From Oopsacas minuta (lineage: Eukaryota > Animalia > Porifera): a stretch of 64,000 nucleotides of DNA. The DNA is taken from assembly GCA_024704765.1 (NCBI GenBank), contig JAKMXF010000346.1, positions 130,803 through 194,802 on the forward strand, in the 5' to 3' direction. Under the pieces are notes generated by a model, which did no database searches, was not told where the DNA came from, and saw only the letters and a program-made list of their open reading frames with translations. How positions within the stretch are numbered: the stretch's first letter is position 1; each line of letters starts with the position of its first letter. Below are positions 1-64,000 of the stretch, piece by piece. A program made the position numbers and the translations under genes.

Positions 1-1167
1 GTGACTAAAAGTAAAGGTTTTTAAAATCAAAATATATTGCTTGAAATGTTCAACTCTCTTCTTAACAATGGCACAAATTTAGTTTAAATCTGTTGAGTAT
101 AAGTGAGTCAAATTAGTAACTGTAGTGACCCTAGTTAACTTATTCGTTGAATTTTTCACAATAGAATATTTCAAAACGTAAAGAATATTTTTGAAAGAAA
201 TTTTAACTACATAATCCACCAGCCCCCACTAGTGTGTAGAAGAAAATTGTATCAAAATAATATTGAGAAGCCGATCAAATAACATATTATAGTTGACACG
301 AATGGAAAAATTTCAAAACCTCAATGCAAAGTCATCACATTTTACAATTCTGATGACATTTTCGTAATCCATCAACTCTATATTTTGAAAAATGACAAGT
401 ATTTTTCTCTATCTATATGATATGTCGGTCAAATTCACGATTGAAGTATACACGATTTTTTCATTTGATTTCCTGCTAACTTCTTTTTCGTCAAAAAATG
501 TAACCCTTGGGGTCTTTTAGTGCGAATTTGGGAAAAAAAGATGAGGAACTCCTGGATAAAGTTGAGTTATAGTCATTCTAAATAGTTGTGTAATTGAAGA
601 ACAATGTGATAGTATGTTAGTTAGCTTGTAACTGCATACTCTCCTATTCAATTTTCTTTTACTTTAATTCATGTTTTGCATTCTGGGGAGCTGGATCCTC
701 ATTGACAGATGAGGCCCTGGCCCCCCAAATTTGGGTAGTTCTACATCCATGTCTATACGAACTATTCCTTTGGGTATTAGAGAATCCGAATCCATGCGAA
801 ATATACATATCTTTGATAATTTGAATCCAAATCCATCAAAAATTTATGGATTTTACATCATGACACCTTCATTCAACATCTATAATCTATGCGACGCTCC
901 CTCCCCTATGCTTCCTAGTGTTAAGAAATTCTAAAGATTTCGACATTTGGAAAATATACAGCCTTTCCTATATTTTTACAATTTTTAATATCAAATTTCG
1001 CCAGACTACTATTGTAGGAGCTGCAAAATTGTTCAAATATTTAAATTGATATACTTTACACAATTACATATATATTGCCACTTTATTTAATTCACTTGAT
1101 ATACTTTGCTTTTTGAGACAAATTATTTCCATTATTTTCTCCCATTTATTGCTAGCTACTGTCTTTT

Positions 1168-3189
1168 ATGATGGATCATACTAATTTCTCATCAAGATCT
1201 ATGATTTTAGATAATATTTATTCAGATAGTCCGAAGGAACTCTTATGTTTGCTTGATCCTATTCTTGGCAGTACAGGGTGCTTACGTAGTGCCAATGATG
1301 TAAACCTACTTGTTAAATATATGGAAAAAAGTTCTTTCATGGTTTCTCAATGTATTGTTATTAGTATTTTACGAAATACACGCGCCCCTAGCACTTTGGA
1401 AAGGTTTGTCGAGTCAAAAGGATGGGCAATCCTTAGTAATTGGCTTAAAGCTGCTAGAGATAGAAATGAAATCAATTATCTTATTGAATTAATACATGTA
1501 CTAATGAAATTTCCTCAGACAATAGAGAGTTTAAAACAAGGGAACATTGGGAAGATTATTAAGCAATTAAGTAAAAGTGACAATTATGAACTTCAGAAAA
1601 TTTCTAGGAATGTACTTATAAAATGGAAAGAATTTTTAAAGGATAACCAAACAAAAGGTATGATAAATATAGGTGGAGAGAAATATGTTGGCAGTTTTGA
1701 AAGCGCTGCTACTGACCCGATTTCCTACACAAATCTTAAGACAATACAATCTGTACCAAACTCTTTTAAAAAGTTTACTCATTCATTAACTGAATTCAAA
1801 CCCGCTAAGTCTATCCAACGTGATGCAACACTAAAGAAAGTTAGAAATAATTCAGATTTAACCATGAATGCAGCACCTGTTGGTAAAATTCCTAAGTTAT
1901 CTCAACCAAAGTATATTGCTCCTAATCCAGATACTACATTGAATTCACCAGTCAGTTCTACACATTGTAGCAAGTTTTATTCATCAAAGCATGATAATGA
2001 GAAACTATTCCCGAGTTCATCCCAAAATTCAAATTCCAGAAAACACTCATTTTCTTCGAATAAAAGTTCTTCTGTTGATAGTAAAAAATTCTCTGAGGCA
2101 ATTTTTGGATCTACTAACCGTCGATCTTCTCTTAAAAGATTTTCTAACTCGCTCATTCCGCAAAGGTCTTATCCTGAACGAATAAATGATATTCTTGAAC
2201 ATACTTATTCTGGACATGAAATCGAAATTCCAAACAGCACCAATGTCCAAAGTAGCATATTTAATGATGAATTTGATGAACATTCTGGTGAAACACTTAG
2301 CTCTTCAAATCCATTATTGCGGAAGCATGTAACCTGGGCCCCTGATGAATCGCTCACTCAAGTTCGTTATATTGAATTCGATGAAGCCGAATTCACTACA
2401 ATTCAGATTCATGGTACCTTTCATGATGCGATTTTGCAAGAAAAACGTGCTGAGAGATATGCTCTTGCTCACATTTTTGCCAATGATAGGATGTTAGCAT
2501 TGGTTCAATGGACTACTCCCAATTTAATTGATTTTTTGGAACCTCTTGTTGATTCAGGTTCTAAGAGCGAAGAGTCATTTACTCAAGCTACCCGTGAGAG
2601 ATCAGTTCTTGCCTTACTATTTCTAACCAAAGATGCCGCTCCTGATGATCCTGCAGAACCTGACATTGAAGAAATTCTATGCTTTAAAGAGCCAAGGATT
2701 ATACCTCAATATGAACCAGGTAAGGAACCCATCCTTGATACTAACTCATCGACTGCTTCACCTGGGAAATCAAAATTTGCCACACCAATTATGCTCAACC
2801 CTTCAGATATATCTACTCCTATATTTAATCAAATTCCGCCATCAATGCACAATATGCCTTTACTTCCCATTCCAGCTCATTTTAATTTCTTTCACTCAAA
2901 CATGCCTACCCTAAACCAAATATCATGTGAAACAACAGATCAACGTCCTGTCTCCAATCAATCCAACATACCAATGCTTCATTCCACTGATTCTCACTTC
3001 GTTTCATCCACTAACTATGGAACAAATAAATTATATCCTTCTGTTTGTCGCGGAAACAGATACTCTTCATATCATAAGACAGGATTCAAAAACTTTAAAC
3101 CCCGTGGAAGAGGTAAAACTAATCAATTATGTCAACATTATTTCAAAGGTTATTGTAAAAAAGGTGAAGCATGTGATTATCTCCACTGA
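1168..3189 (+). CDS. PPP1R10: PP1 nuclear targeting subunit PNUTS (intronless, 673 aa)
   Basis: N-terminal TFIIS-N-like domain (SPKELL...GWAILSNWLK...LKQGNIGKIIKQLSKS) matches recalled human PNUTS (DPKELL...GGYKLLNNWL...LKQNNTAKLVKQLSKS). PP1-binding RVxW motif RKHVTW (human RKSVTW). Conserved SGSKSEE..Q..RE..L..LFL.K...PD.P.EPD block. Terminal C-x7-C-x5-C-x3-H zinc finger. Confidence 0.93.
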   Translation: MMDHTNFSSRSMILDNIYSDSPKELLCLLDPILGSTGCLRSANDVNLLVKYMEKSSFMVSQCIVISILRNTRAPSTLERFVESKGWAILSNWLKAARDRNEINYLIELIHVLMKFPQTIESLKQGNIGKIIKQLSKSDNYELQKISRNVLIKWKEFLKDNQTKGMINIGGEKYVGSFESAATDPISYTNLKTIQSVPNSFKKFTHSLTEFKPAKSIQRDATLKKVRNNSDLTMNAAPVGKIPKLSQPKYIAPNPDTTLNSPVSSTHCSKFYSSKHDNEKLFPSSSQNSNSRKHSFSSNKSSSVDSKKFSEAIFGSTNRRSSLKRFSNSLIPQRSYPERINDILEHTYSGHEIEIPNSTNVQSSIFNDEFDEHSGETLSSSNPLLRKHVTWAPDESLTQVRYIEFDEAEFTTIQIHGTFHDAILQEKRAERYALAHIFANDRMLALVQWTTPNLIDFLEPLVDSGSKSEESFTQATRERSVLALLFLTKDAAPDDPAEPDIEEILCFKEPRIIPQYEPGKEPILDTNSSTASPGKSKFATPIMLNPSDISTPIFNQIPPSMHNMPLLPIPAHFNFFHSNMPTLNQISCETTDQRPVSNQSNIPMLHSTDSHFVSSTNYGTNKLYPSVCRGNRYSSYHKTGFKNFKPRGRGKTNQLCQHYFKGYCKKGEACDYLH

Positions 3190-3479
3190 ACTTTAGAATA
3201 ATTGACTATATTGTAATTTATCTTATAAGTATTTTCCAACCATATTCTTGCTTATGTTTAGATACAAATGTGTTGTAACTTTCAAAAATACACGGTGTTC
3301 CAGGTCTCTATTCTTGATTATGAAATTAGATAACCTTCTTCAACGTATTATTAATTCCATACTAGTTAGAATATACTTAACACAGGACTGATATTCATCA
3401 TTCTCTTTGTACGAAATCCTCAAAAGAAGGCGTGAGAACTTGTCAAAGTTGTCTAATCAGTTAATTTTGCCAGAATGAA

Positions 3480-3760
3480 TATTGAAGGGTTTACCCGTGA
3501 ATCAATTTTCAACCATCTAACATAAGTATACAGGATTCTCCAAGGATTTTCTTATGGTGTGTAAGAATCTATGCTGTGGTCATATACCAATTTATTTTAC
3601 CACTCTACCAAGTGAAATTGGACCACTATTGTAGGGATGCTACTATTTAACAGCACAGCTCCAAACTCTGTTCCGCCTGCCCTGTATACGTATATCTATT
3701 CTAAGAACTTTAGGGTCCTTTAAAGCACAATATTAAACTAATGATATAGAAAGCTGACAA
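3480..3760 (-). pseudogene. Heavily decayed hAT transposase fragment
   Basis: Minus-strand translation gives broken FNIV...EFGAVLLN and CILMLDG* segments resembling the hAT region around the first catalytic D (compare SPFTIVEHPEF...VSMMLDGWS in the 12540 element). Many stops. Confidence 0.35.
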
Positions 3761-4921
3761 TTTGATATTCTAAATTGTAGTACATGGTACCATAGCACAT
3801 AATTTGAGAAAATATTATATTTATCAACTTTACATAATTATTTGTATTTTTAAGCAATAGAACGGAATTTTATGAATTTATTATCCATAGTCCATCCATA
3901 CTACATTTATGGCTGGTGATATGAAGCTGCTACATAGTTTTGAGTTATTAATATTGGTACTTGATGCCTCGGGTTTTAAAAATTTGAAAATTTTGACTTA
4001 TTTTACAATTTATATCCATGATGGTCTAATAATGACAGAATTATTCTAGCATTTGCTCAAAGTGACGATGTCAGAATATTTCTCACATTGAGGAGTCCTG
4101 TAATTCAAGCTTCAACCATCTAACCTTTATGTTGGCTGTGCTGTAGCTAATATGGCTTACAATTACGTCTAGGTTTGTCATAGGAATGAATTTTTGTCCA
4201 AGACTTTAATTTGTCCTAGCCAGGCTGAAAATACCCCCTGTATAATGGGCTTAATTTTTTCTGAAAAATGAAAATAATCTGGGTTATAATCAATTTTCAA
4301 AATTTGATAAATATTCATTTGAGAAATTATAATCAATAAATATTCAATTAAATTTCATTAACAATTTAGTAGAGTTGATAAAGACACTCATCCTTATCAA
4401 ATCTACTTTAGATACTTCGTTTTTTTAATGCCGATCTTTTAGAGCTATTGCACCCGCCTCCATGACAGAAGTATACGAAGATGTGTAGTAATCATTTATC
4501 TGCTCATAATAGGTCCATTCTTTAGATTATTGCAATGTGTATGGTTAGCCCTATGGATCGAAGGTAAGTTAAGTAGTAGTTCTTCAGTAGTCGAACCGTG
4601 GCCCCAGTGACGGACACTAGGGGGTGCTCAAGCGCTCCCAATATATTCAACGAAATTGTGTATTCCTTAGAGAAGGTGATAGATACCACAAAATAAATAC
4701 TGGTACAAACTATAAATAAAAACGTATGTATTGGGATCAACCAATCAAGTTATAAAATTCCTATATGAAGTTCCTAATAGTTATCTAATAAATAAAATAT
4801 TTTGTTCCCATAGAAATTCCATGTTAATACTACGGATTATCGGCTTTTTGAAATGTATCCATCGATCCATAACAGTATCTAATGACAGAACTCACTATAT
4901 CCCGATTCATTGCTAGAAACA

Positions 4922-7900
4922 TTAGATCATTTGCTCTGGCATAATGAAGGCAGTTTCGAGCCCAAGACAAATCCTATTCATTGTGCTGAAACTCTGTTCT
5001 ACAGTAGCAATACTTACTAGTGAAGTTTTAGAAATGGAAATTAACAAGTTTAGATTTTTATAGAGTTCTTGGTCAAGGGAGTGGCCCAGATTTAATAATA
5101 ATAGGCGCTCTTTATAGTTCACTTTTCAGGAAATCGAGGTTAAACCCAAAGCAGCTGTCGTATCGTGAAACCAGGGGTAATAACATGTTTAAATCCAAAT
5201 GACACGATTAATACAGTAGAACTCGGTTAAGACGTACTTGTCTCCAATAACCGAAATTTTCTCCTACCTAATCCATTATAAATGATTAGGTTAAGACGTA
5301 CCCGGTTAAGACGTACAATCGGATAAGACGTACTAAATTATTCTTCCCAAAAGGACAAAATTTATTGAATCGTACTCGTTTAATTCGTACTCGGTTAATA
5401 CGTACTTGGATAATTCGTACTCGGTTAATACGTACTTGTTTAATTCATACTCGATGAACAAAAATACAATTCGTATGTTCTTACACGTACCTTAGTTATT
5501 TATAAAAGGCATCCTCATTTAGGGATAGGCTTAACCAAATGTCAAATGAAATTTGCAAGATAATACTGACAATTTAGAATATTATTTTCAGTACATATAG
5601 ATTGCATTAATCATGGCTACGAATTCAAAGAAATCTCTCACAATTCGACAAAGGATAGACCTTATTACTAGGATAGAGAATGGTGAACCGCTAACAAGCG
5701 TCTGCAAAAGTCTAAATATCTCAAAGTCGACGGTGAATTCAATATGGAAAAATAGGGAAACTCTCAAACTAACTATGACTCGTCTGAAATCAGTGTTGAC
5801 TGTAAGCGGATCCGATCATCGAATTTCACTCAAGTGGATACAGCTTTACTAGAATGGTTTAAGCAGGCAAGAAATTGTAATATTCCTATAACCGGGAAAA
5901 TACTGATGGAAAAGTCCCAGTTCTTTGCTACTGCCATGTATGTTTCAACTTTTAAAGCCACTACAGGTTTCATCGATAGGTGGAAGAAAAGACATTCTAT
6001 AGGGATGAAATAAATTTCTGGTGAAGAGAAATCAGTTTCAGAGGAGAGCATTTGTCCTTGGTTGGATATCACTCTGCCAGAATTGCTCTTGAAATATACA
6101 CCAGAAAATATCTACAACGTAGATGAAACTGCGCTATTTTACAAGTTACGGCCAGAGAGGACGTTGACTTCAAAAGGAGAAATGTGTAGTGGTAGTAAGA
6201 AACAGAAGGACCGTCTTACAGTGCTTGTTGGGGCCAGTATGGCTGGTGAAATGCTTCCACTTCTAGTCATTGGAAAATCCAAGTCACCAAGGTGTTTTTC
6301 GGGTATTAGATCGTTACCTTTAGGCTATTTTTCTAATGCGAAAGCTTGGATGGCGGGAAATTTCTTCCAGCAATGGCTCGAAAAGTGGAATAGAAAAATT
6401 GTATACACGAAACGTTCTGTCCTACTCATAATAGACAATTGTCCCGCACACCTCGTAATCTTGAGCTTCTAACATTTCTATCAAATTTCTGCCACCAAAC
6501 ACCACTACAAATTACAGCCTTGTGATCATGGCATTATACAATCCCTGAAAGTTCATTATCGACACCAATTAGTAAAGAGGCTACTTTCATCAATGGATGC
6601 TAAGGAAGAACTGAAAATAACAGTTCTTGATGCTATGCAGTGGCTGAAGGTTTCATGGGACAAAGTAACAGCCACGACTATTCAAAATTGCTTTCATCAT
6701 TGTAGCTTTAGTCTTGGATCAAATACTGCAGAAATATCAATTGTCTCAGAAGAAGGGCCTGAAAGTATTACATATGAGGAATTGAAGAGCCGTGAAATTA
6801 ATGTTGAAGGTTCATTTGAAGAATATGCTATTATTGACAATGACGTCTCTATTTGTGGCATTCTTACAGATAATGAAATTACAGCAATGGTTCAGGGTGA
6901 CGTTACTGAAGAACCATGTGTAATAGAATATGATGAGGATGATAATACTATTGTGTGCCCAAGCGTGTCAGAATATCATGATGCTCTGAAGATTGTTAAG
7001 CGCTACGTGACCTGTAATTCCAAAAGCTATCTTCTCAATGCTATTAACGAGATGGAAGAACTAATCTATACTTGTAGTGTGAAGCAAAGTTCACTTTCCG
7101 ATTTTTACACTAGCCAATAAGCTATGTGCTAGTGCGAATCATTTTCTCATATTACTCTAGGAAATATTCAACCTATCTTTGATAATTCGTATTTATTACT
7201 CAAAAAGAAATATTTATTGATTGTAGGACATAGTTTACACTTTATACACGGAGACGTTTTTGCTGTATTCTGATAAGTAATACGTATAACAATTTCTACA
7301 CACCTCGGATAAGATGTACCTCGGATAAGACGTACCTCGGTTAGTACGTACTTTTTATTGTTTCCCAAGCTAGTACGTCTTAACCGAGTTCTACTGTATT
7401 ACAATATCACACCAGGATAAATAGGTCAGAGCGCCCCCAATAATTAGCAAAGTGTCCGCCACTGCGTTGACCCCTTTTCTCTGTCATAAGACAGGTATAG
7501 TTGTAGTGCAGAACCTTTTGGAGTCTCTGTGGGAAAATATCTCTGAAACTTTTCAGGGTTGCGTAAAAAGGAATCGACTTAAACTCTGTTTTTACAATTC
7601 GCTAAGATCCTCCTTCACCAACTCAAAAATTCAAGAATTTTCGGGTTACTAACTTATCAGGAAGCTTCAACTGCACGTAATTTTTATGAATAAACAACTG
7701 CGTATTCGTTCCAACGCAATGGAAACTTCTGGAATTGCCTTCAGGGAATCTTGGATTACTAAATTGAGTTGATGGCCAAAGCAGTATAGGTAAAACCCTT
7801 TTTGTTTTTCATTCGAAAGCTTTGCTTTCAGGCCGTTTACTCTGCCAGGCAGTTTTGATGTACCGTCATACCCTTGCCTCCCTTATGCCAGAGAAGGGAA

Positions 7901-8042
7901 GCCCATAACACAGTGCTAATGTTTTTACAAGTTGGAACATGGTCTCGGCGTCAATTATAGATGTCTGATGATTTCCAAGCTAACCTCCGAGCTTTCAGAT
8001 TTTTGTTGCAAACACGGACCCATATCACCACTTGTTCTATTC
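4922..8042 (-). mobile_element. ZMYM1-like hAT transposase relic, split by the pogo insertion
   Basis: 7700-7900 translates to RQGYDGTSKLPGRVNGLKAKL...YCFGHQLNLVIQD (second D and CxxH). 4922-5122 gives VSIATVEQSFSTMNRI (dimerisation domain with catalytic E). The pogo element lies between them. Confidence 0.75.
5214..7396 (+). mobile_element. pogo/Tigger DNA transposon (frameshifted CENP-B-like transposase)
   Basis: Perfect 25-bp TIR CAGTAGAACTCGGTTAAGACGTACT with TA TSDs (5212-13, 7397-98). ORF pieces: HTH (LTIRQRIDLI...STVNSIWKNRE), YNVDETALFYK, KDRLTVL, LLIIDNCPAH. Subterminal ~15-bp repeats. Confidence 0.93.
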
Positions 8043-10083
8043 TAGGGTGCGACCCGTGCGGGCTTTATTGTAAATCACGGGCTGCGGGCACAAAACGGGC
8101 TGAAAAGAGTCAAAAGAACAATTTTACAGATGATGAATATACTTTAATTATAGAATTAGGTCATGAGATTATTACTATTTTAGTATATGTAAGTATCACA
8201 AGTATTATAAATGTTATTTTCGTTTAATCTAATAATCCTCATAGAGAGGTAGAATCATGTCAGTGTTATCTGTAGTCTCAGCTTCAATGTATTGTCTGCT
8301 GATTCTTATCAGTAAGCAATTAGTTACTATATCATTTCCCAAGGATACACGGAGAGGAGAGTGAATATGCTTGTGTCGAGAAACAGTCGTTCAACCGAAG
8401 CCTCACTAACTGCGATTTTGTTGAGTATTTGTTCTTCAAACACTTTCAGTTTGGGGTAATGTTGGATTGTATCACCTTCCAACCAAGCACCAAACTCCCT
8501 GGCATCATATAGCATATCAAAATCTGAATGAACTTTCATTAACTGAAGCCATTTTCCAGTCATTTCGAAGTCAATATCTCCAGTCTTTCCATTTAACCAG
8601 TTTATAAGATGAATAACAATATTTTCAAGCATCCACCTCCTCTTCTCAATCACTGTACATACTTCATCGAATCCTGTCTCTTGTAGTGTCTCCAAAAGTT
8701 CCTCAAACTTGCACATCATTGTAGGCCATGTAGTCGTATCTTCTTGAGCAATATTAAGAACATCAAGAATCGGTCGAGTTCTCTGCAGACAAGCACTCAA
8801 TTTTCCCTTTTCTCTCTCATCATCAAGTTTCACAATGAGTTGCTCCATCCGAACAATTCTTGAATTCCATCTAGTATCAACATAACGAGGGACAGTACCG
8901 TTGGCTACATGTTTATTCAATATGTCAAGTGCTTTCTGACACACTGGAACTGCTGTGAAGATATTACGTAAGCAAAGGTTCATAACATGTGCTGTACACC
9001 GCAATACCAACAAACCACCACATTCATTCGACAATTTCTGCAGGCCAAGTTGAATTGACCGAGCATTGTCAGCGAGTAATGCAATAACCTTGGAATTCCA
9101 CCCTTCGACAATGTTTACTGCTACTCGACCAGCTTCCAGAAATGCATTAGAAGAGTTGTCTTTCACTATTTGGCTAGTTATATAGATTGGTTTTGAACTT
9201 GAGTTAGCAAATCCCAAAAAAGATACAAACTTGTCACCTACCAATAACATTATAATTTATACATATACATATACGTATTATACAATATATTTAGAGTAAA
9301 CATATTAAGCATACCTGTCAGGGAGTTTTTCCACCCATCACAGACGATTGTCATAAATGTACCCTGAAATTCGGCTTTCATCTCCTGCCTGACTTCATCA
9401 GTAATTAATCTTATTTCTCCTCTCAAATCCATTCGGTTTGAACAACTTTCAATCCGCAGCAGGCTCCTTGTAAATTCGCTTTCAAAATAACTCAAAGGTA
9501 AAACATGATCTCCGCAAGATATTAACATCGCCAAGCGTCTTCTTTCTGGCATTGCTGATAGACCTGTCTTCTTCTTGAAACATCTAAGAATACTAGACTG
9601 AGTACCATCTCTGCATTCTAACCTCCTCTTCATCTTATTATACTCCTCCGGATGTTTGTTAGTGATGTGGCGTGACATATGCGAGGTACCAGTCTTTTGA
9701 CTGTTGTATGTGAATGCACTGGAACATAATGAGCATTTAGCGGTATTTGTTAATTTTTCAATAACAAATAAATCTAGAAGTCTAGATGCACTAAACCTAC
9801 TATCTTCCACCATTAATAGAAAGAAAAAGGAAATAACAACGAAACAATCAAAGTGTTGCATATATATAAAGTTTCATATATATACTATTTCGCACACGAT
9901 TTCCCGCATCTTATAACGCGGAATTTATATGAATTCTCAATTCTTTGAGAATACATTCACGAATTCAGCCAACAGTGCCATAAAATAAACAAATTTCCTA
10001 AATCACGGGCTGGTGGAATAAATAAGCGGGCCGCGGGCTTTGATAGCGGGCCACGGACCACGGGCTTTACGGGTCGCACCCTA
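8043..10083 (-). mobile_element. hAT transposon with near-intact spliced transposase
   Basis: 15-16-bp TIR (C)TAGGGTGCGACCCGT at both ends and multiple subterminal CGGGC motifs. BED finger plus CDGW, ADNA, RCTAHVMNL, DTRWNS and SEASVERLF motifs. No 8-bp TSD recognisable. Confidence 0.92.
8229..9813 (-). pseudogene. hAT transposase CDS (~502 aa), one 77-bp intron (9238-9314), one 1-bp deletion near 8380
   Basis: Joining ...CTGACAG|GTATGC...TTGGTAG|GTGACAAG gives in-frame NSLTG-DKFVSF. Adding one T after ERLF restores SRHKHIHSPLRVSL up to TAG at 8229-8231. The start codon (9813) is the most plausible ATG, not proven. Confidence 0.8.
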
Positions 10084-11659
10084 GGCAATGAGGAAATTCT
10101 CTAATTTTTGAAATTTGGGCATTATTATTTTTTGTATAATCATGGTGAGATAATAATATTCCATAATGAGTTAGAATTTGGTAAAATTATGACGTCATAA
10201 CGTGTTGCAAATTGACTCTATTTGTGATTCAAATTTCAAACTTATATAATTATATTACCTTCGCCATAGCAAATACTATGATCTTGGATAACACAAATGT
10301 ATTTTTCTGCTATTTTTTCTATTCGAGGCATGAAGTGTTTAGTGTAGCGACTCGAGAGCACTGATATTTTGCTTTTTCATACATAAGCTATCATATAGTA
10401 CAACGCTTAAGGATATTTCCGCCCCCTCGCCAAGCGACCTAGAAAGCGAAGCGAGCTCTTATAAAATAATTAGGAAGTATAATTATAGCAAACAATACAT
10501 AGAATTCACGTAGTAATCTTTATATGATTTTGTATATCACACTGTGTTTTCAATCAATGACTACCCACTTTATCGAGGGAGGCTTATATCTATAGTGCTT
10601 ATCTGCCTACCCAAGTGTCTAAGGAAGATGGCAAACCTCACACCTTCCTAATTGGGTGTTAAAGGAGCAAAATGATTTTTCAAATTTGAAAAATGATAAT
10701 TTCATGGTCATCCAATGCCGGCTTATATACAATTTGTAAAGGCATTGAGAATGTATGTAAATCTACCTTGAAAACCATGCTCCTACTTGAATTTTTTTAT
10801 TTAAATGCCTTGAATATTAGGATGAAATAATGTTTTTAGAATATTCTATAAGACGTAAATATCTATGCTATTAGCAGATATTGATAAAACATTGATGTGG
10901 CTTATATTGACATCTTATTGTATATAAACTACATTGAATCCATACTCCATATTCCATAGTAATATGAAATAATACAATGCTACTATAAAGTTACTTAATA
11001 AACAATCGAATTTTACTGTGCAGAAAATGCTTTGCTTAGTCTTGATCTTAGTGGAAAGTTGTTTTTTTGATTCGTATTCAATCTACAGCGTACATGTTTC
11101 TGATTATGAACAAATATTTGTAAAAGGATTAATTGTGCACTCAAATTTTTCTCCACGAAATACGATTATTATCTGACACAATTTTCACTTTTGGCCCACG
11201 TTTATAATTACCCATATATATATTGTATTAAATGGTGTAAATAGAGTAGTATTGTTATGTTTGACTAATGGTTTCAAGGTGTCCCGAATGTGTACAGGTT
11301 CCGTTTTTTTGGCCCACCAGCTACTTGACTTTACTACCCTTATACCATGAAACGATCTTCCGAGCACTTAGTTATGACTTTTTGTCATTAGTGGTTGATA
11401 GCCATGTAATTATTGCGTAATTTTCAATAATTGAACTGGTTTCAGGCTTTGGATATGATGATATTAACATTTGTTGAACCCTCAAATCTGATAGGTCAAT
11501 ACATATTGACTTATATCTCTGAGAGTTTTTGAGATATCGCTTAGATCTTAGAACAAGTTCGCAGATTTATCATATTCCACACTTATTCCAAATTTCAAGT
11601 ATATATCTCATACCAGTACATCGATCTAATTCACTAACAACTATTCAGTTATGCTATTT

Positions 11660-12500
11660 AGTTGTACATGACCTGTCGGGTACCTGGTATTGAGACTAAT
11701 AATGCGATAAAAATGTTCATAATCAATGTATTATATATGCCAGACTGTGAGAAGAATGAGATACACAAACGACTGAGGTATTTTGTCCAAATATTTTAAG
11801 GGATCCATAGGATGTGATAAAATTGGTATAGTAGTTTACAGGAAAAGATTGAGACCGCTGAACTAATAGACGTGACCTACTTAATTAAGGAGTTATTAAA
11901 AATTTTATTTTTAAGCTACTGTAAATTCCCGTTGTAACGTAGACGGATATCAAGGAACTATCATCTTAACTCGAGGCTCGAATTCATACATCAAAAGCTC
12001 TATACTCCATATTTCTTGCACATGATTTGCTTGCCACAGATACACATCCCCAAAGAAGGACTGTCACTGGAGAGTTTTATGTCAAAAGTTGTTTATCGGC
12101 AGTTGAAAAACACTATCGGGGTCGGAGACATAAGTCAGGTACCCAAGATCTGAGATTATTAGACAATGATGCACATTCATACAAGACAAAGCTGGTAAAG
12201 TCAGAATTGGAACAAATAAATCATCAAGTTAGAACATCCATCCTACTCACTGACCTAGCTCCTTGCGACATTTGACTCTTTTCAAGTAGCATCATCCTGA
12301 ACAGAATAGACCTAGAAAACGCCGTTTGGAGATCCCTAAAAGTCATCCCACCCGAAGGTTATAAATGGTATTTCGATTGGTTGGCTATTCTAGAGCGGGT
12401 CTTAGAAGATAAGAGTAATTATTTCGAGAAAATTGAAAATGATATCTTGATATCTGTAAAATTACAATATTATAGGTTTGGGTTGAGAACTTTTTCTACA
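11660..12500 (+). mobile_element. Decayed mariner fragment
   Basis: 12027-12275 translates to TVTGEFY...LLDNDAHSYK...DLAPCD (mariner HDNA/PHxxYSPDLAPCD region). Boundaries approximate. Confidence 0.65.
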
Positions 12501-12539
12501 GCTGTTTTATGTTTGATAATTGCTGTTATATATTTATGC

Positions 12540-14714
12540 CAGGGTAGTTTGATTTAAATCATTGATTTAAATCACTTCAAAAAATCAACATGATGATTTT
12601 TGATTTATTTAAATTTTGAAACTTCGCTAGTAGTGTCATGTTTTCAGAGAACAATAGACTGATACTTTTGTTTTCAATAGATTGAAGCCATTACTCAATC
12701 ATACTAACGGCTACAATCTATTGAAGTCATTACTATGATGTATTGCATATAAATATGGAATCCCCTGCATGTGAATGCATAATCATTATGACTGGACGAA
12801 AGAGTGACTACGTATGGAAGTATTTTGATCCAAAAAAAGAAGTTGGCAAAGCAGGGTGTCGTGCAACATGCCTGAAGTGTGGGAAGGAGATGCAAGGACT
12901 AGTTGCTAGGTTAAAGCAACATTATAATGTGTGTGCTGAATTTATCGACTGCACTGATGATGAATTGTGCATTTTGAATCCGGAAATCCAAGCTCTTTCC
13001 CAGAGGAAACGTAGTGTTCACAGATATAGGTAAGATTATCACTAGCAAAGAAACAGAAATCCGTCATGTCAAGTATGACAAACTTTGTTGTGCAAACATC
13101 AACTGAAAAAGCTGCCATTGATCTCCAAATAGCATGGTTTGTTTGTGCAACTAACTCACCTTTCACTATTGTTGAACATCCTGAATTTTCAAAGTTAATG
13201 GCAATGCTTCGTCCTGGATACTATCCTCCTAATCGACACAATGTTGGCAATGAACTACTCGACGAGCTATTCAATCACAGTGCAAGGCACAACTTGAAGG
13301 AAAAAAATGTATCCATGATGTTAGACGGATGGAGTAATATCCATAACGAGCCAGTTGTCTGCGTGTTAGAGACATCAGATGGGGACAGTTATCTTACCGA
13401 AACGGTAGATACATCAGGCCATGCATACACTGCTGAATATCTACAAGAAGTGGCCACGTCTGCTATTATATCGACTGAACAGAGATACAGTTGTAATGTA
13501 GGTACCTTTGTCGCGGACAACGCATCAAACATGGTCAAAATGCGGCGACAATTGAGATCTGATAGTGTTACTACCGATACAAACATCATATCCTATGGTT
13601 GTTCTGCTCACTATCTTAATCTATTGGCCAAAGATATTGATACTGGGCGTGAAGGAACACATTGTTCAGATCGTGAAATATTTTTGGTACACCCATCTCC
13701 CAGCTGCATGGTATAAATTTGCTGGCGGAAAGAAACTAGTACTACCACAAGATGTTCGCTAGAACACTATCGCGGATTCTCCGCAATGCACTTTGGAAAA
13801 CTGAACAATGATCCTCAAAGTGTGCGAGGAACACCGCGACACTATTAACGGTATGATCGCCATGAAAGCGCAAAATATTAACATCAAGAGAAATGCTGAG
13901 GACTATCTAAAACGGATGACGCCAATCGCTGTCGCTCTTGATAAAGTGCAGAGTGACAGTTGCAAACTGAGTGATGCTGTTGGAGTTTGGAAAGCACTGA
14001 AGAGAGATATGGATTCATTAATGCCCTCGGTTGTCACTCATAAAGTTCAGAACCGCTACAAACAAGCGCTAAGCGCTCCCCATTACTTAGCTAACTTAAT
14101 GGATCCAAGATACAGGGGTATAACTTTGTCAAAAGACGAGGTTGATGCAGGACTGAATTATGCAGCTTGGATTATACATCATGTTTCCCTACTGTAATCA
14201 ACTTCAGGGCTGAAGCTGGTCCATTCAAGCCATTCATGTTTACAGAACAAGTTTTAAAAGCTATCTCTCTCCTTACATGGTGGGAGTCTCAGAAAAGCGC
14301 CCTGGAAAGCGATGTTATAGTACTTTGTCGCAAGATACTTGGAGGAGTAGCATCAAGTGCTGGAGTAGAGCGAATTTTTCAACCTTAGGTTTTGTTCACT
14401 CCAAAGTGAGGAACAGGTTGGGAACAATTAAAGCTGGGAAGCTTGTATTTTTATACAAGCTCCTTAATACCCATAAATTATCTATTTGACAAGTTAATTT
14501 TTCGATAATTAAATATTATCAATCAATTAAAAGTTATATTCTTACTGTTACATTAAAGAGTATTGTAGTTAGCAGTATGTATGTTTCATTAAATCCAGCA
14601 TTCAAATAAAATTAAAAGTGTCTAAATTAAAATCTGATTTAAATCAAAAATTTGATTTAAATCAAGAATCACTATTTTGATTTATTTATAAAATAATGAT
14701 TTTTTCCAACCCTG
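12540..14714 (+). mobile_element. hAT transposon (BED finger, frameshifted transposase)
   Basis: CAGGGT...ACCCTG termini with a perfect 8-bp TSD ATTTATGC (12532-39, 14715-22). Subterminal palindromic GATTTAAATC motifs. ORF pieces with BED finger, MLDGWSNI, VADNASNM, GCSAHYLNLL and SSAGVERIF. Confidence 0.93.
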
Positions 14715-15638
14715 ATTTATGCCTAACATTTATCCTGGCAAAACGCATAGATTTCATTATAAAATAATCACTTAGTTTACTTCTCATTTTGGCCACTCAT
14801 CCTTGCTCCATTTTTTCTGAATCTGTGCCATGGCCCATTGCCTCCACAATATGCGGCTAAATATGTTCTGAGAAGACTGTAACGAGTAGTCTGACTGAAA
14901 TGTATTATTACCACATATTTCGATAAACTTGTATGATAGAGCTTAAGTATATATTAGTGACATATAGGAATATCTTATCAAAATGTGAATTTCAATTGCC
15001 TAAAATATTGATTTTTCACTCTATTGTGGATCCATACCCACCTAATGTACAAGATTTGGAATTTCCGATCATTTAGTGTCTTCTGCGAATCAATGTTGAT
15101 AATTATCGCTAGTACATGGAATTCTACCCAAATTTTGTCTATAGTTTTGTACATGTACCCAGCTTATCCGAATTTCCTAAAATCAAGAGAAATTTCTTCA
15201 TTGATTTACAAATTTTCACTTTTGGTGTCCATGCGATATCGTATCCTGTCCGGGGATGGCCAGGGATGTTGATCACAATGGTTGGCAAGTGTGTATTTCA
15301 CGATAAATCATATCCTTCAAACCCAGACTTCTGGCAGCCTAACTGTAAATATTCAAGAGATCTTAATTTTCCAATTTGCCATTCGTGACAATTCTCAGGA
15401 ACCTAGCCCCCGCAAGCGGCGAGGGCGGCCTGCACTTAATATACGTCCATAACATACTATTTGTAGTATGTATAATACAGAATTATTATTTCCTGTTATA
15501 GCATCATTATATTTCTAAATGCTGCTCAATCCAAATTTTATCCGCTTGAAATAGGCCAAATATTTGTTCTATAAGTCGCCCAGTCTTCACATTCTCGAGC
15601 TATTATTTATATCTAACATTCTATAGCGTTCCTTTTTC

Positions 15639-15863
15639 ATGACAAATAATTATTCAAATATACCTACAGCAGATAAATTGTTTGCATCTAGAGATAATCA
15701 AGACTCATTCTCTATTTCTAATCAAGTTAGAAAGATTAAAAAAGAGACTATGATTAAAGGGAAAAGATTCATCAAAGATGGAGAGAAGAGATTACCTGCA
15801 GATATGATGGCAGATGATGAGAAAATTCAAGCGAGGATTCATAAGCAATTTGAAAAACAAAGG
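15639..15863 (+). CDS. EIF2B4: eIF2B delta subunit, first coding exon (75 aa)
   Basis: Ends ...DGEKRLPADMMADDEKIQARIHKQFEKQR followed by GTTAGT donor. Splicing to 43245 gives ...KQFEKQR|VPKRK...ELFSHL, matching recalled human [33 protein letters not shown]...SLFSHL. Confidence 0.82.
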
Positions 15864-17604
15864 GTTAGTTTTATCTCACACATATTGTCTCCTAATTATT
15901 TGTCTACAATATATGGGCTGGGGACAGAAAATGATTGTCAATGAATTCCAGATTTGTCCGAAAGGTGGATTTCTTTTCCATCTTGGCACCATGTGCTACC
16001 ATTTACTTTTTTAAGCTATGCAATCTAACGCTTGTCAAGATATAATGTAAAGTTGTCGTCCAGGCGAGCCCGCTATCCGTGTCACCTATTGCACACCAAA
16101 TGGTACTTTTTTAATATTTTTGATGTGCAACACGTTTATATTGGTTTAAGTGCACCCTGAACAAATTTATGCAATCCCTCAAGTATATTAACAGTTAGAG
16201 CCATTGAAAAATTTCGTCATCCATACATATATAATAGGCTCGGGATCCGAGTTTCATTGGTAGACTTGTCCACATTCTCAGTCATTGGATAATTGTTGTA
16301 GAAGCCTGAAATTCGTAGATTTACCAAATCAATTTGTGTATTTATCTACCTGTTGTATTTTTGTTTTTTTGGCTCATGGGCCGAACTATTCGAGCCTTTA
16401 GGGAGAGGCAATTCGGCACCTTCGTGAATATACCGAATCTGTCCAAATGTCCCTTAGAGGGACTCAAATATTTTGGCCCATGAGTCAAGTACATATATCC
16501 ATACTTGATTTATTATATCTACCTCCATTGCCAATTCCATGCTTCTACCTCAAACATCATGGAGGCCACTGTCATCAAATTTCCCACCTGGCATTCAGAT
16601 TAGTGCTATTAAAATGTATGAGTGACTTCATTTTGGATAGCTATAACTCCCAAGAAACTTCTACGTTGGCAAATTTCTTCAGGTGTACTTATAACATCAT
16701 ATAGATGTGTTCCACTCCAAAGAATCCAGATTGGGGGACGTGAGATTCTAACGTCCCGTCGCCTTATAGCTTGCGCGAACTCTCTAATGGGCGGAACTTT
16801 GCTATACTTTATCTCTAAAGCTATCAGTCAGATCGTTTATGTCCAAAATAGGAAAAGGGTATCTCTCTTTGATGATCTTGCCAAAAGCACCTTTCGGAAA
16901 ACCTAGAATAGCGATCATTTACCATCTGGACAGGATAACTTTCTTGCCAGTACCTGACCGATGCAGCACTTCTAACACCACCAAACCATTAAATTTATTT
17001 GCGCGCTAGTAGTATTTTGTTAGTATGTATTTTCAATTACCATTTAGTAAGTTTCAACCTACTAATGGTACCAAATTTTCATATCGTACGGGAGTATTTG
17101 CATATCCAACCCCTAACCAATTCATTCAATTATTGTCCAGAAGTATAATTCAAGCGGTAACACTATTATTGAGATGTATGCAACAAGGTTGTGGCCTATT
17201 GAAAACTTCATGGTGATTTTTGAGTTATAACATTTGACAGTATATTGTTTTCATGACAATCTACTAGTTTTTTAGGTAATGAAATCAAAACATAAATCAT
17301 TAATGTTTAGCCTACAGACTGGTAGTGTAGCTCAGGGTTAATTGTTTTTGTTCTTTTAGAATGTGGGGGGTGGGGGCACATGCTTCCTGACCACTCGTGT
17401 AGATTCTGAATTACACCAGACCCCGACAGATTATGGGCTCCTGGATCTTCGAAAATATTTCAAGAAGTTCAATATAATTTGTCATTGTATTGTATTTTAC
17501 TACATATTTATCCTCAAATCTTATGGTTAAGATTCCGAATTATTTTCCTGCAATTACCTTCTGTCTAACTTTTGAAACAAAATCTAGTTGTATCTGTATA
17601 TTTT

Positions 17605-18078
17605 GATAGAATTTATTGCAGAACTTTGATCAAAACTTCATATGTCGAACTTTGATCGAATGATGAAAAAGGCAAATTTTGATCAAAGTTCTACTAAAAT
17701 GTCTCCAGTCGAACTTTGATCGAAAAATTGTAGAATTTTGATCGAAAATGGAGAAAATCCAACAAAACTCCATCCAATCATAAAATTAGCATAAATTTCA
17801 CACTAACTTTGTATTTTATTAGTTAGAAAGAGCACCATTGGGAGGGGATTAGGGTTTTATTTCGCTACCTTATGGCTCTGGGAGTATTTATTTGCGTTCG
17901 TTATTAGCTCCTAAAGCACGGGAGTGTGAATTTATGCTAATTTTATGATTGGATGGAGTTTTTTGGATTGATTTTTATTGATCTTTGCAAAATGGCGTAT
18001 CGTTGGAGTTTTTGTTGGATTTTCTCCATTTCGATCAATATTCTTCAATTCTTCCATCAAAGTTCTACTGAAATTCGA
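17605..18078. repeat. Fold-back/MITE-like element with subterminal GAACTTTGATC repeats
   Basis: 36-37-bp near-perfect inverted repeat (CTCCATCCAATCATAAAATTAGCATAAATT(T)CACACT) at ~17768-17804 and ~17923-17959. Further inverted blocks lie outside, with about six copies of GAA(C/T)TTTGATC in both orientations. Boundaries approximate. Confidence 0.6.
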
Positions 18079-20459
18079 TTAATATATACTGATTCTCTAG
18101 CTTAATATTAAATATGCGCAAGAAGGGAGAAAATATTATTAATTTTATAATTCATCACTGATTGAAGTATATGAATTTGTAAAGATTGGTATCTACATTC
18201 TCGATTATCCCGGACTAGCAATTGTAATCAAATCTCTAACATCATTCTGTAATATTTCCAAAGGTGTGTAAAGAGGATTAATTATATTATTTATTATATA
18301 TTTTAACTTTTTGAATTCCAATTAATAATACTGATTTTTACATCAGTTATAGCGTGAATTTCTGGAAAATCAATTACTAATTCATTTTTAATTGTGTTAT
18401 AAGATCAATGTACAAATCATCTTTTGATATTGATTTTCATTTAATTTGTAATTCAGTTTGAAATCATGAACAGCTTTGCTTACTGTGCTGAGCGCTTGCG
18501 AGCATTTTGTGTCATGGGATTCGGCACTTCGTGCCTCGAATTTAACAAAGTATAAAATTGCATAATTTTTTTAATAATTTGTATTTTAACAAATTGTTTG
18601 CTTCCCCTTCTCCCATAAGATATACGATTGTTATTATTCAGATTATCCATTTTGTAAATAGTTACAAAGTTAAGTATTTATATCATAATTATCGATAACG
18701 ATCAAAGCTTTGATGTAGCGGGTAATTTTGTGATTAATATTTTAAGTTAATCAAAATTTGAATATCATTTTCACTTCCATGTAGACTTGGAATGTATCAT
18801 AGAGGTTCATTCACTCATTAAGTAAGTTATTCTGTGAGTAATCAATTGGTTTAATATTATTTTCGGGTTAATTTTGTTTTGATGCGCCATTCCGTTCTAA
18901 TTAACATATCAGAAAACCTTCGGTCTCTTTCGCTTCGTGACAAAAATATCTGATAAAAGAAAATATAAGAATTGTACAAAAATCCCCCAATGTTGCCTCA
19001 TCTCTATCAATTTTTTGCATCCTTACTCCTTTAGGTAGTCAAGTTTAGAGAATGATATTTTTAATATTCATTATTTATAATACACTCCAAATATAAACAC
19101 AAGTAAGTTTTAGTTGTTTTAAGAATATCACAAATTTGTTCCACCTGTAACGTAAGTGTGCTAACTGTTGTTCTAGATTATCTATTTGTTATTAATGTTC
19201 CATTTGTCTAATTATTATTATGTAGCTATTTGACTCTTTTTGGTAATTTCTATTCTACATCTAAATCCATAGAAAAAGCTATGTCATGGGGGTATCATTA
19301 GAGGATTAAGGTGTACTGAATAGATTATGTCAGCATAAGTGAGATTGAATTTGAATTGGCACATGAGTCTGTTCCCCAAACGACACAAGAGGTTGGGATA
19401 TGTGAAGTGGTATTTGTGTAATTTCATAATTAGTAATCGTAACACATAATTTGTTGAGTGCTATACAGGTTCGATCTAACATACTATTATTATTTAGTAT
19501 GAATAGAAACTTAGAGCAGCTCGCAGATTTGACAGATTGAAAACGTTCATTGCCGAATTAGGGAGGCGCAAGGATTTATTCAGAACTCTTTATCAGCAGC
19601 GCAGCTCTTATCGCGAGAATATCTGATTCTCAAGTTGAGTGTGAGTGTGTGTGTTCTAAGTTTGTGATATAATATACACAATTTTTGTCTTTCAAAAATC
19701 GATCACACTCCATAGGAGTGTCTCATAAGTGATGCACTAAGTTGGGTAACTTATGTCAATTTCCACAATCAGCAGCTTAACAATCAGTTACAAAATATAT
19801 CCACTCCCGCGATACCACCTTGCATGTTTACTTCAACATTTGTGCCTACTTATGTAGTACCGAGACGGTATCTATGCGTTCATATAATTGTTGTTTATTA
19901 TGAATGCTTGATCGCCTCATAACGTTAGAGTGATGTTGAGGAGAATAAAAAATTACTTTATCAAATTGTACATTGGTATATAAAATTGTTTTGGTACCAA
20001 AGATAAATGATGTAGTGCACGCACAGTGGCTCCATAGCCTGAAATAGCATGAGAATTTCATGTTGCTATATTCATTGGAAAATATTACTATTGCAATCAG
20101 AATATTTGAAATCTATTCAGGTCAAATTTGAGCTTGTATACTTTCGATTTCGTATTCTGGCATACTGATATGTAAAGAGACGTCATTTTTTTGGAAAATT
20201 TTGTGGTTACTTCAGATAATATGTCAATTTCTACCGCAGTATATTGCATTCCATTTCTCTTAACAATTGTATCTATTATTACTACACGGATAGTCTTAAC
20301 TTAAATATACGCAAATAACTACACACTCTAAATTTAAAAGCATATAATTCCATTTTAAAGTGTAAAATGTGATCGAAAACTTTAGGCCCCTTTAAAAATG
20401 ACAGAAAAACTCATCGTGAGTACTATGTGGGCAGAAAATCTGAGCACTTTAATTCATTC

Positions 20460-21388
20460 ATATTTGATTAGTCCTCAAAATACAACCATTTCCAGACTTC
20501 CCGAAATCCCCCCGAAAATGCTGGTTATTTTAATCTAAAGCGGATACCTAAATTTTTAGTTTTGAATATTTTGTTGTATTGAGCGATATCAGATACGAGC
20601 CTTTGGCTCGCCGCTTCGCGATGTACTCGGCGCATTGCGCCTCGAGGTATTCAACGGACAAACAAACAGATAAAAACAATTGAGGCCTAATGATATTGAT
20701 CTTGTTTACAATATTCAGACTTCGCATACTCGATTACCCCAGTATTGTCGTTGAAAGCATGATTATACCTCAATTTTGAACTTTGTTTACTTTATGTACC
20801 TCAAAGTGAACAAATATTCATGACATGTTATTTACAATACCATATTCGGACTCAGGATACTCGATTACCCCAGGATAGTCGTTGAACTATGATTCTACAA
20901 CAATATTGAAATTGTTTACTTTATATTCATAAGAACAACAATAAATTTGCATGTCATTAATCCAAAAGTATGAAATCGGATTCCGCATGTTCGATATATT
21001 TAGTGAAGTTTTATTGAATTCGTATTACTATCTTGATAACAAGATAAATACATAGTTGTGCTACAATTTCAAAATTCCATACCATAACCTGGGGCTGCTT
21101 TGGCTGACTGGGTTTGCTTTAGCCCAAATACCAAAGCTCCAAAGAAACTAGATTGGATTCAGCATTGTACTTGAAAATGACTTGCCAATTTTTAACGAAT
21201 TTTCAAATATCAGTAGACAATTTCCAAAGCAAATACAATATCTATTCAATAAGAAATTTCAATATTTGGGCTGAAGCAAACTCAGTGGGCCAAAGTAACC
21301 CCAGTTTACGGTACCTAAATCCTTTCCTTGACAACGTACAAACAAACAAACAAACAGACAAACAACAATTGAGATTCAATCATATAGA
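20460..21388 (-). mobile_element. Non-autonomous Helitron-like element(s), head-to-tail, two 5' ends
   Basis: 5' TC starts followed by a GTTT/GTCT microsatellite at 21388 and 20699. Two tandem ~130-bp internal units. GC hairpin cassette 20596-20641. Homologous to the 30537, 40293 and 47717 copies. Confidence 0.7.
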
Positions 21389-21699
21389 TTTATAATGAAT
21401 AACAGAAGGCGTTTGATTTCTTAAACTCTCACTCGTTTGTTATCGTAGCAACAGATGCTTTCTTAGAAACTATCAAATCCCTGAAGCCAAGATCGATTCT
21501 ATTCCTCCTATGTTCTCCCAACTTATTTCTGACCGCAATGTCTACGGCAAACGAAGTGATCTACTCACTTGGCAAGGTCTTCTTTTTCACTCTACACATT
21601 TGCCAGTCCTCTGAAATAATGTCTTAGTGACACAAGCATAGTGTTTCATTGTGAACTCATCCAAGAAGGTAGAAAACCATTGTTTGAATTTACAAACAA

Positions 21700-23540
21700 G
21701 TGTCTCGGACACACACTAAGACCAATTTCGGATTTAATTTCATCTGTAGCTCAGGACTAGGATGTTGATCTTATTTAAATAGCAACTTATGTCCTAAAGC
21801 TATATGGTGATGAAAGCTAGAACCATGAAATGATTAACTCTTGTCAGCAATTTATCGAGCATAGGACATTCGGAAGTGCTGTTAAAAGGTTACCTTTAAA
21901 CAATTCATTGTTTTTGATAGATTTCTTGGAAATCGGGAAACGTTAGTCACAAAAATGCGAAGTTTGTGTTAGCCAGAAAGCATAGTCTTCCCTCCATATA
22001 ACATAATTTCTGACTAGCGTGCTAGAAATATGCTAATCCATCCAATATTAATGAAATTCAGAATTCGGATGGCGTCAATATTGGTTTCGGAATTTCGTAT
22101 ATATATCCATCTTGAAACAAACTGGTTTAAGTACTTCTAGTTATTGGAAATTGTTCCAGAACTATCTGAGAATTAATATCTCTTAAATTTAATTTAAAGA
22201 TGTCTGATGGCTTAGATGGCTTAGGGTGTCATAAAATCTATCATCAGTTTAATGGAATACTGTAGTTCTACACCAAAAATTTAATTCTTTTGGATTCAAG
22301 GTATTTCACAAATTGACTCATCTGGTACTATTGTATGATCAAATGACATCCCAAATTCACCATTTTGTGTACGACCATTGCATTATTGGTTCAAAAGGAA
22401 AATCCGCGAGAACTTCAATTTTATTTGGACACCATTGCTAACTCCGAAGTTGATTCAATTGCATAAGAGGGTATTCTAATTCCCAAAGGACTTGCAAATG
22501 TGACCTTTCACCCCACCATAATAGATGATAAGATTTCAGGGATTTAAGTGGAGCAGATGGCGCTCATTGCCAACTATGTACTACCAATATATCTGAATTA
22601 GAAGAATTAGAAATCGTAAGGTCAGGATTTCCAATCAACTGGAGCATTACTACTGCTAAAGAAATATTTTCTATAGTTGATGCAGGGGAATATTTCTTGC
22701 TCCCTTTTATACAACATCATGGCTTGACCCATCCACGACTATTAAGCATAGACATAATTCCTGCATCTCCTCTACATATATACATTTGCGTCTTCAATTG
22801 GTACGCGAATTTAATATATCAACTACGTTCAAGCACTTATAAATGGTCACCTTCCTCCAGAGTTATAGTTGATTTTATCAAATTTGCTAGCGAGCTTTTA
22901 TATGAAAGACTGGTGTGAAAATGAATCAACCAAGCACTGACGGAGTGACACCTTCCACAGGGAATGTTGCTAGATCTTGTTTCCTCAATAAGAAATACTT
23001 TATCTATTGGATGTGTATCATGATTCCACCAGATCTGAGTGGACCAATACGTACCTTACAAGCCAAACTTTCTGTATTGTTACCCGTCTTTAACTCTAAT
23101 CAAGCAATTGACACGGACAAATTGGATTCGCTTTGCAAAGACACCTATGAATCAATACTCATCGATTTTCCATGGGCAAGTGTAACTCCATCACCTCACA
23201 GACTACGAGCTTATTCTCTAGAATTAATTGAAGATTGTAATAATGATTTCGGACTGAAGGACTTTTCTGAGGAAGCAGTCGAGGCATGCAATAAATTGAT
23301 TTGAAACTACCGTCAATATCTTGCCAGAAAGATGGCATTTACATCAAACGCAAAGGATGCGCTAGTCCGTTTGCTTAGTCAAAGTGACCATGTTCAAGCG
23401 AGTTACCGACAGCGAACTGAGTGCTGAATATGTGGAGAATTTGGTCATGCATGTCGCTTGAGATATATTCTGCGGCAGCTAGTACCCAAGAACAAGATGC
23501 ATTATTCCAATCACTTGTCATTGATAATTGAATTCTAACT
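21700..23540 (+). pseudogene. Transib/RAG1-like transposase relic
   Basis: Ordered motifs DGLDGLGCHKIYHQ (first D), PNSPFCVRP, TIIDDK..LSGADGAHCQLC, SPLHIY, STGNVAR, FPWASVTPSPH and FSEEAVEACNK (E) match the Transib/RAG1 core layout. Stops and frameshifts; no CAC-type TIRs found. Confidence 0.8.
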
Positions 23541-23868
23541 CATAATATTTAGTGGGAAGACAAAAGTATAAGCAAGCTTGAATATCTATCAATTAGACTT
23601 ACAGGGCGGTTAATTAAATATCATTGCTAAATTGATGGATTAAGTTTTTTGGAGAATACAAAGAATTTCAAAATTTCACATCACATGGGTGATCATATTA
23701 AAGTTCATGGGTTACTAAAAATATAAATAATCAACCATAATAATAAATTTTTTGTCAAACTTTAGAATACCTGAAAATACACATAATGCGAAATCCTACA
23801 TAAATTCTGATAGTTGCAATCAACTCGCGATCACTGATTTCCTATATATCAATAGTACATTTCAAATA

Positions 23869-25159
23869 CAAGGGCTGTTCAATCTGTAATGAGACTAATG
23901 TATCGAATTCATATTCTAGTTAATACAGCTCTAAGCCTAATATCAGATTGCAAGCCTAACTTGATTGTCTAACTTCGTTACAATATACTCTTTACTCTAC
24001 TAGCGTATTCTTCAGTATAAAGTTTCATTTGTATACTACATTTTCAGCTAATGGATTTAGCAAAGATTGAAATCGACAAATAATTTCGTACCTGTGGAAA
24101 AAGGGGAATACTGGCTCAAACATTCTTCGTGAAATGCAGGATATTTTCGGTGATGAATGTCCTTCAAAAGCCACCATATTATATATGGATCGAACGTTTT
24201 GATAATGGCGATGAGGAACTCCACGATGACCCTCGTCCAGGTCGTCCGACTTCCTCAAAAACCCGCAGGAATATCGAGAAGGTCCAAACAATTTTAGACG
24301 AGGACAGACAGACGAATAACCCTGCGAGGGTTGGAAGGGAGGGTAGGTATATCAAAAGCCACACTACACTCGATTATCACTGAGGATCTGGAAATCTCGA
24401 AGGTAACTGCGCGTTGGGTCCCAAAACTTCTTTCAAAAGAACAAAAACGCGGAAGGATCAGAGTTAGCGAAGGATTACTTTCAAGATACAAGGCAGAGGA
24501 AGACCTTTTGGATCTTATAGTAACGGAGGGGATGAAACTTGGTTTCATTATTATGAACCAGAGAGCAAAACTCAATTGAGGCAGTGGAAGAGACGTGATG
24601 AACCTGTACTCATCAAGGTAAAGGCCGCAGAATCAGCAGGGAAAAGAATGCCAACAGTATTTTGAGATAGGGAAGGAATCATACTCCTCGACTGGTTGCC
24701 TGAGAAGACAACCTTAAACAGTGATTATTACATTGACGAATAAACTTGAGAGGCGAGGCAAGTTGACATGTGGCGTATTGCTGCAACTTGACAACGTAAG
24801 GCCCGATGTAAGCTCCAAGACAATGGCTGCAATTGACGACTTAGGGTTTGAATGCCTCCCTCATCCCCGCATAGTCCAGACCTGACTCTCAGGGACTACT
24901 GGATGTTTGGATAGCTGAAGAGACCTCTTCGAGGAAAGAGATTTGAGGATTTTAAACGGCTGGAGTATGAATAAAACAGTGGGAAAAAGGGATCCCTAAA
25001 GAATTATATACCACTGGGCTGGAAAAGTTACCAAAACGATGGGAACGATGTATAAAGTCAAAGGGGGACTTTATCGAAACATTGGATAATCAATTATGAT
25101 AAGTATGGGTTTACTATATGAATTATGAAAAAGTCTCATTATTTATTGAACAACCCTTC
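23869..25159 (+). mobile_element. mariner (DD34D) element, decayed
   Basis: 28-bp imperfect TIR CAAGGGCTGTTCAATCTGTAATGAGACT with TA TSDs. WVPKLLS motif and PHPPHSPDL-like remnant. Confidence 0.88.
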
Positions 25160-25668
25160 TAACTATCTAGTAAACTAATACCTATTGCCACTAAATTCCG
25201 AATGAAGCCACTGTGGCACGGTATACACAATTGTCATCAGGCTTTACTTTAGATACTGAAACAATGTGATCAAAATACCTTATCAATTGTATCGGAGTGA
25301 ATTGCTAATTGGAAATACATTTGAGTCACGTTTCAGCAAAATGGGTAAATGTAAGTCAATAGTATGTGTAAGCATTTGACGCATTGCGAGTGAACATTTA
25401 TTGACCAAACAATTTAGAAGTAGTGAGTCATGAATTATACCAAATTATACGTTTTCGGTCAGATCTGGTGACCCTATCATGAGTATCCACATCCATGCTA
25501 TTGTCGATAGCTTCCAATGGACTAAATGGATGCACATTAACTTCATTAAGTGTATTCATCTTACCCTTTCCCTCTGATTCACTTGGACTAGGCTCTCTCT
25601 TCATGGGATCTATATTGTCAGATAATGAAGAAATGTATTCAAATTGTGAACTTGGAAGTGTTCATTTA

Positions 25669-28313
25669 CTACGGGCGTTCAATAAATTATAATCACTGTG
25701 TTACTGTGGGGATTTATAACACAACAATACTATATTGATAGTTGAATATGAATACTTAATCCTCTGTCTACAAGCTAGTATTGATTTTTTCATTATCGCT
25801 CAAAAACTCAACAAGTTATATCAAATTTTACAACAGGTGTTTTTTATCTTTCCATTTATGACATCACTTGGCAAGAATTCTATAATCGAGCAAAGAGTTT
25901 ATGTCAAGGTTCGTACTCTCCTCGTGAAATCTGCACACGAGATACAGGGTGCGTTTTAAGTTCTGTCCCATAGTCAAATCCTCATAACTTTACTACAATA
26001 GATCTTTTACTATTTAAACTTTTATACCAGTTTACTATGATCAATACAATTACATAATCGCACTGATTACTCAATATAACCTCCCTTGCCATGAATGACA
26101 CTTGATATCCTGCCAGGTAGGGCCTCAACTGCAGCACGGAGTACATCTTGGGGTATTTTCTCCTACTCTTCTCGCAATTTTCGCTTCAAAGAGTCTATAC
26201 TCTTGTGAGATTTAGCACAGACTCTGCTTTCGAGAATGGACCATACCGAATAGTCCATTGGGTTCAGGTCTGGGCTATATGGAGGCCATTGCTCTTTCTC
26301 AATAAAACATGGAATATTGCTCTGAAGCCAGGTTTGGGTAACATTTGATGTGTGAGCTGGTGCTCCGTCTTGTTGAAATACAAATGACCCACCATTAAAC
26401 ATGGTTTGGCTAAGGTTCTTCACTATGGGCTCTAAAATTAAGTCACGATAAGTTGTCGAGTTTATTTTTACGCCTGCAGGCACAAAAATTAGTGGCGTCC
26501 GACCAACAGCCGATATTCCAGCCCAAACCATTACTGAAAGTGGTTTTTGGACTCGAGGAACGTACTTCAGATCTGGATCAATAGTAGATGACTTGTGTGA
26601 TATAATCCTGTCGTTTTGAGGGTTCAAAGCTTCCTCAATGGTGAAAATCTTTTCGTCGGAGAATACAATTTTTATAATATCATGATTTACGTGCCTACGT
26701 AATTGTCCTTTACATCTTTGAAGCCTCTTGACCTTTACTTGCTCACTTAGGAAGTGAACTCTCTTTCTTCTGAATGAACGCATGCCTAAGTTCACTTTCA
26801 CAATTTTCCGTACTGAAGACTCTGATACTTTGAGTTCCTGAGCCATTTTCCTCATAGAACGCCGTGGGTTCCTACGGATACGTTCCCGCACCAACTTTTG
26901 GAGTGCTGGAGTCGTTACTGAAGGGGGACGACCACTTCTTGCTTTGTCACAAACTTTCCCAGTCTCGTTGTACCTCCGAATCGTACGATAGACAAACTTA
27001 CGTCTATTAGCGGGAATATTGAGCAACTTCAAAATTTCTTTCTGAGTCTTGCCATTTTTAGCTAACTCAATAATAGCTGACCTTTCGTGTTCCATCAAAT
27101 GAAAATACTAATACGTGAGAATGGTGTATTGTATAATAGGTATAGGTGCTAGCTAAACAATATAGTAAAAGAATCAACATAGTAGTATTAAGGATATGCT
27201 TAGAATATAGATCATACAATAACACATAAAGATGGGACAGAACTTAAAACGCACCCTGTATGCATCTTGATTTAGTTCAAGTCTATAATACGAAAGGTGC
27301 TCTGTCTTATGCAGGAGTCAGAAGATGGGCTCAGCGTTTCAGGCTGGGAAGAAAGTCTATCGAAGATGACCCTCGGCCTGGAGCACCAATTACGGCTGCA
27401 TCTCCCATTAAATCGTGCTCTATCAAGAAACTGATAGACCTAGACCCACATATAACTATCTGGGAACTTCCTAATAGTGTTGGCTTCTCGATGGGAAGTG
27501 TAGACCACATTTTAAGATCACAGCTCAAGTTGCGAAGGTTTGCACTAGATGAATCCCACATTTACTCACAAAGGTCCAGAAAGAGACAAGGGTGAGATGT
27601 TGGCGTAATCTCCTTATATCCTACAAAGAATGCGACCGGCGAAGATTATTTGAAATAGTGGCTGGTGATGAGACATGGGTTCAGCCTAACACACCTTTTT
27701 CCAAACAGGCAAATATGGTGTGGATAGGAAAGCCCTCGGACCCTGATGATATCGCGTCCAGATTTTTAGAACATCGAGAATCATGTATTGCATATTTTTT
27801 GATGCACATGGCCCAGTGGCCCAGGTGATAATTCCAAAGGGACAAACTGTTACTGGAAGCTTCTACACTAGTAATTATCTTGGTGCAGTGGAAGAAAGCT
27901 TGTTGAAGAGGAGAAACGGACTGGTGCTAAAGGGTTGAGATTATTACATGATAATGCCCGTCCTCACAAAACCAAGCAAGTCAAAGAATAAATCTTAAGG
28001 GTGGGGATGATTGAGCTTGAACATCCACCCTACAGCCCAGATCTAGCTCTTTGTGATTTCTATCTCTTCCCTAAGCTTAAGGAATACCTCTCTGGCCGTC
28101 ATTTTAGCAACAGCGCAGTACTGGGATCGGCGATTTTCCAGTATCTCAAACGGATACCGCCGGAAGACGATAAAAATAATTTTGTACGATGGTTGGAGCG
28201 TCTTCAATGCTGTATAAATAATGGTGGGGATTATTTCGAAAAGATTAAACACTGATTGTTTGTGTACAATATACTTTTGGGGATAGTGATCAGAAATTAT
28301 TGAACACCCGTAG
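25669..28313 (+). mobile_element. mariner element hosting the nested DD37D element
   Basis: TIR CTACGGG(C/T)GTTCAATAA with TA flanks. 1329 bp after removing the insert. ORF pieces IEQRVYVKVR...|HLDLVQVY, AGDETWV and HPPYSPDLALCDFYLFPKLK. Confidence 0.88.
25945..27258 (-). mobile_element. DD37D (maT/Bmmar1-type) Tc1/mariner element, near intact
   Basis: Perfect 27-bp TIR CAGGGTGCGTTTTAAGTTCTGTCCCAT and TA TSD. ORF 26067-27098 with FSDEK, QQDGAPAH and a 37-residue spacing to D in SPDLNPMD. Only lesion is TGG>TAG at 26163-65. Confidence 0.95.
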
Positions 28314-29064
28314 TAGTAATGAACAAAGATCATAAATACTCACTATTTGTGATAGTTGATGAGTCTCATAATTATCTTGAAACACTTCCCTATGGACTAC
28401 ATTTCTAATCTATGGATATAGAAGTACCAATTGAGAGATATCATCACCGTATACTACAAATCTATCATCTAGGTGGATCATTTGATTCTCTTTGTCAGTT
28501 TCAGTGCGTTCCCAACTCGGTAGGAAATTAGAGAAATTACTCACTTCAATGGCATCGTGAGGTTACAATTTTTTGAGACGTATATTAATAGCGAGTTTCA
28601 TTACTTTAACATGGCGCCAAAGGACTCGTGCGTATGGGAGGAGTCCCTCACCTGAATGAGCTGAATACGGTCTGCTAATTGTTGTACCGAACCTTTTTAC
28701 TCCCTTTTTCTATTCTTGCTTTGTTTTATCCCACACAAAGTTTTCGGGAAATTTAAGTAGGAGTATTCTCGGGCAATTGGAAAATTTGGTCTGTCCAGAA
28801 CCATCCCATTAGTGTGGAATGCCTAAGGTTCCTACTACAGCATTAATATCAGCAGTTCCCTTGAATGCAACACCCTGCTTATCCTCCAGATGAAGTGCTA
28901 GCCGAACAACGTGTTGCAAATTAGCATGGAGTTCAATGGAGAATATTCTATATCAAGCTTCATATGCAGAACCATATCTGGCTTCCTGATAGTTATGTAT
29001 TTCATTATTCTCTCCGGATTTATCACTATCTCTACGGTAACAAAACTTAATTTTTGCTCTATTG

Positions 29065-29382
29065 CAGGGGCGTGGAAACTTTTCTCTCCGCGGGCCGCAT
29101 TCTAATTCCATATTATATGCGGGCTATGTTGACCTATGACTACGTTCCATGTCCTAATATATTACAAAAACTCTACTAGCTAATTGTAAAATATACAAAA
29201 TTATATATAAAAATTTCCTAATATTAATCAAATTTTCCATGGGACGATATTTCCGAGTGCCTAATGTTGAGTAATATAGTGATCAATTAATTTGAATACT
29301 CAAATAACTTATGCCAGAGGGGCCGGTTCAAAATCATGAGCCGGACGGATCCGGCCTGTGGGTCGTAGTTCGCCCACCCCTG
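29065..29382. mobile_element. hAT (Charlie-like) MITE, 318 bp
   Basis: CAGGGG...CCCCTG termini with GGGCCGCA/GGCCGGATCCG subterminal motifs. Decayed 8-bp TSD CTCTATTG/GCCTATTG; removal restores Helitron KGHNRAK. Confidence 0.8.
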
Positions 29383-29692
29383 GCCTATTGTGACCTTTAT
29401 CGACATACTTATAGAGGTACTTGACTGGGAAGTCCGACATTTCGTTACACATTTCGTTACACGACATTTCGCTACTTATTTGATTGGTCAATTTTAATTA
29501 TTATTTTAAATCAAATTTTAAAGTAGTTTAACGGTTTGAAAAATAAATAAAGTACTCAGATATCAATATACAATTCTAAGTAAAGTTAAATAATACTCAT
29601 AAATTGTTCTTGAAATAAGGATTCGATAATAATATAGGAATTTCAATGTATCAACTGTGAATTTCTAAGGTCAAACTTGTATAGTTTCCCTG

Positions 29693-29845
29693 ATAGGGTA
29701 AAAAGCTCTGACTAAGGTAGATGAAAGTTATTTTAGGATTCGTATATATGGTTCATCATGAGCAGTATAATACTGCTCATGATGAACCATATATACGAAT
29801 CCTAAAATAACTTTCATCTATCTTAGTCAGAGCATTTTACTCTAT
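29693..29845. repeat. 153-bp near-perfect palindrome (76-bp arms, 1-nt loop)
   Basis: Centre GCAGTAT-A-ATACTGC at 29769; three mismatches along the stem. Confidence 0.95.
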
Positions 29846-30536
29846 TTTCAAAATTACAAACGACAGCAATATTTTCTTGGAATTCAAGGTCGCTTCGCTT
29901 ACCATGAACTAGTGGGGCGACCAATTGCTGGAGACAAGCGTGAAAACGCCTTTTGGTGTTCACAGTATTTCTATAGAGCGTCATAACTCCAGCACCAACC
30001 TTCCGGATATATTCGAAAAGTATTTATCTTGTATACATGACATACCGTATACGAAACACACCTAAGTTTTGCTGATACATATATCACGAAAACTTTGATC
30101 CTGCTCGACCGTTCAAGACGCGATTAATTAGTTCAAGTGTATAAAGCTAGCAAACTACCCGTCGATTTCGACGGAATGTCATGAGCAGTACCTTAGTTAG
30201 TTAGGAGTAGGAACAGCGGAAATAACTCATCAGAAACTACGCAGAATTTCTAATTGGATGTCATGGCCCAATAGTAACTTAATATAATGTTGGAATATGA
30301 ATTGGTACGGTCACTGACACTGAGGAACACTTGGGATTTTGTATAGGACTATTCATGGTATAACGATATGCTACTATTTCATTGGTCTATATTAGTGCTC
30401 CATGGGATTATCTACGACTTTGTTTATCGTCTATATGTTACAGCCTTACAGAAATAAATATACGGAGCAGCTCAGTGTAGCATTTGAGTGTATGTCTTAA
30501 ACAAGTCTAATCGTGTCACACTGAATTCATTAAATA

Positions 30537-30862
30537 CTAGCGCGTTTCGCTTGCTCCCGCTACGCGGTTGCGAACACTTCGTGTCCACAATCGGGCCTTG
30601 ACCTTCGAGTATATAAACTTATGATCTCAACCTTGGCAAACGTTATGCTACTCTTTAAATCTGCTCACTTTCTGTCCCCAAAAGTGAACAATATTTATAA
30701 AATGTTGTTTAGATTATCATATTCGATTACCAGTACAACGTTGTTTTGTTGTCGTTATTTAGTGTAACGTTTGGTTCTGGACTTACGAACTGAACCTGTA
30801 CGTTTTCCATATGGGGGAGCGAGACAGACAGACATACACAAACTGAGATTTAATAATACAGA
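30537..30862 (-). mobile_element. Non-autonomous Helitron (326 bp)
   Basis: A|TCTGTATT...GTCT microsatellite 5' end, GC hairpins, CTAG|T 3' end, no TSD. Confidence 0.82.
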
Positions 30863-32358
30863 TTAGGCCGTGGCTAATATTGACTGGTAATTTACTTCGC
30901 CCTGCATTTTTGGAATTTTGCGGTCTTCTATAGTTTAATAAACACAAACTGTACATTACATGTCGCTGGGAAATTAAACAATACATACTAGCCTCCTTCC
31001 ATCAACTTGCTGCCTCCTCTGGTTGTCCTGATCAACCATTCAGGTTGATCAGGAGCTCTGCCATTAGCAAATTAAATGATCAACAAATAATACAATAAAA
31101 ATAGATAAATAATTTGTTTGAGAAACACTGATCTGAACAATGGAAGTAACCAATCGTATTTATTGAATTTTGAAGCTTATTGACTTCATAAAACAGCTGT
31201 ACGATGTTTACAGAGTAAAGAATATGATGATGATTACTTGAGGTTACATTCCAATTCGTGTATAAACATTATCAGTTGTTTCGAATTATTTGATTGAGAT
31301 AACTTCTGAAATATACTCAATGCATTTAGACGTAATACTTTGAACGGCTTTACAAGAATCTAAACTATAACTGGGATTCTACAAGGGTAGATTTTGTAAT
31401 ATTTAAGGGGAATAATTTAATTATAAATAATAATTAAAATTGACCAATCAAATAAGTAGCGAGATGTCGTGTAACGAAATGTCGCTGTAGCGAAATGTCT
31501 GTAGCGAAATGTCTGTAGCGAAATGTCGGTATCCGACTTGACTGCCAATACTGTGGTACAGATTCCAACGTTGAGATTTGCATTGAACTTTAACAACAGA
31601 TACGGATTGTAAGGTACAACCTATTTATTTTCTAGATTCATATCACTTAGCTCTACAGTACGTGAGTTGAGTCTATGCCTATACAATGGATGCCAATCCT
31701 TAGTAGTTGTTGTGAAGGCTGAGAACAATTTTATACAATTTTTAGCTCATGACCCTTAACGCATCCATGGAGCAGTTTCTTTTGCTATTCGCACGGACCA
31801 TGGATCATACAACGCTTTACAATGCTATACAATTTAGGCTGGACCTCAGGGTCAGGTATTTGAGCACAAACAATCATATCATAATCTGAAGGCTCACTCG
31901 GTTTGCAGCCATCAAGAAGATATTTAAAATATGAGCTTGGGTAACCCAGGCTACTGAAATTCGTTATTATAGACATGTACAATGGGTCTACCATGGATAT
32001 ATTTTTTAAGAGTATCGCTAATCAGTCCCCGTAATTGCAATCTAAACACTTACAGTTAAATCTGGTAAATCGTTAGCTTTCTGACCAATCAGAAAACTAT
32101 TAGTGAGGGGAAATAGGTAGACCTGGCAAATATATCAGGTTTTTCATACTTCCGTACAATTGTCATTGCGTGTTGATAAGTTGGAACCTGTGCCTTGGAG
32201 AGCCAATGTAACCCGAGGGATAAATTTTCTTTTGTCCGAACTCTTCAGCGTTAGCATTTCTCTAGCAAGAGCATCAGCTAATCCACTGTATAGATCAACA
32301 CAGTTCTGTTGCTGATGTAACTTTGTATAGTTAAACTCTGCTACTCAATTTTGGCATA

Positions 32359-33700
32359 CAGAGTGTAACAACAGTGTTGTCCCCTTTCTTTTTTGTCATT
32401 GATTGAGTATATAAAACTGAACCTTGACTATTGCATCTGACTTACTCTTTCTAGTTATTACCATAATAGTTTTTGACCATTCTATCGCAGTTTGATAAAT
32501 ATTATTTTTTATCTCTTCCTTCCTACTTGGATTTCGTAAAATCATTTTCTCGGTTCGGAATGGATGTCCGCAACCATGGGTTAGAGGTTCGTTCTCAAGC
32601 AGTAGGTATGCTAAGGAGTGGTCTTTCACAGCAAAACGTAGCTCTCGAACCAGACGTTTCAGTGAGATCTGTCAAGAAGTGGTGGAGTGCGTATAAAAAA
32701 GGAATGAGCCTGGAAACCAAGACCCGTTCTGGCAGACCGCCGATTTTGAATCGGGTCAATAAAATCATTATCTCCAAAACTTGACAAAAAGAAGGCAATC
32801 AACTCGCAAGATTGCAAAGAGATTGAATTCAACTAACGACCCTGGCTCTCACATGACAGTTTATCGCTATTTGACCAATTCAATTGGTGCATCAGCGTTC
32901 AAGAGGCAAAAGACCCCCGTTTATCAGCAAAAACATCCAGGACAGACTAAATTTTGCCAAGAGACATCAAAATTGGGGCGTGGAAGATTGGAAAAAAGTT
33001 CGTTGGTCTGATGAGTCTCCCTTTGAATTGTATGCAACACCCAATCGGCATAATGATCGTGTTTGGGCTAAAACAGCTAAAGATGTTCCTTGCATTTTGT
33101 CGGTGAAATTTCCTCAAAAATTCATGTCTGGGGATTTATGTCGCATCAAGCACTATCTGAGCTCCATATAATTCCACAAGGACGGACTACAAACTCGCTA
33201 TATTATAGGGATGAAATATTAGCTAAGATTTGTAGAGATGCTATCAACCGTACAGAAAATATGGGACTTATTTTAGAGCTGCCAAAGTTGGGAAACATGT
33301 CCGATTTCAACTTTATGCAAGATGGTGCTCCTGCCCACACGGCTAAAATGACTCAGAAGTGGTGCCGAGATAGTCTAACGGGTTTTCGAGAAACATGACT
33401 GGCCACGGAATTCACCGGACCTGAACCCAACTGAAAACCTTTGGGCTATATTGAAAGAGAGAGTTAATGAGAAGGGTCAGATGACAAATCGAAATCAGTT
33501 AAATGAAACCGTGAAATTAGCATGGCAAGCCATTACTCCCGATATTTTGGAAGATTTTGTAGCCAACATGCCAAACAGAGTTAAAGTTGTTTTGGAAATG
33601 GGGGGTGATTATACAAACAAATGAAAGTTGATATTGTGTAGTTATTTCTCATAGATGCTTCTGGCAATCGAAGGGGACAAAACACTTTTGTTACACCCTG
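32359..33700 (+). mobile_element. DD37E (TRT/ITmD37E-like) Tc1 element, frameshifted
   Basis: Imperfect TIR CAG(A/G)GTGTAACAA.AGTG..TTGTCCCCT with TA TSD. WSDESPF and MQDGAPAH motifs; reconstructed spacing of 37 residues to E in SPDLNPTENLW (requires one frameshift correction). Confidence 0.85.
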
Positions 33701-35099
33701 TACATGTCAACAATGTATTGATGAAATAGCCTGCCAGAGAGGTTTTAGTGGTTTAATCCGCTTCTAACTATGAGTTGATAGGAGTCAAAGTCTAGTCCTA
33801 TGGCAGTACTTCTACCTTAGCTATTGAGGATATTAATATACTATCCATCACTGCCTAAGGGGAATAGCAATACATAATGGGATGAGTCATAAGAACGGGG
33901 TAATTTTGTTATTTTTTGATTCCACCATGTCTGCCATACAGAATACTTTCTCTGTTTACCACTGTTTCTGAATAACCATCCCCAGAAAGGGATACTGCAA
34001 TCTCAGGAGCAGAAGGGGCATCATATTCGTGGATCTCCAATACTATCTTCTAGGATAGTGAACATTATATCCATTGCTTTCATCTACACATATGATTTAT
34101 GGCATGTCTGAAGCAAAACAGGGTTTGACCGCGTGTAACATCTGTTGTAATCACTTCAATTCAGGGAGATATGTTACGCCCTTGTGTCTCTGACGTCTTT
34201 CTAGCTCAGCTTCTGGAGTACTCTAGTTGATATATATTTGAGCGAATTAATGCGGCTCTTCTACTTCGGGGATTAATCTACCAACTGAATGGTGTACTAC
34301 CCCATGCATACAGAACGTATATAATGTTCGCCATTTCGTTATCAACATTGGCTCTGAGAGAAGAAAATGCAAGACTTGTCTTATAGGCACGTATACTACT
34401 CCTGAATTCAGTAGATCTTTACCAGTATCAGTGAGTAATTGATCTAGCAGCTTAGGTGGTGTCTAAAGGCCGTATAACAACCTTCCCCTCCCCACAACAA
34501 AGGAGAACTTAAACATGCCTTAGTGCTGGTAACTCAACCCGAGATTTCAGACTAATATTGTGCTCATGCTCATACTCTTTGTTTCTTAGACTAGCTTTAC
34601 TGGCACGGTCGTGTTCTTTGTGCTCAGCGGATCTATCCTCAAAATCAATTTCTCTGAGGTTATCTCGATGGGGTCGCTGGTACTTTAAGCGCCGAGTGCC
34701 TCGTGCTCGATTTGGGAAGCTCTCAAAATAACTTGTCGGTCCCTTTGTTTCTGAAGACGCTCTAATCTTTCTTCTGAAATTCGTTTTGGCGAATTTCAGG
34801 AAGAAAGCTTCGGACATAGCTGGTTTATTACCAGGACAATCCTGTTTCTTTTTCATGAGTATCATTCCAAATATCAATACAGAAATTCTTGGTAATTAGT
34901 TGGATAACTGTATTACATATGGAAATACATTTAGCATTCATTAATTATGTCTACTGGTATTCACTGTAGAATTGAAAAAATTAGCACCAGTCTATTCAGT
35001 AACCTGGTTCCTACATACAATTTCTACTGTTCATCTAAAACACGAATTAACTTTATGAGTATATTTTCACACGAAACACCACCTAAACATTACTAAATA

Positions 35100-36451
35100 C
35101 AGTGCCGGTCAAAAAGAATTGCTCAGAATAAATTTACCCCAAATTCTTAAATCTATGACTGATTTTAACAATAATGCTTTATTATAATCAAATAAATTGT
35201 TGTTAGTATTTAGTAGTACCTCCTCTTACTTGAATTACAGCTTTACATCTTTGCGGCATACTCTCAATTAGAGTATGGAGTCTGTTAATGTCGATGCTAT
35301 CCCAAGTCTTAATATGGCATTCCACAACTCTGAGTGGTTGGATGGGCTTTTCTCTTGAATTCTGAGGGAAATGTGATCCCAGAGATTCTCAATCGGATTT
35401 AGATCAGGTGACTGAGCAGGCCAATTCATAACCTCTATTTTTTGCTCACCAAACCATTGCTTAGTACCCTTTGACATATGGTATGGGGCGTTGTCTTGCT
35501 GAAAAGTCCAGTCAGAATGTAGAGAATGCAAATCAACGCTTGGGATTAGTGCATTTTCCAATATATCAATGTAGGAATTTGTCTTGAGGTTCCCAGATAC
35601 TTTCCACAAGAGTCCTACACCACTCCAGCAAAAGCATCCACAAACCATGATGCCACCTCCACCAAACTTGCAAGTTTTTTGAAGACACCTCTCTGAGAAC
35701 TCCTCCCCTTTCATCCTCCTGACGTAGGCTCTCCCGTCATTAGTATACAGAAGGAACCTAGATTCGTCACTGAACACAACTCTTGCCCATTCTTCAGTTT
35801 TCCAATTCTTGTGCGATCTTGCGAAGGAAAGTCAGTCTCTTTTGTGCTTGGTAGTAAGGCGGGGCTTCCTTCGCGGTTTTCGTCCGAACAGTCCAGCTCC
35901 TCGTAACCTTCTCTGAACTGTTGAAGTGGAAAGTTTTATCGAATATTCTGATAACACTTCAGCTTTGATCTGAGTAGCAGTCTTAAATCGATCCTTTTTG
36001 CATTTTCTGACCAATAAATTGTCTTGCCTTTTGGTTGTGACACGAAGCCTACCCGGGATAGCGAGGTCTCTTACCGTGCCAGTCAGCCTGTGTTTCTTAA
36101 GGATCTCGGCTACACTTTTTTGGCTACACCCAACCATTTTAGCTACCTCCCTCTGAGTATGGCCACTTTCTGAAAGTAGGATCAGGTTGGCTCGATTTTC
36201 AATGGAAATTCGGGGTTTAGAAGGCATTGAAAATTCGATAAAAACAGATAAATTGGAAAAAAAGAATACAAAATAAAAACTGTAAGTTGTGCAAATATAA
36301 TGAATGGATTAGCTGTGTTGGTGTGTTACTTGTCGAAATACATATGGCTGAGTATGGTTTCGCAAGAATTCAACTATCTGTTCAGTGTATACAATTTGAC
36401 ATTTACTTACTGTATGCATTCATTTTGAGCAATTCTTTTTGGCCGACACTG
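35100..36451 (-). mobile_element. Tc1 (DD34E) element
   Basis: 26-bp TIR CAGTG(C/T)CGG(T/C)CAAAAAGAATTGCTCA with TA TSD. FSDESRF, QQDNAPYH, 34 residues to E in SPDLNPIENLW. Frameshifted. Confidence 0.93.
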
Positions 36452-36589
36452 TATATTGTTGAATAATAATGAATAATCTATTATCTAGTATGCCGTATAG
36501 AGCTTCTTTCAACAAATATTCTATGATTTCATTATTTGTCTACGTTATATTCAACATCAAGAACAATAAATATATATGTGAGAAACTTG

Positions 36590-36830
36590 TAAATGCGAAA
36601 TTCGGATTCAGCGTATTTAGTTACGACTGCGTTGCCGTTTAGAGCAAGCATGTACCAATATTTTGAGATTTAGATAATTTGTTTACTTTATATCCATCAC
36701 AGCAGTAATAAGTTTACATATGATAATCCAAAAGTCTGAAAATCGAATTCAGCGTGCTGATATATTTTGTGAAGTTTTATTGAATTATATTTACTTCCTC
36801 GACAAACATAATTTCAAAATTGAATACAAT
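36590..36830 (-). mobile_element. Internal fragment of the non-autonomous Helitron family
   Basis: Similar to 20840-21050, 40380-40590 and (inverted) 47830-48040, e.g. ATTCGGATTCAGCG...TTGTTTACTTT...GAAGTTTTATTGAATT. Confidence 0.6.
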
Positions 36831-36869
36831 AAATCCTTTTTTTCACAATAGACAAACAAACAGTCAAAT

Positions 36870-36995
36870 GTTTCATGAATTAGGGGAGGCATAGTTTAGA
36901 GCTAAAGTGTATAACTTGACCATAGCTAGGGGGAGGGGAGAAAGCACTTTTGGCGGGACATTTTGCCCCCACTGAATTTATCTAGAAAAACCCTG
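36870..36995. mobile_element. Right half of the hAT MITE family seen at 46586
   Basis: Shares TTTCATGAATTAG...GAGCTAAAGTG.ATAAC, TTGACCATAGCT and TCTAGAAAAACCCTG with 46586-46889. Confidence 0.6.
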
Positions 36996-37029
36996 GGCAG
37001 GATGACAGGCAACAATTGAGGTTAAATAA

Positions 37030-39329
37030 CACAGGTCAACAAAATTTAACTTCATTTTCTCATCAAGTATTAGATTGACATTTTCTAAGCTAGTTTTATA
37101 CGCTGAATTCAAATCTGCTTTCAGATTCTTTCGGCACGTCCAGGTTTTTTTCCATCTACAAGTCAACGATTTTTATGTATTTCCTAAATTTTTCCTGTTA
37201 TTTTATGGTAGTGGCTGTCTTTTTGTCTTCTTACATGATAGCCATCTGAAATAAATCAACATTTCGATGTTTTAGATTAATGCCAAAGTAATATCAGTTA
37301 TTATCCTAGCTCTTACATATAATTATTCACATTCATGCATGTATCAACTACTCACAAACTAAGGGGAAATACACATCCATCTAGAAGTATAAAGGTAGCT
37401 AACTAAATTAAAAGTGTTGAGAGTATGACTTCTATTTATATATCTTGTTGGGATTATCTCTGAAGAGCCTCCAACAGTGATCGGACATCATGCCCTCATT
37501 CCTGAAACCTTTGTATCGGGTTCCCATCTCCTGTATGTCTTGGTGGAATCTCTCACCCTAGGGAGGGGTTCATCACTTACAGCACCAAGGTTCTCAGGGA
37601 AAAATCAAGGTGAGAGCGCAAGAAGTGAAGTTTTAGCGACATGAGACAGCCCATCTTCTCGTATGCGTTAAGCAAGGTTTCCACTCCTTCTCTGTAGTTG
37701 GACGACTTCTTGTTAGCCAAAAGGTTTTCACAAACCCATTTGAATGAATTCCAAGCACACATTTCTAATTCGGATAATGTCTTCTCGAAATCTGGATCTC
37801 TGAATACTTGTCTGATTTGTGGTCCTACAAATACTCCCTCTTTTAACTTTGCCTCGCTTAGTTTCGGAAATTTGCCAACCAAATGCAGAAATCCTGCTGA
37901 ATTTGTTTTGCCCATTGTTTAACGAATGTTTTCATTAATCCAAGTTTAATATGAAGTGAGGGTAAGAAAACTTTGTTTGGGTCTACCAATGGCGAATGCT
38001 GTAAATTGGTTTTCCCCACTTCATAGGTTCTCTTCGGCCAATCACATTTTTTATAATGTTCACCAGTTGCTCGGCTGTCCCATAGACATAGGAAACAACA
38101 ATACTTTGTAAAACCTTGTTGCAAGCCCATCAATAGCCCGATTATCTTAAGATCACCGCAGATATTCCATATATGTGTTCTATACTGTATTGCCTCCAAA
38201 ACTTCCTGCAAATTGACGAAGGTTTCTCTGAGATAGACGGAGTGAGCAATTGGAACGCCAGGCTTTAGATTTCCGTTATGCACCAGAACAACTTTCAAAC
38301 TGCGTTTTGACGAGTCGATGAAAAGGCGCCAATCAGAGGTAGAATGTTCTTGTAATACGTTTGCATAGAGTCCTTCGATATCATTACAATTGCACAGTGG
38401 ACCATCAGTGGTGTAGTATTGAGCGAGATCGAAATTTCGCTTGCGATTGTGGGATACTAGGACATCTTTGTCGAGTAGGTTTTTCTGTTTGAGCCTGGAT
38501 GCAAGGAGTTCATCTTTGTCTTTAGATAAGTCTAGATCCCTGACCAGGTCATTCAATTCTCCCTGTGTAAATGTTTGTGGCTCTAGTAATTCATCTTCGG
38601 AACATAATTAGCATCTGTAGAATCTGCATGAACATCTTCCACCATATCAGACCCAATTTTAATTTGCTGTGGCTTGGGAATTGGGATTGGTAATGAGATG
38701 TCGTGTGGAATTGGCCTGCGAGCAGAATCCAAGTCTGGGTGAACAAGAGCGTGCTTATTCTTGGCTGAGAATCCTGTAATGTCGATAGGGCAAAAGTAAC
38801 AATCATCAAGGTGATTTTTCTGTTCCCTCCAGACCATGGGTATTGCAAATGGCATTGAAACTTTCCTTTTGTTCAACCAATCACGTAGTCCACTTGACAA
38901 GAAGTGCATATAACATGTGGTGCCCACGACTTGTCTTGGTCACCAAGTGGACATTCGAAGTACAATTTGTATAAGTTCTTTAATTGATTCGTGATTGGTC
39001 GTCTTTGTGATTTTACGCAAAAAAGACCACAAACGTAACAGAAATTGTCGGGATGAGTTCTACAATTACGATGCATGTTTATAATTTGATTTGATTTGCT
39101 TGAATTCAAATAAGTAAAGTCATTTATATTCCAGATAATTGAATCAAAATAGGCATGCTCATATAGCAATTTAGTAACTAGGTAATACCATACTATTGAA
39201 AAAATGGATATTGGATTTCAGAATAACTAGACGCGCTAGAGAAATTCTGATCGCAGATTCAGTTCAGCATTCAAAAGTATGCTAGGATAAATGTATGTGA
39301 TCTCTGATGAGAAATCTTGTTGAGTTGTG
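37030..39329 (-). mobile_element. Chapaev3-like (CMC) DNA transposon, copy A
   Basis: CAC...GTG termini with imperfect 18-bp TIR CACANNTCAACANNATTT. Chapa Zn-finger (H-x-CxxC...WAPHVICTSC), WRLFIDSSKRSLK, ICGDLK, LHIKLGLMK, GERFHQD. Multiple frameshifts. Confidence 0.88.
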
Positions 39330-40292
39330 TTGTCAGCCAATATACTTGATATAAGTGGGAATTGTAGTCACAGGTCGCTTAATATGTCCAATGTGCTGCC
39401 ACAATCACTTTGAATAAATGATTTCTCATCTTGGAACTCTTGCATTATGATCACGTTGCAAATTTATATTTTCCGAATTTCAGGAATTTGTATTTTGATC
39501 ATACATCAGTCATTTACTGCCGAGATTACTAGTCAAAACTCATGTATGTGCTCCATTGTCAGTACCTAAGCCCATTTTGTGTATTTTAGATGGATCATGG
39601 ATAATCTGATTTTAAAATTTCATCTACTTTATATATTCGAGTCGCAAATTGCTGGCCAAAAGTACTAAGATATTTAGCTGTTTCAGGCTTGTCCTCAACT
39701 CGATTTATTAAGCTGTCGTGAAGCTACCTAGTAACGTAGGGCGTTATTTTTATTGAATTATTTGTGAACTTAAGGAAGCCTATCTGTATTCTTTAATTAC
39801 CTGTTTTACTACATTATAACCTCAGTTTTACAAACACATCTGTATACACTACGCATTTCTTTCCTACTCAGTGTTATTTTATCCTTAACTCCCAAACCAG
39901 TATATACATGCATATGATTATAGCTCTCTGCGATACGGCCTGAAACATTATTGGGATATGGTAATATACTAGTAAATGGAAACGGTAAAAATCTCAAATC
40001 AGCCTCTGTTCCAAAGTAGGGTAGTTTGAGTTGGATTCATGTCGGTTAAAAATACTTTGGATTAATAACACTGATATACAAAATTGTGAAAAGTTTTTGA
40101 TGATTAAATAAAAATAGCTGAAATTGAATCATTTGAAGGGACTATTTATGAATGAGTTAAGTATGTATTCACAACAGGTCTATAATTTGTAATTTTCTGG
40201 TTGGAAGATTGCACCAATATGAGATTAGATATGTGAAATTATACATACATTCATGTTAATTACCTTCTAAATCATACTAATATTAACTATCA

Positions 40293-40697
40293 CTAGCGCG
40301 TTAGCTTACTTGCGCTAGCGGTTCTAACACTTCGTGTCCGTACTCGGCCTTCGGCCCTCGCTTTGACTGTTAGTTTGTGTGATATTCGGAATCAGCGTAC
40401 CCGATTACCCCACAATAACCGTTGAAACCACATTTCTAGGATTTTGAAATTTGTTTACTTTTTGTTTCCTATATATTCATATAAACCAGCTAAATTTGTA
40501 TATGACAAATCCATAAGTGTGATTCGGATCAGCACATTCGCTAACCTTTAGTCAAGTTTTATGAAATTTGTATATCTTCCTGATTAACACCATAGATATA
40601 TAGATACAAACATTTTTGCAAATATGAATTCCACATTCCATTTCAGCTTCCTTAGCAACGGACAAACGGACAGACAACAATTGAGATTTAATATAGA
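40293..40697 (-). mobile_element. Non-autonomous Helitron (405 bp)
   Basis: A|TCTATATT...GTCTGTCC 5' end, hairpins, CTAG|T 3' end. Inserted 7 bp after the stop codon of Chapaev copy C. Confidence 0.87.
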
Positions 40698-40704
40698 TTC
40701 ATAT

Positions 40705-42365
40705 TTAATCGTCTAAAAATTGTTTTTTCCTCGACTTTCTTTTGTGTAGAACGTCAGGCTTGTTGTGTTGCAAACACCAACAGTAGTCTGCCATCATACT
40801 GGAATTCCATTTTCTTTGGTATCTGTGTTCAATGTCACTAATATCCTGATGAAAACGTTCGCCTTGTTCTTCGCTTAGTGCCCAAGATTTTTTGGAAAAT
40901 AATTCAGGTGTGAGTGAAGGAAATGGATTTTTATAGACATTCTCGCACCGAGCATTTTGTAATTCTCTATTAATCTCTCGACAATGTCAGCATAGTTGTC
41001 AACTTTGTGATTTCCAAGGAAACTTTCTACCACATCACGAAAACTCAGCCAAGCTTTCCTCTGTAGGCTACTTAATTCTTTAAGAAATTCATCATCTTTG
41101 AATAGCTCCCTTATTTGTGGTCCAACGAAGATGCCACCTTTAATCTTCGCATCAGAAATTGCAGGGAATTTTTCCACGAGGTACAAAAAACTTCCACAAT
41201 CCTTGGGCAATGCCTTCACAAAATTTTTCATTAAACCAAGTTTAATGTGAAGAGGTGGTAACAAGACATCGTTAGAATCCACAAGTGGTTCTTGAATAAC
41301 ATTGTGACTACCAGGAACTAAATGGTCTCGATGCGACCACACTTTCTGGACGTAATGTCGAGCGTCTGCACGGCTATCCCACAAACACAGAAAACATGGA
41401 TATTTGGTGTAACCACCTTGTTGTCCAAGAAGTAATGATATGACCTTAAGATCTCCACAAATTAACCATCGATGCATGGTGTAATTTAGTGCATCTAGGA
41501 AGACTTTCATGCTGTCGTAAGTCTCCTTAAGTTGAAAAGAATGTGTAACTGGAATACACGCAAGCTTGTTGCCATTATGGAGTAACACTCCCTTTAAACT
41601 TCTTTTAGAGGAATCAATAAATAATCGCCATTCTTCAGGATTATATTTCACTCCAAGCTTTTCTATCAGACCAGGAATATTTCCACAATATACAAATGAT
41701 GGCTGTAAGTGAAAAAATTTAAGCAAATCTTGTTCTCTAGTTCGATATTTCGAAATATTCGCCTCCGGAAGTAGTAAATTCTTCTGTTTTAGACGTGAAG
41801 CAAGAATTTCTGAAGACGATTTTGGTAAATTAAGATCTCTTATTAGGTCATCAAGATCATCTTGATCAAAAAGCTAAGGAGAATTATCATCTGGTGGGAG
41901 TATGTACTCGTCAGAATCTCCACTACTATCATTGTCACTGCTACTGTCTAATATTTCCAATGGAACTGGTACAGGTAGGTCCTCTGAATGTGGAACTGGC
42001 CTAATGGCGGACGGTACGTCTGGGTACGCAATACTGGATTTATTCTTTTTTGTGATACCATCAATTTTCGTCATGCAGAAATAACAATCCGAAAGATGAC
42101 ACATTGGTTCTCTCCATATCATTGGAACCGCAAACGGCATTTTCTTTCTCCTCCCAGCATACCACAAGCGTAAGTTCTCAACGCATGTCTTACAAGCATT
42201 GTGTGGAGCCCAGGGCTTATCTTGATCCCCAAGATGGCATCCAAAATATGCGAAATAACAGCGTTCTACAGCCTTTGTGATATTTTGCCGTTGGTCAGTT
42301 GTAGTATACCTCCCACAAATATAACAAAACTTTTCAGGCGAATTTTTACAAACCCGAGAAGCATA
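40705..42365 (-). pseudogene. Divergent Chapaev3-like transposase, copy C (full length, three lesions)
   Basis: SRVCKNSPEKFCYICG...WAPHNACKTC through LSEEQGERFHQDI...MMADYCW. 1-bp deletion at the start, in-frame TAG at 41874, 1-bp deletion at ~40880. Termini not confidently located. Confidence 0.88.
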
Positions 42366-43244
42366 AACAATAAAATGAACAAGATAAACTAACTGTCGAG
42401 TGGAATAAAACAGATTATAGCTACTATTAGAGGCAATTTACATCATATAAGCAATTCAAACCAAATAAATGCGATAAGGGTGATGTGTAGAATTGAATTT
42501 AGAAATATTTTGACGATATAGTCAATTAAAAGACCGAAATAACTAAAATAGAAATTTCTTACTTTTTTAGTACCCCTGAGAATGAAAAAAATACATAATA
42601 ATTCCCAATGTATATCTACACTATGCAAAAATAATAGAGAAAGAAGATCATCAAAAATGTTGTATATCTGTGTAATCTGTACAGTTTGGAAGAAATTAAC
42701 GAAATTATTTGGCGTCGGCTCTGGAGTATTACGTATCATCCATGTAACTGATTTTTACTATTATCTTCTAAACTTTTCATTTACCAGATTGGTGATCAAA
42801 GTGTATATTATTGACAGCATTAAACCAGCCCTAAGTATCACAATTCTAAGTTTTTAGATCTCTGGTCATGATCAAATTTTCATTTTTCACTAAATTGTTC
42901 GGACAATCGGGTCAAAAGTACTACAATCCAGCACAATATAGAATTCTATTGCGGTACCACTGAATCAATTTGGATTCAATTCTGATTTATCTTTGTGAAT
43001 CAATCCCATATGGAGAACGTATAAAGTAGCTAGCAAAGTAAGATTTCATACAACAGAGTAACTGATGCACCTTAGTATTTATGTATATATACGTATATGC
43101 ACACATATATGTATATATCACTCAGTCATTTTCACTGAGCCACTATACTATAAAGTATAGTCGGTACAGTTTACTTCCCTCTCCTGGCCCTTCGTATAAT
43201 CTTGTGTTTTTGCGTTTTCTAATTTCTGTCCATTGAATCTTTAG

Positions 43245-43843
43245 GTTCCCAAACGTAAAGCAGCTGAAAGAACGATAGAACTCTTTTCGCATCTTTATCA
43301 GTCCGATCCATCCCATCTTATTACTGCTGATCCCAGACTGATGTTTTCCTCACATGGCATTCACCCATCAGTTTTGAAATTTGGTGGCCAATTATCCAAA
43401 AGTGATATAGCTGGTTCTAGCAGCCGTTCAGTTGCACTTCTGGCTGCCTTCCAAAATGTCATCAGTGATTACCAAACCCCTGAAAATAAGGATTTAGTTC
43501 GAGAAATCATTAAGGTTATTGAACCATGTATTAATTTTTTAAAACAATGTTGTCCACTTTCTCTATCTATGCGCAATACTGTTACATATATGAAATATAT
43601 ACTAAAAAGTATTCCAAATAATCTCGATGAACAAGGAGGAAAAAAATGGTTCTTACAACAGTCCAAAAAGTCCATTCATGCTCGCATACTTTTAGCCGCA
43701 AATATAATTTTAGATCTTGTAATTCATCAGATTAGAGATGATGATGTTATTCTTGTATATTTACCATGTGCTCTAGTGATGAATATTATATTAGAAGCAA
43801 ATTCAAGAGGGATTAAATTTCGCGTTCTAATTATTGACTCAAG
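43245..43843 (+). CDS. EIF2B4: eIF2B delta subunit, coding exon 2 (599 nt)
   Basis: Polypyrimidine/TTTAG acceptor at 43244. LFSHL, IHPSVLKFG, DYQTPEN, FLKQCCPLSLSMRN, DVILVY and FRVLIIDSR align with eIF2B-delta. Phase-2 donor AG|GTAC at 43844. Confidence 0.93.
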
Positions 43844-45639
43844 GTACTTTCTTATAGCATATAGTATAATTTTGTGTTGTTTAGATAATTCTGATCTTTA
43901 AATGTGTTTTCCAACCTCTTAATCAGGTTCCTTCACATGCAATGTTCATTCCATGAAATTTCATCATAATCTGACGCCATTTGGCTGTTGCGAAATTACT
44001 ATAATATATTTACCTGTATTTTAACTCTTATTGAAAATTTCAAATTTCCTTGGCCTGCCCCAATTATGTTACTAAGTAATATTTTCGATTATGCCGAATT
44101 ACTTCTCTGGTGCACTGTGTCCCTAAACCTCAATGATCTTTGCAAAAATGTGGCCAATGATTAGGTACGAAACCATGTATTTTTAATGTAGAATTCATTT
44201 GAAATATTTTGACATCGATTCTAGGGAACTTGAATACAAATTTCACATCTTTATCCTATCATAAAATGCATTTTATCACTGGATCTATCAGATTTTGATG
44301 TTTAGAATGTACTTTGTTTTATAAGTATCGACTGATGGAAAAAACGTCAGTAATTTTGGTTCTATTTGTAATGATATTTATTTTATAATTCTAGGGTTGT
44401 TGATTTATGAGTTCCCTAAGTGATGATAGATTACCGAGGAAAACTATGATGTTGTAATTTCGGTTATTATCCAGACGTATAAATACAGTATTGGTATTAC
44501 TATTATGTAAAACTAAATTGTTTCGATTTTCCGAAAGAGATCTATTTATGCTTCACCAACAAATACATGTTTTGATTGTTAAACAAGTGGAAATACCTTG
44601 TACAAGTAGATTTTTATATCGTAGAAATTCCTAGAATTTGATTTACCATACTCTAAAACCTAGAAAACTAAGTATCTACTTTACAATTTGAATGAATGTA
44701 GCGATTACATGACTGTCATCTTCCTATTTCAAAATCTTGTATTGTATTATTACATGGTGATCATTAATTCGTAAGGTATGTTATTATGTATGTATTCTAC
44801 CTAACTAACATATGCGTGGAATGTAATTTATGGTCTCTTTCCTCAAATTTTGGTTTGCGACCTCAGGACTTCATTAGAGATCGGACATAATATATGTCCA
44901 ACTTAGTCTAATACATTTACAGTTCTATTTCTAATAATCCAGACGATGAAATGATGTTTCTGTTAGAAATATGCAAAATTTCGAAGATTAGAAGGCCGCA
45001 TTGGACGATCTCTTAAATTCTGTTATTATATTCTATCAAGGTCGAGGCCCCATATGTTTTTAAATAGATTCAGTTAGCTTAGTGGCGTCGAACAAGGTGG
45101 TACTCGATAGTTGAGGACTAATTTTAGGATAGAATGTGCCACATTCTTGCGTCGCTATGAAAATTATTGTCGAATGTATTCAAATGCAATGCTGGCGCCA
45201 GGGGGGACGTGGTTCCTGTAGGGCTACACCAGTTTCCGTCAGGGACACATTCGTCCTTCATCATTTAATGCATCCGCTCATTTTCATTGCTTATTACTAC
45301 TTGCTGTTGCCTAAACTATAGCTATTAGTCAAATACCTAATTTGCTGAAAATTAATATTCATTGACTAAACCTCTATAATATTTCTATTCCATTATTCAT
45401 GAGTTGTCAGCATCTAGGCTTTATATTCATTTCTCCTATTCAATAATTTCCAACAATATTTCAGTGCAAGAAAATATCACCAATATATATATTCATATAA
45501 CATAGTTGAGACATTCATATTTTCATTACACTTATTGTTCAGAACATTAAATTGTTCAACTCTGTTCCTCCTGCCAATGCAAACAGAACGATGGGATAAG
45601 ACCTGAAGATGCAAGCAATAATATCGAAAAGTGACCGAT

Positions 45640-47460
45640 TTCCATCAGATTGAGGTTGTCACATATGTTTCTCTAAGGATTTGTTTACTGGACGACCTTG
45701 GCTGGAATATTTCCAGGTCGCCGATTCTGCATTTTGTTATTGTTGTCGTGCTTATCAAACATGGGCAACTTTAGGACTTTTCATATTAGAAATCTACAAT
45801 GAACAACTTCAAAGAACTGAAGGACTCGAAATGTCTGTCACTTACCTCTAGGCTTTCCAAAAACGGAAGCATTTTGCGAAAATTAGTATCTTAAGTAGGT
45901 AGGACATCCTTTACTATCCCCAATTCTTAAGACAGTGGCACTCTTCATTTTAACTTGTAGCGTTCAAGACATTTGATTTTTGGACAGTGACATGGACGCG
46001 TTGGGCAAGGTTTTCACTGTGCTGCCCGAAACAGAGGAAATCCTTTGGAGATCCTGTCCTCTTATGCAGTAAACTTATTCTTCTTTCGAAATTCTGATGA
46101 ACTAATACCGCTCAAAATGTTCATCACAACATTCCTAGTATTATTCTCACCCTGCTTACCAAGTCTGTATATCACCATATTCTACTTTCAAATATTTTCT
46201 CTACTCTGTGATGAATCTAAGCATTGAAACAAAGATTAACAAATATCAGTCTTGAGATATGCTGACAATGGGGCTATGCATGAAGTTTTCTACAATTTTG
46301 TTCAATAACACATTGAAAGCGATACTGAAAGCCATGGAAGTATACAGTTAATCTCATTTATTTCCACAATGTTATGATCTGGCAGCTGTGAAGTCGGAGA
46401 AAGAAAGGACTCCAGTCCTTCATGCTTGCTGTGCCCCAGAGGGTTATATTTCCACTGTTACGCTCATAGATAGACCAACTTATTTGTTCTGAGCTCTGAA
46501 TTTTCAATTCGCAAAATTTTTTCCTTCTTCGATCAGTTCGCACATTTAATAAGTTATTCACAGCCATAGTATCACATGATCGAATCAGAGGATTTTTTAG
46601 AATTTTTATGGGAGGCTAACCAATTTTCATGAATTAGAGGGAGTCAAAGTTTGGAGCTAAAGTGCATAACATAGTAATCATGTACTTTGCTACAAGTATC
46701 TCTTAAATACTAACACATGATTGATAATATGGTCGTTAGCGATGAATTCTAATTAGTATATTATTGATAATCATACCACTTCATTCATTAATTTTTCTAA
46801 TTTCCCAATAATGAAAAATTAACAGTGAGATTGACCATAGCTCAGGAGAGCCATTTTGCCCCCCCTCTATTCATCTAGAAAAAACCCTGATCGAATTCGT
46901 TGTCCAAAACGCTCTGTTGTTCCCAAGAAGAGGCTTGGCATGCATTTATTGACTCTTTACGTAGCATCAATCCATGGTTCTCACAAAACCCTGACAGAAT
47001 AGCTGCTGCAGAATTCATTCTAGGATTCGCACGATTTTATTGTAAATCTGGTCCTTTTCCAAGATATACTCCATATGTCAAGCATGGCGGGAACTGCCTC
47101 CAGAACAACGAAATAGACACGACCATATCGGTGGAACTCATTGCAGCTCTAAAGACCACTTTGCGAAAGTAGGCTCGTTTGAGCATTTTGGATCTCTGTT
47201 GTCCAATTAATTACTTAGCACGACATTGCACCACCAATTAAGCGCTGAGTAGGAAATGTAGAGAGGCTTCTAATCACCATATATGGGCTAAAGACGATTA
47301 GGTCAAGCTTATGACCAAGTTGTTGAGAGTTTGTGTCAGAGCTGGAAATTCGTTTTGATAACGAATAATCGTGTATTTTTAAAGCCATGACTGCCATGAA
47401 CCCATTGTCAAAGTTTTTTAAAGTATTGAAATAATGATGTCTTTTATAGAACACTACGTA
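45640..47460 (+). mobile_element. ZMYM1-like hAT relic, interrupted by a MITE
   Basis: RPWLEYFQVADSAFCYCCR (TTF-type finger), QCYDLAAV...FHCYAH and ELEIRF...AM..MNP remnants. Heavily decayed. Confidence 0.65.
46586..46889. mobile_element. hAT MITE (304 bp)
   Basis: CAGAGGATTTTTTAGA / TCTAGAAAAAACCCTG termini; 7-8-bp TSD (G)ATCGAAT. Confidence 0.8.
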
Positions 47461-47716
47461 ATTATTCAGGAATTGTTAAGAAGTAAATTTCAGCTCTTCA
47501 AAGGGGCTATACAACATTACCAAAACCAGAGTGTTAGTCTATTCTCGCTGTTTACTATTTGTATGCCCTCAGCCAGGGGCGGTCGTAGGATTTGACTAGC
47601 CCGGCCCAAAGGCAGAGCTATGAGAAACAACCTAGGTCATGTTTTTACTGTGCCAAATATCACTATTCCATAGAATAATAGCTCAGTTCTAAATTGTTGG
47701 CTCAGTATCTGCGGGA

Positions 47717-48110
47717 TCTATATTATTTAATCTCAATTAATGTCTGGTTGTTTGTTTGTTTTCTTGTCAAGGAATGGATTTACGGTATGCAATTATAAAA
47801 TTGTCGCATAACTATGTATTTATCGTTTTTTCAAGGAAGTATATACGTAGAATTCAATAAAACTTCATCAAATATATCGAACATGCTGAATCCGATTTTC
47901 ACAATTTGGATTATACATATATAAATTTATTGTTGGTTTTACGAAAATATAGTAAGCTAATTAGCTAAATCTCAAAATATACGTGCAGGCTTACTCCAAA
48001 TGGCTGCACAGGGGTAAGTAAGTACGCTGAATCCGAATTTGGAGAATAATGGATAACTCGAGGCGCAATACGCCGAGTTCATCGCGAAGCGACGAGCCAA
48101 AGGCTCGTAT
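47717..48110 (+). mobile_element. Non-autonomous Helitron-like element
   Basis: A|TCTATATT...GTTT microsatellite 5' end like 21388; body like 20900-21050; triple-hairpin cassette 48062-48108 like 20596-20641. No CTAG end. Confidence 0.72.
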
Positions 48111-48884
48111 TTATAATGTTTTCGCTCTACATTTCTCACCATAAGAGATTACACCAGCCAAATTTGGCATGTGTACTTCTAATGACAGCTAGCTGTGCGC
48201 CTGAGCTTTCAAAGATGTCTAATATATACGTTTTCATACCTTTGGACCTCTATAATTTAGCCCAATCAAATTGTAGGGTTTTGCAGTTGGGCGTAAATGC
48301 ATAAACTTAGTTCTGGTAGATATCCGTGTAGTCCATCTCGCCATATTAGCACCGTAATGTATTTGTATTGCATGAAGACAGCAATTCTATTGTTCAATAC
48401 TTTTTATTTTGTGTGTATACATAATACACTTATTTACCATATGATTAATCATATTATCACACATTTAGGAAATATTTCAATATTGTCTTAGAAATTAACT
48501 TCCGCCGGATATTAGGGGTTAACAATGACGTAGAATTCGATTCCAAACTTCCAAACGGAACTATAACTACATTCACCGCACCATCCACTTATTGAGGTTC
48601 TACTTAAGATAATATAATCCGAGTATAAGGAATAATTAAAAAGATGAGAGGGGACTAAATATTTTAGTTAGCAGAGCATAGAATGAGACACTGACCATTG
48701 ACCACTCTCTTCGTTTTATCTCTCAGGAATTATTGGACCTTGGAACACTGAAGCATGTTGATTTTCTTCGGCAAAGATCAGCTGAGATTTGGAGAGCGAA
48801 GCCTAGAGACTGAATCTACCTCTGACCTGGTATTATGGAGGAAAGACCTTAGATGCAACGAATTTTAGTCAATTCTTCAATATA

Positions 48885-49799
48885 CAGCCAAGGGACAAAA
48901 GTATTCGACCACACAAATATATTGTCATAAATTGTATACTCTTTCCCGCTCCTATATATTGTGTAGTCTATATTCGTAGCTGCAATCTAGTAATTTGCAT
49001 AGAATAACATATGTTTTTCAAGAATTTCAAATAAATATTTTCGATTTACACTTTTTGAAGGTGTTATTTATTAATAAACATTAGATAATTATTGATGGTC
49101 AAAATATGTGGTAATTCAAAACCTATTAAGAATCTATAATTTCTGACTTGATATTTGAATTCTACGTAGGCGAGTTACCCCAGATTACAATTTTCAATGG
49201 GATTGGACAATTTTTGCCAAAGTTATAGAAGAATTTCAATTTGTGCCATTTGTGCCACCTTTTGTCCAAGGTGGCACAAGTGGCCGCTACGAAGAGGTTA
49301 TTTTGTAATTCAAGGGTTAACATAGTCATATCATTCGAAGATATTACTTTGACTTATTCTTCCTAACCCTAGTTGATTTCCTTGTGGTGGCGCTTTATCC
49401 TGCTACTTGTGCCGCCTTGGGAAAAGGTGGCACAAATGGCACAAATTGAAATTCTTCTATAACTTTGGCAAAAATTGTCCAATCCCATTGAAAATTGTAA
49501 TCTGGGGTAACTCGCCTACGTGGAATTCAAATATCAAGTCAGAAATTATAGATTCTTAATAGGTTTTGAATTACCACATATTTTGACCATCAATAATTAT
49601 CTAATGTTTATTAATAATTAACACCTTCAAAAAGTGTAAATCGAAAATATTTTTTGAAATTATTGAGAAACATATGTTATTCTATGCAAATTACTAGATT
49701 GCAGCTACGAATATAGACTACACAATATATAGGAGCGGGAAAGAGTACACAATTTATGATAATATATTTGTGTGGTCGAATACTTTTGTCCCCTGACTG
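48885..49799. mobile_element. Tc1-like fold-back MITE, 915 bp with ~397-bp TIRs
   Basis: TA|CAG(C/T)CA(A/G)GGGACAAAAGTATTCG termini. Arms 48885-49281 and 49405-49799 about 97% complementary by eye; 123-bp spacer. Confidence 0.92.
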
Positions 49800-49813
49800 T
49801 ACATTAACTATGA

Positions 49814-52108
49814 CACAACTCAACAGGATTTCTCATCAGAGATACATACATTTATCTTAGCATACTTTCGAATGCTGAACTGAATCTGCGATCAGAATTT
49901 CTCTAGCACGTCTAGTTATTCTGAAATCCAATATCCATTTTTTCAATAGTATGGTATTACCTAGTTACTAAATTGCTATATGAGCATGCCTATTTTGATT
50001 CAATTATCTGGAATATAAATGACTTTACTTATTTGAATTCAAGCAAATCAAATCAAATTATAAACATGCATCGTAATTGTAGAACTCATCCCGACAATTT
50101 CTGTTACGTTTGTGGTCTTTTTTGCGTAAAATCACAAAGACGACCAATCACGAATCAATTAAAGAACTTATACAAATTGTACTTCGAATGTCCACTTGGT
50201 GACCAAGACAAGTCGTGGGCACCACATGTTATATGCACTTCTTGTCAAGTGGACTACGTGATTGGTTGAACAAAAGGAAAGTTTCAATGCCATTTGCAAT
50301 ACCCATGGTCTGGAGGGAACAGAAAAATCACCTTGATGATTGTTACTTTTGCCCTATCGACATTACAGGATTCTCAGCCAAGAATAAGCACGCTCTTGTT
50401 CACCCAGACTTGGATTCTGCTCGCAGGCCAATTCCACACGACATCTCATTACCAATCCCAATTCCCAAGCCACAGCAAATTAAAATTGGGTCTGATATGG
50501 TGGAAGATGTTCATGCAGATTCTACAGATGCTAATTATGTTCCGGAAGATGAATTACTAGAGCCACAAACATTTACACAGGGAGAATTGAATGACCTGGT
50601 CAGGGATCTAGACTTATCTAAAGACAAAGATGAACTCCTTGCATCCAGGCTCAAACAGAAAAACCTACTCGACAAAGATGTCCTAGTATCCCACAATCGC
50701 AAGCGAAATTTCGATCTCGCTCAATACTACACCACTGATGGTCCACTGTGCAATTGTAATGATATCGAAGGACTCTATGCAAACGTATTACAAGAACATT
50801 CTACCTCTGATTGGCGCCTTTTCATCGACTCGTCAAAACGCAGTTTGAAAGTTGTTCTGGTGCATAACGGAAATCTAAAGCCTGGCGTTCCAATTGCTCA
50901 CTCCGTCTATCTCAGAGAAACCTTCGTCAATTTGCAGGAAGTTTTGGAGGCAATACAATATAGAACACATATATGGAATATCTGCGGTGATCTTAAGATA
51001 ATCGGGCTATTGATGGGCTTGCAACAAGGTTTTACAAAGTATTGTTGTTTCCTATGTCTATGGGACAGCCGAGCAACTGGTGAACATTATAAAAAATGTG
51101 ATTGGCCGAAGAGAACCTATGAAGTGGGGAAAACCAATTTACAGCATTCGCCATTGGTAGACCCAAACAAAGTTTTCTTACCCTCACTTCATATTAAACT
51201 TGGATTAATGAAAACATTCGTTAAACAATGGGCAAAACAAATTCAGCAGGATTTCTGCATTTGGTTGGCAAATTTCCGAAACTAAGCGAGGCAAAGTTAA
51301 AAGAGGGAGTATTTGTAGGACCACAAATCAGACAAGTATTCAGAGATCCAGATTTCGAGAAGACATTATCCGAATTAGAAATGTGTGCTTGGAATTCATT
51401 CAAATGGGTTTGTGAAAACCTTTTGGCTAACAAGAAGTCGTCCAACTACAGAGAAGGAGTGGAAACCTTGCTTAACGCATACGAGAAGATGGGCTGTCTC
51501 ATGTCGCTAAAACTTCACTTCTTGCGCTCTCACCTTGATTTTTCCCTGAGAACCTTGGTGCTGTAAGTGATGAACCCCTAGGGTGAGAGATTCCACCAAG
51601 ACATACAGGAGATGGGAACCCGATACAAAGGTTTCAGGAATGAGGGCATGATGTCCGATCACTGTTGGAGGCTCTTCAGAGATAATCCCAACAAGATATA
51701 TAAATAGAAGTCATACTCTCAACACTTTTAATTTAGTTAGCTACCTTTATACTTCTAGATGGATGTGTATTTCCCCTTAGTTTGTGAGTAGTTGATACAT
51801 GCATGAATGTGAATAATTATATGTAAGAGCTAGGATAATAACTGATATTACTTTGGCATTAATCTAAAACATCGAAACATTGATTTATTTCAGATGGCTA
51901 TCATGTAAGAAGACAAAAAGACAGCCACTACCATAAAATAACAGGAAAAATTTAGGAAATACATAAAAATCGTTGACTTGTAGATGGAAAAACCTGGACG
52001 TGCCGGAAAGAATCTGAAAGCAGATTTGAATTCAGCGTATAAAACTAGCTTAGAAAATGTCAATCTAATACTTGATGAGAAAATGAAGTTAAATTTTGTT
52101 GACCTGTG
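49814..52108 (+). mobile_element. Chapaev3-like transposon, copy B (inverted near-identical twin of copy A)
   Basis: Same termini and same translated ORF pieces as 37030-39329; >99% identical by manual comparison. Confidence 0.9.
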
Positions 52109-52799
52109 TAATTAATTTCATGAATTATAACTCGGCTTCTGATGGATTTTGGATAAGTGTTTTTGGTCACTAATGGATTGTATTTGTAAAGGGCTTTAAT
52201 TTCTGATATTTTTTGTTATTTGATGCTACCCATTGGGTAAATACTTATGGATTACACTTCTTTTTTGCGAAAAGTTTGATTTGAATGCAACTGAATTAGT
52301 TAGCCTAAATTTTTAACAATACAATGCCGGAATTTAATACTTTCCAATCCAAAATTTCGTGCAATTCCACTTGGTTCTACAGCAGAAACTGATACAGCAG
52401 AGAATAATATTACATTACTGCTAAATTTGCTACTTTTATCTCAAAGTGCACATGGCGGATGTTTTCGAACCTTATTGCTGGAATAAATGCAGTAACTGGG
52501 TGCATCCCCTCATTTTGGCCCCAAGATGTTTGCTGATATTGATTAATTTTTCTAGCTAGTTTATGAAGAAGAGTGTGAATTCAGAAACTGTTTATTGGAA
52601 GGCTATAGTGACTCTGAACGTTTAGTAGCATATAATTGTGATTCTTGTAAAGTAGTTGTGATGTCTGTTTCTGATAATTTGTTGAGGCAATTACTATGCG
52701 GATTGATTCCCTCCTAACTAATCTACTTTATTTTTGTCTATTTTGTATGCCATCCCTCGAAAATAATACAAGGGTTATTTACTGCTCTTAAACCAACGA

Positions 52800-54131
52800 G
52801 TGTGAAGTTAGCGCAAGATTTTCCTGAGCACACTTCAGTTGCAAATATGAAGCATTTCTCGTTTTTGGATTTTCATTTCAATTGGAGAACAAGTAGAAGG
52901 CATAGGGACGTTTATGAATATTAATACTCTTTTGAATTTTCGAATTTATTTTGCATTTTTTTGAGCATTACAAAATAATTCTTTTTCACATTTTTTTCGA
53001 AATCAAAATTTCAATTATCTGAACCTGTTTCAGAACATTGGACGTTTGTTATGTCAACATTTTGCAACATTTTGTTAACATTCCTGTCAGGTTTTCCAAG
53101 CTTTCACATTTTTTATGTTCACATACTACTATTTTTCATATACTTAGTTTTATTTAAATTTAATATGCAGAACAAGTAGAAGGCAGAAGGACGTTTATGA
53201 ATATATGAAATAATTTTGAATTTTGAAGATTATTTTGTAATATTTTTTATCATCATAAAGAACTTTTTCTGAACACTTTTCGAAATTCAAATTGCAACTA
53301 TCTGAGTATGATCACGAACTATGGGCGTTTGTTATTGAAAATTTTTGAATTGGTTGGCTTTCCTGTGTCCTGAGTGTAAGATACACACTCAAGAGATGTC
53401 TTCCTTATGTAACTTAATACAATTGTTTGAATTTGATATTTATGTCACATCATGTTCTAACACTCCAAACTAGTTAGATTTAGGCGTTACGAACATTCCC
53501 TATGACAATTTTGTTTGATATAACCCTCGCAATTCATCAATATCATAAATTATATTCTACTTCAATGTAACAAATACATCTTTTCAAATTCTTACTGCTC
53601 AACAGAAAGGAAGAGTCAATGGAAAAAAAGTACCTACTTGTACATATACTTTCATTGACTTTTCTTTATCTGCTGAGCAGTAATAATTTGAAACGATTTA
53701 TGTTGTTCCAGTGAAGCAGAATATAATTTGTGATATTTATGAGTTGTGAGGGTTATATACAATCAAAATTTGCACAGGGAATGTTGGTATCGCCTAAATC
53801 TAAGTAGTTTGGAATGTTAGAGAGCATCTTACACTCACGACACAGGAAAGTCAACAAATTCAAATTTTTGGCATAACAAACGTCTAATGTTCTGAATAAT
53901 GTCCAGATAGTTGAAATTTGAACTTCCAAAAAAGTGATAAGAAAGATTGTTTTTTGTGATGGTTATAATATTGTATAATTGTTTTTTTCAAAATTCAAAA
54001 TCTTTTTTTAATATTCATAACATCCCTATGCCTTCTACTTGTTCTCCAATTTTTTTCCAAATCCAACCACAAGAAGTGCATCAAATTTACAACTGAAGTT
54101 TGCTCAGTAAAATCTTGCGCTAACTTCACAC
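52800..54131. repeat. 1.33-kb diverged fold-back element with one-arm ~280-bp duplication
   Basis: Perfect terminal 23-bp IR GTGTGAAGTTAGCGCAAGATTTT. Inverted similarity continues to a centre near 53635. Block AGAACAAGTAGAAGGCA...ACGTTTATGAATAT occurs at 52887 and 53169, and inverted at ~54011-54048. No TSD. Confidence 0.85.
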
Positions 54132-54199
54132 AAGTCTCAAACCAAGCTACATGCAGCTTCTCCATTACAAATTATTTCTTTGATAGAAACTCTCAGCTA

Positions 54200-55507
54200 C
54201 AGGGTGGCTGCTAAGTTCTGATGCAAATAATTTTCTCCATTATATTTTTACAACTTGGAATATAATGTTAATATTGCATATACGACTATTTACTACTGTT
54301 ATGATTCAATTACTAAAATAGTTATTCTATATATCCTCCTTTTTTGGAAATTACAGCCTTGAGTCTGGTAGGGAAACTTTCCACTGCAGCAGGCACGGTT
54401 TCCGGGGTATTTTCTCCATTCGCGACATAAAGACTTTTCAGGGACTTTATAGTGCTGTGTGAAACCGAACAAGCCCTATTCTCCAAGATGGACCAAAGAG
54501 AATAGTCAATTGGATTTCTGTCAGGACTACATGGAGGCCCTTCTTCCTTTCGGATAAAATCGGGGATTTTGCCCTCTAACCAGTCCTGTGTGGTAATCGC
54601 CGTAGGAGCAGGAGCACCATCTTGTTGTAAAACAAATGGCTGTCCGGAAAGCATTGTCTGACTCAGGTCTTTACAACAGTCTCTAGGATCAAGTCCTTGT
54701 AGGTTTTCGCGTTGATTTTCACTCCAGCAGGTACGAAAATCAATGGCGTGCGGCCAACAGCAGAGACACCAGCCCAAATCATCACTGAGAGAGGTTTCAT
54801 TTTCCGACTGATGTACCTAAACTTATCGGGGATCTCTGAGATAGCTGTAGAGATCACACGATCATTTTGAACATTCGTAGCCTCAGCTATTGTGAAAATC
54901 ATTTCATATGTAAAGATGATATTTTCGAGTGCGCCGGTAGCGTGTCTTGCAAGTAATGCCTTGCTTCACAACAATCGTTTTGTCTTGACTAACTCTGAGA
55001 GGAAGTGTACTTTCTTTCTTTTAAAACAATGCATTTTCAAGTCATTGTGTACCACTTTTTGGACAGTTTGACGTGCAACTTTCAACTCCTTGCCCATTTT
55101 TCTCATGGATAACCATGGATTTCGCCGCCATCCGTTCTCTCACCCTCTTCTTGAGGTCTGCGGTTCTCACAGAACAAGGACAACCAGATTTTGGTTTGTC
55201 GTTCGTGTCCCCAGTTCATTGTAACGTTTTATTATCCTGTAGATGAATGCTCTCCGTCCTTTAGCAATATTTAACATGTTTAAAATCTCAGGAGGGTTTT
55301 TCCCGCCTTGTATAATTCAATAATTACTGAACTCTCATGACTCATGGTCAATAGTATAAATTTTTGTGAAAGATTTAGGTTAAATCGAATTTGAATGCAT
55401 TAAGAAGGTTATATGAAAAGTCCTAGATAGTCAAAATACTGTAAATGCATTACGATCAAGGTTATATTGGAATTGAATTTTGGTATCAGAACTTATCAGC
55501 CACACTG
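54200..55507 (-). mobile_element. DD37D Tc1/mariner element, decayed
   Basis: 23-bp TIR CAG(G/T)GTGGCTG(C/A)TAAGTTCTGAT with TA TSD. QQDGAPA...SPDRNPIDYSLW motifs. Confidence 0.9.
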
Positions 55508-56356
55508 TAAATATTTGTGAAATTAACAATAATAAACCATGTTTTTCTACATGTATATTCTGTGTGATCATGTTTACTTCGATACATGAAAATTGTATTT
55601 GTATATTATCTTAATGGGTGAAACTATTATGATAGTTCCATGCCGTTATCATAATTCTCAAGCTAGTTCTTAACATGAAATTTCCTTGCTATACCTCCTT
55701 AACTTATATAGGTTCTACTGTACCCAAACGTTCTTTTTCTATTACAAAACTGTGGTTGGGTGGAGCTTCATTCATTGCTACGCCTAACCTGCTACCAAAT
55801 ATTTGTGTATATATCTGAGCGTTTAGTACTAGATTTCAATTTTAGTATAATCATTGTAACTTTTCATGATGTGTATATTTGTATGCAAGACTGTGTGAAA
55901 TTGTGATGTCAGGAATTGGATCATATTAAAGTTGCTCTACAAATCAAATTTGAATAATCAAAACATCAATATTCACTGAGCAGTCTCGAATTTATGTGAA
56001 TTCGATTAGCCAAAAGGTGACAATTTATCTATCTTTGCGTACAAAGGTATGCGTTTTATCCAAGCCTCTGACATGCCTGCACTAGCATATCCATATAGCC
56101 CAGGGTTGAAAAAGAATGAAAATTTGTAGTCTCCTGCTTATGCTTGAAATTTCGTTTGATCGAATTTGTCAATTGTAATCCGTAACAGGGACTCAAATCT
56201 TATACTTTTATCTGTTGATATTTATGTCATCAATCATATTTTTTATTTCTAATCATTTTATTTGGTGTAAATATCACTCACTGGCTACACTTCCATGCTG
56301 TTTGCTAGAAATCCTTTCTTTTTGTTTGCCATTCTAAATATCTTCTCTTTATTTAG

Positions 56357-56849
56357 ACCTGATTTCCGTGGATTGGAATGCGCTCGAGTATTTTCTAATC
56401 AGGGAATTTCATGCTCTTACCAACTTCTTAGTGCTATGACTTTCGCTATTAAAGAATGTAGTTTAGTTCTAGTAAGCGTTGAAGGAATATTTTCTAATGG
56501 TGCTGTACTTGGAAATGTCGGAACTTCAATGATATGCCTTGTAGCCAAGATGTACAACGTTCCTATCATGGTTTGCTGTGAGAGTTTTAAATTTATTGAC
56601 CGAGTTCAAATTGATGCATTTGTTTATAATGAACTCGGAGATTCAGATGAAGTTTCTAGATTACCCGATGGCAGATTCGGTCCATTATACAAATGGAAGG
56701 ATATTGACGCACTGAGGATCCTAAATTTGAAATATGATATTACTCCTCCTGAACTAATTGATGTAATTGTTACTGAGAGTGGAATGATACCTTGTACATC
56801 CATACCAGTTATATTACGTTTACAAACTAGTATAGAGCGTTTCGATTGA
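56357..56849 (+). CDS. EIF2B4: eIF2B delta subunit, last coding exon
   Basis: TTTATTTAG acceptor completes the AGA codon (DSR|PDFRG). NVPIMVCCESFKFIDRVQIDAFVYNEL and LNLKYDITPPELIDVIVTESGMIPCTSIPVILR are diagnostic of the IF-2B delta C-terminus. Exons total 225+599+493=1317 nt = 438 aa + stop. Confidence 0.95.
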
Positions 56850-57091
56850 TCGAACTATCTCATTATTTAAGCAATTTTGGTTGTCTATTTTCTTGTATCC
56901 CACTTGTAGAATTAACTTATTAAATCAATTCATCATGTAATGCTCGTATTGTTGACTAATTGTCCATGTTCCGTGATTCTATTACAGCAAACAATTTTAC
57001 TTTTCTAACTACTATTTCGTGAATATTTGAATAGTTGACTCTAATGTAAATTTTCTTTGTGTCCAATTTGCACACAGTATTTTGTAATATA

Positions 57092-58427
57092 CTACGGGCG
57101 TTCAATAAGTAGTCGTTGTCACATTGTAATTCTAAATTTTTCTAGCATAATTGTGTATTCAGTGATGGAGTTTCTCAAAGTATTCCCTTTCGTGCTGTAA
57201 AACAAATTTCAGCCTTTTTATCCATCGAAAAATACTTTAAAGTAGTCTTCGGTTGGTACACCTTTCATATACTGGAAAATCGGCGATCCTATCTGAGCTC
57301 GACTCTCGAATTTCCTGCCTCATAGATGTTTCTTTAGCTTTGGAAACAACCAAAAGTCACAGGGAGTTAGATCTGGCGAGTAGGGAGGGTGATCTAGCTC
57401 CACAATCTTCATAGCTTCCTACTTTGCTCTAACCAGCTTTGTCTTGTGCGGTCGGGCGTTATCATGGAATATTTGCAATCCACGAGTTCCAGCCCTTGGC
57501 CGTCGATTTTAGGTAGAATTTTTCAAACTTTGTTAGACACTCATTGGTGTAGAAGGAGTTTGTTATTGTTTGATTTGGGGGACACGAATCTGGCACATTG
57601 TACCATTAGAATAAAAAAATATACGGTACATAACCTTCGGATCCCGAAAGTCATGTCGAGGGATCATTGGTGGGTCCTGTCATTTTGCCACCCATACTTT
57701 GTTTGCTTCTTTTGATAAAGGCTCAGAATAACGTACCCAAGTTTCGTCACCTGTTACTATCTCAAATACCCTCCTGGAGTCAGCTCGATCAAACTCAGAG
57801 AGCAATCTAGTAGCTTTTTGGACCCTCTGTGCTTTCTGGGCCTGAGTTAGTAAATGCGGCACCCATCAAGCACATATCTTTCGGAATTTCACATTATCAT
57901 GTACAATAGCTTGAGCAGTTCCCATTGGGATCCCAACCGCATCAGCTATCTCCACAAGAGTGATATGAGTGTCTTCTTCAAGTAACACGGATACCTCAAG
58001 GATATTTTTGTCACTGGCCCTGGAAACTGGTCTCCCTATTCTTGCCCCATCTTCAATGGACACTCTACCTTCACCAAAGCGTCTAGCCCAATCAACAACA
58101 GTGGAATATGGATGTACTGTATCCTTATAAACTTCCTCTAAATCTTTGTGGACATTTGTTGGTGAACTTTGAGCAGTGTTCTGATCTTCACATATGCTCT
58201 CTGCCTAATTTTGAAATCTGTACCTTTTGAAACCATTAAAAATGTTACTATAATGAACTGTCAAAATGTAAATAGGCACAATATTAGAACAAGACATCAG
58301 AATCAAAAAGCTTTGCATTATTGAATTCACAATGGATGGATTGTCATTAGAAAATTCAGTTTGATCTGGGTTGAAATATCCCGACTTACAAAATTTGGAA
58401 TAACGACTACTTATTGAACGCCCGTAG
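57092..58427 (-). mobile_element. mariner (DD34D) element
   Basis: Perfect 26-bp TIR CTACGGGCGTTCAATAAGTAGTCGTT with TA TSD. WVPHLLT-type, VTGDETW, HDNARPH and YSPDL remnants. Confidence 0.92.
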
Positions 58428-58502
58428 TATGTGTTTGTTGCCAAAATTAATGTTTTAGATATATATGAGTTGTTTCTCTGATTTTGCTATTAGTGTGGTC
58501 TA

Positions 58503-59802
58503 CAGGGTGACCCATAAATACTGTTACTCATTTTCCATGCCATAATTTAAATAATATTTTAGATGCAACTCAGAAATTTTCAAATTATTGCAATAATACA
58601 GCAAACTAAACAATATATTTACCATCACTCGAAAATATTACTTTTAGCTTTAATACACCTCTGTAGTCTAGCAATGAATGATTCTACGCTGGACCACACA
58701 TATTCTTGAGGTATTTTATCCCATTCTCGTAACAAAGCTTGTCTCAGATCCGCTAGAATTCGGTATTTTTTTGCAATTGACCCTTTCTTCCAATATTGAC
58801 CATATGGAGAAGTCAAGTGGGTTCTAATCTAGTGAGCAGGGCGGCCATTCTTCCGATGAGATGAATCCTGGAAAATTTGTTTTGCACCACTCTTTGGTGG
58901 CTCTTGCCCTGTGAGCTGGTGCTGAATCTTGCTGGAATATACTTGACCTTTTTGAAATGTTTCCGTCCCCAGGGCTTCAAAACCTTCTCGAGAATATCAT
59001 CACGATATACAGTCTGATTAATTTTGACCCCTTGGGGGACAAAAACTAAGGGCGTCCGACCTGTCGAAGTTACCCCTGCCCATACCATGACTGACATCGG
59101 TTTTTGAGTTCTAAAAACCCGAAAAGTATCTTGAGGGAGTGCATCCTTACTAAGAGCCAGAATTCTGTAGTTTTGCTTATTCAGGGACTGTTCAACCGTG
59201 AACAATTTTTCATCCGAGAAGATAATTTGTTTGTGTAGTCCGCCGGTGAAACGCAAAAGCATCGCTTTGCTTCTTAGTGGCCTCTTTTGTTTAGTTTGAG
59301 TCGTGAGAAGTTGGTGCTTTTGAATTTTATAGGCTTCCATTCCTATATCATGACGTGCTAGTCGCCTCATCGATTCCTTGCTGGTTTTCATTTGTTTTGC
59401 CATTTTTCGCATACTCCTGGCCGGATTTCGCCTGATCTGACGAATGACGTTCTTCCGCATAGCAACAGTCCTCACAGACCTCGGCCGTCCAGGCCTATGC
59501 TTATCAGTAATGCTTTTAGATCGGCGTAACGTTTTAGAGTACGAGAGATAGACATTTTGCCTTCCTTAAGCAAATAGGCAATCTGACTCCGAGACTTTCC
59601 AGAGGTAAATAACTCAATTACTGCTGCTCTTCTAGACTGCATGAGCGTAGAAATGTTTTCTTCCCAAAAACGCGTAAAATATATGCTAAATTAATAGAAT
59701 AATAGTAGATTAATAATTGTAAATCAAATTATCCACTATTCAAGTACTAGATTTAAAATGTGGGTCGTGTATAATTGGTAACAGCATTTATGGGTTACCC
59801 TG
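58503..59802 (-). mobile_element. DD37D-type Tc1/mariner element
   Basis: 25-bp TIR CAGGGT(G/A)ACCCATAAAT(A/G)CTGTTAC with TA TSD. FSDEKLFTVEQ, VMVWAGV and DFSIW remnants. Confidence 0.9.
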
Positions 59803-60298
59803 TAAATGTGTAACTATTTCGAAGCAGTCAACCTCAGTCAGAATTATTCAATGCATGTCTCTAGATCTTTGATGATTTCTATAATCTCTAAACACTTGGA
59901 TAATGTTATTTTGCTGTTTTGGCTCTTGATTTCGCAGTTGTCAGCTTTTAATATATTTAGATTTCGGTGTTTTATGAAATTTTGGCAAACGAGCGTATAC
60001 TAGTAACCACAAGGGACAGTCGTAACTTTTTTGGTTGATATGAAACAATTAACATTTATTTATCAGTGCTAATTCTTAATTTCTATACTCTTAGTTTTGT
60101 TATGTGAATTCACCGTGGTACATTCAATTATGTGGGTTCGATTTTTGTGACATCTAATTGTGTTATAGTCAATTTCTTCGACATCACCCTTCTTAAAATG
60201 GATATCTAATCCAAACGAGGGGGTCGAATTTAGAATAATACAATTTGAACTAAATGTCCTTGAATTTATCATGTCAGACTTTTATTAAAATAGTTTTA

Positions 60299-62965
60299 CT
60301 AGTGCGTTCAATAAGTCTTACGCGGGATATCATAGAATATGATACAAACACTATACACACTAGTTCACTATTTCATTTATTCAAAGGAATTCCCTCCTGC
60401 AGATACACAAAGTTTTAACCTTTCCACCCACTTGTGAAACACATTTCTGTGTCTTCTTCGGGGATGGATTTGAAGTACTGGTACAGGCCCGTTCCGAGTG
60501 CTTGTAATGTGTTATAATCTTTGCCTTGAAGGTAGATTTTAAACTTGGGGAATAGCCAAAAATCACACGGAGCTAGGTCTGGTGAGTATGGTGGATGGGG
60601 AAGTAACTCTAACCCTTCTACATCTAAGAAATTTTTGGTAAACTTAGCTGTATTGGAACTGGCGTTATCAATTAAATTCTTCATTTCTCGAGTTCTGGTT
60701 TTCGGGCGGTACTTTTCAATATTTTTCAACAAATTTGGAAACACTTGCTCTGTAAAGAAAGTAGCAGTAACAGCCTTGCCACTATCACAAGGTAATTGCA
60801 AGACAATTCCATGACTACTGAAGATGATGGTATACATAATCTTAGGTTTTCTGAAGTCGGGCCTAGGAATTATCGCCGGTTGTTGTTGCCCCTTACCCAT
60901 GATCGCTTCTTATACTTGCTATATGGTGTTGAATAGTACACCCACGTCTCGTCACAAGTAATAATCTCTGTTAAGCGTCTAGAATCGCAGTTCTCATAAT
61001 TTTCCAAGGGTTTCTTGGCAATATTCAGTGGTGTCAACCTTTGATTCTCACTGAGCTTATGCGGGACCCATTCCCCACAAATCGATCGGTAGCGAAGCTC
61101 AGTCGTCAGAATTGTACGAATAGCTCTCGATGAAATCTCCATATACTTTGTTCTAACTGATTGACAGTAATGCACTTGTCTTCCATGACCATACTTTCAA
61201 TGAATGCGATATTCTCTGAAGTGGTGGTGGATACCGTCTTCCAGATCGAGGCAAATCTGTGACAACAGCATCAGCAGATCTAAAAGGGGCAGCCCATCGC
61301 TCTACAGTAGATCTGGAAGGGCACTCCATGCACAATATCTCCTGTAACTCGCTGAAGATCTGTACGGGCTGGAGCTTGAGTATTGTGCGAAACTCTATGT
61401 ACGCTCACCATTTGAGGTTGAAATTATCATCCTTCGAAACCATAAATTCAACAGTGGGTATAAATTGGCTACACGTAACTATCTCAAAAATTCATAATTA
61501 GTATTGAATAAGCTTGAAACTTTCAGTATATGAAATTTAACTACAGGGGCATTCAATAAATACCAATCATACCATCTAAAACTATAGATACTTGTATAAA
61601 GTTGGTAATTTTTGCTATGAATGTTCAAAGTAGTCTGCTTTATACGCTACAACTGAATTTAGCCTTTTAATCCAATTTTCAAATGTCTTTCTGTACTCAT
61701 CCTTGGGAATGACTTCAAGGTATCTGTAAATTGCCCGACCGAGGCTGAGCCGATCCTCAAATTCGCGTCCGGAGAGGTTATCTTTGAGTTTTCTAAACAG
61801 CCAGAAGTCACATGGGGCTATATCAGGGGAGTAAGGTGGATGTGGAACTTCGTGCATATCCATATCTTTAATTTTTTGCCTTACAGCCAAAGATTTATGC
61901 GGTCTAGCATTATCGTGCAAAATTTTGAGACCACGAGTTCCAGTCTTTGGACGACGCTTAAGATAATGTTTTTCGACCTCAGGCAACACCACATCTGCGT
62001 AAAATTGTCCTGTGAGTGTCTGACCTTTGGGAACAGGGATTTGGGTTACAGGACCTAGGCCATCGAAAAATATCCAGTACAAGACCTTCGGGGCACGGAA
62101 GTCGGATATACAAACAGCTGGGGTAACCTCTCCCTTCTTTAGCCATACCCTGCCATCTTGCTTTCTGATCGGTGGTTAGAATTGTATCCATGTTTCATCT
62201 CCTGTTTCTATCTCTAATAACCGCCTAGGGTCACTTCCTTCATAAATTTCAAGGTTTTCCTCAGCCATTTGGAGTCTCGCGGCCTTTTGTGGAAAGTTAA
62301 GCAATGTGGTACCCATCGCACTTGGACCTTCCTCAGTTCTAAATCCGCCTTCAGAATTGTGTGTGCACTTCCCGTTGAAAGCCAACATAGTTAGCTACGT
62401 CCTCAACCGAAGAATGCGGAAAAGACTCGACATATTCCTTTACTTCACTCATTTTGTCATTGTTGGTCGCCAGTTTTGGTGCTCCAGGACGTGGGGCGTC
62501 TTGGACAGAGGTCCTACCTTCCCTAAATAGGCTCACCACCTTCTGACAGTTGAATACGATAAAGTATCTCCTACACATATCGTTGCCACTCGTCATGAAT
62601 AGACTTTGGAGGGATTCCGAGTATGGTGCGAAATTTGATGTACGTTCGTTGTTCAAGTTCAGAAAATTTGGACAAGAAGCCATGAAAAATGTAAAGGAGA
62701 AAATGTAGGTTTCTAAAAATAACTGAAACTTAGGAAATAATTAAGTGATCAACTCTCTCTAAGTTTTGTTAGAAAGTTGAAATATGGTTCTATATAATTG
62801 CACTGAGAAATACTAGTTTAAAACTGCTATTTCATTAAAAATATACAATGATTAGTATATATTGAATGCCCCTGTATTTGGGCTTATAATATATGAAAGT
62901 TTGATATAGTACTTGACTAATTCCTAAGTTATATCATGACCCATAAGACTTATTGAACGCCATGA
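60299..62965 (-). mobile_element. mariner element hosting a nested mariner
   Basis: Shared GCGTTCAATAAGTCTTA at both ends; ~1336 bp after removing the insert. WVPHKLS, TCDETWVY and PHPPYSPDLAPCDFWLFPK motifs. Confidence 0.85.
61544..62874 (-). mobile_element. mariner (DD34D) element nested in the previous one
   Basis: 27-bp TIR CAGGGGCATTCAATA.ATAC.AATCAT with TA TSD. TGDETW, HDNARPH and PHPPYSPDIAPCDFWLF motifs. Confidence 0.92.
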
Positions 62966-63248
62966 TAATTTTGTTTATAAATAGTGCATATACTTCATGT
63001 ACATGAGAAATTATGGCACCAGTGAGTAAAAATAAGGTTAAGAAATCTTATTAGTTAAGAAATGAGCTATTCAAGTTCAAAGTGTATCAGAGGTTAACTG
63101 GTAAACACTGGTCATGTATCGTGATATTTTAATCAGAATACAGTATCAGGACATACAAAGTATTGAGAGTCAATTTCAAAGTTCATCACACAAATTACCA
63201 AATTATATGGTACAAAGTATGGTGATTCAAAAGTAAATTAATTTCAAA

Positions 63249-64000
63249 AGAATTCTTACAGTATGCAATACAAACTATTATCACTCAAATTCAAAGTTAG
63301 TTTAATAGAATTCTTAGAGTATGCAATACAAACTATTATCACTCAATTTCAAAGTTAGTCAAATAGAATTCTTACTGTTTGGAATACAAACTATTATCAC
63401 TCAAATTCAAAGTTAGTCAAATAGAATTCTTACAGTATGGAATACAAACTATTATCACTCAATTTCAAAGTTAGTTAAATAGAATTCTTAGAGTATGCAA
63501 TACAAACTATTATCACTTAATTTCAAACATAGTCAAATAGAATTCTTACAGTATGCAATACAAACTATTATCACTCAAATTCAAAGTTAGTTAAATAGAA
63601 TTCTTAGAGTATGCAATACAAACTATTATCACTCAATTTCAAAGTTAGTTAAATAGAATTATTAGAGTATGCAATACAAACTATTATCACTCAATTTCAA
63701 AGTTAGTCAAATAGAATTCTTAGAGTATGCAATACAAACTATTATCACTCAATTTCAAAGTTAGTCAAATAGAATTCTTACTGTATGGAATACAAACTAT
63801 TATCACTCAATTTCAAAGTTAGTTAGATAGAATTGTTAGAGTATGCAATACAAACTATTATCACTCAATTTCAAAGTTAGTTAGATAGAATTGTTAGAGT
63901 ATGCAATACAAACTATTATCACTCAATTTCAAAGTTAGTCAAATAGAATTCTTACTGTATGGAATACAAACTATTATCACTCAAATTCAAAGTTAGTTAA
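63249..64000. repeat. 58-bp tandem satellite (~13 monomers, runs off the window end)
   Basis: Consensus TTCTTAGAGTATGCAATACAAACTATTATCACTCAATTTCAAAGTTAGTCAAATAGAA; constant 58-bp period; no spacers. Confidence 0.97.

Follow-up and report, generated by a model that had tools for sequence, protein, structure and literature searches.

eIF2B delta (EIF2B4 in human, GCD2 in yeast) is a regulatory subunit of the guanine-nucleotide exchange factor of eIF2. The closest described parallels to its gene in Oopsacas minuta, a glass sponge, are the heterochromatic-type genes of Drosophila, among them light, rolled and the Y-linked fertility factors, in which introns of tens of kilobases, made up mostly of transposons, lie between short exons. 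Long transposon-rich introns are also known from large animal genomes. The sponge gene is like the Drosophila genes in that it is essential, has short exons, lies in transposon-dense surroundings and has introns whose size varies greatly between relatives. However, the O. minuta genome is compact (61 Mb, 34% repeats), cut-and-paste DNA transposons make up the bulk of the insertions, and the likeness is one of sequence only. The gene exemplifies something already known, which annotation at standard settings overlooks, and it points to no new mechanism.

The window, the whole stretch of DNA analysed, comprised 64,000 nucleotides of the O. minuta assembly GCA_024704765.1 (contig JAKMXF010000346.1, positions 130,803 to 194,802). 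The first-pass annotation had proposed that three open reading frames, which would be mis-annotated as unrelated genes, were the exons of one eIF2B-delta gene with very long introns. When the sequence was re-read, the coordinates of the three exons, the splice phases and the 438-residue frame were all as it had claimed. Coding exon 1 (15639..15863, plus strand, as are all parts of the gene) has 75 codons, beginning with the ATG at 15639 and ending in phase 0 at the donor AGG/GTTAGT (the slash marks the splice site). It is followed by intron 1 (15864..43244; 27,381 bp, GT-AG). Coding exon 2 (43245..43843; 599 nt) has the acceptor tttAG/GTT and the donor AAG/GTACTT, ends in phase 2 and is followed by intron 2 (43844..56356; 12,513 bp, GT-AG). 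Coding exon 3 (56357..56849; 493 nt including the TGA at 56847-56849) begins after the acceptor tttAG/A. The summed coding length is 1317 nt, 438 codons and a stop, and the introns make up 96.8% of the 41,211-bp span, against a claimed value of about 97%. Both introns carry the signs of the U2 type, GT-AG ends with a polypyrimidine tract, and these are kept in relatives. As far as sequence can tell, the three-exon model, with its long transposon-filled introns and its risk of mis-annotation at the level of open reading frames, is supported.

The identity of the gene was examined by searches run one exon at a time, not on the joined three-exon protein. Exon 2 matched the Pfam IF-2B family (PF01008) over profile positions 2-140 (66.6 bits, E 3e-18) and exon 3 over positions 142-280 (121.1 bits, E 7e-35), both above the family cut-off of 22.4 bits. 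The exons thus encode adjoining halves of one IF-2B domain: the exon 2 product consists of a helical N-terminal part and the first half of the domain, and the exon 3 product is the second half. The full domain characteristic of eIF2B delta is therefore found here too, split over two exons. The first-pass annotation had called for alignment to EIF2B4/GCD2 orthologues, which placed exons 2 and 3 closest to the delta chains, with exon 1 assigned by a motif profile. The top matches of exons 2 and 3 were solved eIF2B-delta chains (E 5e-33 and 2e-44), and in the human chain residues 167-363 align with exon 2 and residues 369-521 with exon 3. The other subunits gave weaker matches (alpha, 1e-4 and about 3e-10; beta, about 2.5e-6), and the paralogous MTNA/RBPI isomerases, at 2e-18 or weaker, also fell below the delta chains. 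There is one eIF2B-delta copy in the 61.5-Mb assembly, and exon 1 is likewise single copy. The locus is very probably a single functional EIF2B4/GCD2 orthologue with two GT-AG introns and a span of about 41 kb.

Exon 1 had been the weak point of the model, and is now supported by a motif HMM and by the exon of a relative. The exon encodes the delta-specific motif EKRLPADMMADDEKIQARIHKQFEKQR, and the segment KR[VL]P...DD...Q...K..EKQ-VP.R of eIF2B delta is present in the sponge gene. The HMM was built from the 34 residues preceding junction 1 in 14 animal orthologues; a mammal-like match, P0012, was kept out of the profiles. In the six frames of the window the only match was to the open reading frame at 15627-15941 (E 8.7e-6; the next had an E value of 0.62), and it stopped at 15863, the codon preceding the GT. 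The junction motif is real and delta-specific, as had been suggested. A word search with exon 1, an exon too short and diverged for such a search, returned nothing beyond the 101-residue open reading frame of the window itself. A weak tblastn match to exon 1 in L004 (1281-1388) proved to be a simple repeat.

The N-terminal extension ahead of junction 1 has 75 residues in the sponge versus about 150-190 in bilaterian orthologues, and more in some. A second HMM, for the KAERRA.QE.QRA.K motif usual in animal and fungal delta subunits, gave nothing better than E 4.8 in the six frames of the window, and it revealed no coding exon farther upstream there. The KAERRA region varies and lies outside the Pfam definition. 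In the relative L013, exon 1 is just 38 codons long, its start corresponding to Met38. Since the motif was not found and the exon of the relative starts at Met38, the start codon and the 5' end of the gene are putative. Exons 2 and 3 could then be right and the 5' end incomplete or different, a reading that is rather unlikely but carries appreciable weight, and that takes several forms: 1) the initiator is Met38 in exon 1, 2) the AG that ends at 15626 receives a trans-spliced leader or a further exon from upstream, or 3) some transcripts begin within intron 1 and have Met33 of exon 2 as their initiator. A candidate acceptor, ctaacattctatAG, has its last base at 15626, 12 nt ahead of the ATG, with a branch-point-like ctaac and then tatAG immediately upstream of the ATG, and a putative trans-spliced leader of about 37 nt has been described in another glass sponge (PMC10282587), both of which fit the second form. 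An exon-2-only protein starting at an internal methionine, the product of ORF callers, fits the third. However, there is an in-frame stop at 15624-15626, and the final 27 residues of exon 1 are kept across animals and run straight into exon 2, so exon 1 is coding and joined in phase 0.

The relatives compared were ENA assemblies with 67-81% amino-acid identity and saturated synonymous sites. The splice positions are the same in these relatives and all four sites are conserved; the acceptor and donor of exon 2 are kept in two relatives and the acceptor of exon 3 in five. All three exons were found in L013, in which intron 1 measures 15,467 bp, intron 2 measures only 416 bp, and exon 1 ends ...FDKQN/GTGAGT, at the same codon as exon 1 of the window. 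In the other four relatives intron 2 is longer than about 10 kb, and in one of these four intron 1 exceeds 18.3 kb. Long introns at these positions are common to diverged relatives, and have been held across saturated synonymous divergence, while intron 2 can be as short as 416 bp. The junctions 15863^43245 and 43843^56357 are predicted from such comparison. Conservation with the relatives at the nucleotide level is confined to the exons and four short matches of 64-109 bp; these matches, which all lie inside repeat segments, were the only yield of a search of the window for conserved non-coding sequence.

The extreme transposon load, and the failure to find an annotated full-length protein, might suggest a decaying pseudogene, the exons of a disused gene having been scattered by transposons. 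This is exceedingly doubtful, and was rejected. Measured against several relatives, dN was 0.12-0.21, dS was at least 1.8 or saturated, and dN/dS was about 0.1 or less. Moreover, the frames are intact, the four splice sites are canonical, the gene is the sole eIF2B-delta copy in the assembly, and the same structure persists among species that have reached synonymous saturation.

Genome copy number bore out the view that the introns are rich in transposons. Interspersed repeats account for 71% or more of the two introns together (intron 1, at least 76%; intron 2, at least 62%). In intron 1, the segment 15864-20021 is unique and the remainder is mostly interspersed repeats. At least 18 repeat segments were mapped in the introns, with at least three nested cases, and the families to which they belong have many dispersed copies, some up to 40 or more. 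Among about 35 intronic open reading frames, Pfam classified Tc1/mariner families alone, where the first-pass annotation had counted more than 20 insertions from at least six superfamilies. The first Tc1/mariner element, repeat I19 (25942..27262, minus strand), is young, 1.32 kb long, and has DDE_3 and HTH domains, 30-bp perfect terminal inverted repeats and at least 11 copies that are 99% identical; it is inserted in an older 1.35-kb element (25664-25946 plus 27260-28320). A second Tc1/mariner, of 1.36 kb (35098..36460, minus strand; DDE_3, E 5e-17; HTH_Tnp_Tc3_2), has copies at 96-98% identity. Between them lies a composite element (28644..35099) with two nested inserts (29380-31529 and 32356-33706), which are separate high-copy families. 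Exon 2 is surrounded by a near-identical inverted pair of 2.3-kb elements (37025..39331, minus strand, and 49813..52113, plus strand), with about 17 differences and an identity that ends at the element ends. Other families mapped were a 2.6-kb repeat (40064..42680; at least seven copies, 90-96% identity), a 0.93-kb foldback repeat (48879..49805; at least 40 copies, 91-93%) and a 1.3-kb repeat (54198..55515; at least 13 copies, 90-93%). The open reading frames of the 2.3-kb and 2.6-kb elements had no Pfam family, and in the Atlas they matched unnamed eukaryotic clusters only. The first-pass annotation had further regarded the introns as sinks for transposons. This part did not hold, since transposons are just as dense in the intergenic DNA to either side, and the introns are thus not special sinks.

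In principle, the near-identical inverted copies around exon 2 could mislead an assembler, and the window extends to the end of its contig. Transposon-rich DNA between the exons of a compact gene might thus have been mis-joined or collapsed. Such an artefact is extremely improbable, and was rejected. A wide separation of the exons is also found in five independent assemblies of relatives. In addition, the order and orientation of the exons fit one gene, and the transposon ends are complete; uninterrupted copies elsewhere, such as those colinear with the composite element on C296 and C20, mark clean nested insertions.

The origin of the introns was also considered. The first-pass annotation had proposed an exon boundary at junction 1 in human EIF2B4. 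In Patella, a scallop and Ridgeia, junction 1 lacks an intron and no intron falls exactly at junction 2, so a parallel with the intron position of other animals is unsupported for those three. The lophotrochozoan orthologues examined have about nine or more introns, versus two in the sponge gene. The missing introns favor an introner-like origin, in which transposons that inserted into a formerly continuous coding region gave rise to both introns within the glass sponges. However, an introner-type origin is very unlikely, and was rejected. Repeat searches were blank beside all four splice sites (15864-20021, the final 564 bp of intron 1, 43844-44112 and 55516-56356 gave no repeat match). Moreover, L013 has its 416-bp intron 2 at the same site, and the nearest lophotrochozoan intron is just 5-6 codons off junction 2, so that an old intron is equally likely there.

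Under the preferred reading, that of a functional gene with long introns, a promoter upstream of 15639 would give rise to a primary transcript some 41 kb long, from which the removal of the 27.4 and 12.5 kb GT-AG introns would yield the 1317-nt frame encoding 438 residues. Transcription of the whole span and its actual splicing are in this sense predictions. The recursive-splice motif AG/GTRAGT had zero sense-strand matches in either intron. Both introns would be older than the divergence of these species, and would later have been enlarged, lineage by lineage, as cut-and-paste DNA transposons inserted again and again in a generally transposon-rich neighborhood. A more speculative and very improbable extension is that a long-intron, transposon-rich, heterochromatin-like domain has been kept around eIF2B delta through glass-sponge evolution, and that in O. 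minuta the young inverted 2.3-kb pair folds the pre-mRNA, circularising or skipping exon 2. If this were true, transposon insertions would directly alter the output of a factor of the integrated stress response.

The practical value of the locus lies in annotation. The published introns of O. minuta have a mean of 341 bp and a median of 140 bp, and the RNA-seq reads used in annotating the genome were mapped with a 5-kb intron ceiling. Among 1.8 billion protein representatives, single-exon fragments were the only forms of glass-sponge eIF2B delta, and a full-length protein was not found. The anticipated risk of mis-annotation is borne out by the protein collections, in which both this genome and its relatives are represented by fragments derived from open reading frames. 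Given the 5-kb ceiling and the presence of fragments only, genes of such shape are invisible to that annotation, and the published mean and median cannot include introns of this length. This bears on the headline of the O. minuta paper, the absence of core metazoan genes. A genome of mostly very short introns may still be able to cope with introns whose length reaches about 200 times the median, and the locus offers a usable test case for the handling of long introns in an early-branching animal.

The start, splice and stop signals confirmed the coordinates of all three eIF2B-delta coding segments as placed in the first-pass annotation. Exon 1 (15639-15863, + strand) opened with the ATG at 15639 and comprised 75 codons followed by GTTAGT. 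Exon 2 (43245-43843, +) was preceded by tttAG and left its last codon after two bases, immediately before GTACTT, while exon 3 (56357-56849, +), also preceded by tttAG, closed with a TGA ending at 56849. The coding parts summed to 1317 nt, or 438 codons and a stop, and introns of 27,381 and 12,513 bp made up 96.8% of the 41,211-bp span. Long pyrimidine tracts accompanied both acceptors, as did branch-like motifs (CTAAT/CTAAA).

Exons 2 and 3 were each searched separately against Pfam and solved structures. Exon 2 corresponded to positions 2-140 of the Pfam IF-2B profile (PF01008) and exon 3 to positions 142-280, and eIF2B-delta chains were the top structure matches for both. Exon 2 aligned with residues 167-363 of the full-length human eIF2B-delta chain (E about 1e-32), its top match being a truncated delta chain (E 5e-33), and exon 3 with residues 369-521 of the human chain (E about 5e-44; top match 2e-44). 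The eIF2B alpha and beta subunits and related sugar-phosphate isomerases were far weaker matches for either exon. Because the profile halves are contiguous and the best structure matches are delta chains, exons 2 and 3 are adjoining halves of a single delta-subunit gene, with no gap between them. The predicted protein is clearly orthologous to eIF2B-delta, and its N-terminus is short.

Exon 1 had no family match in Pfam, and a word search of the protein collection returned nothing but its own ORF. A search of 1.8 billion representative proteins with exon 2 retrieved many full-length animal orthologues, and those looked up (Patella, scallop, Babylonia, Ridgeia, ostracod, frog and owl) were named eIF2B subunit delta. 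The animal orthologues shared a motif directly before the VP.R junction, for example KRVPDHVKADLPDTQKKVAKKLEKQQ|VPQR in Patella, and exon 1 of the window ended in EKRLPADMMADDEKIQARIHKQFEKQR|VPKR at the same junction. An HMM built from the last 34 residues before the junction in 14 orthologues, with exon 2 residues excluded, was scanned over all stop-to-stop frames of the 64-kb window. The sole match was the ORF at 15627-15941 (E 8.7e-6; next best, E 0.62), and the last HMM position fell on codon 15861-15863, immediately 5' of the GT. The exon 1 region was single-copy in a genome-wide DNA search and is therefore not part of a transposon.

The closest database matches were ORF-level fragments from ENA assemblies with 67-81% amino-acid identity. 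The exon 2 acceptor (AG|GTACC.AAACGTAAG) and donor (CCAG|GTA) occupied identical positions in two relatives, as did the exon 3 acceptor in five. The complete gene was present in one relative (loci L010 and L013), with an intron 1 of 15,467 bp and an intron 2 of 416 bp; its exon 1 (ATG...KRLPADMMLDDKKIQGKIKKQFDKQN|GTGAGT) had 38 codons with 62% identity to residues 38-74 of window exon 1. In a second relative, exon 1 was not found within 18.3 kb upstream, nor exon 3 within 10 kb downstream, and in three further relatives the roughly 9.9 kb preceding exon 3 did not contain exon 2. Between the window and its relatives, dN was 0.12-0.21, synonymous sites were saturated (dS of 1.8 or more where it could be computed), and nucleotide alignment was confined to the exons plus four short repeat-derived matches. 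With the shared splice positions, these values show strong purifying selection on the exons and a three-exon structure that is old in this lineage, with highly variable intron length. The initial three-exon model was thus upheld by exon homology, the pre-junction motif and the splice sites kept in relatives. In the tubeworm Ridgeia, as in Patella and scallop, a single exon encoded the residues on both sides of the exon 1/exon 2 join, and the intron nearest to the exon 2/exon 3 join was 5-6 codons downstream.

The 5' end of the gene is uncertain. The relative's exon 1 started at the equivalent of Met38, an internal methionine of window exon 1, and the KAERRA motif that other delta subunits carry was not found in the 64-kb window. 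A candidate acceptor with a branch-point-like ctaac and tatAG (window 15610-15641) ended at 15626, 12 nt 5' of the exon 1 ATG, and in the relative (L013 3035-3084) ccttcAG lay about 36 nt 5' of its exon 1 ATG. Either AG could receive a 5' non-coding exon or a trans-spliced leader; a putative trans-spliced leader has been published for another glass sponge (PMC10282587). About 4.8 kb (15222-20021), which takes in exon 1 together with the initial 4.2 kb of intron 1, had no match elsewhere in the genome and may hold promoter-proximal regulatory DNA. The sole local short inverted repeats in this stretch were at 17608-18031.

Genome-wide DNA searches showed that dispersed repeat families made up most of both introns, covering at least 76% of intron 1 and at least 62% of intron 2. 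The introns had been described as filled with transposons of at least six superfamilies; the coverage bore out the first part, and Pfam confirmed only Tc1/mariner transposases. Intron 1 contained a 1.32-kb Tc1/mariner element with perfect 30-bp ends (25942-27262; at least 11 copies, 99%) inside an older 1.35-kb element, a composite element with two nested inserts (28644-35099; uninterrupted copies on contigs C296 and C20), a 1.36-kb Tc1/mariner element (35098-36460; copies at 96-98%), and members of a 2.3-kb family (37025-39331; at least 25 copies, 95-99%) and a 2.6-kb family (40064-42680; at least 7 copies, 90-96%). Intron 2 held an almost palindromic 0.93-kb foldback element (48879-49805; at least 40 copies at 91-93%, every one matching both strands) and a 1.3-kb family member (54198-55515; at least 13 copies, 90-93%). 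The 2.3-kb transposon flanked exon 2 as an inverted pair (37025-39331, -; 49813-52113, +) with about 17 differences (positions or indels) and similarity ending exactly at the element ends; the pair is two recent independent insertions. A third copy with 98% identity, on the same contig roughly 1.6 kb upstream of the window (C346:126858-129155), suggests local hopping. The inverted pair could form a 2.3-kb duplex around exon 2 in the pre-mRNA.

Creation of the introns by transposons was rejected, since none of the four splice sites had an adjacent repeat match in the genome-wide searches (15864-20021, 42681-43244, 43844-44112 and 55516-56356); the transposons thus entered pre-existing introns. 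In two relatives, the long intron 1 contained THAP9/P-element-like transposase ORFs (THAP, TNP-like RNaseH; L013 1-1865 and 4729-5541; L014 11032-11895). These families differ from those of the window, so intron 1 was filled independently in each lineage. The flanks were also packed with transposon remnants (upstream, about 6000-15221; downstream, 57000-64000), so that the proposal of introns as selective sinks was not sustained; the gene's surroundings as a whole are rich in transposons. Intact transposase ORFs were mostly antisense to the gene, in numbers too small for statistics; antisense is the usual tolerated transposon orientation in introns. A 673-aa ORF at 1168-3189 (+) encodes a TFIIS/Med26-type N-terminal helical bundle, and a CCCH zinc finger begins at its very end; it probably represents the initial exon of an adjacent host gene, 5' of the transposon-rich DNA.

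The assembly comprised 61,460,524 bases in 365 contigs with about 36% G+C, and the published O. minuta genome measures about 61 Mb in 365 scaffolds, at 36% G+C (PMC10280926). It has 1.59 introns per gene, a mean gene size of 1.8 kb, introns with a mean of 341 bp and a median of 139.5 bp, and 34.1% interspersed repeats, among them DNA transposons at 15.4% of the genome (PMC10280926 and supplement). A two-intron gene is therefore typical of O. minuta; the intron lengths, about 80 and 37 times the published mean, are atypical.

The likeliest expression route would be ordinary transcription over 41 kb followed by U2-type splicing of both introns. Recursive splicing of the Drosophila type, raised earlier, lacked sequence support, as the sense strand of the introns had no AG|GTRAGT ratchet sites; other forms are possible. 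The architecture resembles that of Drosophila heterochromatic-type genes. Large genomes have similarly long, transposon-rich introns, whereas the O. minuta genome is compact.

The finding is useful above all on the technical side. RNA-seq mapping for the published O. minuta annotation had a 5-kb intron limit, and protein collections carried glass-sponge eIF2B-delta only as exon-sized fragments, as expected from the predicted ORF-level mis-annotation. Genes of this shape are thus systematically missed. Animals usually carry alpha, beta, delta and MRI1, and a family search of the genome detected two other IF-2B loci (C66:646107-647003, -; C133:516361-517345, +); a fourth member may be missing, missed or hidden the same way. 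Exons 2 and 3 occurred once each in the assembly. Both other loci were compact, one intronless and one in two pieces about 230 bp apart, leaving eIF2B-delta as the sole member with long introns among the three loci detected.

What the first reader, a model, noticed from the sequence alone, without database searches (positions are those of the whole stretch)
37030..52108. Near-identical inverted 2.3-kb Chapaev copies bracket EIF2B4 exon 2
Seen: copy A (minus, intron 1) and copy B (plus, intron 2) are >99% identical, 10.5 kb apart, with the 599-nt exon 2 between them. Known: reverse-complementary intronic repeats flanking an exon promote back-splicing (circRNA), exon skipping and A-to-I editing, and are substrates for inversion. 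Inference: the pre-mRNA can form a ~2.3-kb duplex looping out exon 2. Skipping would frameshift (599 is not a multiple of 3), and recombination would invert an exon of an essential gene. This is a possible TE-made regulatory switch or a strongly deleterious young allele. The outer ends are both flanked by TAA (37027-29, 52109-11), while neither copy has its own clean TSD.
Basis: partly seen in the sequence, partly recalled or inferred. Interest (0 to 1): 0.75.

Follow-up and report, generated by a model that had tools for sequence, protein, structure and literature searches.

The report
Inverted transposon pair around eIF2B-delta exon
Two almost identical, oppositely oriented, dead copies of a known kind of DNA transposon (Chapaev3) sit in the two huge introns either side of the middle exon of an essential translation-factor gene, probably in a glass sponge; the arrangement is real and could make the exon circularise or be skipped, but nothing shows that it is more than ordinary transposon litter.

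Summary
Copy A (37030-39329, minus) and copy B (49814-52108, plus) are 99.3% identical, 10,484 nt apart, and bracket a 599-nt exon. The element meets the published Chapaev3 hallmarks: about 2.3 kb, CAC...GTG ends, and a TWA duplication between A and T. The gene is a single-copy, three-exon eIF2B delta with introns of 27.4 and 12.5 kb.

The functional reading has no support beyond general rules. The matching outer TAA flanks are a coin flip, because this family duplicates only TAA or TTA. The pair is not special to this gene. The family has at least 40 copies, all 30 examined are defective, and its closest pairs are mostly neighbouring inverted pairs. One pair is a clear gene-conversion mosaic, and another has crosswise duplications.

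In A/B, 4 of 12 differences lie in the first 58 nt of the inner ends, so the high identity may reflect homogenisation rather than youth. Both inner junctions lack a duplication, and A's abuts a truncated older repeat. This remains unexplained.

ADAR-type and Dicer-type genes exist, so back-splicing, editing or siRNA are plausible but untested. I rate this a new member of a known kind, of modest interest. The scan read this same stretch twice before.

The parts
37030..39329 (-). Copy A: defective Chapaev3 element, 2300 nt, in intron 1. Its 3' end faces outward (left) and its 5' end faces inward.
   Evidence: reading frame broken into four pieces
49814..52108 (+). Copy B: defective Chapaev3 element, 2295 nt, in intron 2. 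Its 5' end faces inward and its 3' end faces outward (right).
   Evidence: longest ORF 356 aa against about 556 aa expected
37027..37029 (.). Outer flank of A: TAA in canonical A|TAA context
39330..39332 (.). Inner flank of A: TTG, not a TWA site and no match to the outer flank
49811..49813 (.). Inner flank of B: TGA, one base away from TAA
52109..52111 (.). Outer flank of B: TAA in canonical TAA|T context
15639..15863 (+). eIF2B delta exon 1: ATG to AGG|gttagt, 75 codons, phase 0
   Evidence: weak tblastn hits of homologues just before their exon-2 part; sequence read
43245..43843 (+). eIF2B delta exon 2, 599 nt
   Evidence: Pfam IF-2B E 3e-19; PDB delta subunit residues 167-363, E 1e-32; splice sites
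56357..56849 (+). eIF2B delta exon 3, the last exon, ending in a stop codon
   Evidence: PDB delta subunit residues 364-521, E 1e-44
39333..39745 (+). Older interspersed repeat truncated at A's inner end (profile positions 327-766). Its left part, about 250 nt, is absent from the locus.
40875..42167 (-). Relic of a different Chapaev3 subfamily (about 49% amino-acid identity) in intron 1
48880..49804 (.). Complete 925-nt foldback element (over 40 copies in the genome), ending 9 nt from B's inner end

Best explanation
Copies A and B are two defective passenger copies of a roughly 2.3-kb Chapaev3-type cut-and-paste DNA transposon. They lie in opposite orientation in the TE-swollen introns 1 and 2 of the single-copy eIF2B delta gene. 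The genome's statistics match the glass sponge Oopsacas minuta. Together with a third copy 38 kb upstream they form a local cluster that shares an inactivating frameshift, so they could only have moved in trans. Their near identity comes either from a late local copying event or, slightly more likely, from gene conversion between neighbouring copies, a process shown to operate in this family. At the RNA level (inferred, not shown) the pre-mRNA can fold into a 2.3-kb duplex that loops out exon 2. By the known rule for complementary intronic repeats, this would favour back-splicing or skipping and would offer a substrate to the ADAR-type and Dicer-type enzymes the genome encodes. Nothing indicates that this effect is selected or regulated.
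For: Identity and coordinates. Family: at least 40 full-length copies at 93-96% identity, plus a 98% copy on the same contig. Chapaev3 hallmarks: CAC...GTG ends and a TWA duplication between A and T in about 22 of 28 copies, as published (PMC4079192); motifs CFLC, PLH, HFLHSH and the D/D/E positions; top fold matches are HzTransib and RAG1. All 30 copies are defective, and A, B and L003 share a frameshift. Gene model. Single copy. Conversion in the family: L008/L014 differ by 5.9% in the first 373 nt and then have 0 differences over 1275 nt (P<5e-5). In A/B, 4 of 12 differences fall in the first 58 nt of the inner end (terminal test P=0.003, scan P=0.02), a region that is not hypervariable in the family. 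A/B is the only long complement between the two introns. Duplex energy. Two dsrm+A_deamin loci and Dicer_dimer loci. Genome statistics against PMC10280926.
Against: There is no RNA evidence of any kind. Conversion does not explain why the 3' ends of A and B are identical to the last base, although that region is the most variable in the family. Both inner duplications are spoiled, and A would need two changes, which is unlikely even for old copies (about 20% of copies have an imperfect duplication). A's inner flank is a truncated older repeat, which calls for an extra deletion or rearrangement. The three sites where A groups with L003 against B can be explained by a CpG site and a homopolymer, so they do not prove a mosaic.
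Confidence: 0.7

Rival explanations
1. TE-made regulatory switch: the duplex is used to tune eIF2B delta output through exon-2 circularisation or skipping, or to feed siRNAs against Chapaev3.
For: The geometry fits the known rule: inverted complements in both flanking introns and canonical splice sites. ADAR-type and Dicer-type genes are present. The pair is kept nearly identical.
Against: The same kind of near-identical inverted pair recurs elsewhere in the family, so the arrangement is a property of the element rather than of this gene. There are no RNA data and no conservation data. The copies are decaying pseudogenes.
Confidence: 0.06
2. A young, strongly deleterious allele: one copy was inserted very recently by local transposition, and the arrangement damages an essential gene.
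For: Identity is 99.3-99.7% against about 96% for the family. The 3' ends are identical to the last base. Local hopping fits three related copies within 56 kb. Related subfamilies keep intact ORFs and partly similar ends. Skipping exon 2 gives an immediate stop.
Against: A fresh insertion should carry a perfect duplication, and neither copy has one. No intact copy of this family was found among the 30 examined. Differences cluster at one end. This is the only eIF2B delta gene in the assembly, so the arrangement is compatible with life.
Confidence: 0.15
3. The two facing 5' ends were cut together by a RAG/Transib-like Chapaev3 transposase and rejoined to their own flanks (open-and-shut repair). 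This destroyed both inner duplications, deleted part of the older repeat at A, and left repair errors near the ends.
For: Both 3' flanks are canonical and both 5' flanks are altered while the termini themselves are intact. An older repeat is truncated at A's inner end. Changes cluster within 58 nt of the 5' ends, and all five substitutions there are A:T to G:C. The transposase fold is closest to HzTransib and RAG1, which make hairpins on flanking DNA.
Against: The numbers are very small. A loss of about 250 nt is more than typical end processing. No intact transposase of this family was found. The mechanism has not been shown for Chapaev3. The reasoning is post hoc.
Confidence: 0.12
4. Assembly artefact: only one copy exists, and the second is a mis-assembled duplicate.
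For: Near identity; several of the indels lie in homopolymers.
Against: Homology ends exactly at the element termini, with four different flanks that each occur once in the assembly. The copies carry distinct substitutions. A 2.3-kb repeat 10 kb apart is easy for the long reads that the published assembly used (PMC10280926).
Confidence: 0.03
5. The 15-kb block moved as a composite transposon, or was inverted by recombination between the copies.
For: The outer flanks are both TAA. A sister pair, L019/L020, has crosswise duplications that suggest an inversion there.
Against: Exon 2 is collinear and in frame with exons 1 and 3, so the block is native and in its native orientation. The TAA match is a 50% chance. 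Crosswise comparison of the A/B flanks also fails (CAA against TAA, TGA against TTA). The missing half of the older repeat is not next to B.
Confidence: 0.03

Closest known systems
Chapaev3 transposons (Merrow, Garfield, Conan; Zhang et al. 2014, PMC4079192; Kapitonov & Jurka 2008 as cited there)
   Same: Length is about 2.3 kb (the published silkworm consensus is 2,289 bp with a 556-aa transposase). Termini are 5'-CAC...GTG-3'. The 3-bp duplication is TWA, inserted between A and T. The transposase carries the C(2)C, LH and H(4)H motifs and is encoded in a single exon.
   Different: This is a new host lineage (apparently a hexactinellid sponge) and a family not compared with Repbase here. Copies A and B themselves lack matching duplications.
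Complementary intronic repeats that drive exon circularisation (Alu pairs in mammals, DNAREP1 pair at Drosophila laccase2; reviews PMC5042038, PMC6769675; details from general knowledge)
   Same: Reverse-complementary repeats lie in both introns flanking a single internal exon with canonical splice sites.
   Different: The arms are about 2.3 kb and almost perfect, far longer than the 30-300 nt usually involved, so editing or dicing may dominate. The host has a mean intron of 341 bp. No circRNA has been shown.
Concerted evolution of nearby inverted repeats by gene conversion (for example palindrome arms; general knowledge; also noted for gene pairs in this genome by earlier scan notes)
   Same: The central parts of the repeats are identical and the ends divergent. 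This is clear in the sister pair L008/L014 and suggestive in A/B.
   Different: The units here are dispersed transposon copies 10-80 kb apart, not palindrome arms. For A/B the pattern rests on only four differences.
Alternative transposition of paired elements (Ac/Ds reversed-ends and sister-chromatid transposition; V(D)J open-and-shut and hybrid joints; general knowledge)
   Same: Two element ends face each other, and the flanks at exactly those ends are altered.
   Different: The predicted duplication patterns (a direct repeat at the two inner flanks, or crosswise matches) are not met, and the intervening exon is in its native orientation.

Membership tests
Chapaev3 DNA transposons | Invariable 5'-CAC ... 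GTG-3' termini with terminal inverted repeats | tested here: met
   All 30 copies start CACAAC... and end ...CCTGTG. Three other subfamilies also start CAC and end GTG.
Chapaev3 DNA transposons | 3-bp TWA target duplication, inserted between A and T | tested here: met
   About 22 of 28 other copies have a perfect TAA or TTA duplication (two have TAG or TAT) in A_T context. Intact relatives show the same. Copies A and B individually do not: their 5' flanks are CAA and TGA.
Chapaev3 DNA transposons | About 2.3-kb element encoding one transposase of roughly 556 aa with C(2)C, LH, H(4)H and DDE motifs | tested here: met
   The family ORF spans element positions about 250-1919. Intact relatives encode 563-575 aa. 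CFLC, PLH, HFLHSH and conserved D, D, E columns are seen. The ORF is broken in A and B.
Chapaev3 DNA transposons | Transposase core of the RAG1/Transib-like RNase H fold, with an N-terminal Chapa zinc finger | tested here: inconclusive
   The AF2 model is weak overall (pLDDT 56; core 70-90). Even so, more than 30 top Foldseek hits are HzTransib (E 3.6e-5) and RAG1. The Atlas gives only leads, to clusters with RAG1_RNase_H and RAG1_imp_bd. Pfam gives no hit.
Chapaev3 DNA transposons | Phylogenetic placement among Repbase Chapaev3 transposases | not testable with these tools
Intronic-complement-driven circRNA locus | Reverse-complementary sequences in both introns flanking the exon, stronger than within-intron pairings | tested here: met
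   A/B scores 4072 bits. The next inter-intron inverted match scores 169 bits, and within-intron pairs score 219 bits or less.
Intronic-complement-driven circRNA locus | Back-splice junction reads resistant to RNase R | not testable with these tools
Composite (macro)transposon | The whole block is flanked by one duplication and is foreign to the site | tested here: not met
   The outer TAA/TAA match is a 1-in-2 chance. Exon 2 inside the block continues exon 1 and exon 3 in frame.
Recombination-mediated inversion between inverted repeats | Crosswise matching duplications and an inverted intervening segment | tested here: not met
   For A/B, the crosswise pairs are CAA against TAA and TGA against TTA, and exon 2 is in its native orientation. 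The feature is met in part by the sister pair L019/L020.
Gene conversion (concerted evolution) between copies | Mosaic of identical tracts and tracts with family-level divergence | tested here: inconclusive
   L008/L014 is a clear mosaic. For A/B, 4 of 12 differences fall in the first 58 nt (6.9% against 0.36% elsewhere; P 0.003 to 0.02), but the 3' end is fully identical.

The most novel reading that the evidence does not exclude
The pair is maintained as a near-perfect 2.3-kb hairpin inside the pre-mRNA of a housekeeping gene and has a function. Either it is a constitutive source of small RNAs against Chapaev3 elements, or it is a dosage valve for eIF2B delta through circularisation or skipping of exon 2. 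The second case would also be the first example of complement-driven back-splicing in a sponge. A weaker form of this reading: the A:T to G:C changes at the inner ends are footprints of transposase-induced breaks or of RNA-guided repair.
Probability: 0.06. Interest if true: 0.65.

Novelty: new member of a known kind. Interest (0 to 1): 0.3.

Why it matters
This is a clean natural test case. A single-copy, essential translation-factor gene sits in a compact early-branching animal genome with a mean intron of 341 bp. Its middle exon, whose length is not a multiple of three, is bracketed by the strongest possible intronic complement. Existing or new RNA-seq could show directly whether complement-driven back-splicing, hyper-editing or hairpin siRNA production operates in sponges. 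At the DNA level, the family shows that neighbouring copies of a RAG/Transib-related transposon exchange sequence. This warns against dating insertions from pairwise identity. If nothing is found in RNA, the locus is simply a tolerated pair of intronic transposon relics.

Tried and rejected
1. Composite-transposon origin. Rejected because exon 2 is collinear with exons 1 and 3.

2. Inversion by recombination or duplicative inversion. The crosswise flank comparison fails, and the exon orientation is native.

3. Reversed-ends reinsertion of the intervening segment. This predicts the same 3 nt at both inner flanks, but TTG and TGA are observed.

4. Empty-site test. The four flanks are unique in the assembly apart from embedded repeats, so no paralogous empty site exists. 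A profile of the older repeat at A's inner end did not find its missing half anywhere near A or B.

5. The three sites where A groups with L003 against B, taken as proof of a mosaic. Set aside, because they are a CpG site, a homopolymer indel and one transition.

6. Orientation bias of same-contig pairs. The count is 12 inverted against 5 direct over all listed copies, which is not significant.

7. Pfam scans of the transposase: no hit.

8. Exon 1 by composition: nothing found. It was then found through weak tblastn hits of homologues.

10. The large word-based protein search was not used, since the family scans plus the literature settled the element's class.

11. The joined, spliced eIF2B delta protein was not assembled or searched.

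12. The contig is not human: sponge-like statistics, 40% identity to the nearest named eIF2B delta (a limpet), and dense animal DNA transposons.
Full report
OBSERVATION. The repeat finder on 35-54 kb reports three gap-free inverted blocks of 417, 1035 and 701 nt at 100% complementarity, plus a 108-nt block. blastn joins them into one match, 37025-39330 against 52113-49813. It is 99.26% identical over 2308 columns, with 8 mismatches and 5 gaps. Using the ends defined by the rest of the family, copy A is 37030-39329 on the minus strand and copy B is 49814-52108 on the plus strand, with 10,484 nt between them. Homology stops exactly at the element termini on all four sides. The non-repetitive parts of the four flanks occur only once in the assembly.

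THE ELEMENT. A DNA search of the window's own assembly (61,460,524 bases, 365 contigs) finds at least 40 full-length copies of about 2.3 kb at 93-96% identity. It also finds a third, 98% copy on the same contig, 38 kb upstream of A and in A's orientation. Aligning the ends of 30 copies shows termini CACAAC...CCTGTG. It also shows a 3-bp duplication that is TAA or TTA (twice TAG or TAT), always between an A and a T, and about 22 of the 28 other copies have a perfect duplication. These are the published hallmarks of Chapaev3: 5'-CAC...GTG-3' ends, a TWA duplication inserted between A and T, a 2,289-bp consensus and a 556-aa transposase with C(2)C, LH and H(4)H motifs (PMC4079192).

Intact relatives of other subfamilies in the same genome encode single-exon proteins of 563-575 aa. 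These carry CFLC, PLH, HFLHSH and conserved D/D/E columns and have perfect duplications. Pfam has no model for them. An AlphaFold model built from nine genomic relatives is weak overall (pLDDT 56; core 70-90). Its Foldseek hits are nevertheless uniformly HzTransib (E 3.6e-5) and RAG1. This agrees with the published placement of Chapaev and Chapaev3 next to Transib (PMC4411706).

None of the 30 copies of this family has an intact ORF. A, B and the upstream copy share a frameshifting deletion and about 30 other derived states, so they are a defective local lineage.

THE GENE. Pfam IF-2B matches exon by exon on the plus strand. Against the PDB, exon 2 aligns with human eIF2B delta residues 167-363 (E 1e-32) and the last exon with residues 364-521 (E 1e-44), ahead of the alpha and beta subunits. 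Homologues found with the exhaustive HMMER search give weak tblastn hits at 15750-15866, immediately before their exon-2 part. The ORF there starts with ATG at 15639 and ends AGG|gttagt at 15863.

The model is exon 1 15639-15863, exon 2 43245-43843 (599 nt) and exon 3 56357-56849. That gives 1317 nt of coding sequence, with introns of 27.4 and 12.5 kb. Joining exon 1 directly to exon 3 would read ACC TGA, so skipping exon 2 truncates the protein at once. It is the only eIF2B delta in the assembly; the next paralogues are 30% and 21% identical.

The assembly's size, contig number and G+C content equal those published for the glass sponge Oopsacas minuta. That paper reports a mean intron of 341 bp and 15% DNA transposons (PMC10280926), and an earlier scan note names the same species. 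The nearest named homologue is a limpet protein at 40% identity. The contig is not human.

DOES THE PAIR SAY ANYTHING SPECIAL? Because the family duplicates only TAA or TTA, that match has a 1-in-2 chance and carries no information. The block cannot be a composite transposon, since exon 2 continues exons 1 and 3 in frame.

More telling is the family context. Among 30 copies, the most similar pairs are mostly same-contig inverted pairs. L019/L020 are 19 kb apart and identical over the whole element. A/B come next. L023/L025 are 64 kb apart at 99.0%, and L008/L014 are 78 kb apart at 98.7%. One other pair at this level of identity lies on two different contigs (L021/L024, 99.35%), and one is in direct orientation (A with the upstream copy, 98.8%). 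L008/L014 is an unmistakable mosaic, with 22 differences in the first 373 nt and then none for 1275 nt (P<5e-5). L019/L020 have crosswise duplications (TTA/TAA and AAA/TTA), as expected after a crossover between inverted copies. Neighbouring copies of this family therefore exchange sequence, and near identity of a neighbouring inverted pair is a recurrent property of the element, not of this gene.

HISTORY OF A AND B. Of the 12 differences inside the element, 4 lie in the first 58 nt of the 5' ends, which face inward. That is 6.9% divergence against 0.36% elsewhere (terminal test P=0.003, scan P=0.02), and the family is not hypervariable in that stretch (4.1%). This is what unconverted old ends would look like, so the pair may be two old insertions that were later homogenised.

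Against this, the 3' ends are identical to the last base, although that region is the most variable in the family.

Both 3' (outer) flanks are canonical, but both 5' (inner) flanks are not: [A]TTG-T and A-TGA[B] on the plus strand. Each is one A-to-G change away from a TWA site. Restoring that base would mend B's duplication (TAA/TAA) but not A's (TAA/TTA).

A's inner flank is an older interspersed repeat cut at profile position 327. Its missing left part, about 250 nt, is not on the other side of A, nor near B, nor elsewhere nearby. A deletion or other rearrangement therefore touched that junction.

With the two flank changes included, all five substitutions at the inner ends are A:T to G:C. 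The numbers are too small to interpret. One possibility, given the Transib/RAG-like fold, is that the two facing 5' ends were cut together and rejoined to their own flanks. I give that about 0.12.

I rate conversion at about 0.5, a late local copying event at about 0.35, and other histories as the remainder. These sub-questions do not change the main verdict.

LIKELY EFFECT (INFERRED). A/B is by far the strongest complement between the two introns, at 4072 bits against 169 for the next match. Within-intron pairings are weak. Duplex energy is about -1070 kcal/mol per 600 nt. By the established rule that complementary repeats in flanking introns favour back-splicing (reviews PMC5042038, PMC6769675), exon 2 is a good candidate for circularisation or skipping. 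The genome encodes two dsRBD-plus-deaminase (ADAR-type) loci and Dicer-type loci, so editing or dicing of such a long duplex is possible. None of this could be tested.

VERDICT. This is a real, correctly described structure made of a known transposon type, in a known kind of circRNA-prone geometry, and recurrent in this family. There is no evidence of a function or of strong harm. The damaged inner junctions and the sequence exchange between neighbouring copies are the only unusual points.

Noticed in passing
L031 (G000:C315:146500-153500) 2577-4304 minus; L062 1302-3020; L034 2750-4462 minus; L061; L064; L032 2895-4604: At least three other Chapaev3 subfamilies in this genome keep intact single-exon ORFs of 563-575 aa. 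They have CAC...GTG ends and perfect TAA, TTA or TAT duplications, so the superfamily may still be active. One subfamily's ends (CACTGCTCAACAA) resemble those of the A/B family.
   Followed up: partly
L019 and L020 (G000:C342:153514-155800 minus and 174858-177145 plus): A second inverted pair, 19 kb apart and identical over the whole 2.29-kb element. Its duplications match crosswise (TTA/TAA and AAA/TTA), which suggests an inversion by recombination between the copies.
   Followed up: partly
L008 and L014 (G000:C301:202303-204594 plus and 282568-284861 minus): Inverted copies 78 kb apart that are 5.9% divergent over the first 373 nt and identical over the next 1275 nt. This is a clear gene-conversion or recombination mosaic.
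   Followed up: yes
window 40875-42167 minus: A relic of a different Chapaev3 subfamily (about 49% amino-acid identity to A/B) lies between copy A and exon 2, in A's orientation.
   Followed up: no
window 15864-43244 and 43844-56356: The two eIF2B delta introns are 27.4 and 12.5 kb, whereas the published mean intron for this genome is 341 bp. They are packed with transposons; earlier scan notes place a Transib-type and a Helitron-type element in intron 1.
   Followed up: partly
window 48880-49804: A complete 925-nt foldback element with long inverted arms and more than 40 genomic copies at 91-93% identity, ending 9 nt from copy B's inner end.
   Followed up: partly
window 36631-36868: A short interspersed repeat of about 240 nt with hundreds of first-look candidates in the genome. 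A related copy in inverted orientation lies at about 47827-48040 in intron 2.
   Followed up: no
G000:C111:926471-928802 minus; G000:C343:251080-253155 plus; G000:C321:639153-639443; G000:C49:20665-20967: There are two loci with a dsRNA-binding domain directly upstream of an adenosine-deaminase domain (ADAR-type). There are also Dicer dimerisation domains inside open frames of about 1500 aa.
   Followed up: no
L033 (G000:C301:405500-412500) about 3500-4800: A copy of the A/B family whose ORF is intact up to a run of N (a withheld stretch), so its state could not be judged.
   Followed up: no
window 39330-39332, 49811-49813 and the first 58 nt of each copy's 5' end: All five substitutions at or near the inner ends are A:T to G:C, and four of them are A to G on the gene's sense strand. 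The other private substitutions in the element are G to A. The sample is too small to interpret.
   Followed up: partly
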